Virus record (IMG/VR): IMGVR_UViG_3300045974_000067
Location: 5,714-69,713 of that record
Strand: one strand, 5' to 3'
Source of the DNA: a virus
Length of the DNA: 64,000 bases
In this document: piece after piece, positions 1 to 64,000 of the stretch
Position numbering within the stretch: the stretch's first letter is position 1
Layout: each line of letters opens with the position of its first letter
Program-made: the position numbers and the translations under genes
The notes under the pieces: generated by a model
Database searches by the model: none
Seen by the model: only the letters and a program-made list of their open reading frames with translations
Told to the model about the DNA's origin: nothing

Positions 1-304
1 GGACAAATGGATTTCTTTTCTTTGGATCTGCATGACGATTAGCTTTATATTCTGGATAAATATCATTTCTAAAGTTACCATCACCTTTAACTGCCATACG
101 GTATTGATCAGTATAACTCTTTTCACAAAGATCTTTTACAATCTCTTGAAATCTAATCCAAGCTTTCTCTAAATAGATAGCATCTTCTTCAGGTGTAAAT
201 TCTAATGGCTCAGGAGAAATCATAGTATAGCCAGTAGCTGTTTTATATCTATTCTCGCAAGCCATGTACGCAACTACATCACCATCAATTATGCATATTG
301 TCAT
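1..304 (-). CDS. 5'-3' exonuclease (T7 gp6/PIN-like), N-terminal part; truncated by window edge
   Basis: Manual translation from ATG at 304: MTICIIDGDVVAY...GNFRNDIYPEYKANR, matching the IDGD and NFR..YP.YKANR motifs; GGAG RBS upstream. Confidence 0.85.
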   Translation of the reverse strand, partial: MTICIIDGDVVAYMACENRYKTATGYTMISPEPLEFTPEEDAIYLEKAWIRFQEIVKDLCEKSYTDQYRMAVKGDGNFRNDIYPEYKANRHADPKKRNPFV

Positions 305-462
305 TTAAATACTTCTCCTTTAAACACATTAGGAGTATATTGACTTTCAGGTATTGTATCAATTATACATCTTAATTTGTTCATATAATCAAACTGTGCA
401 TTCTCATTATGCACTTGAATTAAACGGTTATAAATCCAAGTTAAAAACTCTTTATCATTCAT
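301..462 (-). CDS. Small hypothetical protein (53 aa, MNDKEFLTWIYNRL...)
   Basis: Open frame filling the gap, with ATGA overlaps to both neighbours; below ORF-track cutoff. Confidence 0.55.
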   Translation of the reverse strand: MNDKEFLTWIYNRLIQVHNENAQFDYMNKLRCIIDTIPESQYTPNVFKGEVFK

Positions 463-716
463 AAGTTCCAACCTTTACAATGTATAAATACCTCCATTCG
501 AGCTTGTTCAATAAGCCCTAGAAGTTCTTTTGTTGTCATATCAGAATTCATGTAACGTGTCTTGCTGGTATCCTCAAAATCTTCCTCATAAATGATAACT
601 ACATTTTTGAATCTATTAGGGTACTTCCTAGCTACCATTGCAAACTCATGAAAGCGTTCTTCCATAGTGGCATCACGCTTCCAATTTGGCATTATCTCTA
701 AATTATCGTCACTCAT
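459..716 (-). CDS. Hypothetical protein
   Basis: ORF track; tightly packed with neighbours. Confidence 0.6.
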   Translation of the reverse strand: MSDDNLEIMPNWKRDATMEERFHEFAMVARKYPNRFKNVVIIYEEDFEDTSKTRYMNSDMTTKELLGLIEQARMEVFIHCKGWNL

Positions 717-993
717 CAAGTACACCCATTTTCTTTGATATTCCTGAAAAGTAATCTAATTTATTCATCTTCTCATCACTGAAAGTAGTATCAAATTCAA
801 TACCAATTTCATGTTCTAGTAGTGTAAGTATTGTAAAGAAATCTCTTAACTCAAACTCTAATTCATCTAAGTTAGTACGTTCCCTACTAGGATGATGATC
901 AGATGTAGTAAATCTAAGGCATTTAGTAATACACTGTATAACTTCTCCAGCTTCCTCTGCAAGGCATATTAAAAGATATTGTTCTTTATTCAT
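709..993 (-). CDS. MazG-like NTP pyrophosphohydrolase fold protein
   Basis: EEAGEVIQ ... ELEFELRD acidic helix pattern of MazG-like proteins. Confidence 0.65.
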   Translation of the reverse strand: MNKEQYLLICLAEEAGEVIQCITKCLRFTTSDHHPSRERTNLDELEFELRDFFTILTLLEHEIGIEFDTTFSDEKMNKLDYFSGISKKMGVLDE

Positions 994-1190
994 TTGAACA
1001 GATTCTCAAATTTAGTTTGAAGTAGTCTTAGTTGATGTGCTTTACCATCAATGAAAGACATATCTAATAATCTATTAATAAGAGTAAATGTTACAAAGTC
1101 ATCAAGTTCAACCTCATATGCTTCATTATCAAGTTCTACAACCATTATACCTCGTCTACTTGCTACACTACCTTTCCAACTAGTTTTCAT
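990..1190 (-). CDS. Hypothetical protein
   Basis: ORF track, overlapping neighbours. Confidence 0.55.
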   Translation of the reverse strand: MKTSWKGSVASRRGIMVVELDNEAYEVELDDFVTFTLINRLLDMSFIDGKAHQLRLLQTKFENLFK

Positions 1191-1377
1191 CGTAAACCCT
1201 TTTAATATCTCTTACGATATTATGAAGATAATAAGGACAAGAAGGAGACTTAGACATAGTAACCATTTTGCCATTAGGTGTTCGTAGCTTAAGATGCTTC
1301 TTACTATTCTCTAAAATACAGCCCTTATCAATGTATGGTTGGAGTGTTCGTCGAAGTTCTTTGTCAATATGTACCAT
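1180..1377 (-). CDS. HicA-like (dsRBD-fold) small protein
   Basis: 65 aa; G....K.KHLKL..PNG..VT.S.SPS pattern typical of phage HicA-like proteins; AAGGA RBS. Confidence 0.55.
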   Translation of the reverse strand: MVHIDKELRRTLQPYIDKGCILENSKKHLKLRTPNGKMVTMSKSPSCPYYLHNIVRDIKRVYDEN

Positions 1378-1393
1378 GGTTGATTCCTTTAAA

Positions 1394-1479
1394 TGGTCGG
1401 ACTGGAGGGATTCGAACCCTCATGCGATTAAGCGCTGGATTTTAAATCCAGAGTGTCTTACCAATTTCACCACAGTCCG
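1394..1479 (-). tRNA. tRNA-Leu (anticodon UAA) with encoded CCA
   Basis: Acceptor stem CGGACTG/CAGTCCG + A-CCA; anticodon arm CTGGA-TT TAA AA-TCCAG; long variable arm; T arm GAGGG-TTCGAAT-CCCTC. Confidence 0.95.
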
Positions 1480-1487
1480 TTTAAAAA

Positions 1488-2051
1488 TTAAGAATGTTTT
1501 CTTGTGCTACGAGAAATTCTATACGGTACATTTGTATAAGTTTTAGAATTTAACATCTGGACAACAGCTTTTACAAGCATACCTGTTTCTTTTATGATCT
1601 CTTGTTTAGATATTTGGTAGGTATCGTATAGAGTTCTATACTTTAAAACTTGTTCATCTGTTAACTTAGACATTCCATTATTAGCGCCTGAAACATCTAG
1701 TTCTTTTAGATGTTCTCCGTACTTAATACCTAAAACATCAACAGAATGCCTAGCATTTGCATGTTCAGTTATCGCCTCTAAATTCTCATAACGATTATTA
1801 AGTTTATCTCCATCAATATGATTAATAACGTAACCATCAGGAATATTGTAATCAATATGAACCATATAAACAAGTCTATGGACAGGATATGTTTTTCCAA
1901 ACATATTTATACGTTTATAGCCGCCTGTAATAAACCCTATTTCTTTTGCTGTTATATTATTAACTACAATACCGTCCTTAGATACATTGATAACACCTTC
2001 TACAACTAAGTCTAAGAAGAACTGATCTCTTTCAATTGTTGATTTAGCCAT
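1488..2051 (-). CDS. Free-standing HNH homing endonuclease
   Basis: VHRLVY...INHIDGDKLNNRYENLE HNH motif plus C-terminal SKLT HTH-like tail. Confidence 0.88.
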   Translation of the reverse strand: MAKSTIERDQFFLDLVVEGVINVSKDGIVVNNITAKEIGFITGGYKRINMFGKTYPVHRLVYMVHIDYNIPDGYVINHIDGDKLNNRYENLEAITEHANARHSVDVLGIKYGEHLKELDVSGANNGMSKLTDEQVLKYRTLYDTYQISKQEIIKETGMLVKAVVQMLNSKTYTNVPYRISRSTRKHS

Positions 2052-2060
2052 TTAATCCAC

Positions 2061-2504
2061 TTACTTAATTTGAGTACTTTCTAAAAGACTAACAGGTGAA
2101 GTTGTTGCATAAGAGCTGCCATTACAGTTTACAACACCGCCTGGCAAACTACCTGTAACTTCTCTTGTTACTATTGGACTTCTAAAGATTAATTTTACAA
2201 GTTCTAGTACAGAATCAGATCTCTTAGTAGCCTCTTCTAATCTAATTTTTAGAACAGTATTATCTAGAAGATCTTGATCACGTTCAAGTTTCTTACCTTT
2301 TAAATCTAACTCTCTACGCTCCTCATGCAAACTCTTATACTGCTCTTGTGCTTTAAGCAATTCTCTACTAATCAGCTTCTCTTTGTTTAACTGCTCTTCT
2401 ACACCTTTCAATCTATTAAGTTCTTTAAGTTCTTCAAGAATCATTTCACCTGCAATTGCTGGAAGATTCTTCTTAATTGTATCAAGGATATCTTGATTTA
2501 TCAT
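2061..2504 (-). CDS. Hypothetical coiled-coil protein
   Basis: ORF track; E/K/L-rich heptads; AGGA RBS. Confidence 0.65.
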   Translation of the reverse strand: MINQDILDTIKKNLPAIAGEMILEELKELNRLKGVEEQLNKEKLISRELLKAQEQYKSLHEERRELDLKGKKLERDQDLLDNTVLKIRLEEATKRSDSVLELVKLIFRSPIVTREVTGSLPGGVVNCNGSSYATTSPVSLLESTQIK

Positions 2505-2514
2505 TTAGGTTCCT

Positions 2515-4404
2515 TTAATGAACATCATACCATGTATTGCCAATTTTACCACTCCCATCCATAATATTAATTCCTAATAATTTAGGTCCATCAATAAATG
2601 CCTGCTTGCCAATTGCAGCAGCTTGTTCAGCAAATTCTTCAGGTACCATAAAATCAATTTCATCATGGTAGAATATTAGTGGTTGATATGGTATATTAGC
2701 ATCTTCAAGTCTTTCCATTGTAAGCATTAGAGCAGCACAACAAGTAGCCTTCTCACATGCTTGAAGCAGATACACTAACAACTTATGAAAGCTATCCACA
2801 TAAATCTTATTTCCAGCAATACCTGGGATATAGCCTGAACTATACTGACTAGTACTACCATAGATCTTTTGTAAAGCATCCATCAAAGCTTTAAATCCAG
2901 GTACAGCTTTAGTAAAGCCAGCTTTTAACTTTTTACCTTTAGTATCATCTACTGTATCAAAAATATAACTCCACATCTTTCCACCAGCAGCGCCAAATAG
3001 GAATGCGTATAGAATACGCTTAGCTCTAGCTCTAGGAACAGTGTGAATAATACCCATTTCTTTTAAAACTCTAGTCAACACATCAGCATTGTACTGATGG
3101 ATATCATCATGTAATAATTTATCAATATACTCAGGTGACTTTAAATAATGAGCTAAACCGCGTGCTTGATTGCCAGCACTATCACAACCAATGAGCTTCC
3201 ACCCAGGAGCACAAGTAAACAATGCTCGCATTTCTGGCCCCCAGACTGAATCAGCTGCTGGAATATTAACAATGATATTATGCCTAGCACGCATACTAGG
3301 GGTGCCGATAGTAAAACACTTGCCATGTACTCTGCCATTTTTATAAGCCTCTACAAGACCTTTAACCAGAGAATACCTAGACTTATTTGTTAAGAAGTCA
3401 CAATAAATCTTCCCATTACCTTCTAGAAATTCTAAACTATCTTCAGTAACTTTAGCTGAACTCTTAATCTTTTCACCATTTTTATCTTTTAAGTATTCAC
3501 CAGTAGTCTTGTCCTTTTTATAATTAAACATAGTAGGTTGCCAGCCATTTCGATACAGAAATATTTTGACATCGTCAACACTCTCTAAATCTAATGGTTC
3601 AAATAGCACTCTACTATAAGGGCCTTCTACCAGTCTATCTTCATCTTGTCCAGATAGCGGATTAATATTAAACCAATTTGCAACATGTGCATTATACAGA
3701 CCTACTTTTGTCCACTTGGGAACCTTAGGCTCTACTACACCTTTAGCAAGGTCTACAGCTACAGTCTTTATACCAAGTAATGGCACTAAAATTTCTCTAG
3801 TCTTGTTAAGTTCTATTTCAATAAGCTTCATTAATTCTACAGCTTTATCATAATTGAAAGGCCAGCCATGTAACTCTGCTTGAGCACACCATTTAGCAGC
3901 AGCATGCTCAGCCTTCATATATACTCTAATACGTTCATCTTTAGTAGCAGCATGTTTGAATTCATTAAGTACAGTATTGTAAACTCTTTCAGTTACTTCT
4001 AAGTCTTGTTTCCAATACTCAAGCATTTCTTCTGAATATTGTGAGAAATCCTTAAAGTCACCCTTATGAAAATTTAAGGCTTTACCCCATTCTTCCAAGC
4101 TATGTCCATCATTACCAAATCTTTTATAATTTAGTATTTGAGAGAATATCATAGTATCATGTACTACAACCTCTTTATGCAGCTTAAATCCAAACAATTT
4201 TTCTAAGCATGGTATATCGAAACCTAATACATTATGGCCTATGATAAGATTACCAGGCCTATTAATATAGTCTTGCCAACCAAGATCGCCATCTAACCAC
4301 CATTTAATGACTTTTGTATCTTTATCTTTAACACCTACAATCCATGCTTTAGTCACTGTATCTAGCAAACCATCTGTTTCAATATCTAAAATAAATTTAC
4401 TCAT
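2515..4404 (-). CDS. Family A (T7-like) DNA polymerase with 3'-5' exonuclease domain
   Basis: DIETDG, GHNVLGFD, YWKQD exo motifs; motif A GCDSAGNQAR, motif B RARAKRILYAFLFG, motif C YHDEI; start MSKF after AGGAG. Confidence 0.95.
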   Translation of the reverse strand: MSKFILDIETDGLLDTVTKAWIVGVKDKDTKVIKWWLDGDLGWQDYINRPGNLIIGHNVLGFDIPCLEKLFGFKLHKEVVVHDTMIFSQILNYKRFGNDGHSLEEWGKALNFHKGDFKDFSQYSEEMLEYWKQDLEVTERVYNTVLNEFKHAATKDERIRVYMKAEHAAAKWCAQAELHGWPFNYDKAVELMKLIEIELNKTREILVPLLGIKTVAVDLAKGVVEPKVPKWTKVGLYNAHVANWFNINPLSGQDEDRLVEGPYSRVLFEPLDLESVDDVKIFLYRNGWQPTMFNYKKDKTTGEYLKDKNGEKIKSSAKVTEDSLEFLEGNGKIYCDFLTNKSRYSLVKGLVEAYKNGRVHGKCFTIGTPSMRARHNIIVNIPAADSVWGPEMRALFTCAPGWKLIGCDSAGNQARGLAHYLKSPEYIDKLLHDDIHQYNADVLTRVLKEMGIIHTVPRARAKRILYAFLFGAAGGKMWSYIFDTVDDTKGKKLKAGFTKAVPGFKALMDALQKIYGSTSQYSSGYIPGIAGNKIYVDSFHKLLVYLLQACEKATCCAALMLTMERLEDANIPYQPLIFYHDEIDFMVPEEFAEQAAAIGKQAFIDGPKLLGINIMDGSGKIGNTWYDVH

Positions 4405-4449
4405 GATCGCTCCTAGCAGGACCACTCAATAGCAGTCCGGCAATTAATA

Positions 4450-5154
4450 TTAAATATGCTTCCAAGTTGATCCATCTATTACACAACGTATTGTAGTAGA
4501 ATCAACATCGAACATCTTAGCTATACTATAATTCGTAAAACCATCTGCATTTAATTTACGAATAATCGGTATATTGCTACTAGTTAATTTATTTGATAAA
4601 TTACCAATACTTACAGAATGCATTCTATTTTCTAAAGAAGAGACCCATTCTAGATTAATTAATTTATTATTTAATTTATTTGCGTCTATATGATTAACTT
4701 GTGGCCTATTTTCAGGATTCGGAATAAAAGCTAATGCAACTAATCTATGTATACCTGTTTGAATTTGACAGCCTTCAATCCAAACTTTAGTTTTTAAATA
4801 GCCATTCCCATCTATAGCACCATTTATAATGGTACCTTTTTCCAAATTAATCAATCTACCTAAATCAGATACAAGATAAAAATCTCCAACACTCTTCCAT
4901 AATTCATTGGAAATACCAATAGAATGATCCAAATTTCTTTTTCTTATTAATTCAGCATCTACAACTAAATTAATATTATCAAATAGTTCATACGCAATTT
5001 TTCTTAAATATATTGACTTTTGATTACTAGTTATTCTCAATGAACCTGAATTAGTAAATGTTGGAACAAGATAAGAGTTAGTTTTAAAACTAAAAACATA
5101 TCCTGTATTAGATAGAGAAAAGTTATCTCCAAAATCTTTCCAAATTTCATTCAT
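4450..5154 (-). CDS. Free-standing HNH homing endonuclease (NUMOD4-like N-terminal repeats)
   Basis: EIWK.../ELWK...YLVSDLGR repeats; IHRLVALAFIPNPENRPQVNHIDANKLNN..NLEW; C-terminal HTH. Confidence 0.9.
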   Translation of the reverse strand: MNEIWKDFGDNFSLSNTGYVFSFKTNSYLVPTFTNSGSLRITSNQKSIYLRKIAYELFDNINLVVDAELIRKRNLDHSIGISNELWKSVGDFYLVSDLGRLINLEKGTIINGAIDGNGYLKTKVWIEGCQIQTGIHRLVALAFIPNPENRPQVNHIDANKLNNKLINLEWVSSLENRMHSVSIGNLSNKLTSSNIPIIRKLNADGFTNYSIAKMFDVDSTTIRCVIDGSTWKHI

Positions 5155-5164
5155 TTATATTCCT

Positions 5165-5857
5165 TTAATTACCTAGTTTCTTATGAACATCAACAGCTTT
5201 AATTGGCATATTTCCATTTTCAATATACATAATTATATACATTAAATAAAATTGAGCCTTTTTAAGTTCTTGTAGTTCTTCGTCTTTTCCACCATTACGA
5301 TCTAAATATTTACGTAATTGTAATTCTAACGCTGCTTTAAACTTAGTTGGATCCCTTAGTGTAGGAATCCTAGACATAGCATCAATCCATTGTAATTCTT
5401 CGATATAATTTTTATAGTGTGATGGATTTATATGATCCTTTTTCAAGGGTTGAATAAATCTTTTAACTTTCTCAGTATAGTCTTCAGGCACAGCCTGTAC
5501 ATTATCTTTCATATGAATACCAGTTTCTTTCTCATTAAATGGATCCCAGACAGGATTACATTTTTCACAACCTGGACATTGCTTTGCTTTACAAATAGCT
5601 TTTGCTTCTAGTATCTCTTTATGCTTTTCTTTAGTCTCACCGTCTAGCCAAATATACCTTGCTAGCATTTCATACCATCCATCTAGATCATCAACATTCT
5701 TAAGGACAGCACAAGGTCTTCCAGTAAGATTATCAGTTACATTTATAATATAGTCACCACATTCATTCATATCTTGCAAGTACTCAGCCAATTCGTCTAA
5801 TTTAGTAGTTGTCTCTTGTCTAACACCATTCTGGATTAATTCGTAGGTATATCTCAT
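5165..5857 (-). CDS. DUF3310/SaV-like domain protein
   Basis: C-terminal DHINPSHY...KYL.R.G.K....QELKKAQFYL motif. Confidence 0.7.
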   Translation of the reverse strand: MRYTYELIQNGVRQETTTKLDELAEYLQDMNECGDYIINVTDNLTGRPCAVLKNVDDLDGWYEMLARYIWLDGETKEKHKEILEAKAICKAKQCPGCEKCNPVWDPFNEKETGIHMKDNVQAVPEDYTEKVKRFIQPLKKDHINPSHYKNYIEELQWIDAMSRIPTLRDPTKFKAALELQLRKYLDRNGGKDEELQELKKAQFYLMYIIMYIENGNMPIKAVDVHKKLGN

Positions 5858-6399
5858 TAGAATACCTTTCCGTCGTCTTCCTCTGTAGTTGGGGTAGCTT
5901 CAGGCATTACTGTCTCTGTATCAAATACATCTTCAAACTCTTCCATAGGCTTGCCTACCCAGACCACATGCTTGATCAACTGAATTCCAACAAGCATTGC
6001 TGAAATACCTTCTTTACCTTGGTATACGTAATCTTTTTCAAAGATACGGATATTAGCAATACTTCCGTTACCAACAGTATTTGGATCTACAGGATTGCCC
6101 CTACCATCTACCAACTCAACAGGCACAGATGGCTCATCAAATACACCTTTAACTTTTCCTTCTTTAAGACTCTTCTTCTTCAAACCAGCCTTGTAGTAAA
6201 GAATCTTACTCTCTTCATCAGATGGATCTTCACGTACAGCTTTTACCTTAATGTGATGTTGTTCCCATTCAATCTTTTGGGCTTTGTTAGTAGTCCTGAT
6301 CTGAACTTCCCAAGTAGGGTTTTCTGGATTAAATACTTTAGCAGGACGCTTTGGATCGAGTTTAGGGAACCAAATTTCCACATTTTTCAAAATAGCCAT
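5857..6399 (-). CDS. Single-stranded DNA-binding protein (T7 gp2.5-like)
   Basis: VGNGSIANI motif, L.GIQLI, acidic tail ending in Phe; replication-module context. Confidence 0.75.
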   Translation of the reverse strand: MAILKNVEIWFPKLDPKRPAKVFNPENPTWEVQIRTTNKAQKIEWEQHHIKVKAVREDPSDEESKILYYKAGLKKKSLKEGKVKGVFDEPSVPVELVDGRGNPVDPNTVGNGSIANIRIFEKDYVYQGKEGISAMLVGIQLIKHVVWVGKPMEEFEDVFDTETVMPEATPTTEEDDGKVF

Positions 6400-6450
6400 T
6401 GATGTATTCCTTTAGATTTTTAAACCCCATTACGGGGCGAGGGTGGTGAA

Positions 6451-6466
6451 TCATTAATTTAACGGG
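6451..6466 (-). promoter_or_regulatory. Putative phage RNAP promoter, class A (minus strand CCCGTTAAATTAATGA)
   Basis: Exact intergenic repeat of the 15-mer also at 19828, 48756 and 53960; precedes the SSB-DNA polymerase operon. Confidence 0.75.
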
Positions 6467-6480
6467 ACTTTATAACCGTT

Positions 6481-6804
6481 TTATATTTTTGCTTCTTCTA
6501 TGTCGAGCGCCTTAAGTTCCTGCTCAAGTTTGATACGGTACTCCGCTCTATGCTTGTCTTTGGCTTCTTTGGACTCACTGTAAGGTTTGATCAACTCTGT
6601 AGCTACAATACGAAGATCTAATTCGTCTTTAGAATATGTTAAAGATTGATTATAAATGTCTCCTTTCAATAGTTTAAGGTCATGTATTTTATGAATGAAA
6701 TAAATAGGTATCAACAACTTATCGCTATAGCCAATATTCAAGATTATAGAAAATTTATCAGCATCGCATCCTTTATCATAACTCATACTATTCACCTTTT
6801 CCAA
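6481..6804 (-). CDS. Hypothetical protein
   Basis: ORF track. Confidence 0.6.
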   Translation of the reverse strand: MEKVNSMSYDKGCDADKFSIILNIGYSDKLLIPIYFIHKIHDLKLLKGDIYNQSLTYSKDELDLRIVATELIKPYSESKEAKDKHRAEYRIKLEQELKALDIEEAKI

Positions 6805-6988
6805 TGTATGTATCCCATTCTTCAGCAGTTATCCCTGTCATAATAAACTCACGATCATCTGCAGATAGATTAGGGAATGCTAATTGTGCCAGTAAGCCAT
6901 CTGTCCACTGTTTCAATTGCTCTTCAGTTATATTAATATCAAGTGTGTTCTCGATACCTGTAAAAGGACTAGTTCGTGTTATCTTCAT
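6788..6988 (-). CDS. Conserved-type small phage protein (RTSPFTG...QLAFPNLSADDREFIMTGITAEEWD)
   Basis: Motif pattern typical of a small phage protein family; function unknown. Confidence 0.65.
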   Translation of the reverse strand: MKITRTSPFTGIENTLDINITEEQLKQWTDGLLAQLAFPNLSADDREFIMTGITAEEWDTYIGKGE

Positions 6989-7430
6989 TATCTTTTCTTT
7001 CCCAATAAGCATTTGTTAATTTAATAGAGTCTAGTACATTCTCTGTTACAAACTCTTTAGGTATAAAATAAAGAGGACCACCAGCATCATTCCAACACAT
7101 TACAACTTGAACAAAATCTTGATCTTTGTCTGTCCAATCACATACATCAAAACTTTCAGGAACTTCATAGAGAGTAAGCCATCTATCATTTGCAACTGAA
7201 GCAATGCCTGTAGAAATCTCTCTTAAATCTTCCTTTGATTCTACTAATTGAATCTTACCACCGAATAAATCGTAGTATGGTTGATCTGCAAATTCACTTT
7301 TAAGTATTTCATCTACCATAGTACTATAGAAATCAAATGTCTTAGTAATCAAAGCAAATAACTTATTCGGCATTTGATTTGTATGAAATAGATTAAAAGT
7401 ATCTCTATAGGTTGGACCTAAATCTTTCAT
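6969..7430 (-). CDS. Hypothetical protein
   Basis: ORF track; AGGTG RBS. Confidence 0.65.
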   Translation of the reverse strand: MKDLGPTYRDTFNLFHTNQMPNKLFALITKTFDFYSTMVDEILKSEFADQPYYDLFGGKIQLVESKEDLREISTGIASVANDRWLTLYEVPESFDVCDWTDKDQDFVQVVMCWNDAGGPLYFIPKEFVTENVLDSIKLTNAYWERKDNEDNTN

Positions 7431-7616
7431 TCAATCACCTTTCTATAGACTTCTAATTTAGAATTACCTTGAAAAAGATTCTCAGGCTCTTCTAGAAAAT
7501 TATCTATATCAGCTCTTAGCATAGCTTCTGGATTAGAAAATCCTTTATAATATTCTTCTTTTACTTCATACTCTCTTTCAACTATTGCTACAATTTTAAA
7601 TCTCATTTAGAACTCC

Positions 7617-9878
7617 TCATGAAAAAGCATATTCAGAATCAAGTACTAATGTAATATCTAAAGTACCTAATTCTATTCCACTTATATCAGCCTCTATATC
7701 TTTAACAATACTAGATAAAGGGTCTGATTGATATAGTTCTACAAATGTTTCTCTAATCACTCTAAATAGTTTAGGCATGTCAGCTAGTAAACAACCAAAT
7801 GAATCATGCACAGTAGTAATAGGAAAATCAGACCTATTAACAGCTAACATTAAATGTGCTGCATCAAGACTGTGTATAGCATTAGGACTAGCACCTTGGC
7901 TTTGTTTATTTTTACTTGGTTTACTATTCTCAATAAAGCATATAGCTAATTGTATTGTATTAGTATAATATCCAGTACTATTCCTTTCACCAGCAGGAGG
8001 TCCATATTGAATCCAAATCTTTTTAATGACACCTTCTGTATAATGCTGTACTACTGGAAAGTTAGTAATAGGCACATGCCAAGATAGAAACTTATTATTC
8101 TCTTCAGCTTTCTTACCAGCATTCTCAAACACTGATAATAATTGCATTGGACGCTTTAGCGAGAACTTACAATCCTCATATACTAATTTACCTAAATAAG
8201 CACCCCAACGATGTTCCATTGAGAATAGCTGCTCTATGCCATGTTTCCTAGAGTCATCTATAATTTGCTGTCCACAACCAAAAGCTGTAGAGCCATATGA
8301 TAATGTCATTACATTTCGTTTTGATATTTTTCTTCTATCTCTGGACTCTTTAATTCTATGCCAATATACACATGAGCATATTGTCATTAATAAATCATTA
8401 TCATTTTTGAATTTAATAATATTCTTAATAAGTTCTTTTCTACGATCTGATTTTAGTGGTGCTTCAGAGATTTGATGTTTAAGATCAGCTAATGTATCTA
8501 TTAGATTTTCACAGTCTTTTAAAGTTTCTTTATCTAATTGATCAACATCAAAATCAATAGCTTTCCAGACATGTTCAGCCACATACAAATAAAGATCACC
8601 AGGAGAATCTAACGGTACAAGATTAACGTATGGTGCTGTTATTTCATCTCTAGTTAATGCTGCTAAGTGTTGTTGTCCATTAGTAGAACCATCAACATAG
8701 GCTTCTAAATGTGATTCATACTCATACGGATCAATTACACCTGAGATAATATGTTCAGCATTCTGATACTGCCAGTATCTAAACTTAGATAATTCAACGC
8801 ATGCTGCTAAGAATTGCCAAGGTTTGTCTGCCTTCATCCATCCCTGATTTACTTTAGGACTCTCAGCATAACTTATTAATATCTCTTCATTATCTAGGCT
8901 CCAAAGCACTCTATCAGATAACGGTATTTTATCAGTCTTAACTCCTTCAATATTAGAATTACCAGCCCAATTAGATGCAATAGAAATTAATAGCCAATCA
9001 AAGCCTTCTTTAGTAATTGGTTTAGAATCAGCTCTAAGTAGTAATCCCTTGGCTAGGTCTGAGCCTTGATTATGTAAGTATGCTGTAGCTGGATATACTC
9101 TTGCACGAAAGTCTAGTGTGTATAAGTGATAGAAAGTTTTACCAATAAATCTTTTAGCAATATCTCCTATAGCTTTTGCTTCACGTATCTTCGATTGTTT
9201 TGCTTCAGGATTGTGCATTTCCCATATATCAGCAAATGCATCAGTCTTATTCCTTAACGCCCAAGCATAAATAGGATAGATTTCTTCATTAATAGTCCAG
9301 CCAACTTTCTGTAATTTATTAAGTGTATTGAATACTAAAGGATGAGTCTCAGGAGTGAGCTCTTTAAGAACATCTCTATCAGCAGTCTTTACCATCATTA
9401 CGCCTGTTTCATGCCTAGTAGTAATCCAAGGTGCGTAAGGAAATAGTGATGGTAACTTTTCAGTCTTGTCTAAACTTAGAGAATCCCATAGTGTACTGAT
9501 CTTATCTTCATTAAGAACCTCTATGACATAGGTTGCATGTCCATTTCCAGCTCTACCAAGAAGTACTTTAATTAGGTCTATTTCTTCAAATGAGTATAGG
9601 AGAAATGCACCAGCTTTAGCAGCCAGCGCACTATCTCTTTTCATCTTATTTTTATTACGAATATTATGTCCAATAGCGCTTATAACTTCTGTCATTAATA
9701 CAGTCTTACGGGCCACACTACGACCTACCCTTGTGTATAAGTAGAGTACTGAGATAGTGTGGTCTACTAGGTCTTCTGGATCTAAATCCTTTAAAAACTT
9801 AACAGGATTTTGGTGTGAGATCTCAAACTTTAACCTATTGTTTATTGAAGCAACTAATTTTTGTTTCGTTGGCTCCAT
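7617..9878 (-). CDS. Single-subunit (T7/T3-type) DNA-directed RNA polymerase, stand-alone copy, 753 aa
   Basis: DFRARVY, KPWQFLAAC, motif A DGSTNGQQH, DLY..VA, motif B RK.SKRNVMTLSYG, PNAIHSLDAAH, motif C VHDSF. Confidence 0.95.
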   Translation of the reverse strand: MEPTKQKLVASINNRLKFEISHQNPVKFLKDLDPEDLVDHTISVLYLYTRVGRSVARKTVLMTEVISAIGHNIRNKNKMKRDSALAAKAGAFLLYSFEEIDLIKVLLGRAGNGHATYVIEVLNEDKISTLWDSLSLDKTEKLPSLFPYAPWITTRHETGVMMVKTADRDVLKELTPETHPLVFNTLNKLQKVGWTINEEIYPIYAWALRNKTDAFADIWEMHNPEAKQSKIREAKAIGDIAKRFIGKTFYHLYTLDFRARVYPATAYLHNQGSDLAKGLLLRADSKPITKEGFDWLLISIASNWAGNSNIEGVKTDKIPLSDRVLWSLDNEEILISYAESPKVNQGWMKADKPWQFLAACVELSKFRYWQYQNAEHIISGVIDPYEYESHLEAYVDGSTNGQQHLAALTRDEITAPYVNLVPLDSPGDLYLYVAEHVWKAIDFDVDQLDKETLKDCENLIDTLADLKHQISEAPLKSDRRKELIKNIIKFKNDNDLLMTICSCVYWHRIKESRDRRKISKRNVMTLSYGSTAFGCGQQIIDDSRKHGIEQLFSMEHRWGAYLGKLVYEDCKFSLKRPMQLLSVFENAGKKAEENNKFLSWHVPITNFPVVQHYTEGVIKKIWIQYGPPAGERNSTGYYTNTIQLAICFIENSKPSKNKQSQGASPNAIHSLDAAHLMLAVNRSDFPITTVHDSFGCLLADMPKLFRVIRETFVELYQSDPLSSIVKDIEADISGIELGTLDITLVLDSEYAFS

Positions 9879-9889
9879 AGATACCTCTA

Positions 9890-9994
9890 TTAACTAATTA
9901 ATAAAACAAACATTTTAATTAGAATACTATATAATATCAAACTTACAATACTTAGTAAAGGTATTGTTATCATAAACTTAAATAATTTTCTCAT
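9890..9994 (-). CDS. Small hydrophobic membrane peptide (34 aa)
   Basis: Manual translation MRKLFKFMITIPLLSIVSLILYSILIKMFVLLIS; ATGA overlap with upstream ORF. Confidence 0.45.
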   Translation of the reverse strand: MRKLFKFMITIPLLSIVSLILYSILIKMFVLLIS

Positions 9995-10110
9995 AAGAAG
10001 AAATACGGCATTACTTTAAATATTAAAAAGCCTAGAGATATATACAAAATGGTTGTTATAATTATACGCATAAAAAATAACCATAATGTAAATATCCAGC
10101 TTAGTAACAT
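9991..10110 (-). CDS. Small hydrophobic membrane peptide (39 aa)
   Basis: MLLSWIFTLWLFFMRIIITTILYISLGFLIFKVMPYFFL after GGAG RBS. Confidence 0.5.
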   Translation of the reverse strand: MLLSWIFTLWLFFMRIIITTILYISLGFLIFKVMPYFFL

Positions 10111-10148
10111 ATTAACTCCAAATGAAAAAATAACGCGATGAGAAATAC

Positions 10149-10184
10149 CCAACTACTAACACCCCGAAGGATATTAGTAGTTGG
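10149..10184 (-). terminator. Long RNA hairpin with C(UUCG)G loop (terminator or RNase III-type site)
   Basis: Minus strand CCAACUACUAAUAUCC-UUCG-GGGUGUUAGUAGUUGG, fully paired with G-U. Confidence 0.7.
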
Positions 10185-10190
10185 TATATT

Positions 10191-10412
10191 TTAAAACCGA
10201 TTTAAAAACTTTAGGATTTTTATTTTCAGGGGTACTTTTCGTACTACACCTGGGTTTTCATACTTAAATATTATTGCTTCACATCTATCTATTGATAAAG
10301 TACTTTCAATATGCAATGGAACAGTTTTGAAAGGGTCGAATCCTTCATAATATGTTACAACATGTACTATGCTTTCAACGACCCCTCTTCCTTTCTTTTT
10401 AGTTTTTAGCAT
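10191..10412 (-). CDS. Hypothetical protein
   Basis: ORF track. Confidence 0.55.
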   Translation of the reverse strand: MLKTKKKGRGVVESIVHVVTYYEGFDPFKTVPLHIESTLSIDRCEAIIFKYENPGVVRKVPLKIKILKFLNRF

Positions 10413-10866
10413 ATCTTACAGCAGAGTTATAGGCATCATTTAGATAAGTCTGAGCCTCCTTTGAAGTATCTACTACTGTAGTAGCCACAGTCTCATACAT
10501 TGCAGACGAGCGACCCTTAACAGCATCAATAACATTATCTTCTGGAACTAGTGCATTTGAGTATTTAGTTGAAATAACTTTGTAATTAGTTTGAAGTGTT
10601 GCCACTTGTGCATTCAAAACTACTACTTTAGCTTTTTCAATATTCAACGCAGAACGTTCTTCTGGTGTTTGAAGATTATAAATTGCATTAGTTCGAAGAC
10701 TACTTATAACGTGTCCTAGGTAAATTGGATCCTGGTAATAAAGAGTAATAGTTGCACTTGCAATCATTACCATTGTAAATGTCAAGCCAATCAACAAATA
10801 CTTATTAAGTGAATCAAAGAATTCGTTAATCTTAGACATTGTCGAGTTGTATGTAGTAAAGTTCAT
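10399..10866 (-). CDS. Membrane-anchored coiled-coil protein (spanin-like topology, unassigned)
   Basis: TM segment YLLIGLTFTMVMIASATITLYY followed by helical region; AAGGAG RBS before ATG 10866. Confidence 0.6.
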   Translation of the reverse strand: MNFTTYNSTMSKINEFFDSLNKYLLIGLTFTMVMIASATITLYYQDPIYLGHVISSLRTNAIYNLQTPEERSALNIEKAKVVVLNAQVATLQTNYKVISTKYSNALVPEDNVIDAVKGRSSAMYETVATTVVDTSKEAQTYLNDAYNSAVRYAKN

Positions 10867-10876
10867 TTGTAGCTCC

Positions 10877-10951
10877 TTAAAGTTTAAGTGTAATTGCAAT
10901 TAAAATAAGTACGATTGAGTATGTAACAATTTGACTAATTAACCTTAACAT
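10877..10951 (-). CDS. Small hydrophobic peptide (24 aa)
   Basis: MLRLISQIVTYSIVLILIAITLKL after strong GAAGGAG RBS, directly downstream of a class B motif. Confidence 0.5.
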   Translation of the reverse strand: MLRLISQIVTYSIVLILIAITLKL

Positions 10952-10971
10952 TAATATCTCCTTCTATATCA

Positions 10972-10992
10972 TATAAGATACCATTATTTGCG
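10972..10992 (-). promoter_or_regulatory. Putative phage RNAP promoter, class B (minus CGCAAATAATGGTATCTTATA)
   Basis: 21-mer repeated at 11613, 51962, 53880 (near-identical) and 53055, 58586 (degenerate); followed by RBS. Confidence 0.75.
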
Positions 10993-11125
10993 AATATTAG
11001 AAACTTTTAATAATTGATTAGTCTCATGTGTAATTTCTAAAATACTCTTAAATATTTTTAATTCGTAATTAAAATGTAGTGTAATAATCAATAAAATAAA
11101 AAGCAAAGCTATTTGTAACAAAATA

Positions 11126-11587
11126 TCACCCCTTATAAAAGATATGATTGCCAATAGTTTTAGTGTACTTCAGTTGATGCGCCCACTCTGGATCTACATA
11201 TACAGCATGAAAATGAGTACTACCATTTGTAATATCTTTTAATTTATTATCTAAAGCCTCACTAGCTATTTCTTTAGCCTTGTTAAACGAATCGTAATCA
11301 TCTATAGCATGCTTATAGAGTGTCCAAGAAAATTGATACGGTTGATAAACTATAGTACAAACAGAATTTCCAGTTCTTCGTACCCTATTCATAACTACGT
11401 TTGCGACTGCTTGCATACCTTTAAGACTTTCGCCCCTAGCTTCAAAATAGATATTTTTAGCTAAGCACTCAACTTCACTTTCTGGGAAAGTATTTTCAAT
11501 TGAAAGTGATTCAGTTTTTTCAATTAAGTCAGTTACAACAAATACAAGCATCATTGTAATACTTAGCAATACAATACTTTTAAACAT
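11126..11587 (-). CDS. SleB/CwlJ-like cell wall hydrolase (Hydrolase_2) with N-terminal signal/TM segment
   Basis: CLAKNIYFEARGES...AVANVVMNRV...QFSW...GSTHFHA.YV.P.W...IGNHIFY; start MFKS after AGGAG. Confidence 0.9.
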   Translation of the reverse strand: MFKSIVLLSITMMLVFVVTDLIEKTESLSIENTFPESEVECLAKNIYFEARGESLKGMQAVANVVMNRVRRTGNSVCTIVYQPYQFSWTLYKHAIDDYDSFNKAKEIASEALDNKLKDITNGSTHFHAVYVDPEWAHQLKYTKTIGNHIFYKG

Positions 11588-11612
11588 AATGGCTCCTATA
11601 TGTTGTCTTTCA

Positions 11613-11633
11613 TATAAGATACCCTTATTTGCG
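11613..11633 (-). promoter_or_regulatory. Putative phage RNAP promoter, class B (minus CGCAAATAAGGGTATCTTATA)
   Basis: Consensus copy, between a terminator and the hydrolase RBS. Confidence 0.8.
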
Positions 11634-11642
11634 CTCAATTTT

Positions 11643-11666
11643 TAGCCCCACCGTTAGGCAGGGCTA
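11643..11666 (-). terminator. Hairpin terminator at end of tail/holin operon
   Basis: Minus UAGCCCUGCC-UAAC-GGUGGGGCUA right after holin stop. Confidence 0.6.
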
Positions 11667-11670
11667 TAGC

Positions 11671-12180
11671 TTATTTAGAAGGTACAGATTGAGCAAGCAA
11701 TATGTCTTTACGTGCAGATCCACTTGTAGTACCAAACCAATAACTAACACAGGCAGTCCAGGCAGTACCTAGAGAGCCAAGCATTACAAGTAGTGGTGGT
11801 GAGTTAATTACACTATCATCTGCAAGCATCCAAATTAGTATTCCAAAGAATCCACCAGTGATTAAATAAGTAAGTATAGATGGTGTATTAGATTGTGTAA
11901 CTATTTGCATTTGACGTGCAGAATCTTTATCTTTGAATTCTAAGTCTGCGTATTTAAACTCACGTTCTTTTTCATGATCTTGATATTCTAATTCTAATTT
12001 CTTAATCTCAGCTAATTGATCAGGAGTGATCTTACCATCTTCAAATTGTTTACTAATAGTCGCAATAGTAGCATCTTTAATTCCAAATACACTACCTAAT
12101 GCTGCAACTGCTGCACCACCTAATGGGCCTAATAGTGCAGAGGCTAATGTTGGTGCTAGTGTTTTTAGGAAATCATTCAT
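11671..12180 (-). CDS. Putative holin (3TM gene-transfer-release holin type)
   Basis: LAPTLASALLGPLGGAA N-terminus, D.DSARQMQ, two TM helices, YWFGTTSGS.RKD C-terminus; GGAG RBS. Confidence 0.75.
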   Translation of the reverse strand: MNDFLKTLAPTLASALLGPLGGAAVAALGSVFGIKDATIATISKQFEDGKITPDQLAEIKKLELEYQDHEKEREFKYADLEFKDKDSARQMQIVTQSNTPSILTYLITGGFFGILIWMLADDSVINSPPLLVMLGSLGTAWTACVSYWFGTTSGSARKDILLAQSVPSK

Positions 12181-12320
12181 CAAGGTTTCTCCGTCTTTCT
12201 TCCGGATATAATATTGGTTCTTTTCTTCGTTCATACTCTGCAGGAGGATTCTTTCGAAATTTACCTTTAGCATTCTTCCAATATTCTATAATTTCAGCTA
12301 CTGTTAATAGCTCACCAATT

Positions 12321-12644
12321 TTACGTTCCATTGTCTATCCTTCTCTCGACTAATCTTCGTTCATGCTCTTTAGGCCATGGACTTAGAACTTCTCTGCGAT
12401 TAACTGGACAACGTGTACAAATAGAACTATTTCCATCTTTGCATACAAGTGCACCATTACGATCTAATCGTACACCTTCTACAACTATATAATCATGTAA
12501 TTTCCATGATGCATCAAAACAAGGGTCGCTTGTATTTAGAAAAGCGCCTTTGCCTATTAATGTACCACAATGTGGGCAGGAAACAAAGGTAAGTTGTGGT
12601 AACACTAATTCATTACCACATTTTGCAAGTTTATGTTTTGGCAT
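12321..12644 (-). CDS. Hypothetical Cys-rich (Zn-binding) protein
   Basis: CPHC and CTRC motifs; AGGAG RBS. Confidence 0.6.
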   Translation of the reverse strand: MPKHKLAKCGNELVLPQLTFVSCPHCGTLIGKGAFLNTSDPCFDASWKLHDYIVVEGVRLDRNGALVCKDGNSSICTRCPVNRREVLSPWPKEHERRLVERRIDNGT

Positions 12645-12686
12645 ACTGCTCCTTTAAATCCCCTTAATATTTATCATAAAATTATT

Positions 12687-13058
12687 TTAATGAGTACCAT
12701 AATTATATCCTATACTTTGCCCGTAGTTCGGCCCCGATGTCCCTGCTGCTGCGCTGGCGTCAGTTTGAACGCGGAACAGAATGGCGAATCTGCCATTCAA
12801 CTTCCAACCGATCCCCGTTTGAAATAGGTACTGGTTGGTAAAACGGAGGTGGAAGAACACCCCGAATGGGAATGCCACTCGGATGAAGAAAAGTGCGTTG
12901 TAGAACAGGCTCTTGTTCTCCGTGATCCGTGGTGTGAAGTTCCATTTATCCTTTTCCTTGAATATCCAAGCGATACCAATAGACTTGATGCTGTCGGTGT
13001 CGAGCAGCAACGGCCACTTGTTGAGGGGCGATGCCGGATCGCCTTCGATATTAAGCAT
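12687..13058 (-). CDS. Tail fibre-associated protein
   Basis: Coupled to fibre stop (TGATG); shares the fibre tip's higher GC. Confidence 0.55.
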   Translation of the reverse strand: MLNIEGDPASPLNKWPLLLDTDSIKSIGIAWIFKEKDKWNFTPRITENKSLFYNALFFIRVAFPFGVFFHLRFTNQYLFQTGIGWKLNGRFAILFRVQTDASAAAGTSGPNYGQSIGYNYGTH

Positions 13059-16000
13059 CAGGCGGTCACCGCTTTGATGACGGCGAAGTTGATTATCACT
13101 GCTTCGGATAGCGACCCGGCAGTCACATTTTCAAGCTCAAAAATGATTAGTCCAGCAGCCCATACCAAAGCTCTAAGCCGATAACTAGCGCCATTTGCCA
13201 TGCCTACCCCAGTAATGTTGCAAACAAAGCAATCCGTTGCAGCTACAGTGCTGTTGTTAAACGAAAATTGGACATTGGTAGTTGCCGCCAGCGCAGCGTT
13301 ATTCATCACAATCTGCCCATTGGTCTTGTTCAGCGTCACTGCGGTACTCTTACTCGTCGCCTGCGTGACCGTACCACCACTGCCGGTGCCGTAGCCGAGT
13401 CCTCCGGTGCTGACGTTGAGGATATTGCCGCTGGCATCTACACGGAGTCGTTCAGTACCATTTGTCCCGATATAGGCGTTTTTTGAATCAGTAGTGGTTA
13501 TCTTCAGCACACCACCAGCACTAATAATTCCACCTTCTCCAGCAGCGGTTGCAGTGCTGGTCTTCTGTAAGCGAATCGACCCGGCATTAGAGGTTACATA
13601 CAGGTCCGTTTCTGCTGTGGCTCCAGCGTTGGTGTTGCTGACTTCCAGCTTTAGAAGCCCGTTGACACTGGTGGATTGCGTGATATTCCCACTGGAGTCG
13701 ATACGCATGCGTTCGATTGGCGCTATGTTTGCTCCGCTAGTCAGGAACAATAAATTACCAGTCGGATACTGCGCATTCGTTCTCGCACCATTAACCGCTT
13801 GAATCATGGCGCTGGTGAAATAGTTGGCATTTGCCCCAGTGATCGCAGCGAAGTTGAGAGAGGTAAGGTTGTTGGTTGTAGTGTCAGTGTTTACAAGAGT
13901 AAGCCCCGCCGTTCCAGTACCAACGGCGGTTGCCGTTGAACTACCTGCTATCGTATGTCTAGCTGATGCTGTTTGGTCATAGGTTGAAGCTCCAGCAGTC
14001 GATACATTCAAATATCCACTCGCATCCAGCGTCATCGCCTGCGTAAATGTGATCGGGTTGCCTGCGGTGCCGCTGGGAGCGGTGTACCAAGTGTGACCCG
14101 TGCCAATCTCGTATTTATTAGCAGCCGCGCCGACGATGTATGTGTCTGCTGTGCCGTTGTAGTAGGTATTGTTTCCGAGTGAGAGTCCGATTGCATTGCT
14201 ACCCTCTATGGAATTTGAACCGGGTAGTTGAATTGCTTTTCTATTTGCTCCACTCCAAGCCGAAGGCACAACCCCCAAGCCAAGGTTGCCGGAGGAGTCT
14301 AGCGTCATCGCCTGAGTGAAAGTGATCGGGTTGCCTGCGGTGCCGGAGGGTGCGTTGTACCAAGTGTGAGCGCCTGCGTTTTGGTTGTAATAACTTGCGG
14401 CGTTTGTGGACTTATATGTATATGCAGACCCATTCCAATAGCTATTAAGCCCAATCTGCATTTGAGTACTGTAGGAACATACAAAGCCAAGAGTGCCACA
14501 ATCCATTACTTTGAATCCTGAACCCCATGCACTCGGCGTCACCCCAAGGCCGAGGTTGCCGGAGGCGTCGAGGGTGGCAACTGTTATGTTATTGGTTCTG
14601 AATAATATGGGTTTGTTTGCATACGCCGCCACATAGACATTCGTAGCGTCTGCGCTAAAGTACGCTTGCATTGCATTTCCTATGTTCACTTCATAGGCAG
14701 CATTCCCCGATGCGGTATTAAGTGAGTAGGCGCAGTTCCAAGCACCGACGTTTAATGTGGTAGTTCCATTTCCTGCACTCCCCGTCGCACTCAACGTCCC
14801 CGTGACGGCGAGGCCGGTGGAGGTTATATTGGCGATATTAGTTCCACCAATATAATTCTGAATTGCAGTTCCGTGATAAATCTGGAAATTTGGCGCATTG
14901 CCTGTTAGCTGCGAAGTTCCCCCAATAGTTACTATCCCACTCGCACTCAGCGCCCCGGTGACGGCGAGGCCGGTGGAGGAGACTGTTGTAACTTTTGACC
15001 CGTTAATGTAGGTATCAAGAGGAAAATTGTTGTTGCTTGAAACGTAGGTATTCCCGCTTCCCAATAATCCAAGTTCTGCCGTATTTTGTGTCTGGACTAC
15101 CTTGAAGTAGCTTTGGTTATTTGCTCCGTTAGCAATAACGACTGAGCCAAGACTGTTTGTAGCCGTCACCGTAGTAAAACTCCCCGTCCCGGTGACGGCG
15201 AGACCGGTGGAGGTCGTGTCAGTAACCGTTGTCGAACCAATGCGACCAAGAATATGGCCCCCATAAGTGCCACTTGTACTTCCACCTACAATAATATTGC
15301 CGCCATCGGTCACGGTATTCCCGCCGCCGAGAACCATTGACCCGCCCGTTGCGGTATTTAACAAGGCTCCCTGCGTAGCGGAAGATACATAGTTTCCCGT
15401 CGCACTCAGCGTCCCCGTTACCGCCACCCCCGTACTCGTCACATCGGTGACTGTGGTGCTATTTATCGCTTGAATAACGTGTTGGCCAGTCGGAGCATTA
15501 GTGGTATGATTCGTGGCAGCAGGAGCTGTAACCGTCGTGATTGTCTGTGTACCAGTAAAAGTATTTGCCGCATCTGTTCTAGCTATAGTTGCGTTAGTTG
15601 TTGGGAAAGTCATTGTAGTACTGTCAGTACCAGCCAGAGTCATAGAATTACTAATAGTTAATGACTTACCACTTGCAGCCTTGGCAGAACTATAATCCTT
15701 TTCCCAGGTACCTGCAGCACTACCAATATTAGTACATGTAGCAAGTATATCACAGCCAGGTGCAATAGTCCAGAATGCTCCACCCCCGTTTGCTTGAACA
15801 ACTATTGCTTGAGTTGAATCATTATCAATTTCAAACTTCCAACCTACTTTAAGTGTTGTAGCATTAGGTAATACAACAGTCTGACCTTGAGTACCTGTAA
15901 AGATAGTATAGTAAGGTGTAGTATTAGTGAATGTAGTAGTACTACCAGCAGTAGCAATACTCTGCATACCTAAACTTAAAGTATTAGCAATTAGGCTATC

Positions 16001-16363
16001 AGTCCAACTAGCGCTTGTGCCATTAGTAGTTAGAAGTTTATTTGCATTACTTGTTTGACTAGGCAAAGTAACAGGAGGATCTTGCCAAGTAGGTGCGCCA
16101 CTACCATTAGCAGTAAGTAATTGTCCAGCAGTGTTAGATCTAGTAATTGTATAGACTACACCACTAATAAGCTCAATAATCCCACTCGCTGCAGATCTCT
16201 TTAATATTTTACCAGTAGTACTCGAAAACAATGGTAATTCAGAATCTACAGATACACTCGCAGTACTCTCAAGTTTATCTGAGTTTAAGTTATTAAAATT
16301 AGCATCAACTTCATTGTTAGTTAAAGGAGAACCTTTACCTGCACGAGTAACAATAGTAGACAT
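13058..16363 (-). CDS. Long tail fibre / receptor-binding protein, mosaic
   Basis: N-terminal TRAGKGSPLTNNEVDANF anchor; G/T/S-rich repeats (STGLAVTG, TLD.SGNLGLGV.PSAW, ERMRIDSSGN); C-terminal GGTVTQATSKSTAVTLNK...LSEAVIINFAVIK tip. Confidence 0.88.
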   Translation of the reverse strand: MSTIVTRAGKGSPLTNNEVDANFNNLNSDKLESTASVSVDSELPLFSSTTGKILKRSAASGIIELISGVVYTITRSNTAGQLLTANGSGAPTWQDPPVTLPSQTSNANKLLTTNGTSASWTDSLIANTLSLGMQSIATAGSTTTFTNTTPYYTIFTGTQGQTVVLPNATTLKVGWKFEIDNDSTQAIVVQANGGGAFWTIAPGCDILATCTNIGSAAGTWEKDYSSAKAASGKSLTISNSMTLAGTDSTTMTFPTTNATIARTDAANTFTGTQTITTVTAPAATNHTTNAPTGQHVIQAINSTTVTDVTSTGVAVTGTLSATGNYVSSATQGALLNTATGGSMVLGGGNTVTDGGNIIVGGSTSGTYGGHILGRIGSTTVTDTTSTGLAVTGTGSFTTVTATNSLGSVVIANGANNQSYFKVVQTQNTAELGLLGSGNTYVSSNNNFPLDTYINGSKVTTVSSTGLAVTGALSASGIVTIGGTSQLTGNAPNFQIYHGTAIQNYIGGTNIANITSTGLAVTGTLSATGSAGNGTTTLNVGAWNCAYSLNTASGNAAYEVNIGNAMQAYFSADATNVYVAAYANKPILFRTNNITVATLDASGNLGLGVTPSAWGSGFKVMDCGTLGFVCSYSTQMQIGLNSYWNGSAYTYKSTNAASYYNQNAGAHTWYNAPSGTAGNPITFTQAMTLDSSGNLGLGVVPSAWSGANRKAIQLPGSNSIEGSNAIGLSLGNNTYYNGTADTYIVGAAANKYEIGTGHTWYTAPSGTAGNPITFTQAMTLDASGYLNVSTAGASTYDQTASARHTIAGSSTATAVGTGTAGLTLVNTDTTTNNLTSLNFAAITGANANYFTSAMIQAVNGARTNAQYPTGNLLFLTSGANIAPIERMRIDSSGNITQSTSVNGLLKLEVSNTNAGATAETDLYVTSNAGSIRLQKTSTATAAGEGGIISAGGVLKITTTDSKNAYIGTNGTERLRVDASGNILNVSTGGLGYGTGSGGTVTQATSKSTAVTLNKTNGQIVMNNAALAATTNVQFSFNNSTVAATDCFVCNITGVGMANGASYRLRALVWAAGLIIFELENVTAGSLSEAVIINFAVIKAVTA
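14023..15438 (-). repeat. Internal DNA-level repeat cassettes in tail fibre
   Basis: ~70-bp duplicate near 14030-14095 and 14300-14368 (HTWY.APSGTAGNPITFTQAMTLD); four STG(L/V)AVTG cassettes near 14780, 14940, 15182, 15396. Confidence 0.8.
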
Positions 16364-16382
16364 AATACACCTTTTTAGAAAT

Positions 16383-16408
16383 GGAGGATCACGGAGGAGT
16401 AATCCTCC
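16383..16408 (-). terminator. Intergenic hairpin
   Basis: GGAGGAUUAC/GUGAUCCUCC stem followed by AUUUCU. Confidence 0.55.
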
Positions 16409-16416
16409 TCTCTAAC

Positions 16417-16869
16417 TTACGCCAGAGTAATTTTCCAGGTAATTGCCAATGTATCATTGACACCCTTATTAATTACACTAAACACAGTACGTGCAATCAT
16501 AGTTCCTGCAGTGGAAGCATTGAAGATACCTGCTTCAGTCAATGCACCAGTACCATTACCAGCGGCAAACGTTGCAACAGCTTGCAGTGTATCATTGGCA
16601 AGAGTAGTCGTCACCTGCGTGACAGTGGCAGCGGAACGAGTACCAATTTCAGTACCTAAAGCAGTATCAGCAGCAGCAGCAGCAGTAGCACCAGTACCAA
16701 CACCTAGATGAGAAATCGCACCTGCAGTAGCGTCTTTCATACGGCTAGTAATATAACCTAAACCAGTAGTAACAACTAGATTGTGTTGTTGCTGCTCTTT
16801 AATATTGCCAAACTCATCAGTCAGAACTAATTGTACAAGGCCCTTAGCCTTAATAAATTCATGTGTCAT
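16417..16869 (-). CDS. Minor tail/fibre-hinge structural protein
   Basis: HNLVVTTG...GVGTG...DTAL.TE...TEAGIFNA...G.MIARTVF..INK...L.ITW.I phage structural family pattern. Confidence 0.75.
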   Translation of the reverse strand: MTHEFIKAKGLVQLVLTDEFGNIKEQQQHNLVVTTGLGYITSRMKDATAGAISHLGVGTGATAAAAADTALGTEIGTRSAATVTQVTTTLANDTLQAVATFAAGNGTGALTEAGIFNASTAGTMIARTVFSVINKGVNDTLAITWKITLA

Positions 16870-16885
16870 GATTAACCTTTACTTA

Positions 16886-19084
16886 TTAAAATGTGGAGGA
16901 TGTACCAACGTAGTCCTGGCTAAAATAATCGGTGCCAGCGTAGGAGTACAAGAATGTATAACCAGATGTTGCGATAGAAACAGTTTCTGTAGAAACTTTA
17001 CTAATTGTTAAGAGTTTAATATCACTCTTAGTAAGACTATCTTGTAATGCATCTGAATAAGTTTTAAGAATAATATCAGAAGTTACTTTACTCTCTGTGA
17101 GAGATTTAGTAAAATCTCTCTTTAAACTCTCAGAAGCAATAACTAATTCAGTAGGCTTGTCACCATATGTAAAATATACACTATCTGATTTACTAACAGT
17201 ATTGCTAAAGCCTGTCGAGAATGTTAAGTAGATATTATCCCAATATGTCGTAGTATCAAGATATTTATCTCCCATTACCCAACTTAATCTGTCATAAGTA
17301 CTAATTGGTTCTACTAGGTTTCTACTATAAACATTAAGTAAGTTAATTGTCTCACTATAATGCACTGTTTCAGTTTTTAGATTATTGGAAGCTTTAGTAA
17401 TTATTTCACTAGTGGTAATTGAATCTAAGAATGTCTTTAGTGTAAATAATAATAAACTAATATTATCAGATAGTCCTACTAATTCTGTTTTAATAGAACT
17501 ACTAGTTTTAGCAATAGTATCAGTTGATGTAGTTAGTTCTGATAGATTCTTGTTAGTAAGTAACACTATAGAATCTACTTTACTAATTGTTTCAACAGGC
17601 GTCTTGGCTAAACTTAATTGAACTAACTCTGATACAAACTTAAGATCACTCTTTAAAGTACTAGTATCAAAGAATAATATAGAATTAGTAGCTAAATTCT
17701 CTATATTACCTTTACCAACAGTCTTGATATTAGAATCACTAGTTACTTTACTTTCAGAAAATGGTTTAGTTGTTAACTTAAGTATTGTATCGATAGATGA
17801 AAATGTATCACTAAACTTAGTAGAGAGATTGATAGCTACATAGTCGTCCCATACACCTAATGCATCTAGATACTTATCTCCCATTACCCAGCTTAAGAGA
17901 TCAAAAGTAGAAGTAGTCTCTACTATAGCTCTATTGAAAGATACTAATAGATTTAAGTACTCAGTTAACGCTATATTTTCTTTCTTATTTAAACCCTGTA
18001 CTTTAGATAACAGCTCAGTTGCATGAATGCTATCAACACTAATTTTACTAACTATCTTTGCATTGAATTCAACTAAAGCTAAATTCTCCTGTTTGATAGT
18101 TATTAAAGCCTTATTGATTGCATCTGATGTAGCTAGTGCTTCAATCTTATTGACTACAATACTCTTTAACAAATTATCTGAAGATACAACAGATTCAATC
18201 TTATTAGTTGCAGTTTGCTTAAGTACTTGCTCAGCTGAAGCTAAACTTTCTTGTTTGATAGTTGTTAGGATTTTATTAATCACAGTTGACGTAGTTAACG
18301 GCTCAACTTTATTAGCTGCAATTCCTTTAAATACACTATCTGAAGATACAATAGCATCAAACTTATTAGCTGTAGTTTGCTTAAGTACTTGTTCAACGAG
18401 TGACTTAGTATCCACTGTAGTTTTACTAACAGTTTTTCTAATAACCTCAGTACATATAGTATTCTCATACAAAGAATAAAACATATTTCTAAGGAAATAT
18501 ACAGTATCACTAAGACCTAATGACTCTTGTACAACCTTAGTGGGTTTCTTAGAAACATTATCTGTAACAGTAGCATTATCTTTAAACTTAGAATCAATAT
18601 ATTTTGAAATTAATTCATACAACGCAGGATGATCTGTTAGAGCTTTATATGCATAGAATTGTAACTGTTGACTACTATGCACTAACTCTCTAACTTCAGG
18701 CCTAACATTAAGCCCAATAGTATCCCAGAAAGTAGAGACATCATTAAACTTATCAGTCTCATTATAGGATAAGAAGTCAAATACAGATTGATAATCATGT
18801 GGCCATAAGTATTGGTGCACATCGTAGTTGTCTTCTTCAACTATTTCTGAAGATACTATATTGATCTCATTATAGTCTTCGGTAGCAATTACTTGTTGTA
18901 ATGGCTCTGTAGCTGAAACTCCACTAACAATTTCCTTTGCTTGTATTTCTACATCTTTCTCAGAAACTACTAATACACTAGGTTGAGCATTACTACCAAT
19001 ACTAGGCACAGTATAATTAACAGTAATACCTTTAATAGTTTCTTTTGCATTGATATTTAGTTCTTTTTCAGAGGGTATCCTCAT
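16886..19084 (-). CDS. Repetitive virion (tail-associated) protein
   Basis: Short S/T/K/D-rich repeats; duplicated D.LSWVMGDKYLD and EQVLKQT..NK blocks; tail gene context. Confidence 0.7.
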   Translation of the reverse strand: MRIPSEKELNINAKETIKGITVNYTVPSIGSNAQPSVLVVSEKDVEIQAKEIVSGVSATEPLQQVIATEDYNEINIVSSEIVEEDNYDVHQYLWPHDYQSVFDFLSYNETDKFNDVSTFWDTIGLNVRPEVRELVHSSQQLQFYAYKALTDHPALYELISKYIDSKFKDNATVTDNVSKKPTKVVQESLGLSDTVYFLRNMFYSLYENTICTEVIRKTVSKTTVDTKSLVEQVLKQTTANKFDAIVSSDSVFKGIAANKVEPLTTSTVINKILTTIKQESLASAEQVLKQTATNKIESVVSSDNLLKSIVVNKIEALATSDAINKALITIKQENLALVEFNAKIVSKISVDSIHATELLSKVQGLNKKENIALTEYLNLLVSFNRAIVETTSTFDLLSWVMGDKYLDALGVWDDYVAINLSTKFSDTFSSIDTILKLTTKPFSESKVTSDSNIKTVGKGNIENLATNSILFFDTSTLKSDLKFVSELVQLSLAKTPVETISKVDSIVLLTNKNLSELTTSTDTIAKTSSSIKTELVGLSDNISLLLFTLKTFLDSITTSEIITKASNNLKTETVHYSETINLLNVYSRNLVEPISTYDRLSWVMGDKYLDTTTYWDNIYLTFSTGFSNTVSKSDSVYFTYGDKPTELVIASESLKRDFTKSLTESKVTSDIILKTYSDALQDSLTKSDIKLLTISKVSTETVSIATSGYTFLYSYAGTDYFSQDYVGTSSTF

Positions 19085-19093
19085 AACGCCTCC

Positions 19094-19687
19094 TTAGACG
19101 TCTGGAACATCCTCTGTTGGGCTATACATAATCTTTACTAGACCACGTACAGGTTTCCAGGTTTTTCTGAAGATGCCACCAGTAGGTTCTGTAATACGTA
19201 ATTCAAAGAAACCATAAACTGCTGTGGTAGCTGTTGGTAGAACACTCCATACAGGAGATATAGACAATGCTGCTGGAAACTGTACATATACAACATTAGG
19301 GATATAAATTTCCCAATTAGGATCTAGATTAGGAGTAGTACTGCTAATATAAGAAGTTTGATTACCTAACTTATAATAAACATTACTATATCGAATTACA
19401 TCTTCTCTATCATAAGAATTAGTAGCTACCCAAATATTACGATAATTAGGTACTCTAACATTTAAGGTTACTTGATCACCACTTGGCTTAGCAATAGAAG
19501 GTATTTCACCAGCTACATTTAATCCTTCTACAACTACAGCTTCATATGTATAACCAGCACCTACATTCTCTATGAAAGATAATGTAATTGGGAACTCTAA
19601 TTGTTCACCTCTAACCATGCTCCATAGTACACTTCCACCATCACTTTGTAAATCAACTGTAGGGCTAGTTATATCTGATCTCGCCAT
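19094..19687 (-). CDS. Virion structural protein with small carbohydrate-binding-like insert
   Basis: WVATNSYDREDVIRYSNVYY CBM5/12-like motif; tail context. Confidence 0.65.
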   Translation of the reverse strand: MARSDITSPTVDLQSDGGSVLWSMVRGEQLEFPITLSFIENVGAGYTYEAVVVEGLNVAGEIPSIAKPSGDQVTLNVRVPNYRNIWVATNSYDREDVIRYSNVYYKLGNQTSYISSTTPNLDPNWEIYIPNVVYVQFPAALSISPVWSVLPTATTAVYGFFELRITEPTGGIFRKTWKPVRGLVKIMYSPTEDVPDV

Positions 19688-19823
19688 AATTGATACCTTT
19701 ATTCTAGATTAATGTATACACTAATACTTATCTTACTTAATATTCTTATCTATACTTACTTAATAACATACACAACTAAGGGACAGCTAACGGCTCCCCT
19801 TATAATAACTCAGGGGAGCCAGC

Positions 19824-19849
19824 CTTATCATTAATTTAACGGTCTTGAG
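19824..19849 (-). promoter_or_regulatory. Putative phage RNAP promoter, class A
   Basis: CTTATCATTAATTTAACGGTCTTGAG, 25/26 identical to 48752-48777; followed by hairpin GGCUCCCCU/AGGGGAGCC. Confidence 0.8.
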
Positions 19850-19860
19850 TACAGCCAATG

Positions 19861-20046
19861 CTATGTAAGTGTTAGTGACTTGATTTGGTTTATACTAATC
19901 ATATTTAGAATGCCAGTATTTGTAATTGCTATTAAAAGACCTTCGTCAAGAATTACACTAGGAACATCTTGGATAGATAGTTGAGTATCATTTACTAAAA
20001 TGACTTCTAATGTACTATTAAGATTACTAGAGCGATATGTGTTCAT
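19861..20046 (-). CDS. Small hypothetical tail-region protein
   Basis: ATGA overlap with tail tip gene stop. Confidence 0.5.
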   Translation of the reverse strand: MNTYRSSNLNSTLEVILVNDTQLSIQDVPSVILDEGLLIAITNTGILNMISINQIKSLTLT

Positions 20047-23000
20047 AATACTGCCATCCAATTTAATGTACCGGTTGCAAGAACTTGCGCTGTTGATAAA
20101 GTAAAGCCGAAATTATTAATATAACTATTATTAGTAGGTGTTGTAGTATTTACAACTGGTACTCTGCGTTTAATAACTACAGATCCACTCTTAAGTCTAG
20201 AAACTAATGAAGCACCTAATGAAAGATTTGGTGTACTATTTACGGAAATATAAAACGCATTAGTGATATATGTAAGACTACTGCCTATGCGACTATATGT
20301 GTAAGTTGAGTAATTAGTACTACTAGGACCAGGATGGTATAATGTTGCACCATTTTGGTTAGTGGCACTAATATGGTCGACTGTTAGAGTTCCATTTAAA
20401 GGCGCATAGATATAGGCATCCCATGTACCTACTCCTGGCGTATAACAATCTATTTCCCATTGCATCGTGTAGTCCATCTGGTAGATCTCGCCTGTACCAG
20501 TGGCGGCACCTAAAGCATAATAAGCACTTGTAGTAGATGGGTTAGCAGCATTACATGTATATGTAAGTGGAGTAGGAGCAGTAACAGTAGTTTGACTATA
20601 AGTATAAGAAATAGCCCCGAATAATGCAGTGCTAGTATCATAAGCTTGGGTATAAATACGCCAAGACCATGTCCCTGCAGATGGGAATGTAAAAGTGTAC
20701 GAATCAGTGACTGTAGAAGTTGTATCACCAGGCATGTTAAGAGTACGTAGTGTATCTAGTACCCAAGAACTACCATTCCAGTACTCTACACGCCATTGGA
20801 CTGTTCTATACAGGTATTGACTAGCACCATTACCTCTTTGGCTCTTTACACTTACAGATGGAGTAATATTAGCACAGTTAGCTGCAGTAGTATAAGTAGC
20901 AGATGTCCAATTAGCAGCAGAAGTATCACCTGAACCAGTATTAATTGCAGTACTGCCTGTTGCAGCAGCAAGATTTAGTGTAGCTGTTGGTGTAAATTGC
21001 CACTGCATAGTTCCAGTGCCAGTTTCAGTAATAGCATTAGGTGTACAATTAATTGTTTGATTTTGAGCAGCGTAAGCAACAGAATATAATTGTAATGAAT
21101 TTGGACTAACAATAACTTTAGGTTGAGTCTTCCAATACCCAGGTAAAACTACATTAGTTGCATTAGTGCATACGCCAGTTTCAATACGTGATAAAGTAGA
21201 GTATTGAACAGCGTATCCTAATGAGCCTACATATTTATATAAAGAAACTTGTCCAGAGTCTATCCTGGCATAATCATTAACATGTGATCCAGCTACTGAA
21301 TAAGATTCTATCCAGCCATCTGAATGCATTGCTACTAAAGAACCTACATTAATTTGTACACCAGCTTGCAATGTGCCTGTTAATATTTTATCGGCTGTTA
21401 GATTACCAATCATTGCATTGGCAATAGCGCCATTTTGTATAGCAGCTGTACCTACAGCAATACTATTAGCTGATAGATGATTAGCATTAATAGCATCAGC
21501 GGCAATTTCAGTAGCAGTTATAGCATTAGCAGCGATATTTGCAGTAGTAATAGTATCAGCAGCTATTTCAGTCGTAGTAATAGTTCCGGCAAATATTTGA
21601 GTAGCAGTGATAGTATTTGCAGCAATCTTGGCAGCAGTAATAGCATTAGCAACTATTTTACCAGTACTAATTGAATTATCTGCAATCTCAGTAGTTGTAA
21701 CTGCATCTGCAGCAATAAGAGCAGTAGTAATAGAATCTAAAGCTATCTTAGCAGTAGTAACAGCATTAGCAGCTAGAGTAGTTGTAGTAACATTTCCTGC
21801 AAGTATCTTAGCTGTAGTTACAGAACCATCTGCTAAATTACCAGCCTCAATAATTAACGGATTAAGGTCGCTATTACCAATCTTACCAGTAGTAGCATCA
21901 GCACCATTAGTACCACCATAAGGCGTAGTAGAAATAACATTATCGACAGAATGATTCTTAAACCAAAGCTTAAGTGCCCTACCTAAAGATGAAGCAATAG
22001 TCGTACTTGTACCTTTAAATCTTTGTATTTCAACTGCATCACTAAATATAGGTGTTGCGCCTACTGCACCATAAACAATTGTGTCTTGATGACCATGTCC
22101 TTCAGTATATGCTTGATCACCAGTAGTATTAATAAATACAGTGCTTAGACCAGTTATAATAGTGATATTTGAAGGTGTAGGCGGTGGAGTAACATCTCGT
22201 ACATATGCTTGCTTAACAGCATACACATTTACTCTAAGATCATATGATACAAATTTATACTCCACATGTAATACAAAGTAACCTATGTCACCTGTCAATG
22301 CAGTAACAATATAATTACCTTTAGTACTACCAGTCGTTGTAACTAAAGAAACAGTACAACTATCTTGTGCACCTATACTATATGCCACACTTGCATCTCT
22401 AGACTTATCTTGAGTACCATCTATGACATTAATATTACCAGCTGTATTACTAAAGCCATAATTATAGCCTGTGTAGTCCTGCAGTACACCTACATTATCT
22501 ACTGAAAGACTAACACTAATAGGCGCTGGCCTTATTAAAGAAGGTGTCTCCCAAGTAAACCCTGTTACTATATCGTCTCCTGTATCGCTAGAGGCAATAG
22601 TTCGGCTCGCATAGAGGTCGTCTATACCACTCGGCACCGTGGCTGACCATCCAGTCGGGACAACCGTCAAGGCACTCACAGGGAAACTATACGTACCACC
22701 TGTGGGCGTTCCTGGGGCAGAAGTCCCTCTGTAGTAAACACTCAAGGCTTGGAAAAATTTTGGCCCAAAAGATATAGGATCAATTGCTGTAGAAATCAGT
22801 GGCCAATTGTCTCTATTAGCAATAGCTTTGTTAGAGCTAGCAACAATAGCAAATACATATGGCCCTGTAGTTTTAAGAGCAGGTACTTCAAATGTATTGC
22901 CTGAAGTAGTGCCAATATCAACCCATACAGTTGCATCGTCAATAGATGCAACAGGCGTCGTAGTATACTTAATAATATAATTATTTACTCTGATATCATC

Positions 23001-25130
23001 TGCTTTATTCCAAGTTAATGTACCTACAGATGTTGCTACTTCTTTAGTTCCTGCAAAAGTAATTGAAGCAGCCTGATCAAGACTTATAGTAGAAACTGAG
23101 TGAGGAACAACTATTTCTGTATCTTTAGCATTCCATGCAAGAATACTAGCATCAAACGCATTAGTAGTAAGTTCTATTTCTCCATTATCGCCAGGTTTAA
23201 CTTCAGTAACACGCATAAGAATACTTGGTATTCCTAATATTTCGCTGTTAACTGAGACATAATCACCTGGCTCTAAGTCAAAGAATTCATTAGTAACTTT
23301 AAAGTTATAAACAGTATTATACCTGGAACCTCGAACTCTTTGTTCAGCTTTAGCAAGTGCATGATAATAATCAGAAATTCCAGTTTCAAAGAATTCTGAT
23401 TCTAGTAATACTCCGCTATCTTCTGTTAAATAAGTTTGATAAACAGTATCATTAGAGTAGAAAACCCAACGAGTGTTAACAGCAGGATCCTCATAACCAA
23501 TATGTAACCAAGTAGCGGTATCAGTAGGTACATTAGTATTAGATGCAATTTTACTTTTATAGACATTACCACCTTGAATTACTACATCTCCTAAATTATA
23601 AGGAACAGTACCGCCTGCAGTATTCCAAGTTGGATATTGTTGTCTAAGAATATAATTTAAACCATTATAAACAACTGTGTCATTTACTGCATAGAAATTA
23701 CTACTACTAAAAGCACCTCTATTATTACCTGTAGTAATTGCAGTAGTCTTAGGCGGCCAACTTACAGAGTCTTCAGCGAATTCTTTAGCTTCATTAAGAA
23801 ATCTAATAGTTACAAAATTAAAGCGTGCTTGAGCGTTAGGCCAGGCTGTAGCATTGTTATTACCTCTAACAATATGTTCATCACCAATTGTTCTAACCAT
23901 CAATGACCAGCTAGAACTTGTAGGCAATGAAGTGTTGCTACTAATTAAACTTTTATAAATATTAATATTATAGCCATCATCATATTGAACTTCTTGCCCT
24001 ATAGCATATGAATGACCACTTTGGTAAAGGACAGGATAAGATAAGCAAAGTTTATATTTACCAGCTGACCATAAAAGTTCAGCGTTATGCATTGTATCTA
24101 AAATAAGTTCAATATTATCTCTAATTGTCTTAGCAGTATCAATAGTGATATTACATTCAAATAATTTAAGGTCTCTTTGTGCTGTGTTAGAAGTCCAAAC
24201 ATAACCATCTTTAGAGATATTGGTCATCACAACCATATCACAAATTACTGAAGCGTCATAAAAAGAATCTAAGTCTATCTGAGCAGTTGATAAACTTTTC
24301 CCATATGATGTATTAGTTAAATAGTCTAATAAGCATAAAGCAGGATTGTTTGAATAAGTTATCGTAGTAGATAATGTCCTAGATCCAGTAGAGCCAGTAA
24401 TAGAGTGTACTTTAGCACCAGTTACAAAGAATTTAACATTAGGTACTCCATGGTATTGTGGCTCATCTCTATTTAATTTAAATACACAAGTAGAATATGG
24501 GGTATTTGTAAATACTGCATTTGCGCGAGTACTATCATTAGCTACGATAAGAGGGTCAACTACACCACCTTCTGGAAATATATTAATCTTTAAACCATAA
24601 TTAAAATCTTTATCTGTATGTAATCTATCATCAATTGTTACATTAAAACATCCAGAAATATTTCCAGTGCAAAGTGCTTGTTGTACAAATAAAAATTGAT
24701 GCTTTTCTCCTGACTGAGTGTAAGTCATTGGTCCGCCTAAAAGAGACCAAAGGATTCTGATGCTAAGCCAGCCACCAGCCATAGCATCAATATTACTATT
24801 AGCAGGGATACCAGTGCCTGAATTATAAGTTACAGTACTATAGCCTGCCGGCGGTGCAGCATAATAATAGTTATTAGTAGTTAAGTGGTATACCCTAGTC
24901 CCAGCAATACAATTACGGCCATACAAAACAGCTAATGTTTTAGACTCGCCTTCTGTGGAAATTTGAAAACCTTTAGCAGCATCAGCACGAGCGGCAGCTT
25001 CTTCCTGCGCCTTTTTAAGTTTATCAGCTTGCCTTTGTTGCATTACTGTACTAATGATAAACATTGCAGCTGTTGCCCAACTTATTACGCCTACTGCCGC
25101 ACCTATTACAGCACATACTACAGCTGACAT
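20043..25130 (-). CDS. Tail tip / host-specificity (central fibre, GpJ-like) protein
   Basis: VLYGR, YSNNPALCLLDYL...YG, IDLDSF..A...CD, LEPGD motifs; FN3-like region; (I/V)TTAKI pentapeptide repeats; CBM-like inserts. Confidence 0.88.
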   Translation of the reverse strand: MSAVVCAVIGAAVGVISWATAAMFIISTVMQQRQADKLKKAQEEAAARADAAKGFQISTEGESKTLAVLYGRNCIAGTRVYHLTTNNYYYAAPPAGYSTVTYNSGTGIPANSNIDAMAGGWLSIRILWSLLGGPMTYTQSGEKHQFLFVQQALCTGNISGCFNVTIDDRLHTDKDFNYGLKINIFPEGGVVDPLIVANDSTRANAVFTNTPYSTCVFKLNRDEPQYHGVPNVKFFVTGAKVHSITGSTGSRTLSTTITYSNNPALCLLDYLTNTSYGKSLSTAQIDLDSFYDASVICDMVVMTNISKDGYVWTSNTAQRDLKLFECNITIDTAKTIRDNIELILDTMHNAELLWSAGKYKLCLSYPVLYQSGHSYAIGQEVQYDDGYNINIYKSLISSNTSLPTSSSWSLMVRTIGDEHIVRGNNNATAWPNAQARFNFVTIRFLNEAKEFAEDSVSWPPKTTAITTGNNRGAFSSSNFYAVNDTVVYNGLNYILRQQYPTWNTAGGTVPYNLGDVVIQGGNVYKSKIASNTNVPTDTATWLHIGYEDPAVNTRWVFYSNDTVYQTYLTEDSGVLLESEFFETGISDYYHALAKAEQRVRGSRYNTVYNFKVTNEFFDLEPGDYVSVNSEILGIPSILMRVTEVKPGDNGEIELTTNAFDASILAWNAKDTEIVVPHSVSTISLDQAASITFAGTKEVATSVGTLTWNKADDIRVNNYIIKYTTTPVASIDDATVWVDIGTTSGNTFEVPALKTTGPYVFAIVASSNKAIANRDNWPLISTAIDPISFGPKFFQALSVYYRGTSAPGTPTGGTYSFPVSALTVVPTGWSATVPSGIDDLYASRTIASSDTGDDIVTGFTWETPSLIRPAPISVSLSVDNVGVLQDYTGYNYGFSNTAGNINVIDGTQDKSRDASVAYSIGAQDSCTVSLVTTTGSTKGNYIVTALTGDIGYFVLHVEYKFVSYDLRVNVYAVKQAYVRDVTPPPTPSNITIITGLSTVFINTTGDQAYTEGHGHQDTIVYGAVGATPIFSDAVEIQRFKGTSTTIASSLGRALKLWFKNHSVDNVISTTPYGGTNGADATTGKIGNSDLNPLIIEAGNLADGSVTTAKILAGNVTTTTLAANAVTTAKIALDSITTALIAADAVTTTEIADNSISTGKIVANAITAAKIAANTITATQIFAGTITTTEIAADTITTANIAANAITATEIAADAINANHLSANSIAVGTAAIQNGAIANAMIGNLTADKILTGTLQAGVQINVGSLVAMHSDGWIESYSVAGSHVNDYARIDSGQVSLYKYVGSLGYAVQYSTLSRIETGVCTNATNVVLPGYWKTQPKVIVSPNSLQLYSVAYAAQNQTINCTPNAITETGTGTMQWQFTPTATLNLAAATGSTAINTGSGDTSAANWTSATYTTAANCANITPSVSVKSQRGNGASQYLYRTVQWRVEYWNGSSWVLDTLRTLNMPGDTTSTVTDSYTFTFPSAGTWSWRIYTQAYDTSTALFGAISYTYSQTTVTAPTPLTYTCNAANPSTTSAYYALGAATGTGEIYQMDYTMQWEIDCYTPGVGTWDAYIYAPLNGTLTVDHISATNQNGATLYHPGPSSTNYSTYTYSRIGSSLTYITNAFYISVNSTPNLSLGASLVSRLKSGSVVIKRRVPVVNTTTPTNNSYINNFGFTLSTAQVLATGTLNWMAVL

Positions 25131-25141
25131 TTTATACTCCT

Positions 25142-25744
25142 TTATGCTTTACCCCATAAGAAGTTAACTGCTTTAGCACCTACGAATACCTGATCAAAAG
25201 CGGTATCATTAGGGTTAACTTGTCGTATAGAATCTTGAGATGTAAAAATAGCCTTAGTCATGTTTAAATTAGCCATTGGAGATGAACATTCTAATGCCAT
25301 AATAACTTCATTATCTTGTGTCGTAGAATATCCATGCGAATCAACTATTCCAATATAAATTGGTATAATATCTTCAAAATCTAATAGAGGTTCTCCAGGC
25401 AGAGCACTACCTAAAATAGTATCAGTGCTATTATAAAAGCCAATATAGATTTCTATAGAAGAACCTACTAATCCATTATCAAATAAACCTCTAAAACTAA
25501 AATCAGGATCAGTATAGGATACTTTGTAAGTAGACCTGTCTACGATATTAGAAAGTTTAGGTGCTTCAACACTAATAAGGTTATTATTAGAAATAAATGT
25601 ACCTAATCCAGAAATATTAATATCAAATGGTGCAGAAGTATGGTAATAAGTAATTGAGGGAGTAATTAATTTTAATAAAAGAAATCCACCAACACCACCA
25701 CCAGATAATATAGTTTTAATATTACTACTAGTTTTTCGCATCAA
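25142..25744 (-). CDS. Minor tail (hub/baseplate) protein
   Basis: Position before tail tip; C-terminal SQ....P.DT.F....WGK pattern. Confidence 0.7.
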   Translation of the reverse strand: MMRKTSSNIKTILSGGGVGGFLLLKLITPSITYYHTSAPFDINISGLGTFISNNNLISVEAPKLSNIVDRSTYKVSYTDPDFSFRGLFDNGLVGSSIEIYIGFYNSTDTILGSALPGEPLLDFEDIIPIYIGIVDSHGYSTTQDNEVIMALECSSPMANLNMTKAIFTSQDSIRQVNPNDTAFDQVFVGAKAVNFLWGKA

Positions 25745-26252
25745 TTAATCTCCTATTCCAATTATTTTTATTACCGTAGAGATCATCTAACTTTACTGTA
25801 GTAAATTCTTCAATAACCTCTTCTATTGAAGTTTTATCAGTAGGAAAGATAGTAGTAAAAACTGTATCCTCTACTGCATAAGCTGATTTTCTATCTCCAA
25901 CTCTTGTAATCAATTGCATTGGAGCATATATTTCTTTTGCTCCATCAGGACTCCAAATAATCAATCTACCTTTAGAAATAATATTAAAAGTCTCTTTAAT
26001 ATATTCAGTGCCTGTTAGAAATGTACCTTTACTAATTTGTATTTCTCTAGCACATAAATGTCCGACAAATGTATTCTTAACCGGTATTTCAACTTCAGGC
26101 ATTCCTACAGATAATCTTTCAATTTTATCCAACAACTCCATATACTTACTTATATTATAGTTACCTTTAACTAGTTGCCTTAATGCCATTTCTAGTTCAC
26201 TAGGCCTAGTAGCCCAAGTATTAGGTTTAGTAACTGGCATTAAATAGTTCAT
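25728..26252 (-). CDS. Cupin-fold protein, metal-binding His apparently absent
   Basis: F.G.L.AREI.I.KG..LTG...IISKG...AP....G.RK..YA.EDTVFTT. Confidence 0.6.
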   Translation of the reverse strand: MNYLMPVTKPNTWATRPSELEMALRQLVKGNYNISKYMELLDKIERLSVGMPEVEIPVKNTFVGHLCAREIQISKGTFLTGTEYIKETFNIISKGRLIIWSPDGAKEIYAPMQLITRVGDRKSAYAVEDTVFTTIFPTDKTSIEEVIEEFTTVKLDDLYGNKNNWNRRLIDAKN

Positions 26253-26878
26253 TATAATGCCTCTACAAACTTTACAGAACCAGGATTAATTAGAATACCA
26301 TCTGAATACGTCATACCTAAAGCCACATCTATATCATACCTAGCAGATAACGTTACCTTATCACCATAGATAATTTGAGTACCTGCAGAAACACCTTGCC
26401 TTAATGAGGGTGAAATTTTAACACCAGCATTACCTATACCTGAGTCTATTACTAAATATACTTTGCTATGGCCTACAAAAGAAATAAACTCACCAACAGC
26501 TAAGGGCTGTATAGTATCTTCAGTAATATTAAAAGTATCTGTACCAGCTGATACTGAATTAGACATAGTAAAAATTAAACCTTTCCTAGTCTTATTACTA
26601 TCAGGTCGAAATACTTGTGGCATACGTATATAAATAACATTGGTATGACCATTCATTACGCTGTGCACTAAGTAGTTAACAGAATCATTTGTTGGTACTA
26701 TATTAGCCTGTAACTCCCATCGTTGTACATTCTGAGAATGTGCTTTACGACGAAGACTCATAGTATCACTAATATACGCTGGCTGATTACTAACTAAGCT
26801 TAATGGAGTAGAAAATACGCATGCTAATTCTGAATCTAATCCTGTATTGTAATTACTTTTTAAAATACCATATCTCAT
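26252..26878 (-). CDS. Distal tail protein-like
   Basis: Directly after tape measure; QRWEL, GEFI.F.GHSKVY, ends F.EAL. Confidence 0.7.
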   Translation of the reverse strand: MRYGILKSNYNTGLDSELACVFSTPLSLVSNQPAYISDTMSLRRKAHSQNVQRWELQANIVPTNDSVNYLVHSVMNGHTNVIYIRMPQVFRPDSNKTRKGLIFTMSNSVSAGTDTFNITEDTIQPLAVGEFISFVGHSKVYLVIDSGIGNAGVKISPSLRQGVSAGTQIIYGDKVTLSARYDIDVALGMTYSDGILINPGSVKFVEAL

Positions 26879-26928
26879 TATAAACTCCTAAAGAAGGATT
26901 AATGGCCGTATTTCTACGGCCATCTTTC

Positions 26929-29900
26929 CTATCGCCTATTACCTCTCTCGTAATTATGTGTATTGACTCCACCTGCAATTTCAGGTATCATCTTCTGGAT
27001 CTCACTACGAGTTTGTCTACTAACATCACCTGTAATATTAATATTAAAAGTAGATTGAGTTTGTGTTTTCTTAGCTGTAGGGATAGCTTTCAATGTATTT
27101 AAGGAAGGTGTCATAGGAGAGTAGTTTCCAACAATGCCACCATCAGCAAACTTAGGCATTGCTCCTGAATTAATACTATGAAGTAACTTGCCATATTTCT
27201 TGGTAGAATCTGCATTAACTACAAATTCACCATTGGAAAGTGCCGCCATAATACTATCAGAAGTACCTGTGCCTGGGCCATTCACTAGCCCACCACTAGC
27301 AAAACCAAGCCATGATGTAAAACTACTCCAACCAGAACTTATAGAATTGCCAATTCCTCCAAGACTAATTCCTCCAGTGCCACCAGAACCTCCAGAGAAT
27401 AGTCCTGTTAGACCTTTCCAGGCTGAACTTAATACATCACCTAAATTACTCCAGCCTTTAGAAAGTACGTCTGATAGACTAGTTTTAGCACTAGTATCCA
27501 TTGCATCACCAACAGATTTAGCACCAGTTGCAGAGCCATCTTCAATACCTTGCTTAATAGAAGTAGCAATATCTACACCATTCCCATTGTCAGAATATAA
27601 AGGATTATCAGTAGTAAGTTTGTTTTGGAATGGAGCAGTAACTTTAGCACCAATGCCTGTACCTACTTTTTCAAATCCACCAAAAGCACTTGACATATAT
27701 TTTTGAAGATCTTTATCCCAGCCTGTTTGTGTCATTAGACCATTTACAAATCCTGTAATAGCATTATCAAGAAAAGTAGACGTAAATTTATTAAACATAT
27801 CTTTAATAACATTGCCAGTAGTTGTCGTTCCAGTTATAATTCCTCTAATTCCAGAGATCATATCTGTCTTAACACTCTTTGCAAAATCAGTACCAGCTTG
27901 CATAGCTTCAGCAGATAGTGCTGGTTCAGACAATGCAGCAAACGCTTCCTTAGCAGCAAAGTTAATATTCTTAACAAAGGTACCCAAGTGCGTTTTAGCT
28001 TCAACTACCGTACTATCTAAAATACGTTGCGCTAATGCACCTTCTGCTGTGGTATTCTTAGCCTTATCAATGTCATCTAAAAATTTAAGAGTCTGTTGTA
28101 AATCCTCTGCCTTAATGTTTTTAAAGACGTCCATTGCTATTGTTTCTGCATTAGCGCCTTTAAGTGCATTATTTAATATTGACAAGGCTTCGGCATCTGT
28201 CTTAGCTTTAGAGACTCTATCAGTGAAAGGAGTAGTAGACGCTATTTGTGGTATTTCCGGCATTTTAAAAGAAGAAGTTGCAGCAATCTTTTCTGGTGTG
28301 AGTCTCTCGGCAATAGCCTTCATTACTTTATCTATAGCTACTTCATTTTCACCAGAGCCAGGTATAATCTTTGCCTTAGCTAAAGCAATAGGGTCTTTAG
28401 CAGCACGTAATGTATCAATATACTCAGCCATTGCAATAAGTTCTTCTTTAGACATTTTATTAAGTAAGTCTAAATTTTCAGTTATACCATTCTTCTTTAA
28501 CTCATCTGCAAGATAATTAGCAGTAGCATCTACAGTCATTACACTTGTACGTATTTGTTTAGCTAGTGTTCCATCCTTATCTACAGTAATTCCAAACATA
28601 GTCTTTAATTTCTCTAACCATGGAGAAACTAATGTAGTTATTTGTTCAAATGCTGTTGTGAATGTTCCAGTTACGTCATCTGTAGCAGCTTTTACTTCTG
28701 GAACATTAAACACTTCTTTGAATTTAGGAACATTTTTAGCTACATAATTTTTAGTTTCATCTGGGAGACTAGCAACATTTAATACACCTTTCTTTAATAC
28801 GTCAAAAGAAGGAATATGCGGATTAGCTTTCTTTAATAATTTGTCTAGGTTACCTTCACCCCAATTATAGGCTGCAGCAACTTTATCATAAGCTTCGGAA
28901 CCATACTTATCGAATAAATGTTTAAGATGTTCTATAGAGACTTTAATATTAGTATATGGATTAAATCTTTCATCTAAGAAATCGGCAGGTTTAGGACCAA
29001 CTGCTTCAATTGCCTTAGCTAGATCTTTAGTTCTTCCACCAAGTTCATTGTACAAGGTTACTACTTTTTCTTCCCAGACTTTTGCTGAATCAGAGATTTT
29101 AAGTTTTGCATCAGAAGCTACACCTAAGCCTAACTGCCCTACACCAATATTCCCAGTACGACTTATAGCTTCAGGATTAAAGCCTGATTCAGAATGTAGT
29201 AATTGTGATACAAAATCTGGATTAAGTTTATTCTTAGTAGCAATATCTCTAGCTGTTGCAATATAATTAGCAGTATTCGGAGATGCAGCATGGGCAGAGC
29301 CGATAGGGTTCATATTAGCAAAACTACTATTATACGCTTTTCCAAAGAACTCTTTAATAGCGCCTGCTGTATCTTTAGTCCAACCTTTAATTGTTTCTAA
29401 GATATGTTTTCCATTAGTATCAGATAACTCGTAAAGTTGTGCATCTATAACATCTCTTTGGGCTTTCAACTCGTCTATTCTATCACCATATGCTTGAGCT
29501 TGCGTTCCAGTAGCTGTTAAAGACTTAAACATTAATTTGTCTATTTGAGACTGAACATTACTTCTTTCTTCTTGTTTAGCTTCTATCTTTGGACTAGGTC
29601 TAATTCCAAGCAAGTCCTGTATCCAGATTTTACCTAGATGACTCCATTTTTCAAGCTGTGGAGAAAACCAATCCCAGTTCTTCCAAAGTGTATAGCCTGT
29701 CACAATAGCTGCACTAATACCTATAATAGCTAAACCAATAGGATTAGTAAAAGCAAACAATATCATAGAACTAATAGCTGCACCAACAGAGCTTCCAAGA
29801 AGTTGGCCTAACAAGGAAGAACCCATTACAACACCTATCTGTGCCCAACCTGGATAACCAACCATATCTTCTGCTATCTTAGATCCAATGTTAAAACCAC

Positions 29901-32490
29901 CGAGTGCTCCAAAGATACCACCTATACCAGCACCTGCAGTCATAACTCCTGACCTAAAAGCTTCTTTTGCTTCTCCAAGTTTCTTGCCTATATTAGAACT
30001 AACCTCTTTAAGACCATCTGTAGTTTTACTTAGATTCTTTATTTCACTACCAAGTGCTTGAGCATCTAATTTACGATCTCTAGCTGCTTGTACAGCAGAT
30101 GTCACGCTATCTCTAGCTGATTGAATGTCTGCACGAGAAGATAAAGTATTCGCTTGTGTAGCCCTTAGATTATTTAAGGCAGATGTTACATTACTATTTG
30201 CAGACTGTAACATATCCTTTTGTTTAGTTTGGAACAGGTCTAATTTAGTAGTATTTTCTGCAATTTTCTTGTCCATCATCCCTTTCGTAAATGCTTGAAC
30301 AATATTGCTACCAAATTTTGTTGGGAATGTAGCAAGAGTTGTAGCACCTTCAAGCATAAACTTTCTGCCACTTTCAAACAGAAGTGACATCTTAGCAATT
30401 AGTGCTAGTGTTCCACCAAAGCCTCTATCTCCAAAAATACCTGATCCAAATAACATATCAGTACTAAACTTAATAATTCTAAGCATACCTATCTGCAATG
30501 TACTCGTAATTTTATTTAAAGTTTCATCACTAATAATATTACCCGCAGATATACCAAAGGCAGTTGTAAGTAAACCAAATAGTGCACTCCTGACTGGACC
30601 TGCATCAATAGCCATAGTAATACCTTTAGCTACTACTAGAGCTACAGCACCAATAGCTGGTAATTGCAGCATTGGAGGTAGTGCATTTATAAAGTCATGA
30701 CCCATAATCCTCTGGCCAGATGATCTTTGAGGTCCACGTGCGACATTAGCTTCTGTATCATACGCTTGATTAGGTATTGTAGCTAAGAAACCAGGTACAG
30801 TACCTGGAGTAGTGTCTTTAATACTAAGCATTTGCTTAACAGTATGCGCTAGTGTAGACGCAGGATTTGTTAAAGTTTTTATTGCAGTATATGCTGCACC
30901 AACTGCTAATGCTAGTAGCTTAAATGAGCCTGTTAAACTACTAGAGAATAATAGTAGAATAGGCCCAACTGTCATTATAGTATCAAAGAAACCACCTAAT
31001 CCTATATTCTTAAACGCATCACTAATAAAGGTAGTAAACTCTTTAATATAGGCAATAGGCGTACCTAATAGCTTACCAATCCACATTATAATACCTTCTA
31101 CTAAATCTGGTATCCAAGAGTGTCCTATTACCCTGTCATATAACCAAAAGAAAGCTCTCTCGACTGTATTTACCCAGTCTAAAACTATTTTCTTCATTGG
31201 TTCTAAATGTGGTATAAACTTAGAGACATCAATTGTTTTAAAATTAAACCCAGTGAAGTTATTAATAACGTCAGAAACTTTAGATAACCCACTAAGCAAC
31301 ATAGATGGTAATCTAGTAAAGAAATTTAGTATATCTACTTCTAGGAATGCAATCTTAGTCTTAATATTATATACAATAACATCGAGCCTATCAGCAAATC
31401 TTGCAATAGCTAGCGCTGCATCATTAATCATCTCTGGCAAACCGAAGCCTTTCTTTCGATTAGCACCAAAGATTACACTATTAATAGAATTGAATAAAAG
31501 AAATACTGAATTATGTAAGTTAATAAATGCTTGAGCGAATGTAAGCCCTACGCTCTTGAACTTTTCATTGACTTCAGCAGAACCTTTAAGTAGTGCACCA
31601 AATACTTCTTTAGATGTTAATTGACCAGCAGCGCCCATTGCACGCAATTGTCCAGTAGTAACTCCTAAACTATCAGAAATTACTTTACCTAGAGCAGGAG
31701 CATCTTCAAGAACAGCTTTAAGATCTTGTCCTTGTAATGTACCAGCACTAAGACCTTGTCCTAGCTGTAAAATTGCCATACTAGCCATTTGTGCACTAGC
31801 ACCAGACATCGCAAGAGCTTTAGCTACTGTTTGTGTAACTACAGCTACATCATTCTGTGAAGTGCCAAGTGTAGATGAAGCGTTAGATAACTTTTGATAA
31901 AGTTCTGCAACATCTGCAATTTGCATTCTAGTAGATAATGCAACATTTCTAATATTATCAAATGCGAACTCAGCAGCTGGTGCTGTCTTAGTTACTAAAG
32001 CAATACGTGTATTAAGTCCTGTTAACGCATCAGATAGAGAAGTGATAGCAGCAGCAGTTCCTACTAATGCTGTTGCACTGCCTAAAAATACCATTAAATT
32101 ACCAAAACTATCTTTAGCAGACTCAATATTAGATTTAACAGTTGTTAATGAACTATTTATTGAAGCTAAAGAACTCTTATCTAAGGAAACATCACCTATA
32201 ATATTAGCTTTAGTGGGTTTTGAAATAGCTGTTTTAATTGAGGCAACTGTTTTGTCTAAAGTAGCAACAGATTTATTATTGTCTACAAAATCAATTTTAA
32301 TGCTTGAATTCTTTTTTACATCGGTAAGATTTTTATTAGCATTACTTAATACAGTGTTTACATCCACTCCTGATGTTTTAAAAACAATATCTGCTCTATT
32401 ACTGTTCAACGTATTTATTTTAGCTCGTAACCTATCAATTACGTTGTCTACAGCAGAGCCGTCAGCTACTAGTTGTAGTTCAATAGACAT
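26929..32490 (-). CDS. Tape measure protein with lytic transglycosylase (SLT) domain
   Basis: Tape-measure N-domain (QLGQGLSAGTLQGQDLKAVLE); SLT motifs ESGFNPEAIS, GVGQL, AAYNWGEG, ETKNYV; C-terminal FASGG..GPGTGTSDSI.A.LSNGEFV. Confidence 0.93.
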   Translation of the reverse strand: MSIELQLVADGSAVDNVIDRLRAKINTLNSNRADIVFKTSGVDVNTVLSNANKNLTDVKKNSSIKIDFVDNNKSVATLDKTVASIKTAISKPTKANIIGDVSLDKSSLASINSSLTTVKSNIESAKDSFGNLMVFLGSATALVGTAAAITSLSDALTGLNTRIALVTKTAPAAEFAFDNIRNVALSTRMQIADVAELYQKLSNASSTLGTSQNDVAVVTQTVAKALAMSGASAQMASMAILQLGQGLSAGTLQGQDLKAVLEDAPALGKVISDSLGVTTGQLRAMGAAGQLTSKEVFGALLKGSAEVNEKFKSVGLTFAQAFINLHNSVFLLFNSINSVIFGANRKKGFGLPEMINDAALAIARFADRLDVIVYNIKTKIAFLEVDILNFFTRLPSMLLSGLSKVSDVINNFTGFNFKTIDVSKFIPHLEPMKKIVLDWVNTVERAFFWLYDRVIGHSWIPDLVEGIIMWIGKLLGTPIAYIKEFTTFISDAFKNIGLGGFFDTIMTVGPILLLFSSSLTGSFKLLALAVGAAYTAIKTLTNPASTLAHTVKQMLSIKDTTPGTVPGFLATIPNQAYDTEANVARGPQRSSGQRIMGHDFINALPPMLQLPAIGAVALVVAKGITMAIDAGPVRSALFGLLTTAFGISAGNIISDETLNKITSTLQIGMLRIIKFSTDMLFGSGIFGDRGFGGTLALIAKMSLLFESGRKFMLEGATTLATFPTKFGSNIVQAFTKGMMDKKIAENTTKLDLFQTKQKDMLQSANSNVTSALNNLRATQANTLSSRADIQSARDSVTSAVQAARDRKLDAQALGSEIKNLSKTTDGLKEVSSNIGKKLGEAKEAFRSGVMTAGAGIGGIFGALGGFNIGSKIAEDMVGYPGWAQIGVVMGSSLLGQLLGSSVGAAISSMILFAFTNPIGLAIIGISAAIVTGYTLWKNWDWFSPQLEKWSHLGKIWIQDLLGIRPSPKIEAKQEERSNVQSQIDKLMFKSLTATGTQAQAYGDRIDELKAQRDVIDAQLYELSDTNGKHILETIKGWTKDTAGAIKEFFGKAYNSSFANMNPIGSAHAASPNTANYIATARDIATKNKLNPDFVSQLLHSESGFNPEAISRTGNIGVGQLGLGVASDAKLKISDSAKVWEEKVVTLYNELGGRTKDLAKAIEAVGPKPADFLDERFNPYTNIKVSIEHLKHLFDKYGSEAYDKVAAAYNWGEGNLDKLLKKANPHIPSFDVLKKGVLNVASLPDETKNYVAKNVPKFKEVFNVPEVKAATDDVTGTFTTAFEQITTLVSPWLEKLKTMFGITVDKDGTLAKQIRTSVMTVDATANYLADELKKNGITENLDLLNKMSKEELIAMAEYIDTLRAAKDPIALAKAKIIPGSGENEVAIDKVMKAIAERLTPEKIAATSSFKMPEIPQIASTTPFTDRVSKAKTDAEALSILNNALKGANAETIAMDVFKNIKAEDLQQTLKFLDDIDKAKNTTAEGALAQRILDSTVVEAKTHLGTFVKNINFAAKEAFAALSEPALSAEAMQAGTDFAKSVKTDMISGIRGIITGTTTTGNVIKDMFNKFTSTFLDNAITGFVNGLMTQTGWDKDLQKYMSSAFGGFEKVGTGIGAKVTAPFQNKLTTDNPLYSDNGNGVDIATSIKQGIEDGSATGAKSVGDAMDTSAKTSLSDVLSKGWSNLGDVLSSAWKGLTGLFSGGSGGTGGISLGGIGNSISSGWSSFTSWLGFASGGLVNGPGTGTSDSIMAALSNGEFVVNADSTKKYGKLLHSINSGAMPKFADGGIVGNYSPMTPSLNTLKAIPTAKKTQTQSTFNINITGDVSRQTRSEIQKMIPEIAGGVNTHNYERGNRR

Positions 32491-32536
32491 ATAAAATCCT
32501 TTGTAAAAAACCCTGACAAAATCCTAGAAGGATTTA

Positions 32537-32854
32537 TCAGGGTCGTCTTACTGTTATGATACTACCTAATGGTTTACCATATTTTAATGCAGTTCTTTCT
32601 ACAAAGTGTGCTGAAGCTTGCTTAGAGGAGCCATTATTAAGTCTTTCAATATAAACTACATTGTTACTTATAACAGCTTCATCTTTATTAAGTCGGACTA
32701 GATTCCAACCAGACCTTGCTTTACCTGTTTTAATTGGAGTAGCTGCTCTTAATTCGTTTAGCATAGTTTGAGTAGCTTTGAAAATCTCCAATTCTAACTT
32801 ATCTTTAATTTTATTACGTAAGTTATTTAATGTAGAATCAATATTTTTAATCAT
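32537..32854 (-). CDS. HK97 gp10-like tail completion protein
   Basis: TPIKTGKARSGW...NNVVYIERLNNGSSKQA. Confidence 0.85.
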   Translation of the reverse strand: MIKNIDSTLNNLRNKIKDKLELEIFKATQTMLNELRAATPIKTGKARSGWNLVRLNKDEAVISNNVVYIERLNNGSSKQASAHFVERTALKYGKPLGSIITVRRP

Positions 32855-33171
32855 ACGATTTTGTCTCCATCAACAGCCTTCTGCATCATTGTAAACATAA
32901 CAGAACCAGTAAGACCTTTTATGCCTATTGTAGATACTTCTTGTATATGCCTTAGCGATGGAAATACATCTTCTGGTTTAATTTCAGCACCAAAAGAACG
33001 CATAATAAGAGATGTCCTATAATCTTCTTGCCAGCCTGGTGGTTGCTTATCAAAGTAAGCTATCCATCCTAAGAATTCTTCATAGGACATCTCGTCCATA
33101 ATTATGTAAACTGGCAGATGAAGTTTATATGCAATATCGAATATTTGCATCTCTTCATCTGTTAATTTCAT
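32851..33171 (-). CDS. Tail assembly chaperone, second part (gpT-like)
   Basis: MSYEEFLGWIAYF motif; position before tape measure. Confidence 0.75.
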   Translation of the reverse strand: MKLTDEEMQIFDIAYKLHLPVYIIMDEMSYEEFLGWIAYFDKQPPGWQEDYRTSLIMRSFGAEIKPEDVFPSLRHIQEVSTIGIKGLTGSVMFTMMQKAVDGDKIV

Positions 33172-33494
33172 TTCTTAGTGTCTGGCTGAACTAAACCTGA
33201 ATGCTTCATAATTTCATTAGATAACTTAGCTAACTCATCGATAGGAAAATCATACATCTCATCTTCTGTTAGATCAGCTAATTCAGGTGCACCTAATTGA
33301 ATTACATGAACAATAGTTTTAATATTATCCATTTCAGAGGGTGATTCTTCAAATGATTTTACAAGCTTCTGTACATCAATAACTTGAGCAACCGTTAATT
33401 TTTGGATATCAATTTGCTCGCCCATAAATTTAACTTTAACAGGAGCTTTAGATCCAACAAAACGATTCTTTTCACCTGGCACTTTAATACCCAT
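33168..33494 (-). CDS. Tail assembly chaperone (gpG-like)
   Basis: Position after major tail gene; ELAKLSNEIMKHSGL terminus. Confidence 0.7.
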   Translation of the reverse strand: MGIKVPGEKNRFVGSKAPVKVKFMGEQIDIQKLTVAQVIDVQKLVKSFEESPSEMDNIKTIVHVIQLGAPELADLTEDEMYDFPIDELAKLSNEIMKHSGLVQPDTKK

Positions 33495-33496
33495 TT

Positions 33497-33733
33497 TTAA
33501 GTCCCTAAAATAGATTTACAAATTGGCAAATCATCTATCTGCTTCTTTAAAGCATGTAATGCAGTTAATGTTTTAAAGATCTCAGAAGCTCTTTCCTGAT
33601 CATCTGCAGTTTCAGCAATTCTTTCAGATGTTTTAAAAATACTAACATCAACTTCTCTGCGCATCCTTCTTACAGTAGCTTGCATAATAAAGTCCATGCG
33701 AAGAGGTTTGCTATTTAAGTTTCTATGATCCAT
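33497..33733 (-). CDS. Hypothetical protein
   Basis: ORF track. Confidence 0.6.
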   Translation of the reverse strand: MDHRNLNSKPLRMDFIMQATVRRMRREVDVSIFKTSERIAETADDQERASEIFKTLTALHALKKQIDDLPICKSILGT

Positions 33734-33812
33734 ATGTTCTCTTATCGTAATGATTAGGGACGCCCTATCTTGTCATTTAATATCGAGCATCTGCTGATAT
33801 CCCTTAGTTCAC

Positions 33813-34409
33813 TTAAACAGTGTAAGCACCATAAAAGTCAGACTGAATAGACAGCGTCAAAACTGCTGTCATAGAGTCTTTCAGATCAGGCTTCACAAGC
33901 ATAGCTTCCAACTTACCATTCCAGTAGTACTCAGAATTACCCACAGTACCAAGTTCGCCAGCAACACTGCCAAAACCAGCCGGTTCAGCAGTCAACAACG
34001 AAAAGCGCCAGGCACGCAGGATACCATCACCTACCATGTTACCTAAAGCCTGGGCAACAGTGGCACCCTTAGCCCAGTCAACTGGGATAAAGTTGATAGT
34101 AACTTGCAAAGAAGGTGCATCTGCCTGACCTTGAATAGTCTTAGCTTGTTTAGTTCCGAATTCAGGAACATTAACAATGTTAGCAGGTGTACCAATTTCT
34201 GGGAACGTACGAACATTTTTAATACGATGGAAAGAACCAGAAGCACCAGCAGTGCCAAGATTTTCAGTTGCAAACAACGCTACAAAAGCAGACTCACTAG
34301 GACTTGCTAAAGCAGTAGCAGCACCTAAGTAAGTAGTAGAACTTACTGTACCAGTGGCAACAGACAGATCTGAATAGATCGCTGCACCGAGATTGTTGAT
34401 ATGTGGCAT
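33813..34409 (-). CDS. Major tail tube protein
   Basis: I.NV..FPEIG.PANIVNVP.FG...IQGQADAP.L..TINF; synteny. Confidence 0.85.
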   Translation of the reverse strand: MPHINNLGAAIYSDLSVATGTVSSTTYLGAATALASPSESAFVALFATENLGTAGASGSFHRIKNVRTFPEIGTPANIVNVPEFGTKQAKTIQGQADAPSLQVTINFIPVDWAKGATVAQALGNMVGDGILRAWRFSLLTAEPAGFGSVAGELGTVGNSEYYWNGKLEAMLVKPDLKDSMTAVLTLSIQSDFYGAYTV

Positions 34410-34420
34410 CTTATTTACCT

Positions 34421-34834
34421 TTACAAGTTATTACTGCAATATGAAAAATTTATTGAGTAATTAGTCCTAAACAAGGTAGGATCATCGGGATCACCGCCTA
34501 CTGTAGACAAACTACTTGAGAAAAATTGAGTAGCGCCGTTAGTATTAGGTATTATTTTTCCTACTAGATAATCATCCAATTTATCAGCAATGATATTAGC
34601 ACGCTTTGGAGTAGCACCTGCAGGAATAAAAATATCAATAATGACCTGTCCACTGATAGATCTTAAAGGATTTGTTGGATTGTACTGACCAGCTAAAATG
34701 GCAACTCTTATAAATTCTTCACCAGTGTTAACTGCTGAAAAATTTTCAGGAAAAGTCTTAATACCTTCAGACTTCCATTGAGTAGTACCAAATATAGAAT
34801 ATATATCTTGCTCTGTTTGTGCATATTTACCCAT
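34421..34834 (-). CDS. Tail terminator protein
   Basis: G.VIIDIFIPAG...A..IAD.L pattern; synteny. Confidence 0.75.
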   Translation of the reverse strand: MGKYAQTEQDIYSIFGTTQWKSEGIKTFPENFSAVNTGEEFIRVAILAGQYNPTNPLRSISGQVIIDIFIPAGATPKRANIIADKLDDYLVGKIIPNTNGATQFFSSSLSTVGGDPDDPTLFRTNYSINFSYCSNNL

Positions 34835-35217
34835 TATGCTTCCTTAACTATATTGACAGTCATTAAAAAACCATCATTTTCATAAGGAGGAATTAAATGC
34901 CATACATTACCATTTATTACAATATCATCATAGTCAGAGATATCAGAAATATCAGTAGCTTTGAGTAATAATTGCTTGTGTAATGCATGACTATTTACAG
35001 GTTTTGCGCTTCCACTTATCCTGCCGGTTCTCGTATTATTAACAATAATCCCTTTAATAGTTTTGTTAATAGTTGGTGTAGGTTTAGGTAGATTATCACT
35101 TGTAGTGAAGTCATATCCTTCAACCGTTCTTTGAATCAATTGAACATTAACAGCTAAATCTCCAACTGACTTGAAAGCTTTATTAACCTGAGCTGTAACA
35201 TTTCCATGTAGCCCCAT
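34834..35217 (-). CDS. Head-tail joining (stopper) protein
   Basis: Synteny between adaptor and tail terminator. Confidence 0.65.
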   Translation of the reverse strand: MGLHGNVTAQVNKAFKSVGDLAVNVQLIQRTVEGYDFTTSDNLPKPTPTINKTIKGIIVNNTRTGRISGSAKPVNSHALHKQLLLKATDISDISDYDDIVINGNVWHLIPPYENDGFLMTVNIVKEA

Positions 35218-35693
35218 TAATTAGCCCTCCACCAACTACTAGCACCACCATTTTGTAGCAAAGGTTTTATAATACGCCTAACAGTACTAGGAACTGTACT
35301 TGGAGGTAGTATTTTAGACATGCTAATACTACCAACATTAAGCCCTATAGTTCTGCCAGTATCGTCAAGAATACCATCATTATTAAGTAAGTGATAAGCA
35401 AGTTCAAATGTAGCTTCTAATATCCTAGTAGGCAATGTATCTTGTAAACGAATATTACTTCCAACACGCGGATCAAAATAAAAACCTATCCTTGGAAATG
35501 CTAACGGTTGGGATTCACTTACAGCTACTCCATTCCAGGACATATCATTAAAAATCTTTGTAGCCGTGACTAATGCCTGCGCCTTTTGTGTATCTGTAGC
35601 AGCTGTCCAAGCAGCTACATCAATACGATCCGCAAAATACGTATTGGCTTCATCGACAGTCACATATGAATTAGTTCCCTTAGTAAGTGCCAT
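35217..35693 (-). CDS. Head-tail adaptor protein
   Basis: NSYVTVDEA..YF...W......K.QAL..AT...Q.LAFPR. Confidence 0.85.
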   Translation of the reverse strand: MALTKGTNSYVTVDEANTYFADRIDVAAWTAATDTQKAQALVTATKIFNDMSWNGVAVSESQPLAFPRIGFYFDPRVGSNIRLQDTLPTRILEATFELAYHLLNNDGILDDTGRTIGLNVGSISMSKILPPSTVPSTVRRIIKPLLQNGGASSWWRAN

Positions 35694-35710
35694 AAGTGTC
35701 ACCTTTTGTC

Positions 35711-36895
35711 TTAGGAGTGAAACACAGGTAAAATCCCAAGAGACAAGGCTGAAGTAGCCTTACGCTTCCAGACACCCTTTGTAGTTGCATCAAGAGTGGT
35801 GTCAACCAGCGCTTCTTGAGTAGTGCCAGTAATCACGGCTTGATAGTCAACATCTGACGGGAACTTGGTAGCATCGCCAGTCCAATCATAACCAGCCGGA
35901 TGAGCAACATATCCCCAACGGTACCAAATATCAGTAGAACCGCCACCCTTGTATGCACGTGCATCACGGTAGATTTCAGTCGGGGTAGGAACTGCCAGAG
36001 CTTGCATGGCAACAGAGCCAGGAAGCACAACAAAGGAAGTCTTAGTACCAACGATATCTACACCTGCACCGCCGTTAAGAGCAGCAAGTTGTGCACTGCT
36101 AAAACCTTGTGAGGCACGAGTTTGAATCAGACGGAATTTACCACCAAAGATAGTAGTAAATGTGATATTACCATCTACAACACCAACATCATCCGTCAAA
36201 TTAGCTGAACGGAAAGATGCAACAGTCTCAGGTGATACGACCAAATAAGCATACTCAGGTTCGTAATCCTTCCATGCAGCACCAATAGCCTTCAGGAAGC
36301 CTTCAGCACGAGCAGCACCTTGAATAGCAGTAGTAGCTGCAATAACAGGAGCAGCACTCCCCAGATCCACATAGAATCCATAACGAGCACTAGTAGGATC
36401 ATTATCAAAGGTCTGACCACCAAGACCAGCAGAGCCAGAGCCAGTAGCCGCACCATTCAGAGCTTCACTAATAGCAACACCTTTCAGAACTGCAAGAATA
36501 GCATTATGCTCATCTTGTGCACGAGTTTCTGAGAAGTCACGACCAATCTTAGCCAGACCGTCTTGCTGTGTAACGATTTGCTGCATATTAACAGAAGTAG
36601 CACCATGCGTACGAACAGTCTTAATATAAGTACTATAGTCAGACGCAAAGGTAGTACCAGTGCCATTAGTAGAGTCAGTCAGAGAAGCAACATTGATAGT
36701 CGGGTTCAAAGGTTTGAACCAACGGACTTGACCAATGAAAGTTTCAGTAGACGTATCGATGTTGGGATTAGTTCCAACAATACCCGTTCCAGATAATTTC
36801 TTAGCACTAGTATATGCTTCGTCAGAGTAAGCAGTAATAGCAGCTTGTAGTACAAAATTTGATGCACCAGCCAAATCAGTTGTAGGCGTACCCAT
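35711..36895 (-). CDS. Major capsid protein
   Basis: 394 aa after scaffold, biased codon usage, R....GGG.TDIWYRWGYV.HP.GY.W C-terminal pattern. Confidence 0.85.
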   Translation of the reverse strand: MGTPTTDLAGASNFVLQAAITAYSDEAYTSAKKLSGTGIVGTNPNIDTSTETFIGQVRWFKPLNPTINVASLTDSTNGTGTTFASDYSTYIKTVRTHGATSVNMQQIVTQQDGLAKIGRDFSETRAQDEHNAILAVLKGVAISEALNGAATGSGSAGLGGQTFDNDPTSARYGFYVDLGSAAPVIAATTAIQGAARAEGFLKAIGAAWKDYEPEYAYLVVSPETVASFRSANLTDDVGVVDGNITFTTIFGGKFRLIQTRASQGFSSAQLAALNGGAGVDIVGTKTSFVVLPGSVAMQALAVPTPTEIYRDARAYKGGGSTDIWYRWGYVAHPAGYDWTGDATKFPSDVDYQAVITGTTQEALVDTTLDATTKGVWKRKATSALSLGILPVFHS

Positions 36896-36913
36896 TTACT
36901 TATCCTTAATAGA

Positions 36914-37612
36914 TTATCTCTTCCCAATTTTCCCTTCCGCTGCTAATTTAATAACCTCGGCTTGAGACATTGAGAATAACGATTTATTTTCCCCGGAACC
37001 ACTTCCTCCACCACCATTATTACTAGAGTTCTGAGTTCCAGCGCCAGATGATGCTTTGACTTTAAACAAAAAAGATTGTTCTTCAGCAGAAGCAAAGGCA
37101 GTAACAAAGTCGTTAATAGAGATTCCGCTACGATGTACCCATTGGTTCTTATCGTTCTGAATTAATTGATCGACAATTTCCTTTTGAGCCATCTCAAAAG
37201 CTTTAGCATTCCTAAAATCTAGACCCTTAAGTGCATCACGCACAGCAACGTCCCTACTTAATTCGGTATTTTGCTTCTCAAGAGCTGCTAATTTAGCATT
37301 AGCTTCTGCAAGTTTCAATTCAGCAATTTCTTTATGCTTTCCTTGTTCTTCCAGACGTTTTAGTTCAGCTTCTTTTTCTTTGCGTTCAATCTCAGCCTGT
37401 TTAGCTAATGCTTCATCACGTTGCTTGTAAGCATTATCTAATAGCTTCTTTGTATCCTTTAATTGCTCTGCAACTTTCTCTTGAACAAGCTTGGCAATCA
37501 GATCCTTATCTTTGTCTTCAACAGACTTCTTAGCATCAGCTTCAGCTTGAGCTAAACGTTCTGCTTCTAACTCTTCAGCAGTTTTCTGATTGTTGTTTTC
37601 ATCACTCATCAT
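36914..37612 (-). CDS. Capsid scaffolding protein
   Basis: E/K/A coiled coil, FLFK...SGAG linker, short C-terminal helix; precedes capsid. Confidence 0.85.
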   Translation of the reverse strand: MMSDENNNQKTAEELEAERLAQAEADAKKSVEDKDKDLIAKLVQEKVAEQLKDTKKLLDNAYKQRDEALAKQAEIERKEKEAELKRLEEQGKHKEIAELKLAEANAKLAALEKQNTELSRDVAVRDALKGLDFRNAKAFEMAQKEIVDQLIQNDKNQWVHRSGISINDFVTAFASAEEQSFLFKVKASSGAGTQNSSNNGGGGSGSGENKSLFSMSQAEVIKLAAEGKIGKR

Positions 37613-37660
37613 GTATTCCTTCTATGGGTACGACCCATTTAAATTAAAATTAGCACAGCT

Positions 37661-39035
37661 TTATCCTATACCATAAAAGTAACGATTATCTTTAAAGTTC
37701 TCTTGAACTGTTGCAAGAATATCGCTCTTTGTTAGTATATCTTCCTTAGTAAGTATTTTACCACCTACTCTTGACCTTCCAGCCACAGGTATCAGGCCAA
37801 TATCAATTGCTTCATTTAAGTATTTATCATAAAGGTCTCTTGGGAAACCTCTTGCTAACATCTCATCTAAAGTCGACTTGATAGAGTCCTTTTCTACAGC
37901 ATTGGCATAGATGATCCTTAAAGCTTTTCGTGCATCTAGCATATCAGCTGCATTTGTAAAGAATGCGTCATGTATCGTCGAAGTTTGTATATTACTTTTC
38001 TTACCCCATAAATGAAATTGTTTAACAAGAGTGGCATCATTAGAGTGATTACCATTAACACCAAAAGCTGTACGTGCTCTTGTAGCATCAGCAATGTCAT
38101 TTATTTTACCAGGTTTATTTCTAAACTCTTCCCACCAATTAGGTTCAGTTCTTTGTGGTATTTGAAGTATGTTATTTACCCAATTACCATTAGCATCTTT
38201 ATAAGCTAATTTTTCTTCAAAGTTTTGAGTATAATTTTGTTCTAATATTTTGCCATCAAAATTAACCCATGGAATATTAGACCAATTCTTATCTAATTTA
38301 TTAGGATAGCCAACTTCGAAACCTTTAGTAATATCCTCAGAAAACAAAGAATAATTACCTATCTTAAATCCTGTTCTACGTCTTGTTGGTGTTTTAACAC
38401 CTGTAATTAATTCAGATGTAAAACTACCAGGCACATAACCAGGAATACGATTTAAAAGTTTCTCACGCAGCGCTTCATCTTTAATACCCATGATATTATT
38501 AAGCCATGTAGGTAATTTAACACCTTTCTTATAGCTACTTAATAAACTCTGCTTTAATATTGATTGAATATCAAAAGCACTTTGTGAAGGTTTAGAATTT
38601 ATTAAAAAGTCTTGTGCTAATCTACCAAAATACTTAGTAAAATCTTTTAAAATAGGAGTAGATGACTCTAAATTTTCGCTCATTATATTAGCTATTAATT
38701 TAAAGTCTTCAGGTGTTACTATTTTATTATAAGCTCTACTAAGTTTATCTACATAGTCTTTAGTCTTACTATCTAGGAAATATAATTGATCTATTAACTC
38801 AGCACCAGGATCTAATCCTTTGTTAAAGACGTCTTTAATATCTTGTCTAAGTGCTTTTAATTCATTATAAGTCTCAGGATCAAAACTTTCATAGCGTGCC
38901 ATACGAGCGCTAATCTCACTTAATACAGCATCTCGCTCAGCAGCTTTAACAACAAGTGTTTCAGATTCTTTTCCTAATACCTTAGATAGTTTAGCTTCAA
39001 CACTGAAGATACCAGTGCGTTCACCTGCACCATAC
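37661..39035 (-). CDS. MuF-RNA polymerase fusion, exon 2 (YGAG..., NGNHSNDA, motif C IHDAF)
   Basis: Continues motif B after intron removal; carries second catalytic Asp. Confidence 0.9.
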
Positions 39036-39329
39036 CGATTTGTTAAACAGAATTCGTTAGATTCTGTCAATTTACTACAAAGCAAATATAGTTCATTTAA
39101 GTTTCCTATATTTGCTTTGTATAAATTCTGCATATTCCTATGCAGTCCAGACTATATCATCATCCCTAAGGATGTCGGGCGCTTCCACTGGACTCCCAGT
39201 GTACTCCTTTCGGATAGTCGTTGCACCTTACTGTTTTCACAGTCTTGGCTCAGGATTGACCGTTCTGGTTTTTCCCTGAGTTCACCCGATTGTCATTTAG
39301 ACATTACTGTCTAAAGCCTCTAATAAATA
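39036..39329 (-). ncRNA. Group I self-splicing intron, ORF-less, 294 nt
   Basis: P1: exon CCUU pairs with IGS GAGG (U-G at splice site); P7 AACGACUAU (39214-39222); S element GAUGAUAUAGUCUGG; P9 hairpins; terminal G; removal restores KQQNMVTL-YGAG in frame. Boundary could shift by 1 nt (Phe instead of Leu). Confidence 0.9.
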
Positions 39330-42300
39330 AAGGTCACCATGTTCTGCTGTTTGGCAGCTTTACGTAAATCTTTCTCAGTAAGTCCTAACTTTTGATTTAA
39401 TTTAATAAATCTAGGATCATTAAAAGTAGCATTAGCAATTTCATCGTATAGACGCTTCTTTTGGTCAGTAGGTACTACATTACTTAGGCTAGCTAACTGC
39501 TTATTTTTAGTAGTTAAAGCAATAATCTGTGCGCCACTACTAGAAGCATCTTGCTCAAGAGCAATATTAATACGATAGTTAGCAAGTCTACCCAGGCTTG
39601 CGGCACTGTAATCCCCTCCTAAGAATTCGTCTATTTTAGCTGTTTCTAATGCAAGTCTTAATAACTTTCCTTGTTCTTCTCCATCAATTTGTGCAAGAAG
39701 CTTATTCTCCAAGATAAATCGTATATCATTAGGTTTAGCTCTACGAATAGCATTACCAATAGCAATAAGATCTTTACGATGATCCATTGCTATTTGTTGT
39801 CTACCTAGAATAGATAATGAATTATGGCTACCTTCTAAAGCATCAGATAGTCCACCTATAAATCCACCTATTTGGTCTTGTAGATTATAAAAACCTAATT
39901 CACTAAAAGGCTTAGCTTGTGCAGTATTAAGAAATGGTCTGAATGTTTCACCTGATTGTGGCCCTATAAAGCCACGCTCGTATATACGGCCACGATGATC
40001 AATAAAAGGAGTATTACTAAATGACATATCTTTTTCACGTAGCCAGGACATAGCCTTAAGACGTTCATATGCATCTCCTCTTTCAACCATGTATTGTCTG
40101 TATATATTTAGATCATTATAATATTGTGCTTTACCTTTATCATCTTGAAAAGTAATTAATTTATTTATAAAGTCATGAAATTCAGGATCTACTTTATATT
40201 GTGCTTGTGAAGCCCAATTAAGAGCATCAGTCATATTCTTGTCGATAAGTTCTACAGGTAAGTCATTAAAGCTAGAAGTTGAAGTAATAGGTATACGAGT
40301 GTCTGTAAGTCCAAATATACCATCATCTATAAAATATGTCTTATAGCCTTCTTTAACTAATAATCTATTCTTATCTGTAGTAACACCTACACGTAAGCCT
40401 ACTTCTACTTTCCGTGTGAGTCTTGCATAATTTTGTATTCTAGGATCAGTTATCCTAAGATTAACACTAAAAGTATCATAGTAAGGGCCGAAGTATTGTC
40501 CACTCATACGACTCTTCATACGTCTTTTCTGTACACCAAAAGTCTCTAGCTCATAGAAACCTTTGTCTTTAGCATCATCTAACAACTTGACACCTAAAGT
40601 ATACCATTCATTCCTACTACCTCGATAGTTAGCAAGATTATATAAGTCACGTCCTAATGCTACAGCAAGTTGATCTCTATCAGGACTATCTGCTAATGAG
40701 AGTCTCTTAGCAAACTTTAAATAAAAATCTTTTAGATTCTGGTCTGTGAGTCTTATCTTTAATTTAACGGGTATCTTGTAATCTAAAATATTACGAAGCT
40801 GATTAGCTATTTTAGGTAAAGTTTTATCTTCCCATTTGTTTACAGCTTTAATATTAGCAATAAATGTATCATGTAGTTCTTGTAATTGTACAGGTCCAAG
40901 AACAGGATCAATATAATTAGCTTGTTTTAATTTAAATAGTAGATTAGCATCTTTACGTAACTGTGTTTCCATATAATCTGAAACATTCATTACATCAAAC
41001 TTAATCTGACCATTTAAAACAGCTTTTAAATTAGTCCATGCTTCATCATTTTCTCTAAATCTTCCAAATGTTATTCTTAAGTTATCTGCTATAGCAGCTC
41101 TTTCATTAATACTCATTGTATCTGCTAAGTCATTTACAAACTTAGTAATAAATTCTTTATCTTTTTGTTTAAGAACTATACTCTCATTAACTAATCTAAG
41201 ATTATTATTAAGTACACTAGGATTAGGTGCAAACATCCTAGTATCTTCATAACGACTAGTAATAGGATTGAACTTTAAGTTAGCTTCAGTAGGTGGTGTA
41301 TTTAGCACACGCGTCTTAGCAGCTTTCTTAGTACCTATTAAATTACCACGATAGTTTGTTAATGATAAAGTACCATCAAGTTCTTGTGTTTGCAATAAGT
41401 AGTATTGTTTAAGAGCAGCAGTCATTTCTGCATCACCAATAATTTCATCTGGTCTAGCAGCACCTAACTTAAGTGTATCTAACTTATCTTTAGCAAAAGC
41501 AAATCTACGAGTATCACCAGGTAAACTACCAAAGTCACTAGTAGTCATTTGATTAAGTTGTTTAATTCCTACATTAGCACCTGATGGTGTTATAAATTTA
41601 TCTAGTTGTAATTGACCACTTTGAAATTTCTGTAATCTATTAAGATCGCCAATATGCTTTATTTGTACTTCTTGTGGTTGTCTAAGTAGCCAGTCATTAT
41701 AGCTTTCTTTTAATGGTGATTGTCCATCATAAAAGGCTATTTCTTTATCAGTAAGTCCTGCAAGATTCCTTTTGCGTATCTGAGCAATACCTTCATTAGT
41801 ACCTAATTGATCATAGGACTTAGTAATAGGTATAGTTGTAGAACGGCAATACCAATGAGCAGGTGGCAAGTGTGCAGTATCTCCGACAGGATAAATATGT
41901 CCATCTCTGCTTGCACATAATGGTGTTGTACGAGAGTCTAATACTGCTACATATTGATAGCCATTTAAAATTTTTTCATTAGCTTTATAAACTTGATGAT
42001 CTGCTTGAGCATATACTGAAGTCATAGATGTTACAGTTAAACCATTAGCTTGATTTTTAGTAATATTAAAAGTACTCGATACAGTTTTAGCAATAGAAGT
42101 CTCATTGAGACCATCTGCAATACCTTTACGTATAATAGCTTCAATACGTATTCTTTCATTCTTGCCTATACCTACCCAACCTTCTTGCAATACTACATTA
42201 TTATATAAAGGTTGCTTAAGTACTACATTCTCTGCAATGCTTCTTGGAGGTTGCTTAGTACGCCAAATATTACCAACAGCTTTATCAATATTGTTAGTTG

Positions 42301-42571
42301 TGAAAGACACTTGATCTTTAAATAAATCTAATAAAGATCTCGAATGCACATTATACGTATTACTAATTGTCTTTTCTATTTCAGTATTTAACTTAACTTT
42401 AAATTGATCAAAAGTATCACCTTGTAGCTTAGATGAACGGATTAATCCATCTACTCTAACAGCATGACCATCAATAATTAACTCTAACTTGCCTTTTGTA
42501 TTGTCAGTATAGAGTCTAATCATTGCTGCTCTATCTACAGCTTTATCATAAATTTGTGTGTTGGCATTCAT
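39330..42571 (-). CDS. MuF (SPP1 gp7-like head morphogenesis)-T7-type RNA polymerase fusion, exon 1; spliced product 1538 aa
   Basis: N-terminal MuF motifs YVAVLDSRTTPLCASRDG..Y, PPAHWYCRST, SYNDWLLRQ; polymerase motifs IDHRGRIY, EQDASSSGAQ, LYDEIA, RKAAKQQNMVT. Confidence 0.9.
40753..40771 (-). promoter_or_regulatory. Class A promoter-like motif inside the MuF-RNAP gene
   Basis: TTATCTTTAATTTAACGGG, one mismatch to TTATCATTAATTTAACGGG. Confidence 0.5.
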
Positions 42572-42618
42572 AGCAACCTCTGACGGTCATTAGTTTAACT
42601 TAATAGAGACCGAATCTA

Positions 42619-44247
42619 TTAAGCTGCTTTAAGATTTGAGACATTATTCATCATACTATTCATTTGATTTACTTTATCAGCATAATTAGGATCAGAATTA
42701 GGCTTATTAACTACTTCGTCTTGAGTCATTTCAACTTGGCCTTCTTCATCGTCATAATCAGCAGGTACCATATCGTTCTGCTTGAGTAGCATAAGCCACA
42801 ATGTACGAGGAATAAGACCATTCTGATACCACTCTGTAGCGAGCCTAAGCCAATCGGCACCTAGAGGCACAGGATTAAAGTCAGCAGATAACTGAAATTC
42901 CACATCTGTAGATTTAAACTGTGTACCATAGCGCCAATTTAACATAAATGCAATAATATCAGCCATTTGATTAGAGACTTTAATATTAAGTGTTCCTAAT
43001 TGTGCTGTCTGGGCTGCATTACGAATTTCTAATGCTACACCTGATTGCATATTCTCAGGGCTAAGCATACGAATACCTAATCTAGCTAATTCTTCTATAG
43101 TTGCCAATATAGCTCTGTCCATGTCTTGTAAAGCAGCTGTAGGTGTATCCAAGACAGAAGCTGAATCACCTTGTCTAAGCTTAATCCAAGAACCAAGCCC
43201 AGCGTCAACAATAGCACCGAATTCTTCATCTGTAATATCTGCCGCAATAACAGGTGTATAAGTAGCTGCACCTAAGAGTAAATGATTACGACGACTAACT
43301 TTATTATACAATGCAACTTCACGGTCAATAAGCGGTGTAAGCATAGGCTCAATAATATCAATACTACCATTAAGAGGCCACGCTGGTATAACTTTTAGAC
43401 GCTCACCATTAGAAGTAATATTTTCAATAGTCTCTATTAACTCAAATCCACCATTACCACTTGGAGATGGGCCATTAGAAGCACCTACTGTATATTTCTG
43501 TTGAATAACACCATTGACTACTGGTATAGCTACATTTTGAGTAGGCTTTTGATACTTACGAATACGATAGTATCCATCTACTATTTCATGTACCCATACT
43601 GTATCTAATAGTGTAGGGTGAAACTCATTAACACCATATGTTTCTTCATAATTTCTAACAATAACTCGTTCAAGTATTTGTGAACCATCTACAGAGGCAA
43701 CGCTAAGTTTCCAATTAATAACTGACTCAGCATTCCATAATACAGGATATGGTTTAATTGCTAATACATCTTCTCTAGTCATTCCTTCAGTATTTTCTAC
43801 TTTAGGATAATCTACGTATACCCAAGCACGGCTAGTCTGCATCTCTTCCCACAATGCGCGATCTAAGAATGATACTAAAGGAGAACTATCTTGTGCAAAT
43901 GCATCCATAATCCATTGGTAAGCATCTGCAGGTGCTGTATCAGGTAATTTAAGTTGTGGTTGCTTCCTAAGTAGTCCACCAATAATTATTCGTGCATATT
44001 GTGTTACAATACCAGGTAGCTCAGCTTCTGCTTTAAAGAAATTATACTGTGTTTGTGTCATTGATTGAGAGAAAGGAATAAGCAAATTTGAGAAGAATAG
44101 ATTGTCAAGAATACCGTCAAAGTCTTTAACGAATCTTTCTCCATTACAAACTGCACGACTCTTTTCCCATAATTGGTTTATTGATTCGTAAGATGGACAA
44201 GGATCACATACAGTACGTCCTTGTTGAGCGGCATTCACAACACTCAT
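42619..44247 (-). CDS. Portal protein (DUF4055 type)
   Basis: 542 aa after terminase; WVYVDYP, AESVINW, IPAW, SGVAL motifs. Confidence 0.88.
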   Translation of the reverse strand: MSVVNAAQQGRTVCDPCPSYESINQLWEKSRAVCNGERFVKDFDGILDNLFFSNLLIPFSQSMTQTQYNFFKAEAELPGIVTQYARIIIGGLLRKQPQLKLPDTAPADAYQWIMDAFAQDSSPLVSFLDRALWEEMQTSRAWVYVDYPKVENTEGMTREDVLAIKPYPVLWNAESVINWKLSVASVDGSQILERVIVRNYEETYGVNEFHPTLLDTVWVHEIVDGYYRIRKYQKPTQNVAIPVVNGVIQQKYTVGASNGPSPSGNGGFELIETIENITSNGERLKVIPAWPLNGSIDIIEPMLTPLIDREVALYNKVSRRNHLLLGAATYTPVIAADITDEEFGAIVDAGLGSWIKLRQGDSASVLDTPTAALQDMDRAILATIEELARLGIRMLSPENMQSGVALEIRNAAQTAQLGTLNIKVSNQMADIIAFMLNWRYGTQFKSTDVEFQLSADFNPVPLGADWLRLATEWYQNGLIPRTLWLMLLKQNDMVPADYDDEEGQVEMTQDEVVNKPNSDPNYADKVNQMNSMMNNVSNLKAA

Positions 44248-44249
44248 GA

Positions 44250-44483
44250 TTAACCTTTCCGTTTAAGCATTGCACTAAATTCAGATTGAGTACCTTCAAA
44301 TACTTTACCTGTAGAGTTATTAGTGGCTTTAATACCTGTGTTAGTAGGTATAATATACCAATCAAAAGGATTAGATTCTGCATTAGTAAGAGTAGTAGCT
44401 GTCTTGAGTTTGTTTGTATCAAGAATAACATGCTCTGGTGCAGGCTTAACCTTTTCTTTAACATCTAACTTAAAATTTGCCAT
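44250..44483 (-). CDS. Hypothetical protein
   Basis: ORF track; W.I...GIKATN..TG.VFEG...EF. Confidence 0.65.
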   Translation of the reverse strand: MANFKLDVKEKVKPAPEHVILDTNKLKTATTLTNAESNPFDWYIIPTNTGIKATNNSTGKVFEGTQSEFSAMLKRKG

Positions 44484-44492
44484 ATAATTGCC

Positions 44493-44588
44493 TTATAATA
44501 ATAAACCAAGAAACACAATAATTAGTCCTATAATTATTGTCCAGAATGCAACAGGATTCTCTTCAATATACTTCAAGACAGGCTTCAA
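44493..44588 (-). CDS. Small membrane peptide (31 aa, TTG start)
   Basis: AAGGAG RBS; MKPVLKYIEENPVAFWTIIIGLIIVFLGLLL. Confidence 0.45.
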   Translation of the reverse strand: MKPVLKYIEENPVAFWTIIIGLIIVFLGLLL

Positions 44589-44602
44589 TCAAAACTCCTT
44601 AC

Positions 44603-44776
44603 TTAATTAGAGAATTCCTTATCTTTTGCTTTAGCAATCTTAAAAGAAGTAGCGGCTAACTGCCCATTATGACGTATTTCTTCAAATATAAGTGTGCAAT
44701 TATATTTTGTTAATGCATGCTTAACTTCTTGTTCACATGCATGTACAGCCATTTGCTCTAAGGATTCTATCTTCAT
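44603..44776 (-). CDS. Small hypothetical protein (57 aa)
   Basis: TAATG coupling to upstream micro-ORF; MKIESLEQMAVHACEQEVK... Confidence 0.55.
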   Translation of the reverse strand: MKIESLEQMAVHACEQEVKHALTKYNCTLIFEEIRHNGQLAATSFKIAKAKDKEFSN

Positions 44777-44820
44777 TACTTCTTAGGTGGCTTTCCACCA
44801 CCGCCCTTTTTACAAGCCAT
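44776..44820 (-). CDS. 14-aa Lys/Gly-rich micropeptide MACKKGGGGKPPKK
   Basis: TAATG stop-start overlaps at both ends and GAGG RBS 9 nt upstream. Confidence 0.55.
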   Translation of the reverse strand: MACKKGGGGKPPKK

Positions 44821-45191
44821 TATCTTGACCTCAAGTAGTTTAAATAATAATTTGAAGTTAATTCTTCTCCTTCAAATATATCTCTTGTAGCATAAAAATA
44901 GTAATTATTACCTATGAAATATAATACCATATTAGGCAATCTAGCATGATTACTATATCGTCCGCCTGGAGTACGCTTTTTGCCTATTCTAGCAGAGCAT
45001 ACTTCTTCACCTGCTTTAAAGCTAGCTTTAGCAAACAATCCTTTGCCTTCAATAGGAGAATCTGCTACATATACATTATATTCTTTCTCAAAAGGTATTT
45101 GATCATATGTTTGTTCAGCTATTGAACGTGCTTCTTTATCAGTAATCCCAATTGCAGCAAGACACGAAATGTAACTTTCATAATCTGTCAT
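44820..45191 (-). CDS. SET-domain protein-lysine methyltransferase
   Basis: SPIEGKGLFA....GE, RYSNHA..PN, ATRDI.EGEELTSNY. Confidence 0.88.
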   Translation of the reverse strand: MTDYESYISCLAAIGITDKEARSIAEQTYDQIPFEKEYNVYVADSPIEGKGLFAKASFKAGEEVCSARIGKKRTPGGRYSNHARLPNMVLYFIGNNYYFYATRDIFEGEELTSNYYLNYLRSR

Positions 45192-46582
45192 TATATTAGC
45201 CTATTAGTTCTCTTAACGGCTACAGAACTCTTGTTAATTGGATATAAATACTCAATACCATATCTTACACCATCAGAGTAATGCTCAATACTTTCAGTCT
45301 TATCAATTGTAGCAGTGTCTTGATTATTATCAACCCATTTAGTACGCTCTAAGGATGTGATTAAGCCTTGACATTTAGAAGATACATATAAATTAACTTC
45401 ACCAGCTGCTGTCATAAGTCTAGCATTAACAGCATTAACACTATCAACAATAGGAGGAGATTTACTTCTTGCTCTGACGATAAAGCCATGGCGTTCTAGT
45501 ATAGTAAAGTCTGTTTGGCCTACAGGTGCAGATGTTTTATGTGCTCTGCCTGTAGGATCTGGATATACAAATATTTTACATACTTTAAGTTTATAATCAT
45601 CATGTCCTTGCCTCTCGTAATTAGGCCAGAACTTAGCTCTAATTGCAATAGCTAAAGTTTCTGTATCAGGATGACCTTTAAATTCATCTATGAAATGTAC
45701 TTGAGCGCCTCTGACAGCAAAAGCAGCAGAGCACTGTAAATTAACGTTAAAGTCAATACACACATGAACATCCTCACCAGGCTCATCTCTGCTACCTTGT
45801 CTAAACCATTCCAAATCATTTCTAACATGCACTTTACGCTTAAAACAATAAAAGATTGAATTGCCTGAATCTTCGAAAGTAGCTTTGTACTCTCTGTTAT
45901 ACTTAAGAGGATCAATAGTATGCCTGATCTTTTCAATTTCATCAGGGTCTAGATAAGGACTAGAGTGATAATCATAATGATAAGCTTTCCATTCGTTGTC
46001 TAGCTCCTGTCTGTTGTACATATCAAAGAAATAGTCATAACCTTTAGGCGTACTAATTGTTAATGATCTACCAGGACTTTTAGCATTATAAATCTTAGCC
46101 ATCTTAGGAGACCAGCGGGTAGATATACATGGCTGTATAATACCTTCCCAAGCTTCTTTAAGTCCATCACCTTTAGTCCAGTCACGTACTTCGTCATTAA
46201 CAACAAAGTAAGCACCTTTACCACGTAGCCTTCCTACAGCCTCGTAAGAAACAAGACTAAGTATTACATTAAAAGGAAACCATAAACGACCCATTTCTTT
46301 AGAATGCTTTATTACATAATTTTCCATACCTAATTCATACATAAGTAATGGAAAATAAATATCAGTTACCTGTGTGTAGGTAGGTGCTATAATAAATACT
46401 TGTTTATTAGGCACTGAAGGTTCTAATTGCATAAGTTCATTGCAAGCAGCACTTGCAGCTACAGCAGCAAAATAACTTTTACCCCAACCTCGACTAGCAG
46501 CTACTACAGCATTTCTAATGTTACGTGTAACAAATAGATCAGCAAATACTTCAGATTGTCCTGGGTGCAGTTCTATTGTCAT
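45191..46582 (-). CDS. terL: Terminase large subunit
   Basis: Walker A ASRGWGKS, LRG, Walker B VVNDE, ISTPKG, REY.A.F, IDFN, YPDPTG, HYSDGVRY. Confidence 0.95.
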   Translation of the reverse strand: MTIELHPGQSEVFADLFVTRNIRNAVVAASRGWGKSYFAAVAASAACNELMQLEPSVPNKQVFIIAPTYTQVTDIYFPLLMYELGMENYVIKHSKEMGRLWFPFNVILSLVSYEAVGRLRGKGAYFVVNDEVRDWTKGDGLKEAWEGIIQPCISTRWSPKMAKIYNAKSPGRSLTISTPKGYDYFFDMYNRQELDNEWKAYHYDYHSSPYLDPDEIEKIRHTIDPLKYNREYKATFEDSGNSIFYCFKRKVHVRNDLEWFRQGSRDEPGEDVHVCIDFNVNLQCSAAFAVRGAQVHFIDEFKGHPDTETLAIAIRAKFWPNYERQGHDDYKLKVCKIFVYPDPTGRAHKTSAPVGQTDFTILERHGFIVRARSKSPPIVDSVNAVNARLMTAAGEVNLYVSSKCQGLITSLERTKWVDNNQDTATIDKTESIEHYSDGVRYGIEYLYPINKSSVAVKRTNRLI

Positions 46583-47121
46583 TCTCCTACACCTTTATAG
46601 GCTGGTTCTTCTTCATCAGGTAAATTAAAAATAGACTTGTTTTTAACTTCTGCTAATTGAGCGCCTATCTCAGACAATGTTTGCATCTCTAAAGATTCTT
46701 CTTTGCTAGGCAAATAAACAGTATCAGCTTCAGGTACTTCTATTTTATCAAATTCTTTTAATGTTTCTTGATTTATAGTTAAGCCATTCAATCTAATTTC
46801 CATTGGTCTAATAGCTGTAGCACTAATTTCAACTGATTCAGGTGCTCTTGCATAACCATACCTAAGTAAGTCTGTAATAAGCTTTTGTTTGGTACTCAAT
46901 AATGCTGCATATTTGACAGAAGAATAATTATCTCTTTGAATACCACTAGGGTAATACTGGAGATCATAAATATCTTTCTCTAACTTGTCAAACATTTTAA
47001 CCATTTCTTCAATAGGATCGAATCCTAGCTCTTGAAGCTTCTTATAAGCCGCTTTGGAGACTATCGTCTTATTGCCGACATTGACTCGCCTAATAATTGG
47101 CTGGCTAATATTGTCTGTCAT
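46579..47121 (-). CDS. terS: Terminase small subunit (putative)
   Basis: Directly upstream of TerL with ATGA overlap; LGFDPIEEM...LLRYGY pattern. Confidence 0.7.
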   Translation of the reverse strand: MTDNISQPIIRRVNVGNKTIVSKAAYKKLQELGFDPIEEMVKMFDKLEKDIYDLQYYPSGIQRDNYSSVKYAALLSTKQKLITDLLRYGYARAPESVEISATAIRPMEIRLNGLTINQETLKEFDKIEVPEADTVYLPSKEESLEMQTLSEIGAQLAEVKNKSIFNLPDEEEPAYKGVGE

Positions 47122-47332
47122 AATGTTCTCCTACGAACTTCTTCTGATCATCCGGAAAATGTCACCCACAAAGCGTCTCTAAATAGACACCATTTTAAAA
47201 TTCTAAACAGTGACCTAAGAAACATCTCAAATTAAAATAACCAAAGATTAGTCTACATGATCACTTTCATTTACTTCAATAAATAAATCCTTTTAATTGA
47301 ATATATTAAAGAGACCAACTAAAAGTACATTT

Positions 47333-47806
47333 TTATTGACCTTCATTTATCTCAACACACAAATCCTTTAGTTCAACATGATGAGACTTTAAAGAAAATC
47401 TATACTTATACACGATATCTTCATCTATACACCAAAAACCTTGCAAATCCTTGGGTAATAAATATGTATAGTTAAACACTTCACCTTTTTGTAGCAAAGC
47501 ACTTGGTAAACTTATTGTAGCTTTTGTTTTCTTATTTATAAAGATGCCACTAATTGTTGCAATATTATCATTATTCTTTTTAAATTGTCGATTAACAACT
47601 AAGATAAGAGAATTATTAGTACGTTCTAAATGTAATTGTCCTGTAACTTCAGAATACGGTGGCTCTAGAGTTACACTATCTAGAATAATCATAAACACAA
47701 TAGACATAAACATAAATGTTATTACGCCTAAAGTAGTCACTAATAATTTAGTACGTTGTCTATACATATCTAACGATGACATCTGCTCGGTATACATAAG
47801 TAGCAC
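47333..47806 (-). CDS. Membrane protein (N-terminal TM)
   Basis: LLVTTLGVITFMFMSIVFMIIL hydrophobic helix. Confidence 0.6.
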   Translation of the reverse strand: MLLMYTEQMSSLDMYRQRTKLLVTTLGVITFMFMSIVFMIILDSVTLEPPYSEVTGQLHLERTNNSLILVVNRQFKKNNDNIATISGIFINKKTKATISLPSALLQKGEVFNYTYLLPKDLQGFWCIDEDIVYKYRFSLKSHHVELKDLCVEINEGQ

Positions 47807-47832
47807 CCCTTTAAGCTATTACAAGTCCATAA

Positions 47833-48372
47833 TCATTCTCCTTTTATATTAGCTTTAATGAAGAACCATATAGCTACACCAATCACTGCTAATGCAGCCC
47901 AAATGGTATTCTTTATTACAAAAGTTATTATTTCATTAAATCTAGTCTTTCTTTCATTAACTTCATGAATAACTTCTGTATGGTATTTTGCATGACTTAT
48001 TGGATCTTGATTTGGGAAAGCAGACATAACTTTCTCAGACAACTCTTTTACCAATATAAAGAGAGTATTCTTAATTATTTCAGCTTGACTTGTTATATGC
48101 TTTTCAAGCGTTCTATCAGACATATAGTTATTTAATTTTTGTATAATATCTTTAACATCTACTGTTAAGACTTTGTGGCTTTCATTCACACTGTCCAGTT
48201 TCGATACTGTATTTTTGATATCAGATATTAAAGATTTATATAATTCATTTTGTGATTCTAATTTAGTGTTTTGTGTTTCAATCTTATTATGCATTACTTC
48301 TAGTTGCTTTATAATGCCATTATACTCCTCTTTAATACGGCTAAAAGAGGTGTCTTCTTTTCTGACTACCAT
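47833..48372 (-). CDS. Coiled-coil protein with C-terminal TM helix
   Basis: AFPNQDP..H..YH motif, terminal TM; AGGAG RBS; first gene of late operon. Confidence 0.65.
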   Translation of the reverse strand: MVVRKEDTSFSRIKEEYNGIIKQLEVMHNKIETQNTKLESQNELYKSLISDIKNTVSKLDSVNESHKVLTVDVKDIIQKLNNYMSDRTLEKHITSQAEIIKNTLFILVKELSEKVMSAFPNQDPISHAKYHTEVIHEVNERKTRFNEIITFVIKNTIWAALAVIGVAIWFFIKANIKGE

Positions 48373-48419
48373 TGCTTCTCCTTTAGCTATACTAAAGATT
48401 CCTCTTATTTGTATTAATA

Positions 48420-48740
48420 ATCGTTATAAATAAATAATCATCAATACAATTAGTTATTTATAGATATTATAAAACTAACTATAAATTATTAATATTTATT
48501 ATATAATAAATAATCATTAATACATTATATACTTATAGATATTAATATTTATTATATAATAAACATTATCAATACTTAATATACTTATAGCTAGCTTTAT
48601 AACTACTCTATATAGCTACTCTTTAATAATACTCTTAATTATATATAATAATAATACCCATCTATACATGGTATACTTATAGCTAGCTTTATAGCTATAC
48701 TTATAAGTACTCTTATAGCTAGCTATATAGCTATACTAAG
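48420..48740. repeat. Extremely AT-rich repeat/palindrome region (possible origin or packaging site)
   Basis: TATTAATATTTATTATATAATAAA at 48487 and 48540; TATACTTATAGCTAGCTTTATA at 48580 and 48672; palindrome TATAGCTAGCTATA at 48714. Confidence 0.7.
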
Positions 48741-48751
48741 GGGGCGGACCA

Positions 48752-48777
48752 CTTATCATTAATTTAACGGGCTTGAG
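48752..48777 (-). promoter_or_regulatory. Putative phage RNAP promoter, class A (late operon)
   Basis: CTTATCATTAATTTAACGGGCTTGAG, immediately after strong terminator, heading the packaging/structural block. Confidence 0.8.
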
Positions 48778-48797
48778 GTAATGTGGAATAGTAGTTA

Positions 48798-48890
48798 AGA
48801 AAATAAAAGAAAAAATAAAAAAATAAATGCCACCCAACCTACTCCTTATAACACCCAATTAAGGGCATTATAAGAAGTAAGTTGGGTGGC
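48798..48890 (-). terminator. Strong terminator: 28-bp stem plus long U tract
   Basis: GCCACCCAACUUACUUCUUAUAAUGCCC-UUAAUU-GGGUGUUAUAAGGAGUAGGUUGGGUGGC then AUUUAUUUUUU. Confidence 0.85.
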
Positions 48891-48939
48891 TATCTTTAAA
48901 TTTTTATCTTATTAAAGTACACTAATAACTCTTATTTAA

Positions 48940-49203
48940 TTAAATTATATATTTTTTATCAGAACCATCTCTGGCTTTAATAACTACTGTATTCAAGTCG
49001 TGATCCCAAACAGCATAGAATCGACGTCCACTACGATCTTCAAACCAAGCAGAGCTAGCATACTGATCTTTATATTCACGCGGAACTAGATTAGTAATGA
49101 TACCTGCTTCGAGTAAAGCGTTTAGTGTATTAATTACTTGTACAGCTGATGTGGCATGATGCTCAGCTTTACTTATTACATGGTTATAGAACGATTTATC
49201 CAT
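48940..49203 (-). CDS. Hypothetical protein
   Basis: ORF track. Confidence 0.6.
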   Translation of the reverse strand: MDKSFYNHVISKAEHHATSAVQVINTLNALLEAGIITNLVPREYKDQYASSAWFEDRSGRRFYAVWDHDLNTVVIKARDGSDKKYII

Positions 49204-49204
49204 A

Positions 49205-49501
49205 TTAAGCGGCTTTCTTCTGATGACTCTTTTTACTCAAGATACTTGCAGCCTTTGTTGCACATGCATCAGAAACTAATGTTGGTTTTTCTACAATTTT
49301 TTCAGGAATAATATCATCAAAGATAGATACATAATTTTCAGTCTTTTTGAACTTATTATGTTGACTGACAAGGGCAGCAACTGCAAAAGTATCCCTAAAA
49401 TTTTGAATCTGAATTTGTGCTGCTTGAAGACTGGCCTTAGAACGACCACCCTTATAGCAAAGCTTCAACATATCATTTAGTGCTTTATCTGAGACTTTCA
49501 T
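49205..49501 (-). CDS. Hypothetical protein
   Basis: ORF track; AAGGAG RBS. Confidence 0.6.
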   Translation of the reverse strand: MKVSDKALNDMLKLCYKGGRSKASLQAAQIQIQNFRDTFAVAALVSQHNKFKKTENYVSIFDDIIPEKIVEKPTLVSDACATKAASILSKKSHQKKAA

Positions 49502-50156
49502 TTTTTAACTCCTTAAGTTGACGTTTGATTAAGATTAAACAACGTTGTGCTACAATTAACTCCTTAGAAAAAGATATAAAAGGAGCAAATCTATTTTTCT
49601 TTAGCGAATTTATTACATAAAAATCTGGAAGTGCTGCTGCAACTTTATCAGAAGCTTCTTTAGTTTTCTTTTTGTAGCAAGGTGTACAAATTAAATCCTT
49701 CTTATTTAATGCTGTTGAAAGAAGTTCATTACATACTGTACATTTAAAAAATCCTTTCTTTTTTAATTTGCGTATTGCTACCCTTTCATTTGTATACCTA
49801 GGATCTTTCCTAGGCCTTCTTGGAGATACAAATTCCTTATATCTATTTAATCTATATAGCCTTTCACAATCTTTACAATAATGTCTTGCATACGTATATT
49901 TAACTTCTTTTACACTACAAGTATAAGTATTAAATAAGTTAATTGGTTTTAATATTTTACATTCAAAGCATTCTTTTTCTTCAGGGATAGCCTTTCTAGG
50001 CTTCTTAGGATTTTTAGGTTTTTGGGCATTTTCTTTTTTAATGCATTCTTTGCATCTACATACATGCCCTGTTATGCTTCTTTTATTTTTATGATAATTT
50101 TCCCAGGTTTTTGTTTCACCACATTTTGAACATTTTTTATAACGTGTAATCTCCAT
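49485..50156 (-). CDS. Basic multi-Zn-finger protein (repeated CxxC pairs)
   Basis: CSKC, CKEC, CFEC, CKDC, CTVC, CTPC; no recognisable HNH core. Confidence 0.7.
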   Translation of the reverse strand: MEITRYKKCSKCGETKTWENYHKNKRSITGHVCRCKECIKKENAQKPKNPKKPRKAIPEEKECFECKILKPINLFNTYTCSVKEVKYTYARHYCKDCERLYRLNRYKEFVSPRRPRKDPRYTNERVAIRKLKKKGFFKCTVCNELLSTALNKKDLICTPCYKKKTKEASDKVAAALPDFYVINSLKKNRFAPFISFSKELIVAQRCLILIKRQLKELKNESLR

Positions 50157-50177
50157 AATTAATCCTTAAAATTTTAA

Positions 50178-50211
50178 GCCCTCCAACCATCCCGAAGGAT
50201 AGCTGGAGGGC
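50178..50211 (-). terminator. Hairpin with C(UUCG)G loop
   Basis: GCCCUCCAGCUAUCC-UUCG-GGAUGGUUGGAGGGC. Confidence 0.7.
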
Positions 50212-50383
50212 GATTTGATTAAGGCAAAGGTGTAACCATTACATTACCAGTATTATACAAGGTCTTCCATGCAACACGCGCAGACTCAATATCCTGACAG
50301 ACTCGCTGGTTATAGATTTGAGTTTGTGCACTAGTACGGTAAATAATTATGATCATGATAAGTCCTTATGAGTTTTGAAGCTT

Positions 50384-50608
50384 TTATCGAAATAGGCTGG
50401 AGTGTAATGTTACAATTTGAAGCTTAGTATCGTACTCGTCTATATGAGGGCTATACTTACCATTCCAAGCCTTTTTATTTTCGAGTACAATAACTTCTCT
50501 TTCATCTACAGCAATAATGTCATTATACCCGTCTTCATAACCGGGTATAGCTACGATTGCATCTTGTGGCATTTTAAGCAAGTGTGATATAAGCTCAAGG
50601 ACTTTCAT
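50384..50608 (-). CDS. Small conserved-type phage protein
   Basis: MKV.ELI..L...PQD..V...GYE.GY.D pattern. Confidence 0.7.
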   Translation of the reverse strand: MKVLELISHLLKMPQDAIVAIPGYEDGYNDIIAVDEREVIVLENKKAWNGKYSPHIDEYDTKLQIVTLHSSLFR

Positions 50609-50811
50609 AATTATAACCTTTATTATCCCCTAAATTAAAGAAGCACTCAATTATATACCACGGTTGAAACTCTACTACTTTGTAATCGTACTCATTCATT
50701 TAATGTCTCCTCATTAAATAATTACAATCAATACTGCAATAGTTAAATTAATCATAGTTACTACTTTATCAATAGTCTTCATAATAGTGTCCTTATTAAA
50801 AGATTGTAAAT

Positions 50812-51270
50812 TTGTCACATATTCCTGCTCTACAGTGCAGTTTTTGGAGGCATACCTAGAATATGCAGACGCTCATACCCATGTGACCTGCGGTTGTTGG
50901 ACGTCTTGTCTTAATGTCTTTCTCTAGGATTAATACATTCTCCATGCAACTAAGTATGTGGCCTCTGTCTACTATCGATTCTTACCCATACTAGGGCGGT
51001 GCTACCGATAGAATAACAACAGCATACTTAATTGCACAGGCAATGTACTAGCTAAGTCAGATCACACCAATATACATGGTAGTGAACCATCACTTCGAGT
51101 TACTTGCGTCTCGCCCATAACAAACGTTATGTAGGTGGACATGAAGCAGCATGTCTAATATCCACTCGTCTATCTGCCTATAGACTCCTGATAATCTTTG
51201 GTAGCTAACCAATATCATATCGCCAGGTGGCTGCTGGATTTCTGCTTGTCGTATTTGAAATACTCCATCT
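50812..51270 (-). ncRNA. Candidate large structured non-coding RNA (~460 nt), class unknown
   Basis: No ORF of 60 aa or more; about 10 helices and several loop-loop complementarities read by eye. Confidence 0.65.
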
Positions 51271-51275
51271 ACTAT

Positions 51276-51590
51276 TTAACCTTCTCCTCGATACAAACAA
51301 CGCTCGTATACTTCAACAGGAGAGTAACCACCATTTCCATATACAAGCTTTACAAGTCGTCCTGCACGTAATGTAAGATGCTCAATTAAAGCACCATGAT
51401 CTTTATTAACATAGTTCTTAATAATATAATCATAGGCTTCATTTGCTGTAAGATTATTTGCATACATTCTATTAATCTGTACAGTATAGTCATAAGCACT
51501 TGAACAGATATGTTGATGTACAGCTTCATCTGCATGACAAGAAAATACAATAAACATTGAAGCTAAAAGTCCAATTAAGTATTTGCACAT
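51276..51590 (-). CDS. Exported protein, paralog of 51603-51932
   Basis: Signal peptide; QH.C.SA..Y...NY...G...R...VY...P..VYE.C shared. Confidence 0.7.
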   Translation of the reverse strand: MCKYLIGLLASMFIVFSCHADEAVHQHICSSAYDYTVQINRMYANNLTANEAYDYIIKNYVNKDHGALIEHLTLRAGRLVKLVYGNGGYSPVEVYERCLYRGEG

Positions 51591-51602
51591 GATTAGTATC
51601 CT

Positions 51603-51932
51603 TTATAGTTTAAATTGCCAAGTACATAGTTCGTAAACTTGTTGTGGTGTAGCATTAGTTTCATATACATAATTACCAATTCGAGGTGCATGCTCAGACA
51701 TTACATCTACCATACGACCTTGCTCAAGTAGTGCATAATTATTAACTACATAATTTACAGCAAGGTCTAATGGAACATCTTTAGACTTAAGTTCTGAAAA
51801 TACTGTAGCATAGTTAGCAGCACTAATACACATATGCTGCGTATCTGCGTCTACGACATCAACTGGTGCTACTGGAGTCATTGCTGTTGAAACTACAGTA
51901 TACGAAATAAAGCCAATTAGAAATTCTAACAT
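51603..51932 (-). CDS. Exported protein, paralog of 51276-51590
   Basis: Hydrophobic N-terminus; same two-Cys pattern; GGAG RBS. Confidence 0.7.
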   Translation of the reverse strand: MLEFLIGFISYTVVSTAMTPVAPVDVVDADTQHMCISAANYATVFSELKSKDVPLDLAVNYVVNNYALLEQGRMVDVMSEHAPRIGNYVYETNATPQQVYELCTWQFKL

Positions 51933-51961
51933 AATAGTCTCCGTAATAGTTTAGTATTTCG

Positions 51962-51982
51962 TATAAGATACTCTTATTTGCG
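51962..51982 (-). promoter_or_regulatory. Putative phage RNAP promoter, class B
   Basis: TATAAGATACTCTTATTTGCG, 1 mismatch to the 11613 copy. Confidence 0.8.
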
Positions 51983-52113
51983 CTATTGTCCAAGCACACG
52001 AACACAGTAAAAGAAACTGTTAGTTTGTCTACATTCAGTCCAAAGAGAATACTCAAAATAAACTACTAACCCTATTGCAAATAAAATAATAGTTACAGGT
52101 AGTATATAGTCTT

Positions 52114-52392
52114 TCATTTAACAACTTTCAAATGAGCCTCTTTGACAAGCTTAACAGAGTCAGTTGCTTCAATGAAGTATGTAGAACCAGTACGCATATT
52201 AACAATTAATGGTTTTCCAGCATTAAGACTATCTGATACAGTCTTTGAATTAAGGAGAAAATTAGCAGCTTTAACTCGCATATAAATATCACCATCATTA
52301 CGTCGAGTAAATATTTGCATTGTTTGTAAATCGCTTGCATTAATTCTTCCATCATCTACATCTTTACTGGTTTCAATTATTAATATGCTCAT
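52114..52392 (-). CDS. Hypothetical protein
   Basis: ORF track; AAGGA RBS. Confidence 0.65.
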   Translation of the reverse strand: MSILIIETSKDVDDGRINASDLQTMQIFTRRNDGDIYMRVKAANFLLNSKTVSDSLNAGKPLIVNMRTGSTYFIEATDSVKLVKEAHLKVVK

Positions 52393-52410
52393 GATTATTT
52401 ATCCTTTAAA

Positions 52411-52605
52411 TTACTTATCCCAGTTAATGTCAGGTTTAATATTAGGTATATTACGAACTTCCATAAACTCTTTTATAGCTTCTACAAGAGGTGCAGCATT
52501 ATGCTTATGTGACAATACTAATTTTCTCTTACGTGTAGTTAAGAATGCAGCAAAGTCATAGATTGCACCTAATGCTATTTGATAATCCTCTACTTTAGCT
52601 CTCAT
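52411..52605 (-). CDS. Hypothetical protein
   Basis: ORF track. Confidence 0.6.
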   Translation of the reverse strand: MRAKVEDYQIALGAIYDFAAFLTTRKRKLVLSHKHNAAPLVEAIKEFMEVRNIPNIKPDINWDK

Positions 52606-52892
52606 ACTTTTACTGCCTTAATGTGTCTAGTTTGAATTTCATGTTGAAAACTTTCCCAATCATTTCTATCTTCATAACTCCCAACAAGTAGTAAACGAAT
52701 ACCTGTTACACCTTTTAATTGGTATGGATAGTTTACAATTATTGTTTGTGCTCTTGATAATTCTCGAGATCGCATATATTCATAAGCTTCTTCATAATTT
52801 CCGCCTAATATGTAATTCATTTCTTCCTCATTTGAGTAATTAAATATACTTTTTAAAGTATACTTATTGCAATTTAATTTAATTAAATACAC
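52602..52892 (-). CDS. Hypothetical protein (start uncertain, possibly 52821)
   Basis: ORF track; internal GAGG RBS before MNYIL. Confidence 0.55.
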   Translation of the reverse strand: MYLIKLNCNKYTLKSIFNYSNEEEMNYILGGNYEEAYEYMRSRELSRAQTIIVNYPYQLKGVTGIRLLLVGSYEDRNDWESFQHEIQTRHIKAVKV

Positions 52893-52916
52893 TCCTCTTG
52901 AATGTACTTAATTAAT

Positions 52917-53053
52917 AACCCTACTCATAGAGTAGGGCTAGTAATCCGTGCCTCTTTTGAAAGTCTAAGCAATTGTGCGCACAATCGGTTAGGCTGTTTA
53001 AGGCCATCACGGTAGCCTTATTGGGTGGGCGGGTAGTTTACTAGCGCGAACGC
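52917..53053 (-). ncRNA. Candidate small pseudoknotted RNA with own promoter and 3' hairpin
   Basis: Starts at predicted +1 G of class B motif; GCG-UUCG-CGC hairpin; closing stem GCUAGUAA/UUACUAGC; loop CCGUG complementary to CACGG; 3' hairpin AGCCCUACUC/GAGUAGGGUU. Confidence 0.6.
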
Positions 53054-53054
53054 T

Positions 53055-53075
53055 TATAAGATACCCCGTTTAAAA
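53055..53075 (-). promoter_or_regulatory. Class B promoter, degenerate copy
   Basis: TATAAGATACCC core intact, distal half divergent. Confidence 0.55.
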
Positions 53076-53273
53076 TAAGCTTCTTAGGCTTTATTCCCAA
53101 AATCGTGTACGTTTATATAGATACTATATAGGCCGAGGAGTTAGCCATACCTATGGGCAGAAACGTACAAACCCTGATGAACCTCTAATAGTCTTTGATA
53201 ATAGAATTCGGTAATAGTATAGTAGAGCCATGCTCACTATAATAGAGGACAGGAGCATAGCTCGACTGTTCTA

Positions 53274-53834
53274 TTAAGCGGCCTTTGGTTCTGCAGCTGC
53301 CTTGTTTGCAGCACGTTCAGCTTGATACTTGGCAAGTGCTTCTGCCGCCTTCGGATTAACAGCACGCTTCTCGATACCAGCATTATAAGCAGCAAGAATA
53401 GCTTCTTGATTCTTAATAATCCATTTAGCTGCATTGTCATCGGCAAGCTTTGCCAGTGCTGCTTGAGTGGCTGCGGTCTTTTCTTCTTCAGTCATACGCT
53501 TAACACTAGGCCAACGGAATGAATCCATAATGGCTTGATGATTATCTTGCACAAACTTAAAGTTAATATCAGTGGATGCAACAATAGCGTCCAGAGCCTT
53601 TTGCAACTTCTTACGATCAGCTTTAGTAACACGAGCAACTACGCCAGCTTCAAATGCCTTGCAAATCTCATCCTCGTTCTCATACAAGAATTGTGCAAGG
53701 TTTGCATCACCACCAGAAATCTTACGCAAGGCAGCTTCAATTTGCGGCTTACGAAGATAGTCCCTAGCTTCAGCAGCAGTACGGAACACGGAACCATCCG
53801 GGGTAATAAAGCCAGATTGAATAACATTTGCCAT
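53274..53834 (-). CDS. Probably highly expressed conserved phage protein, function unknown
   Basis: F.TPDG.VF.T..EA.DY N-terminus; biased codons; preceded by both class A and class B motifs. Confidence 0.75.
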   Translation of the reverse strand: MANVIQSGFITPDGSVFRTAAEARDYLRKPQIEAALRKISGGDANLAQFLYENEDEICKAFEAGVVARVTKADRKKLQKALDAIVASTDINFKFVQDNHQAIMDSFRWPSVKRMTEEEKTAATQAALAKLADDNAAKWIIKNQEAILAAYNAGIEKRAVNPKAAEALAKYQAERAANKAAAEPKAA

Positions 53835-53879
53835 TTAAAATATCCTCAATAAAATGAAGGAATACATCATTGTATTCCT

Positions 53880-53900
53880 TATAAGATACCCTTATTTACG
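53880..53900 (-). promoter_or_regulatory. Putative phage RNAP promoter, class B
   Basis: TATAAGATACCCTTATTTACG; predicted +1 G (53878) opens hairpin GGAAUACA-AUGA-UGUAUUCC. Confidence 0.8.
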
Positions 53901-53957
53901 CAAAGGGATTTCGCAAGGTCTTCTTGGCTGACCTTGATAGCCTACTAACCAACGTGA

Positions 53958-53975
53958 TATCATTAATTTAACGGG
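53958..53975 (-). promoter_or_regulatory. Putative phage RNAP promoter, class A
   Basis: TATCATTAATTTAACGGG exact copy. Confidence 0.75.
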
Positions 53976-54089
53976 CTAGCCGACCTGCCAGGTTGCCATA
54001 TAGCGCAACGAAACAGGCCGACTGACACGCCACCCTAGACCAACCTACGGCCTCACAGCAGCCAAACGGCGACTACTGTGGCTAATCAA

Positions 54090-54479
54090 CTAAGCAAATA
54101 AAACATCCATTTTATGAGCTTGAGCAGATTGTAGCAGTTTTATTAGTAACACAAGTCGATCTTCTACGTACTCAGGTGATCTTCCAAACTCAATGAAATT
54201 ACCACTAGTTACAGTATTCTTTTGCAATTTTTTAGACAAAGATATTTTGTTCAGTATTGTAATAGCTCTCCTCAATACTATATCTACTTTTAGACAATCC
54301 CAACTACCGTATAATTCGTTGGCTTCTTTATGGCATCCTAACATTTCTAAAAAGTCTTTGGCATTTACATTTGACATATTTAATGAATAGAAGCCATCTG
54401 CAGGTACTGTTTCAAATTCACCTGGAGCGTATTCCTCTATTACTGTTGGTGCACCTACTATACTAAATGTTACAGACAT
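54090..54479 (-). CDS. Hypothetical protein
   Basis: LNMSNVNA...L..LG pattern; ORF track. Confidence 0.65.
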   Translation of the reverse strand: MSVTFSIVGAPTVIEEYAPGEFETVPADGFYSLNMSNVNAKDFLEMLGCHKEANELYGSWDCLKVDIVLRRAITILNKISLSKKLQKNTVTSGNFIEFGRSPEYVEDRLVLLIKLLQSAQAHKMDVLFA

Positions 54480-54664
54480 TACTCATCCTCCCTTAGCGGT
54501 ATTACTTCAATCATACCACTATCAAGAAATAATGACTGTCTGCCCTTACTAAGATTACAAAAATGAATACTTAGTAATTGGAAAGCTTCATCCAAATCAT
54601 CTGCTTCAAATACTGCATTTGCAATTATTCTAAAACGAATCTTGTTTATAGTCTTAGAAATCAT
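54479..54664 (-). CDS. Hypothetical protein
   Basis: ORF track; GGGAG RBS. Confidence 0.55.
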   Translation of the reverse strand: MISKTINKIRFRIIANAVFEADDLDEAFQLLSIHFCNLSKGRQSLFLDSGMIEVIPLREDE

Positions 54665-54675
54665 GATATACTCCC

Positions 54676-55518
54676 TTATATCATTGCTAATGGATGAGTT
54701 CTGGGTACAGTAAATCCAGATGCATGAAAATGACCACCACCTCCAAATTGTTCTGCAATCTTACTTACATCTACAGCATCAGGATTAAATCTATTAGATC
54801 TAAGACTAAAGATTCTACCATTAGGGCCATCACTATAACATGCAGCAAATGGTTCTTTTTCAGACATTATATTTCCTGCATCACTGGACATTGTATAAGG
54901 TAGACTCGCTACAGGGACAGTGTATCCAGCTACATCAATATAACGCTTGGTAGACTTTAGAAGCTCATGAATATCTTTAAAATGCTTTTTATCTATCATT
55001 GCACCGATAGAAATCATCTTATCAATATCACGCCTATTAGACTTTAGTAGTTTATCCCATATCTTAAAATCATACTCATATGTGAATAAATATGTACTAA
55101 TTTCCCTAGTGCCTTCTAACTCAAATCTCCATAGATCTCTATCTTGAATATGTTGCAACATCCTAGGAATAGCTTTATCACCATTCAAGAACTTCCAGGC
55201 AAGTACTGCACTTGAATGAAATAGATTACTATGAGAAATATTAAGACCATCTACTTCTAAGTCCCATAGATCTTCTAAAGCACTCTTATGATGATCTATT
55301 AGGATTACTGAATTAGCAGCTAATAGCATGCCTTTAACAATATCACGTTTGTAACTAAAGTCTACTAGATATACATCTCTACCAAGTACATCTGGAACAA
55401 CTCCTTGGTATGTACCTGGATAGTATTCGTATTCATCTTTAAATATTCTCCAGAAGACCCATGCACTTGAAAAACCATCTGCACAATTACTATGAAAGAT
55501 CACCAACGGCTTGCTCAT
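54676..55518 (-). CDS. DHH/DHHA1 family phosphoesterase
   Basis: H.NCADG, LVDFS, IDHHKS, DRDLW, FSLRS, DVSKIA..FGGGGH..ASGF. Confidence 0.92.
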   Translation of the reverse strand: MSKPLVIFHSNCADGFSSAWVFWRIFKDEYEYYPGTYQGVVPDVLGRDVYLVDFSYKRDIVKGMLLAANSVILIDHHKSALEDLWDLEVDGLNISHSNLFHSSAVLAWKFLNGDKAIPRMLQHIQDRDLWRFELEGTREISTYLFTYEYDFKIWDKLLKSNRRDIDKMISIGAMIDKKHFKDIHELLKSTKRYIDVAGYTVPVASLPYTMSSDAGNIMSEKEPFAACYSDGPNGRIFSLRSNRFNPDAVDVSKIAEQFGGGGHFHASGFTVPRTHPLAMI

Positions 55519-55810
55519 TACTTACCTCCCTCAAAGAAAGCCAACGATCCAACTTCTCTTTACTACCCCAACAATCACTTGGTGCATAATTATAAAAGAA
55601 AGCAGTATAGACAGGTATTAGCCATAAATTAGTATCATCTGCTGCTTGACATGCTCTTTTCAAATCATTACTAATAATAGCTGAAAGAAAGTCTCCTGGT
55701 GGAATATGCTTTTCAAGATACCTCATAATTCCACCATGCATAGACATTGGAATATACTTACCTTGAAAAGTAAATCTAATTAGCTTAGTATGCATGTCAT
55801 TAATGCTCAT
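55490..55810 (-). CDS. Hypothetical conserved-type phage protein
   Basis: RY....PGDFL.A..SNDL..A...AD..N....P..CWGS. Confidence 0.7.
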   Translation of the reverse strand: MSINDMHTKLIRFTFQGKYIPMSMHGGIMRYLEKHIPPGDFLSAIISNDLKRACQAADDTNLWLIPVYTAFFYNYAPSDCWGSKEKLDRWLSLREVSNEQAVGDLS

Positions 55811-56018
55811 ATTGTTTCTTTAATCTTTCTTGAATGTCAATAGCAATTTTATGCCAAATGCTTGGGTTAATAAATTGAGTAGCATCGTCTTTAGGTTCAG
55901 GTGTAGCTGCAACTTTTTCAGCATAGTACCTAATTGCTTCAATAATAAATGCTTGCTGAAGTGCTCCATACGGCGAAAACTTCATTAAATCAGCTACAAA
56001 CTCTTCATTATGTTTCAT
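55800..56018 (-). CDS. Hypothetical protein
   Basis: LM.FSPYGAL.QAFIIEAIR.Y pattern. Confidence 0.65.
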   Translation of the reverse strand: MKHNEEFVADLMKFSPYGALQQAFIIEAIRYYAEKVAATPEPKDDATQFINPSIWHKIAIDIQERLKKQYEH

Positions 56019-56239
56019 AGCTTCCTCTCATGTAGATGACAAATGCATAATGGATTTATTACTTTTTTCTTCATCATACATTTGCATATATTCCATCTGC
56101 CTATCCTAATGTATTTGCATGTGTTACAGCTAGCCCCGTTGTTTCTCTTTTCTATTAATTGAATGTATTTCTTAGCAGTCTCCTCTTGAACAATTAATTG
56201 GGTTGTATAACGATGCAAACCATCAAGAAACTTCCTCAT
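56015..56239 (-). CDS. Small Cys-rich hypothetical protein
   Basis: C.TC...C...C..H; start MRKF. Confidence 0.55.
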   Translation of the reverse strand: MRKFLDGLHRYTTQLIVQEETAKKYIQLIEKRNNGASCNTCKYIRIGRWNICKCMMKKKVINPLCICHLHERKL

Positions 56240-57017
56240 TATCTTCATCCAGGTAGCTATTGAGTTGTTCAAAGACATCAGCAAGGAATTCACCAAAGTC
56301 TACAGGTAATGCATCGTCATACTTTTCAGTATTTAGTAGATTTTTAAGATACATGGTATCAATACCCATCAATTGTTCTTTGAGATCCTTATATGTCTTG
56401 ATTTCAAGGCGAACAATGCTGAGTGCAATATGCATAATTGTACTGCCAGGAAGTTTGTAGCCACGATCACGGTACTTATTTGTTCTATATAATGCACATA
56501 TTGGATAGTGACTTTTTCCAAGGTATGTAAGTCGTTTCTTGGCAAGGTCTTGAAAGAATCTTTCACCAAATACAAACTCGTCATTTTGGAAGTCATATAA
56601 TCCTTGAGTAATTGTATAATCGAATGTGTCTAGAATATACTCTGGTTCTCCACAAAACTTAGTGATAAGTTGTACTGTCCAGATTTTACGACCATGCTTA
56701 CTTTGACGCTTAAAAGTTAAAGCATTAATAGACTTAAATGGTGGCTCTGATGGAAACCATCTAGCTAAAAATGTTGTTGCTGCAGGAATATCATTAACAT
56801 TCTTAATATAAAAATCTAGATCATTAATACGATTGTCTGTAAAGATACTATTAATAGCACCACCAGCAAGCATTAGACCTAGACTTTGTAGATCATGTAG
56901 AATACTACCTAGGTCTTCTTTCTCACCAAAGAGTTCTTTAATAAAGCCTCTCTTTTCAGGCCCAAAGAAAGTTTCTACTGTATCAATTACTTTTTGCTTC
57001 TCAATCAAATTATTCAT
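56223..57017 (-). CDS. Nucleotidyltransferase-superfamily protein (poly(A) polymerase/CCA-enzyme head-like)
   Basis: LAGGAI......INDLDFY and FDYTI motifs; R..KY..RGY. Confidence 0.75.
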   Translation of the reverse strand: MNNLIEKQKVIDTVETFFGPEKRGFIKELFGEKEDLGSILHDLQSLGLMLAGGAINSIFTDNRINDLDFYIKNVNDIPAATTFLARWFPSEPPFKSINALTFKRQSKHGRKIWTVQLITKFCGEPEYILDTFDYTITQGLYDFQNDEFVFGERFFQDLAKKRLTYLGKSHYPICALYRTNKYRDRGYKLPGSTIMHIALSIVRLEIKTYKDLKEQLMGIDTMYLKNLLNTEKYDDALPVDFGEFLADVFEQLNSYLDEDNEEVS

Positions 57018-57261
57018 CTATCTCATCCTCATCAAAATTGGAATAATCATCATCTGAATCACCATCTATCTTATAGGTCTTTACTAGTTCTTTTTCTGCA
57101 TGCTCACGAAGAATACTGTTCATACGATTTTCTGCATAGTGCTGTAAATTATGTTTTCTTAAGTTATAAAAGTCTACTTCAATTTCATTTAGTTTAGAGA
57201 GTATAGAAGCAGTACTTTCATTATCTCTGATGAGTCTACGTATTGCTTTGAAATTATTCAT
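57010..57261 (-). CDS. Hypothetical protein, acidic tail
   Basis: ORF track. Confidence 0.6.
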   Translation of the reverse strand: MNNFKAIRRLIRDNESTASILSKLNEIEVDFYNLRKHNLQHYAENRMNSILREHAEKELVKTYKIDGDSDDDYSNFDEDEIDE

Positions 57262-57478
57262 CTAAATTAATCTCCAATTGTTTTTCACGAAATTTAATAT
57301 ACTCTTCAAGTTGCTTTAAAACCCTTGCTTTGCTACCTTTAAAACCAAACTCTTCTTTTACAATACTATACGTAGATCTGCCATGACGCTGCATACCTGC
57401 TATTTCTAATTTCAATGCACCTTTTAATACATACAACCTAGCATGCCTTATATTTTCCTCACCTTCAATAACTGTCAT
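57254..57478 (-). CDS. Hypothetical conserved-type phage protein
   Basis: ALKLEI.GM...GRS.YSIVK.EFG.KGSK. Confidence 0.7.
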   Translation of the reverse strand: MTVIEGEENIRHARLYVLKGALKLEIAGMQRHGRSTYSIVKEEFGFKGSKARVLKQLEEYIKFREKQLEINLDE

Positions 57479-57479
57479 A

Positions 57480-58406
57480 TTACATACTCCTGAAATCTAT
57501 AGGATCACGCCAACCTACAAATCTAGGGAATCTCGGCATCTCTTTCACACCGTGGGTAAAGTGTCTAAACTTTAAAATCTTACCATAGTAGTCTTCATGA
57601 TTCTGCCACACGTGCAATCTTTCATCATGCTTCATACATCCTGGCGCGATCTCTAATAGTTGACCTTTATAGTCAGCTAAAATTTTACCCATAGTACCAG
57701 CTGATACCATTCCAGATTTCATTGTAGAACGCTTAGCCATACCTAGATTACTTCTGACGTCTAGATTCATATTCTCTAATTGTTCACCAAAGCCTACAAC
57801 TACAGCTTCGTCATCTTGAAATCTTTTAAGCTTGTAAATTAGACCTTCTTTAAATGTTCCTCTACCATGCTTATATCTACCAAAAGGAGCTCGCATGATA
57901 AGACCTTCATAGCCTTGCTTTAGTACAACTTCTTCATAGAACAATAACTCGTCTAGATCTCTACATAATTGATGCTCTACAATTGTTACATTTGAAAATG
58001 GATATTCTTTTTTATAGTCATCTACTAAGAATCGAGCTGCTTCAAAACGCTCATAAAAAGGTTTATCTGCTAGACTTAAATCAGCACAATCAAATACTCT
58101 AAACTGAAAATCTGGAGTTGGTTTATCTTCAGACATTACAAATGATTGTGTACGATTATATACATCAAAGTCTGATTCGTTACCTACAATAATCTCACCG
58201 TCTAACTCAGCAAATCCACTGAATAGATTCTGTACATATTTTGAAGGTAGATCTATATAACTCCTACTCTTGCATGCATTATCTTTTACTATGCAACGAA
58301 TACCATCAAGCTTAACAGAACACAGTAATGGAAATCTTAGATTTTTAAAGTAATCTGGATCCCTAAGCGGATCTGTATTTGGGCAAAGCATCGGCTTGAA
58401 TTGCAT
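57480..58406 (-). CDS. ATP-dependent DNA ligase
   Basis: KLDGIR (motif I), LDGEI, F.VFD, EGLIMR, KLK, PRFP. Confidence 0.93.
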   Translation of the reverse strand: MQFKPMLCPNTDPLRDPDYFKNLRFPLLCSVKLDGIRCIVKDNACKSRSYIDLPSKYVQNLFSGFAELDGEIIVGNESDFDVYNRTQSFVMSEDKPTPDFQFRVFDCADLSLADKPFYERFEAARFLVDDYKKEYPFSNVTIVEHQLCRDLDELLFYEEVVLKQGYEGLIMRAPFGRYKHGRGTFKEGLIYKLKRFQDDEAVVVGFGEQLENMNLDVRSNLGMAKRSTMKSGMVSAGTMGKILADYKGQLLEIAPGCMKHDERLHVWQNHEDYYGKILKFRHFTHGVKEMPRFPRFVGWRDPIDFRSM

Positions 58407-58635
58407 CTTTAGCTTCCTCCTCATTCAAAAACCAATCTTGACAATTGAATTCATTAATATAAAAGTTTTCATAAAGGCCATATTTAACTGGCTGTTTAAA
58501 AGCTAATTGATCAATCTTCCAAGTACAACATTTACCTGTTAAACGAACGCTAACAGGATTACCTCTGTAATCTGTTCGTTTACCATATAAGATACCACTT
58601 CCTGCGAGTTCCAATAATTGGTCTTTAGATATCAT
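58363..58635 (-). CDS. Hypothetical protein
   Basis: R.TGK..TWK....F..PVKYGL pattern. Confidence 0.6.
   Translation of the reverse strand: MISKDQLLELAGSGILYGKRTDYRGNPVSVRLTGKCCTWKIDQLAFKQPVKYGLYENFYINEFNCQDWFLNEEEAKDAIQADALPKYRSA
58586..58606 (-). promoter_or_regulatory. Class B-like motif within coding sequence, upstream of ligase
   Basis: TATAAGATACCACTTCCTGCG keeps core and terminal TGCG spacing. Confidence 0.45.
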
Positions 58636-59025
58636 CTATTTGCCATCCATCTAATTTAGCACGTTGCATCCATAAGTCTGATAATTTATAATATCGTTCA
58701 GCCTCTTTAAGATCTCCATCTAAAGCCGCTAAGGAACCTAACTCTGAATACTGATTTGATTTAGTAATACATTCTTCTATACTATAGAATTTACTCATTT
58801 TAGTATCAGCCTACAAAATAAAATAATATAAGAATTATCCATAAATGAATCATTTCATAATTACTCATTTATTTTCTGCATCCATTTCAATTTTCAACAT
58901 CTCTAAAACACCAATCAATTCACAGACCCTTAAATCGTTGTAGCAGGGTTTGTATATGACGGCACGAATTTCCTGTATTAGCTTCTCCGCTGGCCCATCA
59001 GCGAACTTGAATCGGATTATGTTGC

Positions 59026-59223
59026 TCATGATTTCGCCTCCCGATACAGTTCAATGAATTGCCCCATTTCATTACGCCCATAGCTTCGCGGCTCCTTCTC
59101 GCAGAGCGTGTAGTTCTGCTTGATGTGGGCGATAGCGGCTTGCCAGATATCTCGTTCTGATACACCGGGCAAGTGCTTTGTCTTGTTGCGCCACGCTTCG
59201 AATGCCTCTTGATCTGCGCTCAT
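59026..59223 (-). CDS. Hypothetical protein in higher-GC block
   Basis: Start MSADQ with ATGA overlap; EAFEAW...IWQAA pattern. Confidence 0.6.
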   Translation of the reverse strand: MSADQEAFEAWRNKTKHLPGVSERDIWQAAIAHIKQNYTLCEKEPRSYGRNEMGQFIELYREAKS

Positions 59224-59927
59224 TTCCCGTTCCTCCATTTTCCCCCTCGGTAGTCCAATACCCCAAGCGTTACATCGTCCAACTGTTGTCCGGTCATCCA
59301 ACTTCCGGGGCATTCGGTTGGCATCGCAGCTTCTGCGCCTCCGCACACTTTGCAAAGGTCTAGGACAACTATGCCATTCCTGTCGACAATCGCTTCAGGC
59401 ACGCCTTGATCTTCGGTCATATAAAGATTATGTTCCGCGCTCATTTCCCCCGGCTCCTTGACAGCTTCCGCCGCCCTGTTGATCGCCTTGATCGTGGCGG
59501 CGAGGGGGTCGCCTCCCATGTCGTAAGCAGCAACCGTTAAGAACCCATCAAGCAGGTCTAATTGCACCGCAGTCTTGAGGGCTTCGGCAGCGGGGCGCAG
59601 GGCCATTACGTCGCTACAATGTAGCTGCGTAAGTGCAGTGATCGCACCTTTCAGTTTCTCGTTCTCTTGACGCAAGGACTCCAACTCATCCATCGCCATC
59701 ATCTTCATCTCGACCTGCGCTGAGTAAGCGGCTTTGAGGGAGGCGAGTTCCTTCCGCAGCTTCAGCACTTCCAGCACATGCCCTTGTATCTGCTGCTCAA
59801 GGGACTTGGTGATCTGGAACTGGAACATTTCGCCGTCTACGAAACCTATCTCGTAGTAGTCCTTGCAATGCTGCGGCAGATTCTCGCCGTCAGGGTAACG
59901 CTTTAGGAATGCTTCTAGGGCGCTCAT
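59220..59927 (-). CDS. Coiled-coil protein with C-terminal Cys motif (CKVCGGAE...TECPG)
   Basis: Start MSALE after AGGAG; GC-rich codons. Confidence 0.65.
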   Translation of the reverse strand: MSALEAFLKRYPDGENLPQHCKDYYEIGFVDGEMFQFQITKSLEQQIQGHVLEVLKLRKELASLKAAYSAQVEMKMMAMDELESLRQENEKLKGAITALTQLHCSDVMALRPAAEALKTAVQLDLLDGFLTVAAYDMGGDPLAATIKAINRAAEAVKEPGEMSAEHNLYMTEDQGVPEAIVDRNGIVVLDLCKVCGGAEAAMPTECPGSWMTGQQLDDVTLGVLDYRGGKWRNGK

Positions 59928-60182
59928 TTCATTCTCTCCTTGATATTCCTTAGTTGATCGGCAATACACATCAAGGCGTTATTGACACCCAGTAGGGAAC
60001 ATGAAATCGCTAATGAGCAAACAGCAATAATGAGACAGAGTTCAATCATTTTCCCTTCTCCACACAGATAGTTTTCCTATCATAAACCGCCATGATCCTC
60101 ACCCTTGCTGCTTCGCAGGCTGCTTGGGAGTTGAATTCAATTAGGGCCAGTAAGGGTTGTTGCAGAAATAATAGGTACCAGA

Positions 60183-60512
60183 TCATTTTAACATTTCCTT
60201 TAATTTATCACGCTCAACAATAACCTCCATTAGCCGCTTATGAATATTCTTTCGTTTCTCCTCTACATCAACTAATTGCTCAGCCATTCTTGCAGCATGT
60301 GATTCATGTTCTCGAACTTCAGCTTCTAATACAGTAAGTCTATCCAGCAAGTGATCAGTAGGTGGAATTAACGAATTACTTTTTAGCTGTTCACGTTCAC
60401 CTATTAACAAATTCATTTTAATAGTTAAATCATCAACTACTGATTTCCAAAATTCAGATTTAGCATTAGCTGCAGCTATCTCTGCATTTTCTTCTTGCTG
60501 TATAGTAGGCAT
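60183..60512 (-). CDS. Hypothetical coiled-coil protein
   Basis: ORF track; AGGAG RBS. Confidence 0.6.
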   Translation of the reverse strand: MPTIQQEENAEIAAANAKSEFWKSVVDDLTIKMNLLIGEREQLKSNSLIPPTDHLLDRLTVLEAEVREHESHAARMAEQLVDVEEKRKNIHKRLMEVIVERDKLKEMLK

Positions 60513-60761
60513 TTATTTCTCCTGTTTAAGAAGATTTAATTCCTTAGTCAATTTCCTAACCTTCAAACGTTCTCTTTCAATTGCCTCTTGTGCTTCTTTA
60601 TTATACCATTGCAGCATTTTAATTGTTTCTCTTAATTTAGAATTCTCGTCATAATAGTTTTCACGTTGTTCTTTACGCAACATATCTGCTTGTTCATATG
60701 CTCTTTCAGCATATCCTTCTCTCTTGTGTGGTGGTAAATCTTCATTTTCAAACATGCTCAT
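60513..60761 (-). CDS. Hypothetical protein
   Basis: Start after GGAGGAG. Confidence 0.6.
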   Translation of the reverse strand: MSMFENEDLPPHKREGYAERAYEQADMLRKEQRENYYDENSKLRETIKMLQWYNKEAQEAIERERLKVRKLTKELNLLKQEK

Positions 60762-61083
60762 CTCCTCCGCCATAGTTTTCATCAGTACCAAATCCAGCAC
60801 TAGTCATAGCACTATCAAAATCACCATCCATAGAATCATCATAATTATCATCTAGGACTGGTACAGATCTTTCTAGCTTCAATTCCATAAATGCTGAAGA
60901 TAACTCATTAAGTGTACACTCAACTTCTTCTTGTGTTACATACCCATTAATCATATCATCATTTTCTAGTGCACGAAGCATAGCATCAATCAATACAAAA
61001 GCACTTCCAATAGCTATCTCTTTATCAGTGCACTCTCCGCATTGCTTTTCACAATTTAACTTAGTGCATAGTGAGATACTCAT
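60748..61083 (-). CDS. Hypothetical protein with acidic DGDFDSAM.SAGFGTDE.YG tail
   Basis: Start MSIS after GGAGGAG. Confidence 0.6.
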   Translation of the reverse strand: MSISLCTKLNCEKQCGECTDKEIAIGSAFVLIDAMLRALENDDMINGYVTQEEVECTLNELSSAFMELKLERSVPVLDDNYDDSMDGDFDSAMTSAGFGTDENYGGGDEHV

Positions 61084-61099
61084 AACTCCTCCAAAAGAA

Positions 61100-61127
61100 T
61101 TAAAAAGCCCCATTTACTCGGGGCTTT
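61100..61127 (-). terminator. Rho-independent terminator
   Basis: AAAGCCCC/GGGGCUUU stem then UU. Confidence 0.7.
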
Positions 61128-61135
61128 ATTGTTGA

Positions 61136-61642
61136 TCATTTATCTCTAAAGAACTCACCATGTATTTCTTTTGCTACGTCACACCATGCTAAATGCGCTG
61201 AATACTCATCTTTAAAATTACCAATGTATTTAACTCTTTCATTTATTCTAATAGATGCTCTCCAACTATTACTTTGTTTATTCCAATGTACACCCTTATA
61301 AATACTAGATTTGTTTTCTCTTTTGCTAGAATTAAGAAGATTTTGAGAATGTGTTGCTAACCTTAAATTTGAGATTCTATTATTTAAAGGATCATTATCA
61401 ATATGGTCTACTATGAAATTTTCAGGAATATTATTTCCAAATAGTATCCAAACTAAATTATGAATTCTATATAATTTTTCATTTATTTGAACAACCCAAT
61501 GACCTTTCTTATTAGGACTTCCAGCTAGAGTACCAGCAATTCTATTAGAAACAGTATTTTTCCATAGTAATCCACCGGTTACTTCGCTATATACAAATAA
61601 GCTATCTATTTCATCTTTATTTAATAAATTAATTATCTTCAT
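61136..61642 (-). CDS. HNH endonuclease with AP2 domain
   Basis: IHNLVW...VDHIDNDPLNNRISNLRLAT..QN; SIYKGVHW...WRASI...IG.F.....A; ATGA overlap with nrdJ stop. Confidence 0.9.
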   Translation of the reverse strand: MKIINLLNKDEIDSLFVYSEVTGGLLWKNTVSNRIAGTLAGSPNKKGHWVVQINEKLYRIHNLVWILFGNNIPENFIVDHIDNDPLNNRISNLRLATHSQNLLNSSKRENKSSIYKGVHWNKQSNSWRASIRINERVKYIGNFKDEYSAHLAWCDVAKEIHGEFFRDK

Positions 61643-62522
61643 TTTACAGGACACGTCCCCGATACACATTCATCTGCACCTTCAAATTCAGCATTTAATA
61701 CAGTTGTTATAATACGAGTCTTTTTCACAAGATTATCATACTTTTCTTTAGTAATAGTTTCATAAGGAGCTTGAGCAAAACCATGTTCAGAGTGCAGTAA
61801 GAAAGATAAACTCTTATGATTCTTACTATAATGTCTGGACAAGTAGTCCTTAATAGCAGGTAATTCTTCTTTCTTATAATACACTGTGCATGATACAGCA
61901 TTATCAGACCAAACTTCTTGCATTTGTTTAACTACTTTTAATTGTTCCAAAGCAGTCATATCTTTAGCAAGTACTGTGCCCTCTGGATATGCAAATGGGA
62001 ATGTTACAACTACTGTACCATAGTCTTCTGTGCCATCAAAGTTCTTCTGGTACTCTACTGGATATCCATGATCTTTGCATACTTTAACTAACGAATGATC
62101 TGCAGAAATCCGTATTCTACGATACATATACTGAGCGTAGCCAGGGTGTATACCAGCAGTAACCCCAGGCAATAGAGAAAGAGTCCCGCTAGGTTGGATT
62201 GTTGTGAGTTTGATTGATTTGTTGAATCCATGGATTTCACTATACCTATTATCAAAGTCTCTGAGATATTTATAGCATTCATCTAGCCAACTTAGTTGTT
62301 CCTTAGAGCATTGAAGAATGCCGCTTAATGAGATACCCATACGCTGGTTCTTCTTGACAACTGCATCAGTTTCAGGATGGTGTGCTGATAATTGTAATGA
62401 GTGTTTATTTATACGATATAATAGTGTTGCAACATCAAATAGTTCTTCTTTAGATTTAATATTAGGTAGAAAGATTGTAGCTAAACAGCATGTCTCGTAT
62501 GGCTCTAATGATTGTTCTGCAC
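61639..62522 (-). CDS. nrdJ: Class II (B12-dependent) ribonucleotide reductase, exon 2
   Basis: (C)AEQSLEPYETCCL, RMGIS.SG, TTIQPSGTLS, WSDNAVSCTV, QAPYE, C-terminal CVSGTCP. Confidence 0.9.
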
Positions 62523-63331
62523 CGTTATTGTTAAAAATGATTGGTCATTTCTGCCAATCTCTATATGTTACCATATAGACCAGACTATATCATCATCCAA
62601 TTTCTTGGAGCTTATCGTCCGATTTTGTACTGAAATGATGGAAGAATAAATGGACTTATAATATCTTCAAACATTGAAGAGAAAGAATTAGGTACTGCTA
62701 AATCAAACCTTGCACCTTTCTTTCTTGTATTAATTTCAAGTCCAAATGTATCTTTTAGGCTATCTTTAATCAACATTAGATCACCATAGCTAAGATTATT
62801 AAAATGTAATCTGTAACTAGGTTTAGAATTTTCCCAACGTTTATCTTGATACCTACTACCATCAGCCATAAATGCTATTGCAAGAAACTCAGCATCCATA
62901 AATGTTAACATATGCGGATCTACAACCTTATGACCCTCAATATACATTCTTTCATGAATCTTAGTAAATATTGGATGGTTGAAGCTTTGAAGTCTTATTT
63001 GCTGTTGACGATTAAATCCGTCTTTCGTATAGATTGTTGGAAGAGATTTTTTATAACCTAGTGGAATCTCGTTTAAACTCTCTATTACTTTATCAATATA
63101 ATCTTCATTCTTCTCAATCATATTTACGACCAGACATCCATTTATTGAATCTCCAGGAAACATAACATGACCATCAAACATTGCAAAAGCATACAAGCGT
63201 TTATTCAGATCTTTAATCATAGTCGTTACACCTCTCATAGCGAGTTGGTACGGTATTGACCCTAAGGTTATTCACCGTGTTTAGATAAGTTAAATTCGAT
63301 TTACATTACTGTAAAAAGCCGCTAGCAATTA
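62523..63331 (-). ncRNA. Group I intron (809 nt) in nrdJ, carrying a homing endonuclease
   Basis: Exon AAUCCGU pairs with IGS GCGG (U-G); P7 AACGACUAU; S element GAUGAUAUAGUCUGG; terminal G; splicing restores T|GT of the NPCAEQ catalytic Cys. Confidence 0.92.
62612..63220 (-). CDS. Intron-encoded LAGLIDADG homing endonuclease (two-motif)
   Basis: LYAFAMFDG and LAIAFMADG motifs; lies between P7 and S element (P8 loop). Confidence 0.85.
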   Translation of the reverse strand: MIKDLNKRLYAFAMFDGHVMFPGDSINGCLVVNMIEKNEDYIDKVIESLNEIPLGYKKSLPTIYTKDGFNRQQQIRLQSFNHPIFTKIHERMYIEGHKVVDPHMLTFMDAEFLAIAFMADGSRYQDKRWENSKPSYRLHFNNLSYGDLMLIKDSLKDTFGLEINTRKKGARFDLAVPNSFSSMFEDIISPFILPSFQYKIGR

Positions 63332-64000
63332 ACGGATTATAACCCTGTACATCTGGATCAGGATACTCAGTTTCACCTAATCTTCCCACTCGTCTTGATA
63401 ATTTGAGGTTGATAAGTCCGAATGGCTCGCCCTTACCCTCGTAACCATGCCAGAAGTATTCGTGAAGATCTCTAATGTCATCGCAGACAACACTATTGTT
63501 CGACATAGCTCTCCAGGATGGTATGTTGCCAAGATCCCAGCACTTACTAAGCAAGAATTCAACGTCATCACAATCTCCAATGGCTATCTGGGCTGAACGT
63601 CTAACATTACCTGCTACAATAATTGCTCCAATGATGTTCATAATATCTAAACAATCAATTGGTCTTACTTTCTTTCCACTCCTCCTGATAAGGATTTCAC
63701 TAATTTTTCCAATTCCCCAACACAAGTCCTCTGGCCCTGAAGCAACTCCTCCGAAGCCTTTAATAGGAGTTCCTTTGCCCCTGACGACTTGAGTTGAATA
63801 AGTAAAGCTTCCCTTCTCTTTTCGCTCGCTAAGGAATGCTGCTTTAAGAGTCTTAGCAAGGAACCTAACCCAACCTTCTCTTGAATCAGGTATGATGAAA
63901 TCAGCTCCACCGTTATCAACTCTTGTTGGAGCTGTAAACCACTCTCGGACTTCAGGTAGCTTATCGACATGTTTCCTTTGGATATTATATCCAACTCCAG
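63332..64000 (-). CDS. nrdJ: Class II ribonucleotide reductase, exon 1 (5' end outside window)
   Basis: GVGYN...IPDSREGWV...G.PIKGFGGVASGP...IVAGNVRRSA...SNNSV...GEP...GYNP. Confidence 0.9.

Follow-up and report, generated by a model that had tools for sequence, protein, structure and literature searches.

Two conserved motif families in a freshwater siphovirus, very probably promoters of the phage's own RNA polymerases

The analyzed window is a stretch of 64,000 nt that makes up most of the 69.7-kb siphovirus-type genome of a long-tailed freshwater phage. Transcription of this genome is predicted to use one strand almost exclusively, and a rough gene list leaves 7.2% of the window intergenic. 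Besides a tape measure protein, the phage has genes for two RNA polymerases, of which one is fused to a capsid protein. Its GC content is 36%, compared with 39-47% in five IMG/VR relatives (G001-G005), and its DNA was found in four public runs, all of them DNA metagenomes. Profile searches of the whole genome returned no Sigma70_r2 match and exactly two PF00940 loci (T7-fold polymerase genes), in agreement with the two phage single-subunit RNA polymerases recognized in an earlier, sequence-only reading.

The free T7-type RNA polymerase (RNAP) of 753 aa is encoded at 7617..9878 on the minus strand (Pfam PF00940, E 9e-66) and aligns with the T7 RNAP chain 1aro_P (E 2.8e-46), including the DGS..G.QH and HDSFG motifs. 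The second enzyme, MuF-RNAP, is present as had been proposed, but a group I intron splits its gene, and the product therefore extends over two ORFs. Exon 1 (39329..42571, minus strand) encodes the MuF head-protein domain (Pfam PF04233, E 2e-14) and the N-terminal two-thirds of the polymerase, with motif A and motif B up to ..KQQNMVTF, whereas exon 2 (37661..39034, minus strand; Pfam PF00940, E 1e-5) covers the rest of motif B from YGAGERT.., motif C (..TIHDAFF..), and the C terminus. The 294-nt intron (39035..39328, minus strand; Rfam RF00028, 95.8 bits, E 2e-23 at 39128-39339) contains no ORF and sits in polymerase motif B; its junction could be fixed because the homologues in G001, G003, and the roseophage DSS3_VP1 are uninterrupted, with exon 1 ending at U 39329 and the intron at G 39035. 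The predicted spliced product would have 1538 aa. Motifs A, B, and C of the fusion are invariant in 30 aligned homologues, and an AlphaFold model of the polymerase part of the G001 homologue (pLDDT 78.5) matches T7 RNAP with Z 30.4 (rmsd 3.5 A, 542 residues aligned) and N4 mini-vRNAP with a lower Z of 19.6. The polymerase part of MuF-RNAP (~980 residues) contains no cysteine, as is also the case for the tape measure and capsid proteins, compared with 8 cysteines in the free enzyme. All 10 near-complete genomes that bear the fusion also encode a free RNAP.

Two motif families, denoted class A and class B, rank first among the repeated 11- and 12-mers in the window. Class A (CCGTTAAATTAATGA, minus strand) occurs in exact copies at 6451, 19828, 48756, and 53960 and with one mismatch at 40756; these previously noted copies were confirmed by a search allowing up to 2 mismatches, which gave 5 matches, all on the minus strand, against a mean of 0.31 in 100 shuffles, none of which reached 5. 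The conserved core is CCCGTTAAATTAA, always followed by TGATA in the window phage and by TGATA or CCC in its relatives. The copy at 6451..6465 lies 52 nt upstream of the ATG of a gp2.5-like SSB gene (5857-6399; SSB call from PHROGs, E 2e-7), which heads a DUF3310/HNH/DNA polymerase A module. The copy at 19828..19842 comes after the 1695-aa tail-fibre/Tal-like gene and 141 nt upstream of a 197-aa gene (19094-19687); its leader has a strong hairpin at the predicted transcript start (-22.8 kcal/mol, z -3.1), and in G002 class A is likewise located ahead of the p197 homologue. The packaging/structural module is headed by the copy at 48756..48770, which comes after a long T-run hairpin (~48829-48890) and before an AT-rich, repeat-bearing leader of ~380 nt. 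The fourth exact copy (53960..53974) is located 60 nt upstream of a class B copy, both facing a 186-aa gene. The one-mismatch copy (40756..40770; matrix score 29.8 of 33.7) falls within exon 1 of MuF-RNAP, at codons ~601-605, on the border between the MuF and polymerase parts of the gene, and is a candidate internal promoter for the polymerase part, scaffold, and capsid genes; in G001, G003, and EBPR siphovirus 1, class A is found instead just after the MuF-RNAP gene, ahead of the scaffold and capsid genes.

A weaker class A copy had also been reported at 42587 (42587..42601, minus strand); this site lies between the portal and MuF-RNAP genes. With 3 mismatches, it is indistinguishable from chance and was not confirmed; the weight matrix misses it, no counterpart was found in the relatives, and at this level the genome contains, in addition to the 5 good copies, 7 further class A matches, of which 3 lie on the wrong strand.

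Class B was originally described as a 21-mer, and the family is real, although the motif is bipartite rather than contiguous: CGCAAA, 7 variable bases, and ATCTTATATG. At no more than 1 mismatch the 21-mer has the four copies named before (10972, 11613, 51962, and 53880) and none in 100 shuffles, whereas 53055 and 58586, noted as degenerate, retain the exact 11-mer core GGTATCTTATA and lack most of the upstream half. The first copy (10972..10992, minus strand, 1 mismatch) heads small genes running into the 753-aa RNAP gene; between these genes and the RNAP gene lies a 16-bp hairpin (10149..10184, minus strand), possibly an attenuator or processing site, and in DSS3_VP1, too, a GC-rich hairpin bearing a T run immediately precedes the RNAP gene. 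The only exact copy (11613..11633, minus strand) is 26 nt upstream of the ATG of a cell-wall hydrolase (endolysin-like) gene. Two more one-mismatch copies on the same strand are located 30 nt upstream of a 109-aa gene (51962..51982) and 46 nt upstream of the 186-aa gene (53880..53900). The site at 53055..53075 (minus strand) consists of the core (GGGGTATCTTATA) without CGCAAA and precedes a 163-nt GC-rich leader and a 96-aa gene; the one at 58586..58606 (minus strand) combines the core with a partial upstream element, CGCAGG, and precedes a 162-nt strong-hairpin leader and an ATP-dependent DNA ligase gene. In total, class B faces small genes of no assigned function, the ligase block, the cell-wall hydrolase gene, and the operon ending in the 753-aa polymerase gene.

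As had been noticed, all six class B copies continue TATA-N-G; the motif can be written CGCAAA-N7-ATCTTATA-T-G, with the conserved G likely being +1. The G was further thought to be the first base of a 5' hairpin in two copies. Significant hairpins were found for 2 of the 6 copies: at 53880 the conserved G is indeed the first paired base (z -2.7), whereas at 58586 the stem begins 2 nt after the G (z -3.3). The small stem seen at 53055 does not stand out from shuffles.

The two families are separate, strand-specific, and largely intergenic, as first claimed: the coding strand carries all 11 copies, 10 of which lie between genes (binomial P ~4e-11), and no further good copy of either motif was found in the 5.7 kb of genome beyond the window. 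Copies number 4-6 per class per genome and lie 20-160 nt before start codons at the heads of gene blocks, some of them after terminator-like hairpins. Neither class is sigma70-like, as previously stated. Among 20 class B sites in six genomes (the window genome and G001-G005), 4 have a TTGACA-like hexamer (at least 4/6) at 16-18 nt, compared with 12.9% of random positions, and 3 of these 4 sites belong to G003; the window as a whole shows no excess of sigma70-like sites.

Fifteen related uncultured phages carry both families, on the coding strand and at matching map positions, and DSS3_VP1 has diverged forms of them; the positions are kept although the spacers are otherwise unalignable. Weight matrices gave 13 class A and 16 class B matches in G001-G005, all on the coding strand and none on the opposite one. 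A search of 10 more near-complete genomes for CCGTTAAATTAA, allowing up to 1 mismatch, gave 46 gene-strand matches and 3 on the opposite strand (3 matches for the reversed pattern as control), and CGCAAA-N7-ATCTTATATG matched 15 times, always on the gene strand and in 9 of the 10 genomes (control, 0). The conserved order is class B, early genes, free RNAP, class A, replication genes. Class A directly precedes the SSB homologue in all 6 genomes holding this region and the p186 homologue in all 5 genomes holding p186; it also lies ahead of the packaging module in 6 genomes (including G001, G003, G005, EBPR siphovirus 1, and DSS3_VP1) and ahead of the scaffold and capsid genes in the 3 mentioned above. 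The free RNAP is 51-71% identical to the window enzyme in G001, G003, G004, and G005, whereas no free RNAP gene was found in G002. Class B is located upstream of this gene in those four genomes and DSS3_VP1, and 1.2-6.5 kb upstream of it in 9 of the 10 further genomes; class A is found 0.66-1.3 kb downstream of the gene in 7 of these 10. The gene contexts that support the earlier reading, class A before the SSB/DNA polymerase genes, the packaging/structural module, and genes after the tail-fibre gene, and class B before small accessory genes and the operon into the free RNAP, are conserved. Many relatives additionally have class A ~1 kb upstream of the class B copies preceding the RNAP gene, with class A upstream of the class B/RNAP region in G001, G003, G004, G006, G009, G010, G011, and G012.

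The distant, cultured DSS3_VP1 (RNAP 34% identical) has 14 gene-strand copies of a class A-like family, ATAGGnnnCGTTAAAG, and 3 copies of a class B-like family, GCATCTATAATGA, 2 of which head the operon running to the RNAP gene; its class B-like version contains a perfect TATAAT. In G003, 3 of the 4 class B copies have TTGACA, TTAACA, or TTGACG exactly 17 nt before TATATG. Kolga, a relative with the free-type RNAP only, has a motif of its own (AAGaCACyCTTACAGA) that aligns loosely with either class; likeness to promoters of other polymerases does not discriminate between assignments of the two classes.

Judging by the genome sequences, both families very probably serve the phage's own polymerases as promoters. 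Gene order and the logic of timing suggest that class B is probably the early class, read by the MuF polymerase, and class A the middle/late class, read by the 753-aa enzyme; this assignment is the most coherent reading and, like the promoter role of the motifs, the start sites, and the packaging of the fusion in the virion, it is inferred. The fused polymerase would be made late, packaged via its MuF head-protein part, as its domain and gene position suggest, and delivered with the DNA; one account holds MuF-fused domains to be delivered effectors (PMC5512222). The delivered enzyme would then read class B, and thereby the small genes, the ligase block, the hydrolase gene, and the 753-aa RNAP operon, after which the free polymerase made from these early transcripts would read class A and drive two modules, T7-like replication and packaging/head/tail, as well as the genes that come after the tail fibre. 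Class B always precedes the free RNAP gene, which never directly follows class A alone; class B must therefore be readable at time zero, as fits a capsid-delivered polymerase. If true, transcription in this phage would be a relay that may work without the host enzyme.

A cell-wall hydrolase usually has a late function, and the presence of class B at the head of such a gene counts against class B as the early class.

The opposite pairing, class A for the capsid-borne MuF polymerase and class B for the 753-aa enzyme, appears unlikely. It would draw on the end of class B, ..CTTATA-N-G, which has the shape of a T7 promoter (PMC13029058, Table 2), on the MuF-RNAP gene itself lying within a class A-driven operon, and on the endolysin-like gene behind class B, which would be a late gene. 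It is kept alive by the class A copies ~1 kb upstream of class B in many relatives (the eight genomes listed above have class A upstream of the class B/RNAP region), since read-through from them could start synthesis of the free RNAP, which would then amplify itself from class B. However, the incoming enzyme would then read replication, capsid, and tail genes at time zero, whereas small genes of the host-takeover type and the second polymerase would wait; we know of no phage relay ordered in this way. In T7-group phages the free polymerase's own promoters are placed just after its gene and before the replication module, and class A has the same placement, closely following the free RNAP gene and preceding the T7-like replication module. 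It is equally improbable that the host RNA polymerase reads class B as an unusual -10-centred promoter, with class A left to the 753-aa enzyme and the MuF polymerase having other, unrecognized start sites or another task. Early transcription in T7 starts from host promoters, whose map position class B occupies, and the host enzyme could use class B because of the TTGACA-like hexamers of three G003 copies (5-6 of 6 positions, 17-nt spacing) and the TATAAT of DSS3_VP1; window copy 51962 also has TGGACA 16 nt before TATCTT. Nevertheless, a -35-like hexamer is missing from 16 of the 20 class B sites, in line with the random rate, and sigma70-like sites show no enrichment in the window; the invariant CGCAAA and ATCT fall in the non-conserved spacer of a sigma70 promoter; class B is identical across phages of GC 36 to 47%; and no conserved target would remain for the capsid-linked polymerase, which is catalytically intact.

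Still less probable is that the 753-aa enzyme reads both classes, which would differ in strength or timing like T7 class II/III, the MuF polymerase serving some other task such as DNA pull-in or priming. T-G-A follows both classes in the window (..TTAATGA, ..TATATGA), and at one gene the two lie 60 nt apart, but their cores have no alignable common recognition block, the classes stay separate and invariant across the clade and diverged in DSS3_VP1, and the start-up of the RNAP gene behind class B would be left unexplained. That the motifs are regulator operators, RNA processing sites, or packaging/replication signals is very unlikely: the adjoining of class A 48756 to an AT-rich repeat array, a possible origin or pac region, could be read in this way, but the copies stand 20-160 nt before start codons at the heads of gene blocks and on the coding strand only, operator-type inverted repeats are absent, copy number and spread are those of phage polymerase promoters, and the genome's two polymerases need promoters.

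No published description of this two-promoter/two-polymerase system was found in the literature, and several known systems share parts of it. The T7 group (Autographiviridae) has likewise contiguous conserved blocks of ~13-23 bp on the coding strand at gene-block heads, an AT-rich end followed by a conserved G as in class B, a first phage promoter that closely follows the polymerase gene and precedes a module of gp2.5-like SSB and family A DNA polymerase, and a T7-fold polymerase as the reading enzyme. The motifs described here differ in being unrelated in sequence to the T7 promoter (PMC13029058), in falling into two classes unrelated to each other instead of one class with strength variants, and in the variable 7-nt gap of the bipartite class B; moreover, the window phage, a siphovirus, has a tape measure protein, and host-type early promoters were not recognized in it.

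A relay of T7-family polymerases, virion RNAP gp50 and then RNAPII, is outlined for N4 (PMC4496689), and the proposed capsid-delivered enzyme, acting on few early promoters that lead to a second T7-family polymerase, would resemble it. Here, however, the polymerase is fused to MuF, whereas that of N4 is embedded in a ~3500-aa protein, and its fold is closer to T7 RNAP than to N4 mini-vRNAP, as reflected by the Z scores above. N4 early promoters require a hairpin, whereas neither motif here has a conserved inverted repeat; the second polymerase is one chain here and two in N4, and late genes here appear to be driven by phage promoters rather than by the host enzyme. Fusions of a structural protein with a polymerase are also known from accounts of Thermus phage P23-45 (a tape-measure-fused virion RNAP and a non-virion RNAP) and the crAss-like phi14:2 virion RNAP, where, as described there, the fusion transcribes the first genes, including that of a second phage polymerase; those are two-barrel polymerases, whereas the present ones have the T7 fold and the fusion partner is the portal-associated MuF protein.

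The closest counterparts are DSS3_VP1 and DSS3_PM1 (Naomviridae), EBPR siphovirus 1, and ~350 uncultured IMG/VR contigs. The main text of the DSS3_VP1 paper does not mention an RNA polymerase, uses the word promoter once only, for an unrelated intron, and reports no virion proteomics. DSS3_VP1 differs from the window phage in its diverged motifs (CGTTAAAG.. and CATCTATAATGA) and in a MuF fusion gene without intron, and EBPR siphovirus 1 has an HNH gene at the intron place of this gene. These phages and contigs share the gene order of the window phage, a MuF-polymerase fusion (30-57% identical), a free RNAP (34-71% identical), and A-like and B-like motifs at matching map positions.

The two motif families that recur on the minus strand of the window, class A and class B, are very probably promoters of phage polymerases, since they are strand-specific, intergenic, and placed at the heads of gene blocks, remain fixed while the spacers diverge, and occur in a genome with two polymerases and no sigma factor. 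Class A (CCGTTAAATTAATGA) is found in exact form at 6451, 19828, 48756, and 53960 and with one mismatch at 40756, all on the minus strand; with up to two mismatches allowed, the window contains five matches against a mean of 0.31 in shuffled sequences, and none of the 100 shuffles reached five. For class B, four sites (10972, 11613, 51962, and 53880) deviate by no more than one mismatch, and the shuffles gave none. The exact 11-mer GGTATCTTATA recurs in two more class B copies (53055 and 58586), which mostly lack the upstream half. Among all 11- and 12-mers in the window, those of class A and class B also recur most often. All 11 motif copies are on the coding strand and 10 of them are intergenic, the intergenic share of the window being 7.2% (P about 4e-11). 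The proposal of the sequence-only reading that these are two strand-specific recurring families thus stands, as does its claim that class B continues as TATA-N-G, which is seen in all six window copies; a weaker class A copy proposed at 42587 does not, since it has three mismatches, failed with the weight matrix, and is without counterpart in relatives. The latter site is one among seven three-mismatch matches, three of which lie on the wrong strand. The 5.7 kb of the genome beyond the window contain no extra good copy of either motif. In the class B alignment, a G follows TATA-N in 13 of 13 sequences, which is suggestive of this base as a candidate transcription start. Among the class B copies, a 5' hairpin better than in shuffles is predicted only for the transcripts from 53880 and 58586.

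The virus record, 69,713 bp long with the window at 5714-69713, is rated complete by CheckV, the GC content of the window is 35.8%, and 86 of 93 ORFs lie on the minus strand in a rough gene call made in this analysis, which serves as the window gene list. The Pfam and PHROGs matches give a siphovirus-type layout. In the direction of transcription, i.e., from high to low coordinates, it opens with fragments of ribonucleotide reductase accompanied by homing-endonuclease ORFs and continues with an ATP-dependent ligase, a DHH phosphoesterase, and a series of small genes with no assigned function. Next come the small and large terminase subunits, a SET-domain gene, and the portal, then a MuF head protein fused to a polymerase, the scaffold, and the capsid, and then the tail genes, among them those of the tape measure (1853 aa) and of a tail-fibre/Tal-like protein of 1695 aa. 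Three large proteins without assigned function and a cell-wall hydrolase precede a set of small genes leading to a 753-aa T7-type RNA polymerase (the free RNAP), and the layout ends with a gp2.5-like SSB and a family A DNA polymerase. The SET-domain (methyltransferase-type) gene, 123 aa long, is located at 44820-45191 (minus strand) between the large terminase and portal genes (Pfam E 4e-10). Two small genes of 109 and 104 aa behind the class B copy at 51962 (51276-51932, minus strand) are distant paralogues, 25% identical by tblastn. Strong Shine-Dalgarno sequences precede the genes, and their strength argues against a Bacteroidota host; the database label "Flavobacterium sp." carried by one homologue of the MuF-polymerase fusion is probably a binning label. 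The phage is present in four runs, all of them pond and wetland DNA metagenomes and none an RNA run, and a near-identity search of 7000-12000 against a phage collection gave no match.

Several other repeated or structured elements are visible in the window. An AT-rich array of dispersed and tandem repeats at 48486-48735, with units of 12-13, 24-26, and 53 nt (e.g., TTATAGCTAGCT), sits in the leader of approximately 380 nt that separates the opening gene of the packaging module from the class A copy at 48756, and may be an origin or a packaging signal. Three long noncoding stretches (50609-51089, 52893-53273, and 53975-54089) look GC-rich by eye, within an AT-rich genome, and look structured, one of them lying directly behind the class B core at 53055. 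These stretches, which gave no Rfam match at the loose threshold of E 0.1 in a search of 50100-54200, may encode non-coding RNAs of the phage. Another repeated word besides the two motifs, ACTTTTAATATTA, has four minus-strand copies (42061, 27039, 26524, and 25979), each within a coding region.

Relatives were found by scanning IMG/VR for both motifs and then searching the matching records, which yielded five whole genomes (G001-G005) with GC contents of 39 to 47%. Both motifs occur in all five, on the coding strand only. The free RNAP of G001, G003, G004, and G005 is 51-71% identical to that of the window, and G002 is without this gene. Together with ten further genomes (G006-G015), which are long contigs encoding a relative of the fusion and remain from twelve after L170 and L179 were left out, the motifs are conserved in 15 relatives. 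In these ten genomes, the class A core at up to one mismatch matches the gene strand 46 times and the opposite strand 3 times, and the reversed control gives 3 matches; the class B pattern has 15 matches in nine of the ten genomes, all on the gene strand, and none in the control. The conserved core of class A is (a)CCCGTTAAATTAA, followed by either TGATA or CCC. Only the TGATA form is present in the window, and the CCC form is frequent in the relatives and in another named relative, EBPR siphovirus 1. The two forms are not sorted by gene module in G001, G003, G005, and EBPR siphovirus 1, so class A transcription probably starts where the shared core ends or close to that point. Class B is bipartite, consisting of (T)G-CGCAAA, seven variable bases, and ATCTTATA-T-G-(A/G).

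The conserved positions of the motifs were taken from a joint map of marker genes and motifs and not from spacer alignment; the spacers ahead of the SSB gene and of p186, the 186-aa gene behind the paired class A and class B copies at 53960 and 53880, align poorly, and the motifs alone stand out, if not in every row. Class A lies directly ahead of the SSB gene in six of six genomes (that of the window, G001, G003, G004, G005, and the cultured roseophage DSS3_VP1, a distant relative), ahead of the p186 homologue in five of five, and ahead of the packaging module in six. It also precedes the scaffold and capsid genes in G001, G003, and EBPR siphovirus 1; the window has no copy there, and the one-mismatch copy inside the fusion gene may serve as a substitute. 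Class B precedes the region of the hydrolase, small genes, and free RNAP in every genome of the marker map that holds this region, and is found 1.2-6.5 kb upstream of the free RNAP gene in nine of the ten further genomes. Downstream of the same gene, class A is located within 0.66-1.3 kb in seven of the ten (G007, G008, G009, G011, G013, G014, and G015) and at 3.7 kb in G010, and was not found by the core pattern in G006 and G012. DSS3_VP1 is 34% identical in the free RNAP and about 30% identical in the fusion, its gp108. On its gene strand, ATAGGnnnCGTTAAAG, which has CGTTAAA in common with class A, occurs 14 times; GCATCTATAATGA, which has ATCT.TA.TGA in common with class B, is present in three copies. 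Two of the latter three copies head the operon running to its polymerase gene.

Both classes are repeated conserved blocks on the transcribed strand ahead of genes, in a genome that encodes T7-family polymerases, as is characteristic of T7-type promoters. Apart from the ..TATA end of class B, neither class can be aligned with the T7 promoter given in PMC13029058, and their membership among T7-type promoters is therefore one of kind and not of sequence family. A sigma70 identity, defined by a -35 and a -10 hexamer separated by a non-conserved spacer of 16-18 nt, was rejected: -35-like hexamers are present at 4 of 20 sites of class B and 4 of 18 of class A, about as often as at random positions (12.9%), and the invariant motif bases fall within the would-be spacer. 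The window shows no excess of sigma70-like sites (91 against 77 +/- 8 in one half and 76 against 86 +/- 9 in the other). The sequence-only reading, in which neither class resembled a sigma70 promoter, is thereby confirmed with the exception of three copies in G003 (L092). At 6147, 8323, and 8493 of this genome, in transcription-sense coordinates, three of its four class B copies have TTGACA, TTAACA, or TTGACG exactly 17 nt before TATATG. Scores of the -35 box as high as in these copies are reached at 2% of random positions, and the three may be dual promoters that the host enzyme is also able to use. The early promoters of the N4 virion RNAP contain a conserved DNA hairpin with a short stem and a 3-nt loop. 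A promoter of this kind was likewise rejected, as neither alignment has a conserved inverted repeat and the class B stem amounts to 3-4 A-T/G-T pairs at most.

The whole genome contains two polymerase loci (PF00940) and no sigma-factor domain. The 753-aa free RNAP aligns to T7 RNAP (E 3e-46) with both catalytic aspartate motifs. The polymerase of the second locus is fused to a MuF domain (PF04233), and its motifs A (EQDASSSGAQ), B (K..MVTF/YGAG), and C (TIHDAFF) show no variation across 30 aligned homologues. A sequence search of the two ORFs encoding this fusion against PDB chains gave chance-level matches only. For the G001 homologue, an AlphaFold model of the polymerase part (mean pLDDT 78.5, pTM 0.76) matches T7 RNAP with a Foldseek E of 1.5e-16 and aligns to it with Z 30.4 and an rmsd of 3.5 A over 542 residues, the Z values for the N4 mini-vRNAP and N4 RNAPII being 19.6 and 14.8. 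The polymerase part of the fusion belongs to the T7-family single-subunit RNA polymerases. Both of the two cysteines of the fusion are in the MuF part, and its approximately 980 polymerase residues contain none; the free RNAP has eight cysteines, and the tape measure (1853 aa), capsid, and scaffold have none. Homologues of the fusion are numerous (448 at E <=1e-5, mostly of about 1540 aa with both Pfam domains), and at least 354 IMG/VR contigs encode a relative. In public records, these homologues are at present labelled "head morphogenesis protein" or "minor capsid protein" only. The free RNAP accompanies the fusion in all ten further genomes, with 53-65% identity.

A 16-bp hairpin is located at 10149-10184 (minus strand), just ahead of the free RNAP gene, and DSS3_VP1 similarly has a GC-rich hairpin with a T run (42344-42435) ahead of its polymerase gene. 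The hairpin may be an attenuator or processing site limiting polymerase expression. In G003 (66519-69457) and G015 (49461-52490), the free RNAP match is split in two, with stops or a gap separating the parts, which may reflect an insertion in this polymerase gene in addition to that in the fusion gene.

The fusion of the window is divided between two ORFs, of which 39320-42571 contains the MuF domain and a weak Pfam polymerase match, and 37661-39133 a polymerase match above the Pfam cut-off. Rfam detects a group I intron between them (39128-39339, minus strand, 95.8 bits, E 2e-23), and no interruption is present in the homologues from G001, G003, and DSS3_VP1. When these uninterrupted homologues are used in tblastn, residue 1081 of the first ORF abuts residue 34 of the second, so the junction reads ..KQQNMVTF/YGAGERT.. 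and lies in polymerase motif B (..K....MTLAYGS.. in T7 RNAP). The intron occupies 39035-39328 (minus strand), is 294 nt long with no ORF, and ends in G, with exon 1 ending in U; splicing is predicted to produce a fusion of 1538 aa. A perfect 14-bp hairpin follows the Rfam-matched core as part of the 3' extension of the intron. At the same site, EBPR siphovirus 1 has an HNH endonuclease gene. A second group I signal at 62561-62686 (minus strand, 38.5 bits, E 1.7e-7, under the Rfam cut-off of 50) adjoins a LAGLIDADG ORF in the ribonucleotide reductase region, and its 3' part resembles that of the polymerase intron. Homing-type ORFs are found at 62612-63238, 61136-61669, 4450-5154, and 1488-2051; besides the LAGLIDADG ORF, they comprise three HNH ORFs at other places, and that at 4450-5154 lies immediately upstream of the gene for the DNA polymerase. 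Homing elements seem abundant in this genome.

As to which enzyme reads which motif, we consider it somewhat probable that the MuF polymerase reads class B and the 753-aa polymerase reads class A. The free RNAP gene lies behind class B, so this class would have to be read from time zero onwards. Genes preceded by class B encode small proteins of no assigned function, a ligase, and accessory functions, and those behind class A replication and virion functions; this follows the classic split, and class B would therefore be early and class A middle/late. The MuF domain, the location of the gene among head genes between portal and scaffold, and the cysteine-free polymerase part fit an enzyme that would be packaged in the virion and ejected, and MuF-fused domains are likely delivered effectors according to PMC5512222. 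The main text of the DSS3_VP1 paper includes no virion proteomics and no mention of an RNA polymerase. Class A is assigned to the free RNAP because it is located right after the gene of this enzyme, ahead of a T7-like replication module. In phages of the T7 group, promoters of the free polymerase likewise stand right after the polymerase gene, ahead of the replication module.

Given this arrangement, the swapped assignment, with class A read by the MuF polymerase and class B by the 753-aa enzyme, appears unlikely, even with class B being the more T7-shaped motif relative to the promoter in PMC13029058 and heading the hydrolase gene, and with a class A copy often present ~1 kb upstream of the class B/polymerase region, from where read-through could start the relay. 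Recognition of class B by the host polymerase would account for the near-perfect -35 box at 17 nt in the three G003 copies and for the TATAAT contained in the DSS3_VP1 form of class B; it is at odds with the rejected sigma70 identity of the class as a whole and is also improbable. Two other approaches to the assignment were discarded. Variants of class A (AAA, AAC, GAA) occur together within single genomes, as do those of class B (CGC, CGG, CGT), so co-variation gives no enzyme-specific pattern. Kolga, a named relative with a free-type RNAP only and a MuF protein without polymerase, has its own motif, which can be aligned loosely to either class, and promoter likeness therefore does not assign the enzymes.

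With class B assigned to the MuF polymerase and class A to the free RNAP, a transcription relay can be proposed. The cysteine-free polymerase, tied to the portal-associated MuF protein, would be injected along with the DNA and would read the bipartite promoter CGCAAA-N7-ATCTTATATG. Its products would include the compact 753-aa polymerase, which in turn would transcribe all the middle and late genes by reading the unrelated 13-bp core CCCGTTAAATTAA. We give about even chances to the full proposal, i.e., a host-independent relay of two T7-fold polymerases with orthogonal enzyme-promoter pairs in a freshwater/marine siphovirus clade, constituting a third independent virion-polymerase relay. The clade is taken as the IMG/VR contigs with a fusion relative (at least 354) plus the cultured roseophages DSS3_VP1 and DSS3_PM1, and is common in lakes, wetlands, and the sea. 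The pairing of enzymes and signals is testable in DSS3_VP1, which grows on Ruegeria pomeroyi. The promoter cores offer two small polymerases with their promoters as candidate independent expression switches, and the conservation data mark which promoter bases matter.

Full-text literature searches found no description of the MuF-polymerase fusion or of these promoters, and supplements (PMC8323127, preprints) may hold annotation or proteomics. Phage polymerase promoters are of an already known kind, and so are virion-polymerase relays, which are described for N4, P23-45, and crAss-like phages. According to PMC5512222, N4-like virion polymerases are confined to N4-like phages. No precedent was found for a siphovirus clade that combines a MuF-tethered T7-fold polymerase with a second, compact polymerase of the T7 fold and with two unrelated conserved promoter classes. 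If the relay is true, it would add a T7-fold, MuF-tethered enzyme to the few phages that inject a polymerase, namely N4, crAss-like phages, P23-45, and jumbo phages.

Follow-up and report, generated by a model that had tools for sequence, protein, structure and literature searches.

According to PMC5512222, phages of the portal-terminase type have MuF domains in their heads, and such domains are also found joined to enzymatic effectors whose delivery into the host is assumed, with RNases, ADP-ribosyltransferases, RelA/SpoT and other effectors being carried C-terminally by such proteins. The same source indicates that in phage N4 an injected T7-type RNA polymerase (RNAP) can start a polymerase relay. 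The N4 protein, gp50, is described there as having ca. 3500 aa, with an N-terminal injection region, a central polymerase and a C-terminal encapsidation region, and virion RNAPs of this type are stated to be confined to N4-like phages and prophages. No RNAP was seen among the MuF fusions presented in the passages of PMC5512222 considered here.

The window analysed here, a stretch of 64,000 nucleotides from a 69.7-kb viral genome, contains a gene in which a MuF module is fused to a T7-type RNAP. It is fairly probable, in our view, that the product of this gene is a virion RNA polymerase of new design that would be packaged, ejected and start a two-polymerase relay; the capsid of this pond phage thus probably holds a transcription enzyme of the phage's own. 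The gene is organised in two exons:

37661-42571, minus strand: whole MuF-RNA polymerase gene, two exons and an intron, spliced product of 1538 aa
39330-42571, minus strand: exon 1, residues 1-1080 and two bases of codon 1081, bounded by the P1 pairing and the homolog junction
39036-39329, minus strand: ORF-less group I intron of 294 nt, Rfam match
37661-39035, minus strand: exon 2, residues 1081/1082-1538 and the stop codon

The uninterrupted ORFs of the minus strand are located at 39320-42571 (1083 aa) and 37661-39133 (490 aa), and the original prediction had joined them into one spliced ORF of 1538 aa between the portal and scaffold genes. In silico analyses bear this out and indicate that the gene is one spliced unit of two exons. 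A group I intron core (RF00028) was detected at 39128-39339 on the minus strand with 95.8 bits (E 2e-23; Rfam gathering score, 50), the Rfam alignment places the U.G wobble of the 5' splice site in P1 at 39330, the terminal intron base is a G and the frame is restored exactly. Two splice registers are possible, the alternative one ending exon 1 at 39329, and each removes 294 nt with a terminal G and yields 1538 aa without a stop. The 3' extension of the intron (39036-39127) forms two strong hairpins (-29.4 kcal/mol, z -6.3), none of 200 shuffles being as good. The junction reads NMV[TR][FL]YGAG in all 14 intron-less homologs examined, and every tblastn match of the exon 2 ORF product (P0002) starts at residue 34 (TAT at 39034). 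Contigs from two other studies are identical to exon 2 up to 39034 and differ beyond, which supports the exon 2 boundary, the intron being polymorphic between strains. This group I intron, which is predicted to self-splice, lies in polymerase motif B, immediately after RKAAKQQNMVT; among 120 close database homologs, other introns were found in codons close by and also at another position, ahead of NHSNDA. It resembles phage group I introns of conserved enzyme genes (RF00028) in its high-scoring core, its 5' splice-site U.G and terminal G, and its insertion where the codons of an essential enzyme are most conserved, but differs from them in being ORF-less and in interrupting motif B of an RNA polymerase.

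The 5' part of the gene and its neighbours define a head-gene context:

41114-42565, minus strand: MuF/SPP1-gp7-type head-morphogenesis module, residues 3-486, phrog_241 E 1.4e-54
41831-42145, minus strand: Pfam Phage_Mu_F core (PF04233), residues 143-247, E 2.4e-14, 54.4 bits (cut-off 29.6)
42619-44247, minus strand: portal gene, directly upstream, its end 48 nt from the fusion gene, phrog_145 E 3e-46
36914-37612, minus strand: scaffold gene, directly downstream, phrog_206 E 3.5e-7
35711-36895: major head protein gene, after the scaffold gene, phrog_247 E 1.9e-18

The MuF/SPP1-gp7 motifs claimed for the N-terminus are thus backed by PF04233 and were located in the spliced product at residues 211-216 (LDSRTT) and 236-244 (PPAHW.CRS); the corresponding columns (LDSRT...C and PP.H..CRS) are invariant in 18 distant representatives. 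Only one PF04233 match, the fusion gene, occurs in the 69.7-kb genome, which is rated complete by CheckV, so that the MuF function of the head travels with the polymerase. The gene order is the same in DSS3_VP1, where the fusion gene is flanked by those of the portal and the head. A frame of more than 450 codons that ends adjoining the MuF-RNAP frame is present in 37 of the 50 relatives whose upstream DNA is long enough, and the 28 of these 37 adjoining frames that form the aligned subset are portal homologs with 45-73% identity to that of the window. The phage is long-tailed, since its tape measure has 1853 aa, in agreement with the siphovirus originally proposed.

The remainder of the product, residues ca. 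450-1538, is by its motifs and by the modelled fold of a relative a very divergent, complete T7-type RNAP with an intact catalytic core:

37664-41224, minus strand: T7-type single-subunit RNA polymerase module, residues ca. 450-1538, interrupted by the intron, both halves matched by phrog_414 and PF00940
39980-40000, minus strand: T/DxxGR motif DHRGRIY, residues 858-864, R and G columns invariant in 18 representatives
39533-39556, minus strand: motif A EQDASSSG with the catalytic Asp, residues 1006-1013, D-A-S-.-S invariant in 18 representatives
39332-39364, minus strand: first part of motif B, RKAAKQQNMVT, residues 1070-1080
39011-39034, minus strand: second part of motif B, YGAGERTG, residues 1082-1089, Y and G invariant in 18 representatives
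38033-38053, minus strand: GNHSNDA, residues 1409-1415, D invariant in 18 representatives
37958-37975, minus strand: motif C IHDAFF with the second catalytic Asp, residues 1435-1440, D invariant in 18 representatives

Every catalytic motif that had been named for the C-terminus was therefore located in the spliced product. The key catalytic residues are presumably the equivalents of T7 D537, K631, Y639 and D812, and we take GNHSNDA to correspond to the T7 H784 region. The catalytic Asp residues, the Lys, Tyr and Gly of motif B and the T/DxxGR residues are invariant in the 18 representatives, which are 23-53% identical. When the suggested HMM check was carried out, Phage_Mu_F scored above its cut-off, as did RNA_pol (PF00940, cut-off 22) on the product of exon 2 (24.8 bits, E 1.2e-5) but not on that of exon 1 (15.3 bits, E 0.009). 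In a six-frame PF00940 search of the phage's own genome the two pieces jointly exceed the cut-off, at 22.4 bits and, with neighbours, at 40.8, and a match at E <= 0.001 was obtained for 16 of the 18 full-length representatives. Solved structures, when searched by sequence, gave only marginal matches (N4 RNAPII, E 0.08; T7 RNAP, E 0.17-0.31), and the RNAP assignment consequently rests on the motifs, the Pfam and PHROG matches and the predicted fold of a relative. This AF2 model (pLDDT 80.4, pTM 0.78) is that of the polymerase module of the closest intron-less relative, as distinct from the spliced protein encoded in the window. Foldseek returned 73 PDB matches to it at E <= 0.001, the best being T7 RNAP and mitochondrial RNAPs, with T7 RNAP at E 5.5e-17 over ca. 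1100 alignment columns, a target-normalised TM of 0.46-0.56 and about 12% identity. On this model, the module conforms to the single-subunit RNAP fold with its N-terminal domain, thumb, palm and fingers. Promoter-dependent RNA synthesis is the activity predicted for the fused module.

The weak RNA_pol similarity of the two halves, the marginal PDB sequence matches and the interruption or truncation of 42 of the 120 close database homologs could also be taken as signs of an inactive relic, in which the polymerase-like part would be a non-polymerising structural or DNA-binding head domain and the intron a mark of decay. This is very improbable given the invariance of the catalytic residues across such distant representatives and the 77 of 120 homologs that are uninterrupted with all motifs; moreover, the interruptions fall at the most conserved codons, as with homing introns, and that of the window is a high-scoring group I intron whose removal restores the frame exactly.

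The survey of its spread that had been called for found the fusion family in 365 IMG/VR contigs, in EBPR siphovirus 1 and in the cultured Naomviridae roseophages DSS3_VP1 and DSS3_PM1. When the C-terminal half was searched against 1.84 billion representatives, 66 clusters were matched, none of which was an ordinary T7-like RNAP, and all 18 full-length (long) representatives carry Phage_Mu_F. Judged from these sequences, the MuF link is obligate for this polymerase clade (18/18). The record being metagenome-derived, an assembly or gene-calling artefact joining two unrelated genes may be envisaged; it is hardly credible, and is refuted for practical purposes by an unbroken frame, 1286-1578 codons long, that runs through every one of the related IMG/VR loci (80/80; contig ends truncate the shorter ones) and by the same frame in the cultured DSS3_VP1 and DSS3_PM1. 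In addition, a 45.7-kb contig of a public run, which may be the source sample itself, spans the whole stretch without difference.

As had been anticipated, automated annotation breaks or misnames the gene: in EBPR siphovirus 1 it is split into gp47 ('head protein'), gp48 (HNH) and gp49 (hypothetical), the HNH gene occupying the gap that corresponds to the intron, and the only source name seen for homologs is 'SPP1 gp7 family ... head morphogenesis protein'. The original prediction had also cautioned that many characterised homologs would reduce the novelty of the fusion. Homologs are indeed many, including the cultured Naomviridae, but none that has been characterised was found; the literature yielded no publication describing a MuF-RNAP fusion and no published virion proteome of any family member.

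A second polymerase, already recognised at first reading, and two families of promoter-like elements complete the picture:

7617-9878, minus strand: stand-alone T7-like RNA polymerase, 753 aa, PF00940 E 9.4e-66, phrog_414 E 6.1e-116
10972-10992, minus strand: class B promoter-like element, ahead of the gene cluster with the stand-alone RNAP, with a second copy at 11613-11633
40756-40771, minus strand: class A promoter-like copy inside the fusion coding sequence, ca. 1800 nt into the gene, 1 mismatch

Between the stand-alone and the fused enzyme there is only a remote similarity (hhalign probability 10%, E 0.003). The distant relative G001 and DSS3_VP1, like the window, have retained such a remotely related second RNAP. 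The two promoter-like families are conserved and strand-specific. Class A copies precede replication, packaging, head and fibre genes, and among the 80 related loci the class A core occurs on the coding strand in 46, whereas no locus (0/80) has it on the opposite strand. The exact core is found at the same internal place of the fusion gene in 6 of the 80 relatives, all within the eight scoring closest to the window. Class B copies precede small early-type genes and the cluster with the second RNAP gene, the core being found twice upstream of the stand-alone RNAP gene both in the window and in G001. Sigma-70-like sites show no excess between 46 and 64 kb (68 against 75.7 +/- 8.8 in shuffles), in what is a weak test. 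The occurrence of two promoter-like families and the position of class B upstream of the second RNAP gene would fit a cascade; the assignment of either class to either enzyme is circumstantial, and the reader of class B could be the stand-alone RNAP or a host enzyme.

The fusion gene itself is one of the late genes, with a class A copy upstream of it at 48756-48771. In 32 of 80 related loci a class A core starts 5-10 nt past the fusion stop and precedes the genes for the scaffold and head. An enzyme encoded beside its main targets is conceivable, and the fused RNAP may thus be a late polymerase acting on class A late genes in the producing cell, either tethered by MuF or cleaved off, with packaged copies having no role in the next infection. 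We regard this as unlikely, since a conserved stand-alone RNAP is already present and a dispensable MuF link would hardly have been kept in 18 of 18 long representatives; nor was a prohead protease gene seen between the portal and major head genes in the ORF list and PHROG matches, so that no cleavage machinery is apparent.

Gene direction is uniform along the whole 69.7-kb genome, and in T7 transcription-driven genome entry works with a unidirectional gene layout. With its catalytic core intact, a packaged enzyme might therefore serve mainly in transcription-driven entry, or in making RNA primers for the first replication round, with no distinct early programme. Such a task is quite unlikely to be the main one: no terminal repeats or defined ends that would give polarity to entry were found in the record, and the two promoter-like families across the genome better fit a staged programme. 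It also overlaps with the virion RNA polymerase reading rather than excluding it.

For a virion RNA polymerase, we infer packaging, ejection, enzyme-promoter pairing and host-RNAP independence along the following lines. Late transcription would cover the fusion gene along with those of the portal and head, and the motif B group I intron would be spliced out to give the 1538-aa protein. Like MuF-family minor head proteins, this product would be brought into the procapsid at the portal by its N-terminal MuF/gp7 module, and a few copies of a full T7-type RNAP would thereby be enclosed with the DNA. At the next infection the protein would leave the capsid along with the genome and start transcription from one phage promoter class, most likely class B, after which the second, ordinary T7-like RNAP would read class A. 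A folded protein of 175 kDa cannot traverse a siphovirus tail tube, and ejection would therefore need unfolding and refolding.

A broader proposal, which is possible but doubtful, is that a whole lineage of long-tailed phages transcribes without the host RNAP, the MuF-tethered RNAP entering by way of the portal along with the DNA, reading class B, also ahead of the second polymerase gene, and handing over to the reader of class A, with the motif B homing introns as a switch. If true, this would apply to hundreds of genomes from freshwater, wetland and marine settings, those of the Naomviridae among them. From unspliced mRNA, MuF would then be made as a 1083-aa protein carrying an inactive stub of the polymerase, and the splicing rate could thus set the number of capsids with active enzyme.

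Among known phages, DSS3_VP1 and DSS3_PM1 have the same fusion, of 1463 aa, and their genomes also encode a second RNAP that stands alone, but their fusion is only ca. 30% identical and its gene has no intron. It is annotated 'head morphogenesis' or 'minor head protein-like', and the main text of PMC8323127 contains none of the terms 'RNA polymerase', 'RNAP', 'head morphogenesis' and 'minor head'. The best structural match of the relative's model is a 1463-aa BFVD entry (E 3.9e-58, TM 0.74), whose length and accession series suggest that it is the Naomviridae fusion protein. These roseophages replace dT by dU (PMC8323127), and the dU-pathway families named for DSS3_VP1 are PF00383 and PF12917 (PMC12697855). 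Neither family has a match in the window's genome, and an unusual DNA base cannot, therefore, be offered as a reason for polymerase carriage here.

The fused module shares with T7 RNAP and phage T7-like RNAPs (PF00940) the T/DxxGR, A, B and C motifs and a predicted fold that aligns over the whole length. It differs in its size, ca. 1090 aa with insertions against 883 aa, and in never standing alone in the full-length representatives.

With N4 gp50 (Schitoviridae), the likeness is that of a T7-type single-subunit RNAP, here presumably enclosed in the capsid and entering with the DNA, in a genome with a further phage RNAP for the stage that follows; in either case, the divergence of the polymerase module makes it hard to detect by sequence. 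In contrast, gp50 occurs in short-tailed phages and, as had been pointed out at the outset, is much larger, whereas the present protein has 1538 aa and an N-terminal MuF capsid address in a long-tailed phage. In BFVD, the relative's model matched T7-like RNAPs at E about 1e-18 and pieces of N4-like vRNAPs at E 2.3e-12 to 1.5e-8. A gp50-type N4-like virion RNAP was rejected on this ranking as well as on size, MuF module and tail, and the resemblance to the N4 vRNAP would lie in function only.

Finally, MuF/SPP1 gp7 and the MuF-effector (polyvalent, MuF-toxin) proteins resemble the fusion in having an N-terminal Phage_Mu_F above the cut-off and a gene adjoining that of the portal, and, as far as PMC5512222 describes them, in the C-terminal enzymatic domain that occupies the effector position. 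The difference lies in the cargo, which here is not a small host-directed effector but a whole transcription enzyme of 1100 aa, predicted to serve the phage.

The source record is 69,713 bp long and complete by CheckV, the window being its bases 5714-69713, and nearly all long ORFs of the genome lie on the minus strand. The two ORFs that compose the MuF-RNAP gene are flanked on one side by the portal gene and on the other by the genes for scaffold and major head protein, as follows:

26929..32490: tape measure gene, 1853 aa, best PHROG match E 1.3e-57
35711..36895, minus strand: major head protein gene, phrog_247 E 1.9e-18
36914..37612, minus strand: scaffold gene, phrog_206 E 3.5e-7
37661..39133, minus strand: exon 2 ORF (product P0002), 490 aa
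39320..42571, minus strand: exon 1 ORF (product P0001), 1083 aa
42619..44247, minus strand: portal gene, phrog_145 E 3e-46

The 1853-aa tape measure protein indicates that the phage is long-tailed. The product of a tail fibre-like gene (1695 aa), which has central-tail-fibre matches (phrog_31, E 1.4e-16), contains 10-aa repeats encoded at 21456-21815 (minus strand) by a 30-nt period occurring nine times head-to-tail. An ORF at 13058-16363 (minus strand, 1101 aa) has 46-48% G+C vs ca. 34% for the genome, internal repeats (55-72-nt families at 14025-15450) and a match that is only C-terminal, to phrog_18251 of unknown function (E 4e-29); its product may be a protein of the tail or for host recognition that was gained by horizontal transfer. 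In the part of the genome not covered by the window, a primase/helicase of 868 aa (L086:601-3207, minus strand; phrog_239, E 8e-129) matches terminase-like PHROGs at residues ca. 303-629, a middle part that may correspond to an intein or another inserted domain.

The two ORFs are separated by a group I intron located in motif B of the polymerase (Rfam Intron_gpI at 39128-39339, minus strand; 95.8 bits vs a gathering threshold of 50, E 2e-23). P0001 ends with ...RKAAKQQNMVTF-IY-stop and in P0002 the motif YGAGERTG begins at residue 34, which is also the start of every match when P0002 is compared by tblastn to the phage collection; the sequence ...QNMV[TR][FL]YGAG... is uninterrupted in 14/14 intron-less homologs examined. 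Two splice registers, 39330/39035 resulting in Leu and 39329/39034 resulting in Phe, each remove 294 nt with an intron-terminal G and give 1538 aa without a stop. In the Rfam alignment, P1 pairs CCUUU with AGAGG and carries a U.G wobble at 39330, and the first register is favoured because of this pair. The 92 nt from the end of the Rfam match to the 3' splice site form two strong hairpins (-29.4 kcal/mol, z -6.3, with 0/200 shuffles folding as well), as would be expected of a peripheral P9 extension. Contigs of other studies support the exon boundary independently: X2 record 10 and X4 record 26, from two studies, have no mismatch over 38918/38912-39034 and beyond 39034 share one sequence unlike that of the window, and X3 record 21, from a third study, matches exon 1 down to 39335 and diverges after. 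This indicates that near-identical strains hold different insertions at neighbouring codons. The public sequencing runs listed for the window are five DNA runs from pond and wetland metagenomes, one of which is probably the source sample. A 3' splice site at 39128, that is at the end of the Rfam match, would add 31 in-frame residues to motif B and was rejected because these residues are missing from all 14 intron-less homologs, because tblastn matches begin at residue 34 of P0002 and because the stretch forms strong hairpins and contigs of other strains diverge exactly at 39034. The splice registers, together with the PHROG matches of the neighbouring genes, confirm the original prediction of one spliced 1538-aa ORF between portal and scaffold.

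At its N-terminus, for which MuF/SPP1-gp7 motifs had been claimed, the fusion indeed matches Phage_Mu_F of Pfam at residues 143-247 (E 2.4e-14, 54.4 bits vs 29.6) and the "head morphogenesis" family phrog_241 at residues 3-486 (E 1.4e-54). It is the only match to PF04233 in the genome. A complex prediction of the portal protein (542 aa) with MuF residues 1-440, run without controls, gave a score of 0.00 with the mark at 0.32 and speaks neither for nor against such a complex.

Sequence-level RNAP evidence is modest, with HMM searches of the unspliced halves giving E 0.009 and 1.2e-5 for RNA_pol (Pfam) and E 1.5e-8 and 4.5e-7 for phrog_414, and with a profile of 25 full-length homologs giving marginal PDB matches to N4 RNAPII (E 0.08) and T7 RNAP (E 0.17-0.31). 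The sole PDB match of this profile below 0.001 is to 1uly, the archaeal putative transcription regulator PH1932 (E 0.00016); it spans profile positions 681-808 (about fusion residues 680-805), which lie in the section of the polymerase N-terminal region shared by every relative. All the T7-RNAP catalytic motifs that had been proposed were located in the spliced product:

residues 858-864: DHRGRIY (T/DxxGR)
residues 1006-1013: EQDASSSG (motif A)
residues 1070-1089: RKAAKQQNMVT-(L/F)-YGAGERTG (motif B)
residues 1409-1415: GNHSNDA
residues 1435-1440: IHDAFF

Eighteen full-length cluster representatives, just 23-53% identical to the first, were aligned. Positions that never vary among them include the MuF signature L-D-.-.-T...C and P-P-.-H-.-.-C-R-S, in T/DxxGR the R and G, in motif A D-A-S-.-S, in motif B K...K...Y-G, and both C-terminal Asp. 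For structure prediction, the polymerase module was taken from the closest relative that lacks the intron (L037:2183-5542, 1120 aa) and folded with a 46-row alignment. The resulting model, which is that of the relative's module and not of the window's spliced protein, has a pLDDT of 80.4 and a pTM of 0.78. Foldseek against PDB placed T7 RNAP complexes at the top (E 5.5e-17, probability 1.00, target-normalised TM 0.46-0.56 over about 1100 alignment columns), followed by mitochondrial RNAPs (ca. 1e-15); in all, 73 matches reached E <= 0.001. In BFVD, the top match was a 1463-aa entry (E 3.9e-58, TM 0.74, 27% identity); phage T7-like RNAPs came at ca. 1e-18, ahead of pieces of N4-like virion RNAP (2.3e-12 to 1.5e-8), so that the enzyme has a T7-like fold and does not belong with N4 gp50. 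Motifs and predicted fold together identify the remainder of the fusion as a T7-type RNA polymerase, complete but very divergent.

When P0002 was searched against 1.84 billion cluster representatives, just 66 proteins were found at E <= 0.001, none of which is an ordinary T7-like RNAP. All 18 matches of 1411-2073 aa carry Phage_Mu_F and 16 of them RNA_pol at E <= 0.001. The association of the two modules is widespread and, among these long proteins, obligate. Nine shorter matches of the polymerase clade were scanned. In two of them (785 and 812 aa), the alignment starts only near fusion residue 630; relatives of 780-812 aa could be MuF-less members, or else fragments, products of an exon or truncated forms. 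To survey the spread of the fusion, 8000 candidates were scored in a word-indexed search, 488 of them with E <= 0.001, and 365 IMG/VR stretches were found to encode a relative; in the best 80 of these, the frame is open across motif A (80/80; 1286-1578 codons), and the shorter frames are those truncated at the end of a contig. Of 50,697 phage records, only EBPR siphovirus 1 (54.6% identity) and the cultured Naomviridae roseophages DSS3_VP1 and DSS3_PM1 (ca. 30%) cover the protein. In DSS3_VP1, the gene for the fusion (1463 aa) sits between the portal and major head genes. The sole source name for homologs of the fusion is "SPP1 gp7 family putative phage head morphogenesis protein".

Interruptions were surveyed in the 120 closest database proteins (60-73% identity), of which 77 run through without interruption and have all of motifs A, B and C, 42 are without motif C and one is odd. 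Among the 42, 39 are 1050-1200 aa long and mostly end at or beside the motif B codons (after ...KAAKA, ...QNMV or ...QNMVTF), and three (1412-1416 aa) end just ahead of NHSNDA. The EBPR siphovirus 1 record divides the region into three genes, gp47 ("head protein"), gp48 ("HNH endonuclease") and gp49 ("hypothetical"), and the gap has a group I match below threshold (40.5 bits, E 1.6e-8). These annotations, the head-morphogenesis naming and the 42 proteins without motif C agree with the anticipated splitting of the gene by automated annotation, and comparison of the homologs indicates that introns are common in it. Homing introns insert at the most conserved codons, and insertions at such codons argue that the polymerase is under constraint and not decaying. 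A second group-I-like insertion (62523-63331), with no Rfam report at gathering threshold, splits a ribonucleotide reductase gene; it contains a LAGLIDADG ORF (62612..63238; PF03161, E 9e-19) and a 39-nt block (62560-62598) 79% identical to 39127-39165 of the RNAP intron. With three free-standing HNH genes in addition to introns, the genome is heavily colonised by homing elements:

1488..2051, minus strand: HNH endonuclease gene, PF13392 E 4.7e-13
4450..5154, minus strand: HNH endonuclease gene, PF13392 E 1.7e-7
61136..61669, minus strand: HNH endonuclease gene, PF13392 E 1.9e-16

The stand-alone polymerase expected at 7617..9878 is an ordinary T7-like RNAP (PF00940, E 9.4e-66; phrog_414, E 6.1e-116). 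That the two RNAPs are recent paralogs is ruled out by hhalign, which aligned them over 193 columns with a probability of 10% and E 0.003. The pair is retained in DSS3_VP1 and in G001, a complete relative genome (69,732 bp, 47% G+C); the partial EBPR record has the fused gene only. The stand-alone RNAP of G001 is 51% identical to that of the window phage, and the fused gene of G001 (L078) is 58% identical to the query relative P0007, values too similar to assign either enzyme to one of the promoter classes described below.

Two promoter-like families were found. The first, class A (CCGTTAAATTAATGA), has five minus-strand matches at <=2 mismatches vs 0.31 expected:

6451, minus strand: ahead of the SSB/DNA polymerase block
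19828, minus strand: ahead of the fibre genes
40756-40771, minus strand: within the MuF-RNAP gene, ca. 1800 nt in; 1 mismatch, 42-nt similarity
48756-48771, minus strand: ahead of the packaging-head block
53960, minus strand: ahead of the gene at 53834

Five copies with nearly the same core occur in G001. Of the 80 related loci, 46 have the core CCCGTT[AG]AATTAA on the coding strand and none has it on the opposite one; these counts are not independent events because several loci are near-duplicates. The core starts 5-10 nt past the MuF-RNAP stop, ahead of the scaffold gene, in 32/46 loci, as two copies 343-856 nt downstream in 7/46, 45 nt upstream in 1/46 and, as an exact core, at the internal place of the window's copy, ca. 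1800 nt into the gene, in 6/46 (6/80). All six of the latter fall among the eight loci scoring closest to the window, and in its sub-lineage a head-gene promoter seems to have been relocated into the MuF-RNAP gene. Transcripts from this internal copy would have a 3-kb leader comprising the intron and exon 2. The copy at 48756-48771 is directly followed by three to four repeats of a partly palindromic unit of ca. 31 nt (48500-48740; repeat families D10, D15 and D19), which precede the packaging genes and could act as a site for packaging, as an origin or as an array of operators.

Class B (...CGCAAATAAGGGTATCTTATA...) has five exact cores and one copy with 1 mismatch, all on the minus strand and each closely followed by a small non-coding stretch or by a ribosome-binding site with its start codon. 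Two copies are located 1.1-1.7 kb upstream of the stand-alone RNAP gene, and G001 has two identical-core copies at the same place. At 53065 (53053-53075, minus strand), the core GGTATCTTATA is followed by G+C-rich, structured-looking sequence with no RBS or ORF. Sigma-70-like sites were not enriched at 46-64 kb (68 vs 75.7 +/- 8.8 in shuffles), which is a weak test.

The most economical explanation of these analyses, and the one we favour, is that the MuF module would direct the polymerase to the procapsid and that the polymerase would enter the next cell along with the DNA. There, the fused polymerase would most likely read class B, including the promoters ahead of the stand-alone RNAP gene, and the stand-alone RNAP would next read class A. 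Class B could instead serve the stand-alone or the host enzyme. Against ejection, a 175-kDa protein must be unfolded for passage through the tail. The original prediction stands for the fusion, its catalytic integrity and the second RNAP; packaging, ejection, promoter assignment and a cascade independent of the host enzyme are what we infer from them. The cultured DSS3_VP1 and DSS3_PM1 make loading into the capsid directly testable. MuF proteins are described, in the part of PMC5512222 available, as head components of portal-terminase phages whose effector domains are thought to be delivered into the host. Modified DNA was also considered as the reason for a virion polymerase: the available part of PMC12697855 names PF00383 and PF12917 as families of the dU-DNA pathway of DSS3_VP1. 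Neither was found in the genome of the window phage, in a search limited to these two families; dU-DNA is therefore unsupported as an explanation of the design in this phage.

A literature search that did not reach supplementary files returned no account of MuF fused to an RNAP. The terms "RNA polymerase", "RNAP", "head morphogenesis" and "minor head" occur nowhere in the main text of the Naomviridae paper PMC8323127, whose supplementary gene tables may say more; "RNA polymerase" is absent from PMC12669031, as is "MuF", and from PMC12697855, as is "virion". If the MuF-directed loading is true, the early gene expression of an abundant, globally distributed phage group would be explained, the "head morphogenesis" label on hundreds of database entries would need to be changed and a new orthogonal polymerase and promoter pair would become available.

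Among short-tailed phages, the N4-like and crAss-like groups are known to have virion RNA polymerases, as are jumbo or dU-DNA phages among the myoviruses. As far as the available part of PMC5512222 goes, N4 injects a T7-type RNAP that starts a relay, N4-like virion RNAPs are confined to N4-like phages and prophages, and RNAP is not listed among the MuF fusions. The fusion described here, T7-like in fold, falls outside the N4 gp50 type of injected T7-type RNAP; widespread and mis-annotated, it is kin both to virion RNA polymerases and to MuF-cargo fusions. If loaded as proposed, it would extend the range of MuF cargo from small effectors to a full transcription machine, and a compact T7-type enzyme addressed by MuF in long-tailed phages would represent a third, independent route to the virion-RNAP strategy.

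Follow-up and report, generated by a model that had tools for sequence, protein, structure and literature searches.

A predicted lysine-rich micro-gene of 14 codons beside a phage SET-domain gene: member of a widespread micro-peptide family rather than a conserved partner of the SET protein

We analysed a window of 64,000 nucleotides of viral DNA (IMG/VR record IMGVR_UViG_3300045974_000067, positions 5,714 to 69,713), in which terL, a SET-domain gene, a 14-codon ORF and a 57-aa ORF follow one another on the minus strand through successive TAATG stop/start overlaps (Table 1). The first of these overlaps joins the stop of terL to the start of the SET gene; the SET ORF then ends in AGA TAA, the final A of which (44820) doubles as the first A of the micro-ORF ATG, and the last A of the micro-ORF TAA (44776) is in turn the A of the ATG of the 57-aa ORF, whose own Shine-Dalgarno (SD) motif is weak. 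The micro-ORF reads ATG GCT TGT AAA AAG GGC GGT GGT GGA AAG CCA CCT AAG AAG TAA and encodes MACKKGGGGKPPKK. An earlier, sequence-only reading of this DNA had described a 14-codon ORF with a GAGG motif that fills the gap between the SET gene and the next ATG by overlaps at both ends, and all of this is seen directly. It had also placed the SET gene between terL and the portal gene; the SET gene is real and does lie between them, but three more ORFs, of 57, 31 and 77 aa, separate the micro-ORF from the portal gene, so that the SET gene does not abut it.

Table 1. Features of the locus, with positions counted from the first nucleotide of the window
Feature	Position	Strand	Remarks
terL, terminase large subunit, 463 aa	45191..46582	-	phrog_2, E 4.6e-28; Pfam Terminase_6N, 22.3 bits
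SET-domain protein, 123 aa	44820..45191	-	Pfam PF00856, 40.5 bits; accessory gene (probable) between terL and the micro-gene
T_TTA_AAC heptamer	44838..44844	-	in register within the SET frame; -1 frame open from here through the micro-ORF
GAGG SD-like motif	44829..44832	-	8 nt upstream of the micro-ORF ATG
Micro-gene (predicted) MACKKGGGGKPPKK, 14 aa	44776..44820	-	member of the M-[AG]-[CY]-K...K-P-P-K-K-stop family
Terminator-like hairpin GGTGG..CCACC with T-run	44786..44812	+	antisense to the micro-ORF; built from its Gly and Pro codons
57-aa orphan ORF	44603..44776	-	ATG overlaps the micro-ORF stop; no Pfam or PHROG family
31-aa ORF, TTG start	44493..44588	-	AAGGAG upstream; C-terminal half hydrophobic; weak XhlA match, under the cut-off
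77-aa ORF	44250..44483	-	immediately upstream of portal; kept in some relatives
Portal protein, 542 aa	42619..44247	-	phrog_145, E 3e-46; DUF4055

The TerL protein has 984 homologues at E<=1e-10, with a best identity of 69%, and a single-protein search by exact 8-mers found no relatives of it. The 57-aa ORF, when compared with 5.8 billion proteins, matched only itself and one 98% variant, and counterparts of the 77-aa ORF were found by tblastn directly before the portal gene in 8 relative loci (33-42% identity). The phage is present at an identity of at least 99% in contigs of three other studies, where the micro-ORF is invariant, and no RNA run was among the sequencing runs listed as containing it; since contigs from two other studies, spanning 44713-45400 and 44668-44834, carry it without any difference, an assembly slip is excluded. 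The antisense hairpin is the sole terminator-like site in 42500-47300 (shuffled sequences have a mean of 2.1), and, being formed by the codons of the four glycines and the prolines, it could partly account for the local G+C richness of the micro-ORF. An RNA element at this site was considered and rejected, as the fold has a z score of -1.23 and is equalled by 24 of 200 shuffles, and no Rfam match was found at E<=1.

Among the 26 same-strand junctions in the window with gaps of 12-150 nt, only that of the micro-ORF is occupied by an ORF that overlaps each of its neighbours by a single base. The codon-usage score of the micro-ORF is +7.3 bits over 13 codons; among stop-free Markov random sequences 0.4% attain this value, among shuffles of its bases 0.12%, and among stop-free off-frame windows taken from real genes 0.17%. 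The 14-codon ORF is very probably a genuine protein-coding micro-gene, the translation of which is predicted.

We scanned IMG/VR with the degenerate DNA pattern ATGGSNTGYAARN{3,33}AARCCNCCNAARAARTRR, which corresponds to M-[AG]-C-K…K-P-P-K-K-stop and fixes 9 of ~13 codons, the family definition resting on this short low-complexity motif. It matched 57 stretches, every one of them (57/57) in frame with a true stop and together encoding 34 distinct peptides, whereas the complement control pattern matched 0 stretches in IMG/VR. The 596 billion bases of cellular genomes that were scanned contained three matches, namely, two in-frame ORFs with an SD motif on MAG contigs and one out of frame. When residues 2-3 were relaxed, the pattern returned 97 stretches, with 79 clean ORFs among 100 matches, and the residue at position 3, when left free, was Cys in 59, Tyr in 17 and another in 3, so that Cys or Tyr occupies it in 76 of the 79 clean ORFs. 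The exact back-translated pattern for KKGGGGKPPKK gave no match in IMG/VR, being too strict, whereas the looser family pattern succeeded. The resulting 45 distinct peptides are 10-17 aa long with the consensus M[AG][CY]K.K.KKPPKK, make use of all three stop codons, and come from contigs with a GC content of 0.32 to 0.60.

An SD-like motif stands ahead of 57 of 70 family members (81%), compared with 261 of 1971 random ATGs (13%). At the residues left unconstrained by the pattern (n=305), K/R/G/P/S/T make up 92.1% against an expected 38.2%, and hydrophobic or acidic residues 2.6% against 34.2%. For each of 12 peptides there are 2-8 different coding DNA sequences, and in the family codons the third positions come close to maximum entropy, whereas positions 1-2 do not vary, even in the unconstrained Lys codon 6. 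Judged from these coding sequences, purifying selection is shown to act at the peptide level in the family. By its sequence features MACKKGGGGKPPKK is a member of this widespread phage family of lysine-rich peptides of 10-17 residues: it begins with M-[AG]-[CY]-K, ends with K-P-P-K-K-stop, has a length within the family range and an SD-like motif of its own, and is located tightly behind an upstream gene in a head/packaging module. Its interior K-G-G-G-G stays within the K/R/G/P/S/T set, the run of four glycines being unusual for the family, and its nearest relative is MACKKKGGKKPPKK (locus L334), with 12 of 14 residues identical. A literature search, which did not extend to small-ORF lists in supplementary files, returned no description of the family, and it has apparently not been described until now.

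In a tally of 99 upstream and 83 downstream proteins at 54 non-redundant loci, the commonest neighbouring PHROGs were terL (of several families), terS, portal, major head, scaffold and adaptor. As far as these neighbours indicate, the family is scattered over the head/packaging modules of many unrelated tailed phages. The upstream gene lies within 20 nt of the micro-ORF in 45 of 70 members, but of the 62 genes next downstream, 31 are more than 100 nt off and 12 lie within 20 nt; this tight placement behind one gene and far from the next argues for action in trans rather than in cis. In the lineage of the window, the micro-ORF directly follows terL in L112 (with TAATG) and L111, lies 405 nt past terL in L043, and is found ~360 nt ahead of a 66%-identical portal gene in L302. 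Within the fetched flanks of 160 terL-relative loci, an ORF of the M[AG][CY]K type occurs in 5, while some others have different polybasic micro-ORFs, and from this sporadic spread we conclude that the micro-gene is not a core gene.

Relatives also hold micro-ORFs of 22-25 aa with an RGRP core (...TKRGRPPKKGGKKK). No Pfam or PHROGs model matched the relatives of 23-25 aa, and tblastn with one of 23 aa gave no match, for which the low-complexity filter is possibly responsible. A tally of small ORFs rich in K/R and G/P by composition alone did not separate terL loci (32) from control loci, which are richer in G+C (46); only the strand bias of the polybasic small ORFs (27 vs 5) and their recurring motifs did so. 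As for cultured phages, none of the six deposited records checked contained a family member. The family pattern is missing from Ralstonia phage DU_RP_II, Methylophilales phage Venkman and Pelagibacter phage HTVC010P, which were reached via tblastn of two neighbouring TerL proteins, and from DSS3_VP1, and blastn of two micro-ORF loci in search of a cultured model found nothing close.

The 123-aa protein scores well above the Pfam PF00856 cut-off of 22.4 bits (E 3.9e-10), and the profile of its family matches the known SET chains of MLL1, vSET, SETD8 and EZH2 with E-values of 1e-14 to 1e-7. The hallmark motifs of SET domains for cofactor binding and catalysis are GxG, (R)Y.NH..PN and E(L/I)T..Y with the catalytic Tyr; here the corresponding residues are G49/G51, R78-Y79, N81-H82, N87, E110 and Y115, and their columns are invariant or at least 90% conserved among 42 homologues. 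The AlphaFold2 model of the protein has a pLDDT of 94.4 and a pTM of 0.85, and a Foldseek search with it gave 180 PDB matches at E<=0.001 with TM scores of 0.5-0.63, SET domains throughout among the matches listed, with a probability of 1.00 for both the MLL1 SET domain and vSET. By its motifs and its predicted fold, the protein is a genuine, motif-complete SET domain, and methylation activity is predicted for it. Its closest known counterparts are vSET (A612L) of Paramecium bursaria chlorella virus 1, a minimal stand-alone viral SET domain that is likewise ~120 aa long (family profile E 1.6e-10; TM 0.63 when normalised on vSET in Foldseek), and the eukaryotic SET domains of MLL1 (family profile E 1.5e-14), SETD8 and EZH2; the GxG, NH..PN and E..Y motifs are all retained. 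However, it differs from vSET and the eukaryotic domains in being a phage protein, with a prokaryotic host that has no histone H3, and in its 40-residue helical N-terminal extension. This extension is common to a phage-only family, in which the SET domain is mostly the C-terminal domain of proteins of 270-300 aa in podophage structural modules, and which counts 905 members. A single-protein search with the SET protein in the word-indexed set of 5.8 billion proteins matched only itself. We also considered the micro-ORF as a frameshifted C-terminus of the SET protein and rejected it, as a K/G/P-rich tail is present in none of the 149 homologues among the tails listed.

The sequence-only reading had proposed that the SET protein and the micro-peptide are an enzyme-substrate pair, in which lysine methylation tunes a DNA-condensing virion peptide, and had looked to their co-conservation across phages. 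The adjacency and translational coupling of the two genes through TAATG in this one genome, the five lysines of the peptide, and the complete catalytic motifs and confident fold of the SET protein all speak for such a pair, and there are tiny peptide substrates whose genes adjoin that of the modifying enzyme, as in microcin C7. Indeed, the gene for the microcin C7 precursor MccA, like those of other ribosomally made and modified peptides (RiPPs), has fewer than 20 codons and lies beside that of a modifying enzyme, although here the pairing is not conserved, and we know of no SET-dependent RiPP. A SET profile search, which recovered 127 of 128 positive controls, found the domain in none of 160 terL-relative loci and in none of 100 loci with the micro-ORF, and the peptide was found in 0 of 128 phage SET loci collected by a DNA motif scan. 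The same holds for whole records, with SET in 0 of 5 from phages with the micro-ORF and the peptide in 0 of 5 from phages with SET. Moreover, the gene that follows 75 other phage SET genes usually encodes a protein of at least 200 aa and starts at -4 to +1. SET enzymes act on lysines in contexts such as A-R-K-S/T (H3K9/K27), and no A-R-K-S-type context is present in MACKKGGGGKPPKK, the family consensus or the 45 distinct family peptides; the likeness to residues 8-18 of histone H3 reflects a shared content of K, G and P, in keeping with the caution already voiced that it might be a low-complexity coincidence. As the peptide family occurs without SET, and SET without the peptide, in every other genome examined, the enzyme-substrate reading is unsupported, and we consider it very unlikely. 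To judge by this genomic distribution, partnership between the micro-peptide and the SET enzyme is not conserved, and, since no peptide accompanies the other SET genes, the 905-member phage SET family must have another substrate; the SET protein of the window most likely methylates some other phage or host protein. Because it is found in none of the sampled terL relatives, the SET gene itself seems to be an accessory gene that was inserted downstream of terL, ahead of a micro-gene already present.

Three other explanations concern the micro-ORF itself. Its shortness, the ease with which low-complexity sequences recur by chance, and its having been picked post hoc out of many windows would all be expected of a functionless chance open frame or the remnant of a deleted gene; this is nevertheless extremely unlikely, given that every match of the family pattern is in frame while the control pattern has none, that selection in the family preserves the peptide amid synonymous variation, that SD motifs are enriched, and that just 0.12-0.4% of the null sequences attain its codon score. 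A programmed -1 frameshift at T_TTA_AAC would yield a 138-aa SET protein with a lysine-rich C-terminal tail (...NLLEVKIMACKKGGGGKPPKK), and the heptamer is indeed in the correct register, with the -1 frame open from 17 codons ahead of the ATG. However, the A+T-rich genome has many heptamers of this kind (59 per 17,657 codons), 7 of 58 ORFs in the window have one in their last 30 codons, no convincing stimulatory structure was found downstream, the zero-frame tail YLNYLRSR matches the tails of homologues such as CFNYLNTRSKR, and in relatives that lack SET the micro-ORF is likewise equipped with an SD motif and ATG of its own, all of which leaves the frameshift scarcely credible. Less improbable, but still unlikely, is that the micro-ORF acts in cis as a relay or arrest leader for the 57-aa gene and that the released peptide has no function. 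It bridges the two genes exactly, ahead of a gene with a weak SD motif, and a polybasic, Pro-Pro-containing nascent chain would slow translation and so deliver or time ribosomes for that gene; at termination the entire peptide would still be in the ribosome tunnel, with K-P-P-K-K adjoining the stop. In these respects it is similar to the leader and arrest peptides ErmCL, TnaC and SecM, which are also very short ORFs, are typically conserved at the peptide level, and have nascent chains that never exit the tunnel. On the other hand, the members of the family differ from such leaders in being usually the last cistron of a run, followed by a long gap and by downstream genes that are mutually unrelated; in the window the stop overlaps the next ATG, as would suit a leader placed directly before its gene, while in the family 12 of 62 members lie within 20 nt of a downstream ORF, and the RNA structure is not significant.

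We are highly confident that the micro-ORF is a real translated gene of the M-[AG]-[CY]-K...KPPKK family and not a conserved partner of SET. As an overall explanation we favour, with less assurance, a family micro-gene whose product acts in trans as a polycation, beside which SET is an inserted accessory gene. In the lineage of this phage the micro-gene is located just downstream of terL, and the SET gene would have been inserted between the two with TAATG overlaps kept. Removal of Met would leave A-C-K-K-G-G-G-G-K-P-P-K-K, with five lysines and no acidic or hydrophobic residue, and, once released, the peptide may work in trans as a small DNA-binding polycation. Its most likely role would be to neutralise or condense the DNA while this is being packaged or within the capsid, in a manner akin to polyamines, the internal peptides of T4, or SPKK and AT-hook tails. 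Composition and neighbourhood tentatively suggest such a DNA-binding polycation of the packaging or virion pathway, and a basic DNA-condensing virion peptide, as had been raised from the sequence before, fits both the composition and the head/packaging context.

The AT-hook consensus has an R-G-R-P core with basic flanks, which is seen in the relatives of 22-25 aa; MACKKGGGGKPPKK lacks this core and does not qualify as an AT-hook. Like AT-hooks, protamines and the SPK(K/R) repeats of sperm H2B and H1, the family peptides are short, rich in K/R, contain Gly and Pro, and are probably unstructured, and as polycations they may also be likened to the adenovirus core peptide mu, the internal proteins and peptides of T4, and the polyamines of phage heads. 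Some members contain S/T-P-K-P-P-K-K, while MACKKGGGGKPPKK has no S/T-P-K-K. SPK(K/R)-rich tails of sperm H2B are reported to package sperm chromatin (PMC9903204). The family differs from these tails in that its members are free-standing products of 10-17 residues, rather than tails or cleavage products, with conserved termini (M-[AG]-[CY]-K and K-P-P-K-K). In a far bolder version, which we regard as highly improbable, the peptide would be a phage 'protamine', that is, a polycation of 10-17 residues produced late and either packaged together with the DNA or acting on it, and the coupled SET protein would here methylate its lysines to tune binding. If this were true, the gene of the 'protamine' would rank with the smallest conserved phage genes known, and the peptide and SET would make up a minimal pair of histone tail and writer encoded by a bacterial virus.

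Gene callers have length limits that exclude genes of 10-17 codons, as do, to our knowledge, the published catalogues of small phage genes, and lysine-rich peptides of this size are shredded by trypsin, so that such genes would be invisible to standard annotation and virion proteomics. For the phage SET family of ~900 clusters, the present analysis removes an attractive but unsupported substrate. For the peptide family, purifying selection across differing terminase and portal families and a G+C range of 32-60% suggests that virion assembly or DNA handling involves a component so far overlooked.

We annotated the terL-portal region in the window, bases 5714-69713 of a 69,713-bp record rated 100% complete, and assigned terL, portal and SET by family scans; the minus strand carries every gene of the region.

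Features of the terL-portal region, in window coordinates
Feature	Position	Strand	Description
terL	45191-46582	-	463 aa; phrog_2, E 4.6e-28
SET ORF	44820-45191	-	123 aa; PF00856, 40.5 bits (cut-off 22.4)
micro-ORF	44776-44820	-	14 codons
57-aa ORF	44603-44776	-	without family match
31-aa ORF, TTG start	44493-44588	-	AAGGAG upstream; hydrophobic tail
77-aa ORF	44250-44483	-	without family match
portal	42619-44247	-	phrog_145, E 3e-46

Three successive junctions, namely, terL/SET, SET/micro-ORF and micro-ORF/57-aa ORF, are TAATG one-base overlaps. The micro-ORF, ATG GCT TGT AAA AAG GGC GGT GGT GGA AAG CCA CCT AAG AAG TAA, encodes MACKKGGGGKPPKK, and its ATG is preceded at 8 nt by GAGG (44829-44832). 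The layout given by the sequence-only reading is correct as described, save that between the micro-ORF and portal there are three further small ORFs. At 39320-42571 (-) lies the gene of a 1083-aa Mu-F-like head-morphogenesis protein (PF04233, E 2.4e-14; phrog_241, E 1.4e-54); models of single-subunit RNA polymerase are weakly matched by its C-terminal residues ~990-1060 (PF00940, E 0.009, below cut-off; phrog_414, E 1.5e-8). Antisense to the micro-ORF lies a terminator-like site (44786-44812, +; GGTGG-loop-CCACC and a T-run), the sole one within 42500-47300, with a promoter-like match ~290 nt upstream of it (44470-44499, +), promoter-like matches overall being no commoner than in shuffles.

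Among the 26 same-strand junctions of the window with gaps of 12-150 nt, a small ORF nearly fills the gap at eight, and exact one-base overlap with both neighbours is found for the micro-ORF only. Two other gap-filling small ORFs, MSNYEMIHLWIILILFYFVG at 58798-58864 (-) and the 34-aa MRKLFKFMITIPLL... at 9878-9990 (-), resemble single-pass membrane peptides. Scored against the codon usage of 39 long ORFs in the window, the 13 sense codons of the micro-ORF reach +7.3 bits, against 4.6 +/- 3.5 bits for real in-frame windows of 13 codons and -4.0 +/- 3.6 bits for off-frame windows free of stops. This value is attained by 0.17% of the latter and by 0.4% of first-order Markov sequences without stops; shuffling the micro-ORF's own bases attains it in 0.12% of cases. 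G+C is concentrated in codon positions 1 and 2 (7 and 8 of 13, versus 5/13 in position 3), as expected if Gly/Pro codons were selected. Metagenomes of ponds and wetlands from four studies (sequencing runs X1-X4) contain the phage with at least 99% identity; run X2 shows one difference, an A>G at 44614, within the 57-aa ORF. Since the micro-ORF is identical in contigs assembled for two other studies, its frame is no assembly error; being invariant inside the micro-ORF, these contigs are uninformative about selection.

We searched IMG/VR with a DNA pattern for M-[AG]-C-K, 1-11 free codons, K-P-P-K-K and a stop-like codon, ATGGSNTGYAARN{3,33}AARCCNCCNAARAARTRR, and identified 57 stretches. All 57 are in frame though only 11 of the 31 permitted gap lengths keep the frame, none has the permitted TGG ending, and they comprise 34 distinct peptides, e.g. 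MACKPKGKKPPKK and MGCKKGKKPPKK; the complement of the pattern, a composition-matched control, gave no match. In genomes of bacteria and archaea (596 billion bases), there are three matches: two micro-ORFs on short MAG contigs of Campylobacterales and Bacteroidales, both in frame and preceded by AAAGGAG, and one, in a Pedobacter genome, that is out of frame. A pattern relaxed at residues 2 and 3 identified 97 stretches; 100 regular-expression matches to the relaxed pattern comprise 79 clean ORFs and 21 that are out of frame, interrupted or Trp-ending. At residue 2, the clean ORFs have Ala 49 times, Gly 29 times and Val once; at residue 3, they have Cys 59 times, Tyr 17 times, Ala twice and Val once. 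The window's micro-ORF fits the pattern exactly and is identical at 12/14 positions to MACKKKGGKKPPKK of locus L334.

Dropping copies with identical 150-nt context left 73 ORFs for the selection analysis. K, R, G, P, S and T account for 92.1% of their 305 pattern-free residues, versus 38.2% expected by base composition, and hydrophobic or acidic residues for 2.6% versus 34.2%. Twelve of the peptides recur with 2-8 distinct coding sequences each, and in the 13-residue class (n=32) third positions are near maximum entropy and the unconstrained codon 6 remains Lys. The 70 non-redundant C/Y-type members, on which length, G+C, stop, SD and spacing were determined, are 10-17 aa long, lie on contigs with a G+C of 0.32-0.60 and use all three stop codons; an SD-like motif precedes 57 of them, versus 261 of 1971 random ATGs. 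Together, the residue bias, synonymous variation and SD enrichment are the signature of a translated gene whose peptide is under purifying selection.

We considered as neighbours the two nearest co-oriented ORFs per side at 54 non-redundant loci, giving 99 proteins upstream and 83 downstream; the PHROG counts are not additive since one protein may match several related families. Upstream, the terminase large subunit is commonest, with phrog_2 in 11 and further families such as phrog_6672, 5653, 38 and 10250; the major head protein (phrog_283) and the terminase small subunit (phrog_1482), each in 5, are also common, as are portal and scaffold. Downstream, portal proteins of five families prevail together with the terminase large subunit, head closure and adaptor. 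The gap to the upstream gene is at most 20 nt in 45 of the 70 members, 21 of which overlap or abut it, and the next gene is more than 100 nt off in 31/62 members and within 20 nt in 12/62. By these sequence comparisons, the family is a conserved, translated-looking micro-gene of head and packaging modules. No Pfam or PHROG model matches it, only the 23-25-aa forms being long enough for the test, and no cultured phage with a member turned up among six deposited records examined. We found no description of the family in the literature, 'KKPPKK' with 'phage' being unmatched; a small-gene catalogue or supplementary listing may still include it. The main text of a phage small-protein review is silent on capsid or packaging peptides (PMC11323111). 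In Methylophilales phage Venkman (MT375522.1; locus L392:661-741), an unannotated 26-aa K/P-rich ORF outside the KPPKK-stop family, MKPMKRPMKKSPMKKGKK..., starts on the gp70 stop within a 90-nt annotation gap.

With a threshold of E<=1e-10, 984 homologues of terL were retrieved, up to 69% identical to it. A search with an alignment of 28 of these homologues provided 160 terL-relative loci, namely, the best 80 of 366 confirmed in IMG/VR and the best 80 of 493 on metagenome contigs, some contigs being in both. SET, the 57-aa ORF and the 31-aa ORF are each absent from these 160 loci by tblastn, and the SET profile matches none of them, with 127 of 128 SET loci matched as positive control. Portal lies 354 to 4830 nt 3' of terL in 15 loci and is not within at least 3.5 kb in 75, the other 70 being too short to judge; a homologue of the 77-aa ORF stands immediately 5' of portal in eight. 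Such variable spacing makes the interval a variable slot: in this lineage (L010-L169) it is a hot spot for accessory genes, and SET is an accessory gene of this one phage. The nearest deposited phage by terL DNA (65% over 428 nt), Bacteriophage DSS3_VP1 (MN602266.1; Naomviridae), has its annotated terL split in two pieces with a small gene between, and lacks a KPPKK-stop ORF.

A regular-expression scan of all fetched loci, with a listing of lysine-rich tiny ORFs, revealed relatives of the micro-ORF at terL loci lacking SET. In L112, the start of MACKPKKPKPKK overlaps the terL stop as TAATG; in L111, MACKKKK..., incomplete at the contig end, begins 9 nt past the terL stop with GGAGG ahead; L043 has MGCKSKKPPKK 405 nt beyond terL, L071 and its duplicate L168 have MAYKKKGGGKK, and L119, L120 and L125 carry MYGKTKKPVKPPKK. 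A group of 22-25 aa, MP.G.GTYGTK[RV]GRPPKK..GGKKK, is found at 12 terL-relative loci, its peptide unchanged despite many synonymous changes. Every one of these micro-ORFs has an SD-like motif, and almost all overlap or abut the next start. The stops of the 22-25-aa micro-ORFs (L073, L076, L078-L082, L084-L087; e.g. L076:5019-5090), which have an AT-hook-like RGRP core, abut the next gene, phrog_14910 in three cases.

By sequence and predicted structure, the 123-aa ORF encodes a real SET-domain protein. An exhaustive HMMER search gave 905 cluster representatives at E<=0.001, the closest non-self matches being merely 47-48% identical, and a word-indexed search returned the protein itself and no other relative. 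Aligned with 41 stand-alone homologues, it retains all of the invariant and near-invariant columns (S45, G49, G51, R73, T74, G77, R78, N81, H82, N87, E110, Y115); the family profile matches the solved structures of MLL1 SET (E 1.5e-14) and PBCV-1 vSET (1.6e-10), and the AlphaFold2 model (pLDDT 94.4) retrieves SET domains with Foldseek at probability 1.00. It joins a known enzyme family as a new member and is probably active; no substrate is known for the phage branch of that family. Elsewhere in phages, the family mostly occurs as a C-terminal domain in larger proteins of 270-300 aa (71/75 delimitable SET ORFs), whose genes lie inside structural modules with a large gene next at -4 to +1. Many of these proteins have Cys-Gln-[Q/V/E/L] at or near the extreme C-terminus (P0162, P0175, P0181, P0185, P0200, P0201, P0204, P0205, P0207, P0224, P0225 and others).

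The proposal that SET and the micro-ORF form an enzyme-substrate pair fails, and nothing but their adjacency in one phage speaks for it. We found no co-conservation: the SET profile matches none of 100 micro-ORF loci, no M[AGS][CY][KR]...[KR][KR]-stop micro-ORF occurs at 128 SET loci, PF00856 is absent from five micro-ORF phage records (three of them at least 90% complete) and the family pattern from five SET phage records (each with a completeness of 91% or more). That the peptide is nevertheless methylated by SET in this one phage is very unlikely. The simplest history would be an older arrangement of terL followed by the micro-gene, as in L112 and L111, into which SET was inserted with the overlaps preserved. 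We give hardly any credence to the micro-ORF frame being a -1 frameshift extension of SET at T_TTA_AAC, the relatives at terL loci having SD-like motifs of their own; equally negligible, beside the codon score and the residue bias, is a chance frame or vestige. A cis-acting arrest or relay cistron is improbable, the next gene being usually distant; tight upstream and distant downstream spacing speaks against a role as leader peptide or relay and in favour of a trans-acting product.

Tentatively, the released peptide may be a small polycation that binds nucleic acid, a reading somewhat short of even odds yet ahead of those just weighed. After Met removal, the window's peptide would have 13 residues, five of them lysines and none acidic or hydrophobic. 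Hints in support are the RGRP core of the 22-25-aa relatives, which is that of the AT-hook, and the presence in phage heads of polyamines and, in T4, of internal proteins and peptides; spermidine is required by in-vitro packaging systems. A further hint is the S/T-P-K-P-P-K-K of some members, near the SPK(K/R) units that package sperm chromatin (PMC9903204). The family would then fall, as a variant, among known small phage proteins and polycationic DNA-binding peptides, and the hidden ORF is more interesting than the SET-peptide mechanism proposed earlier.
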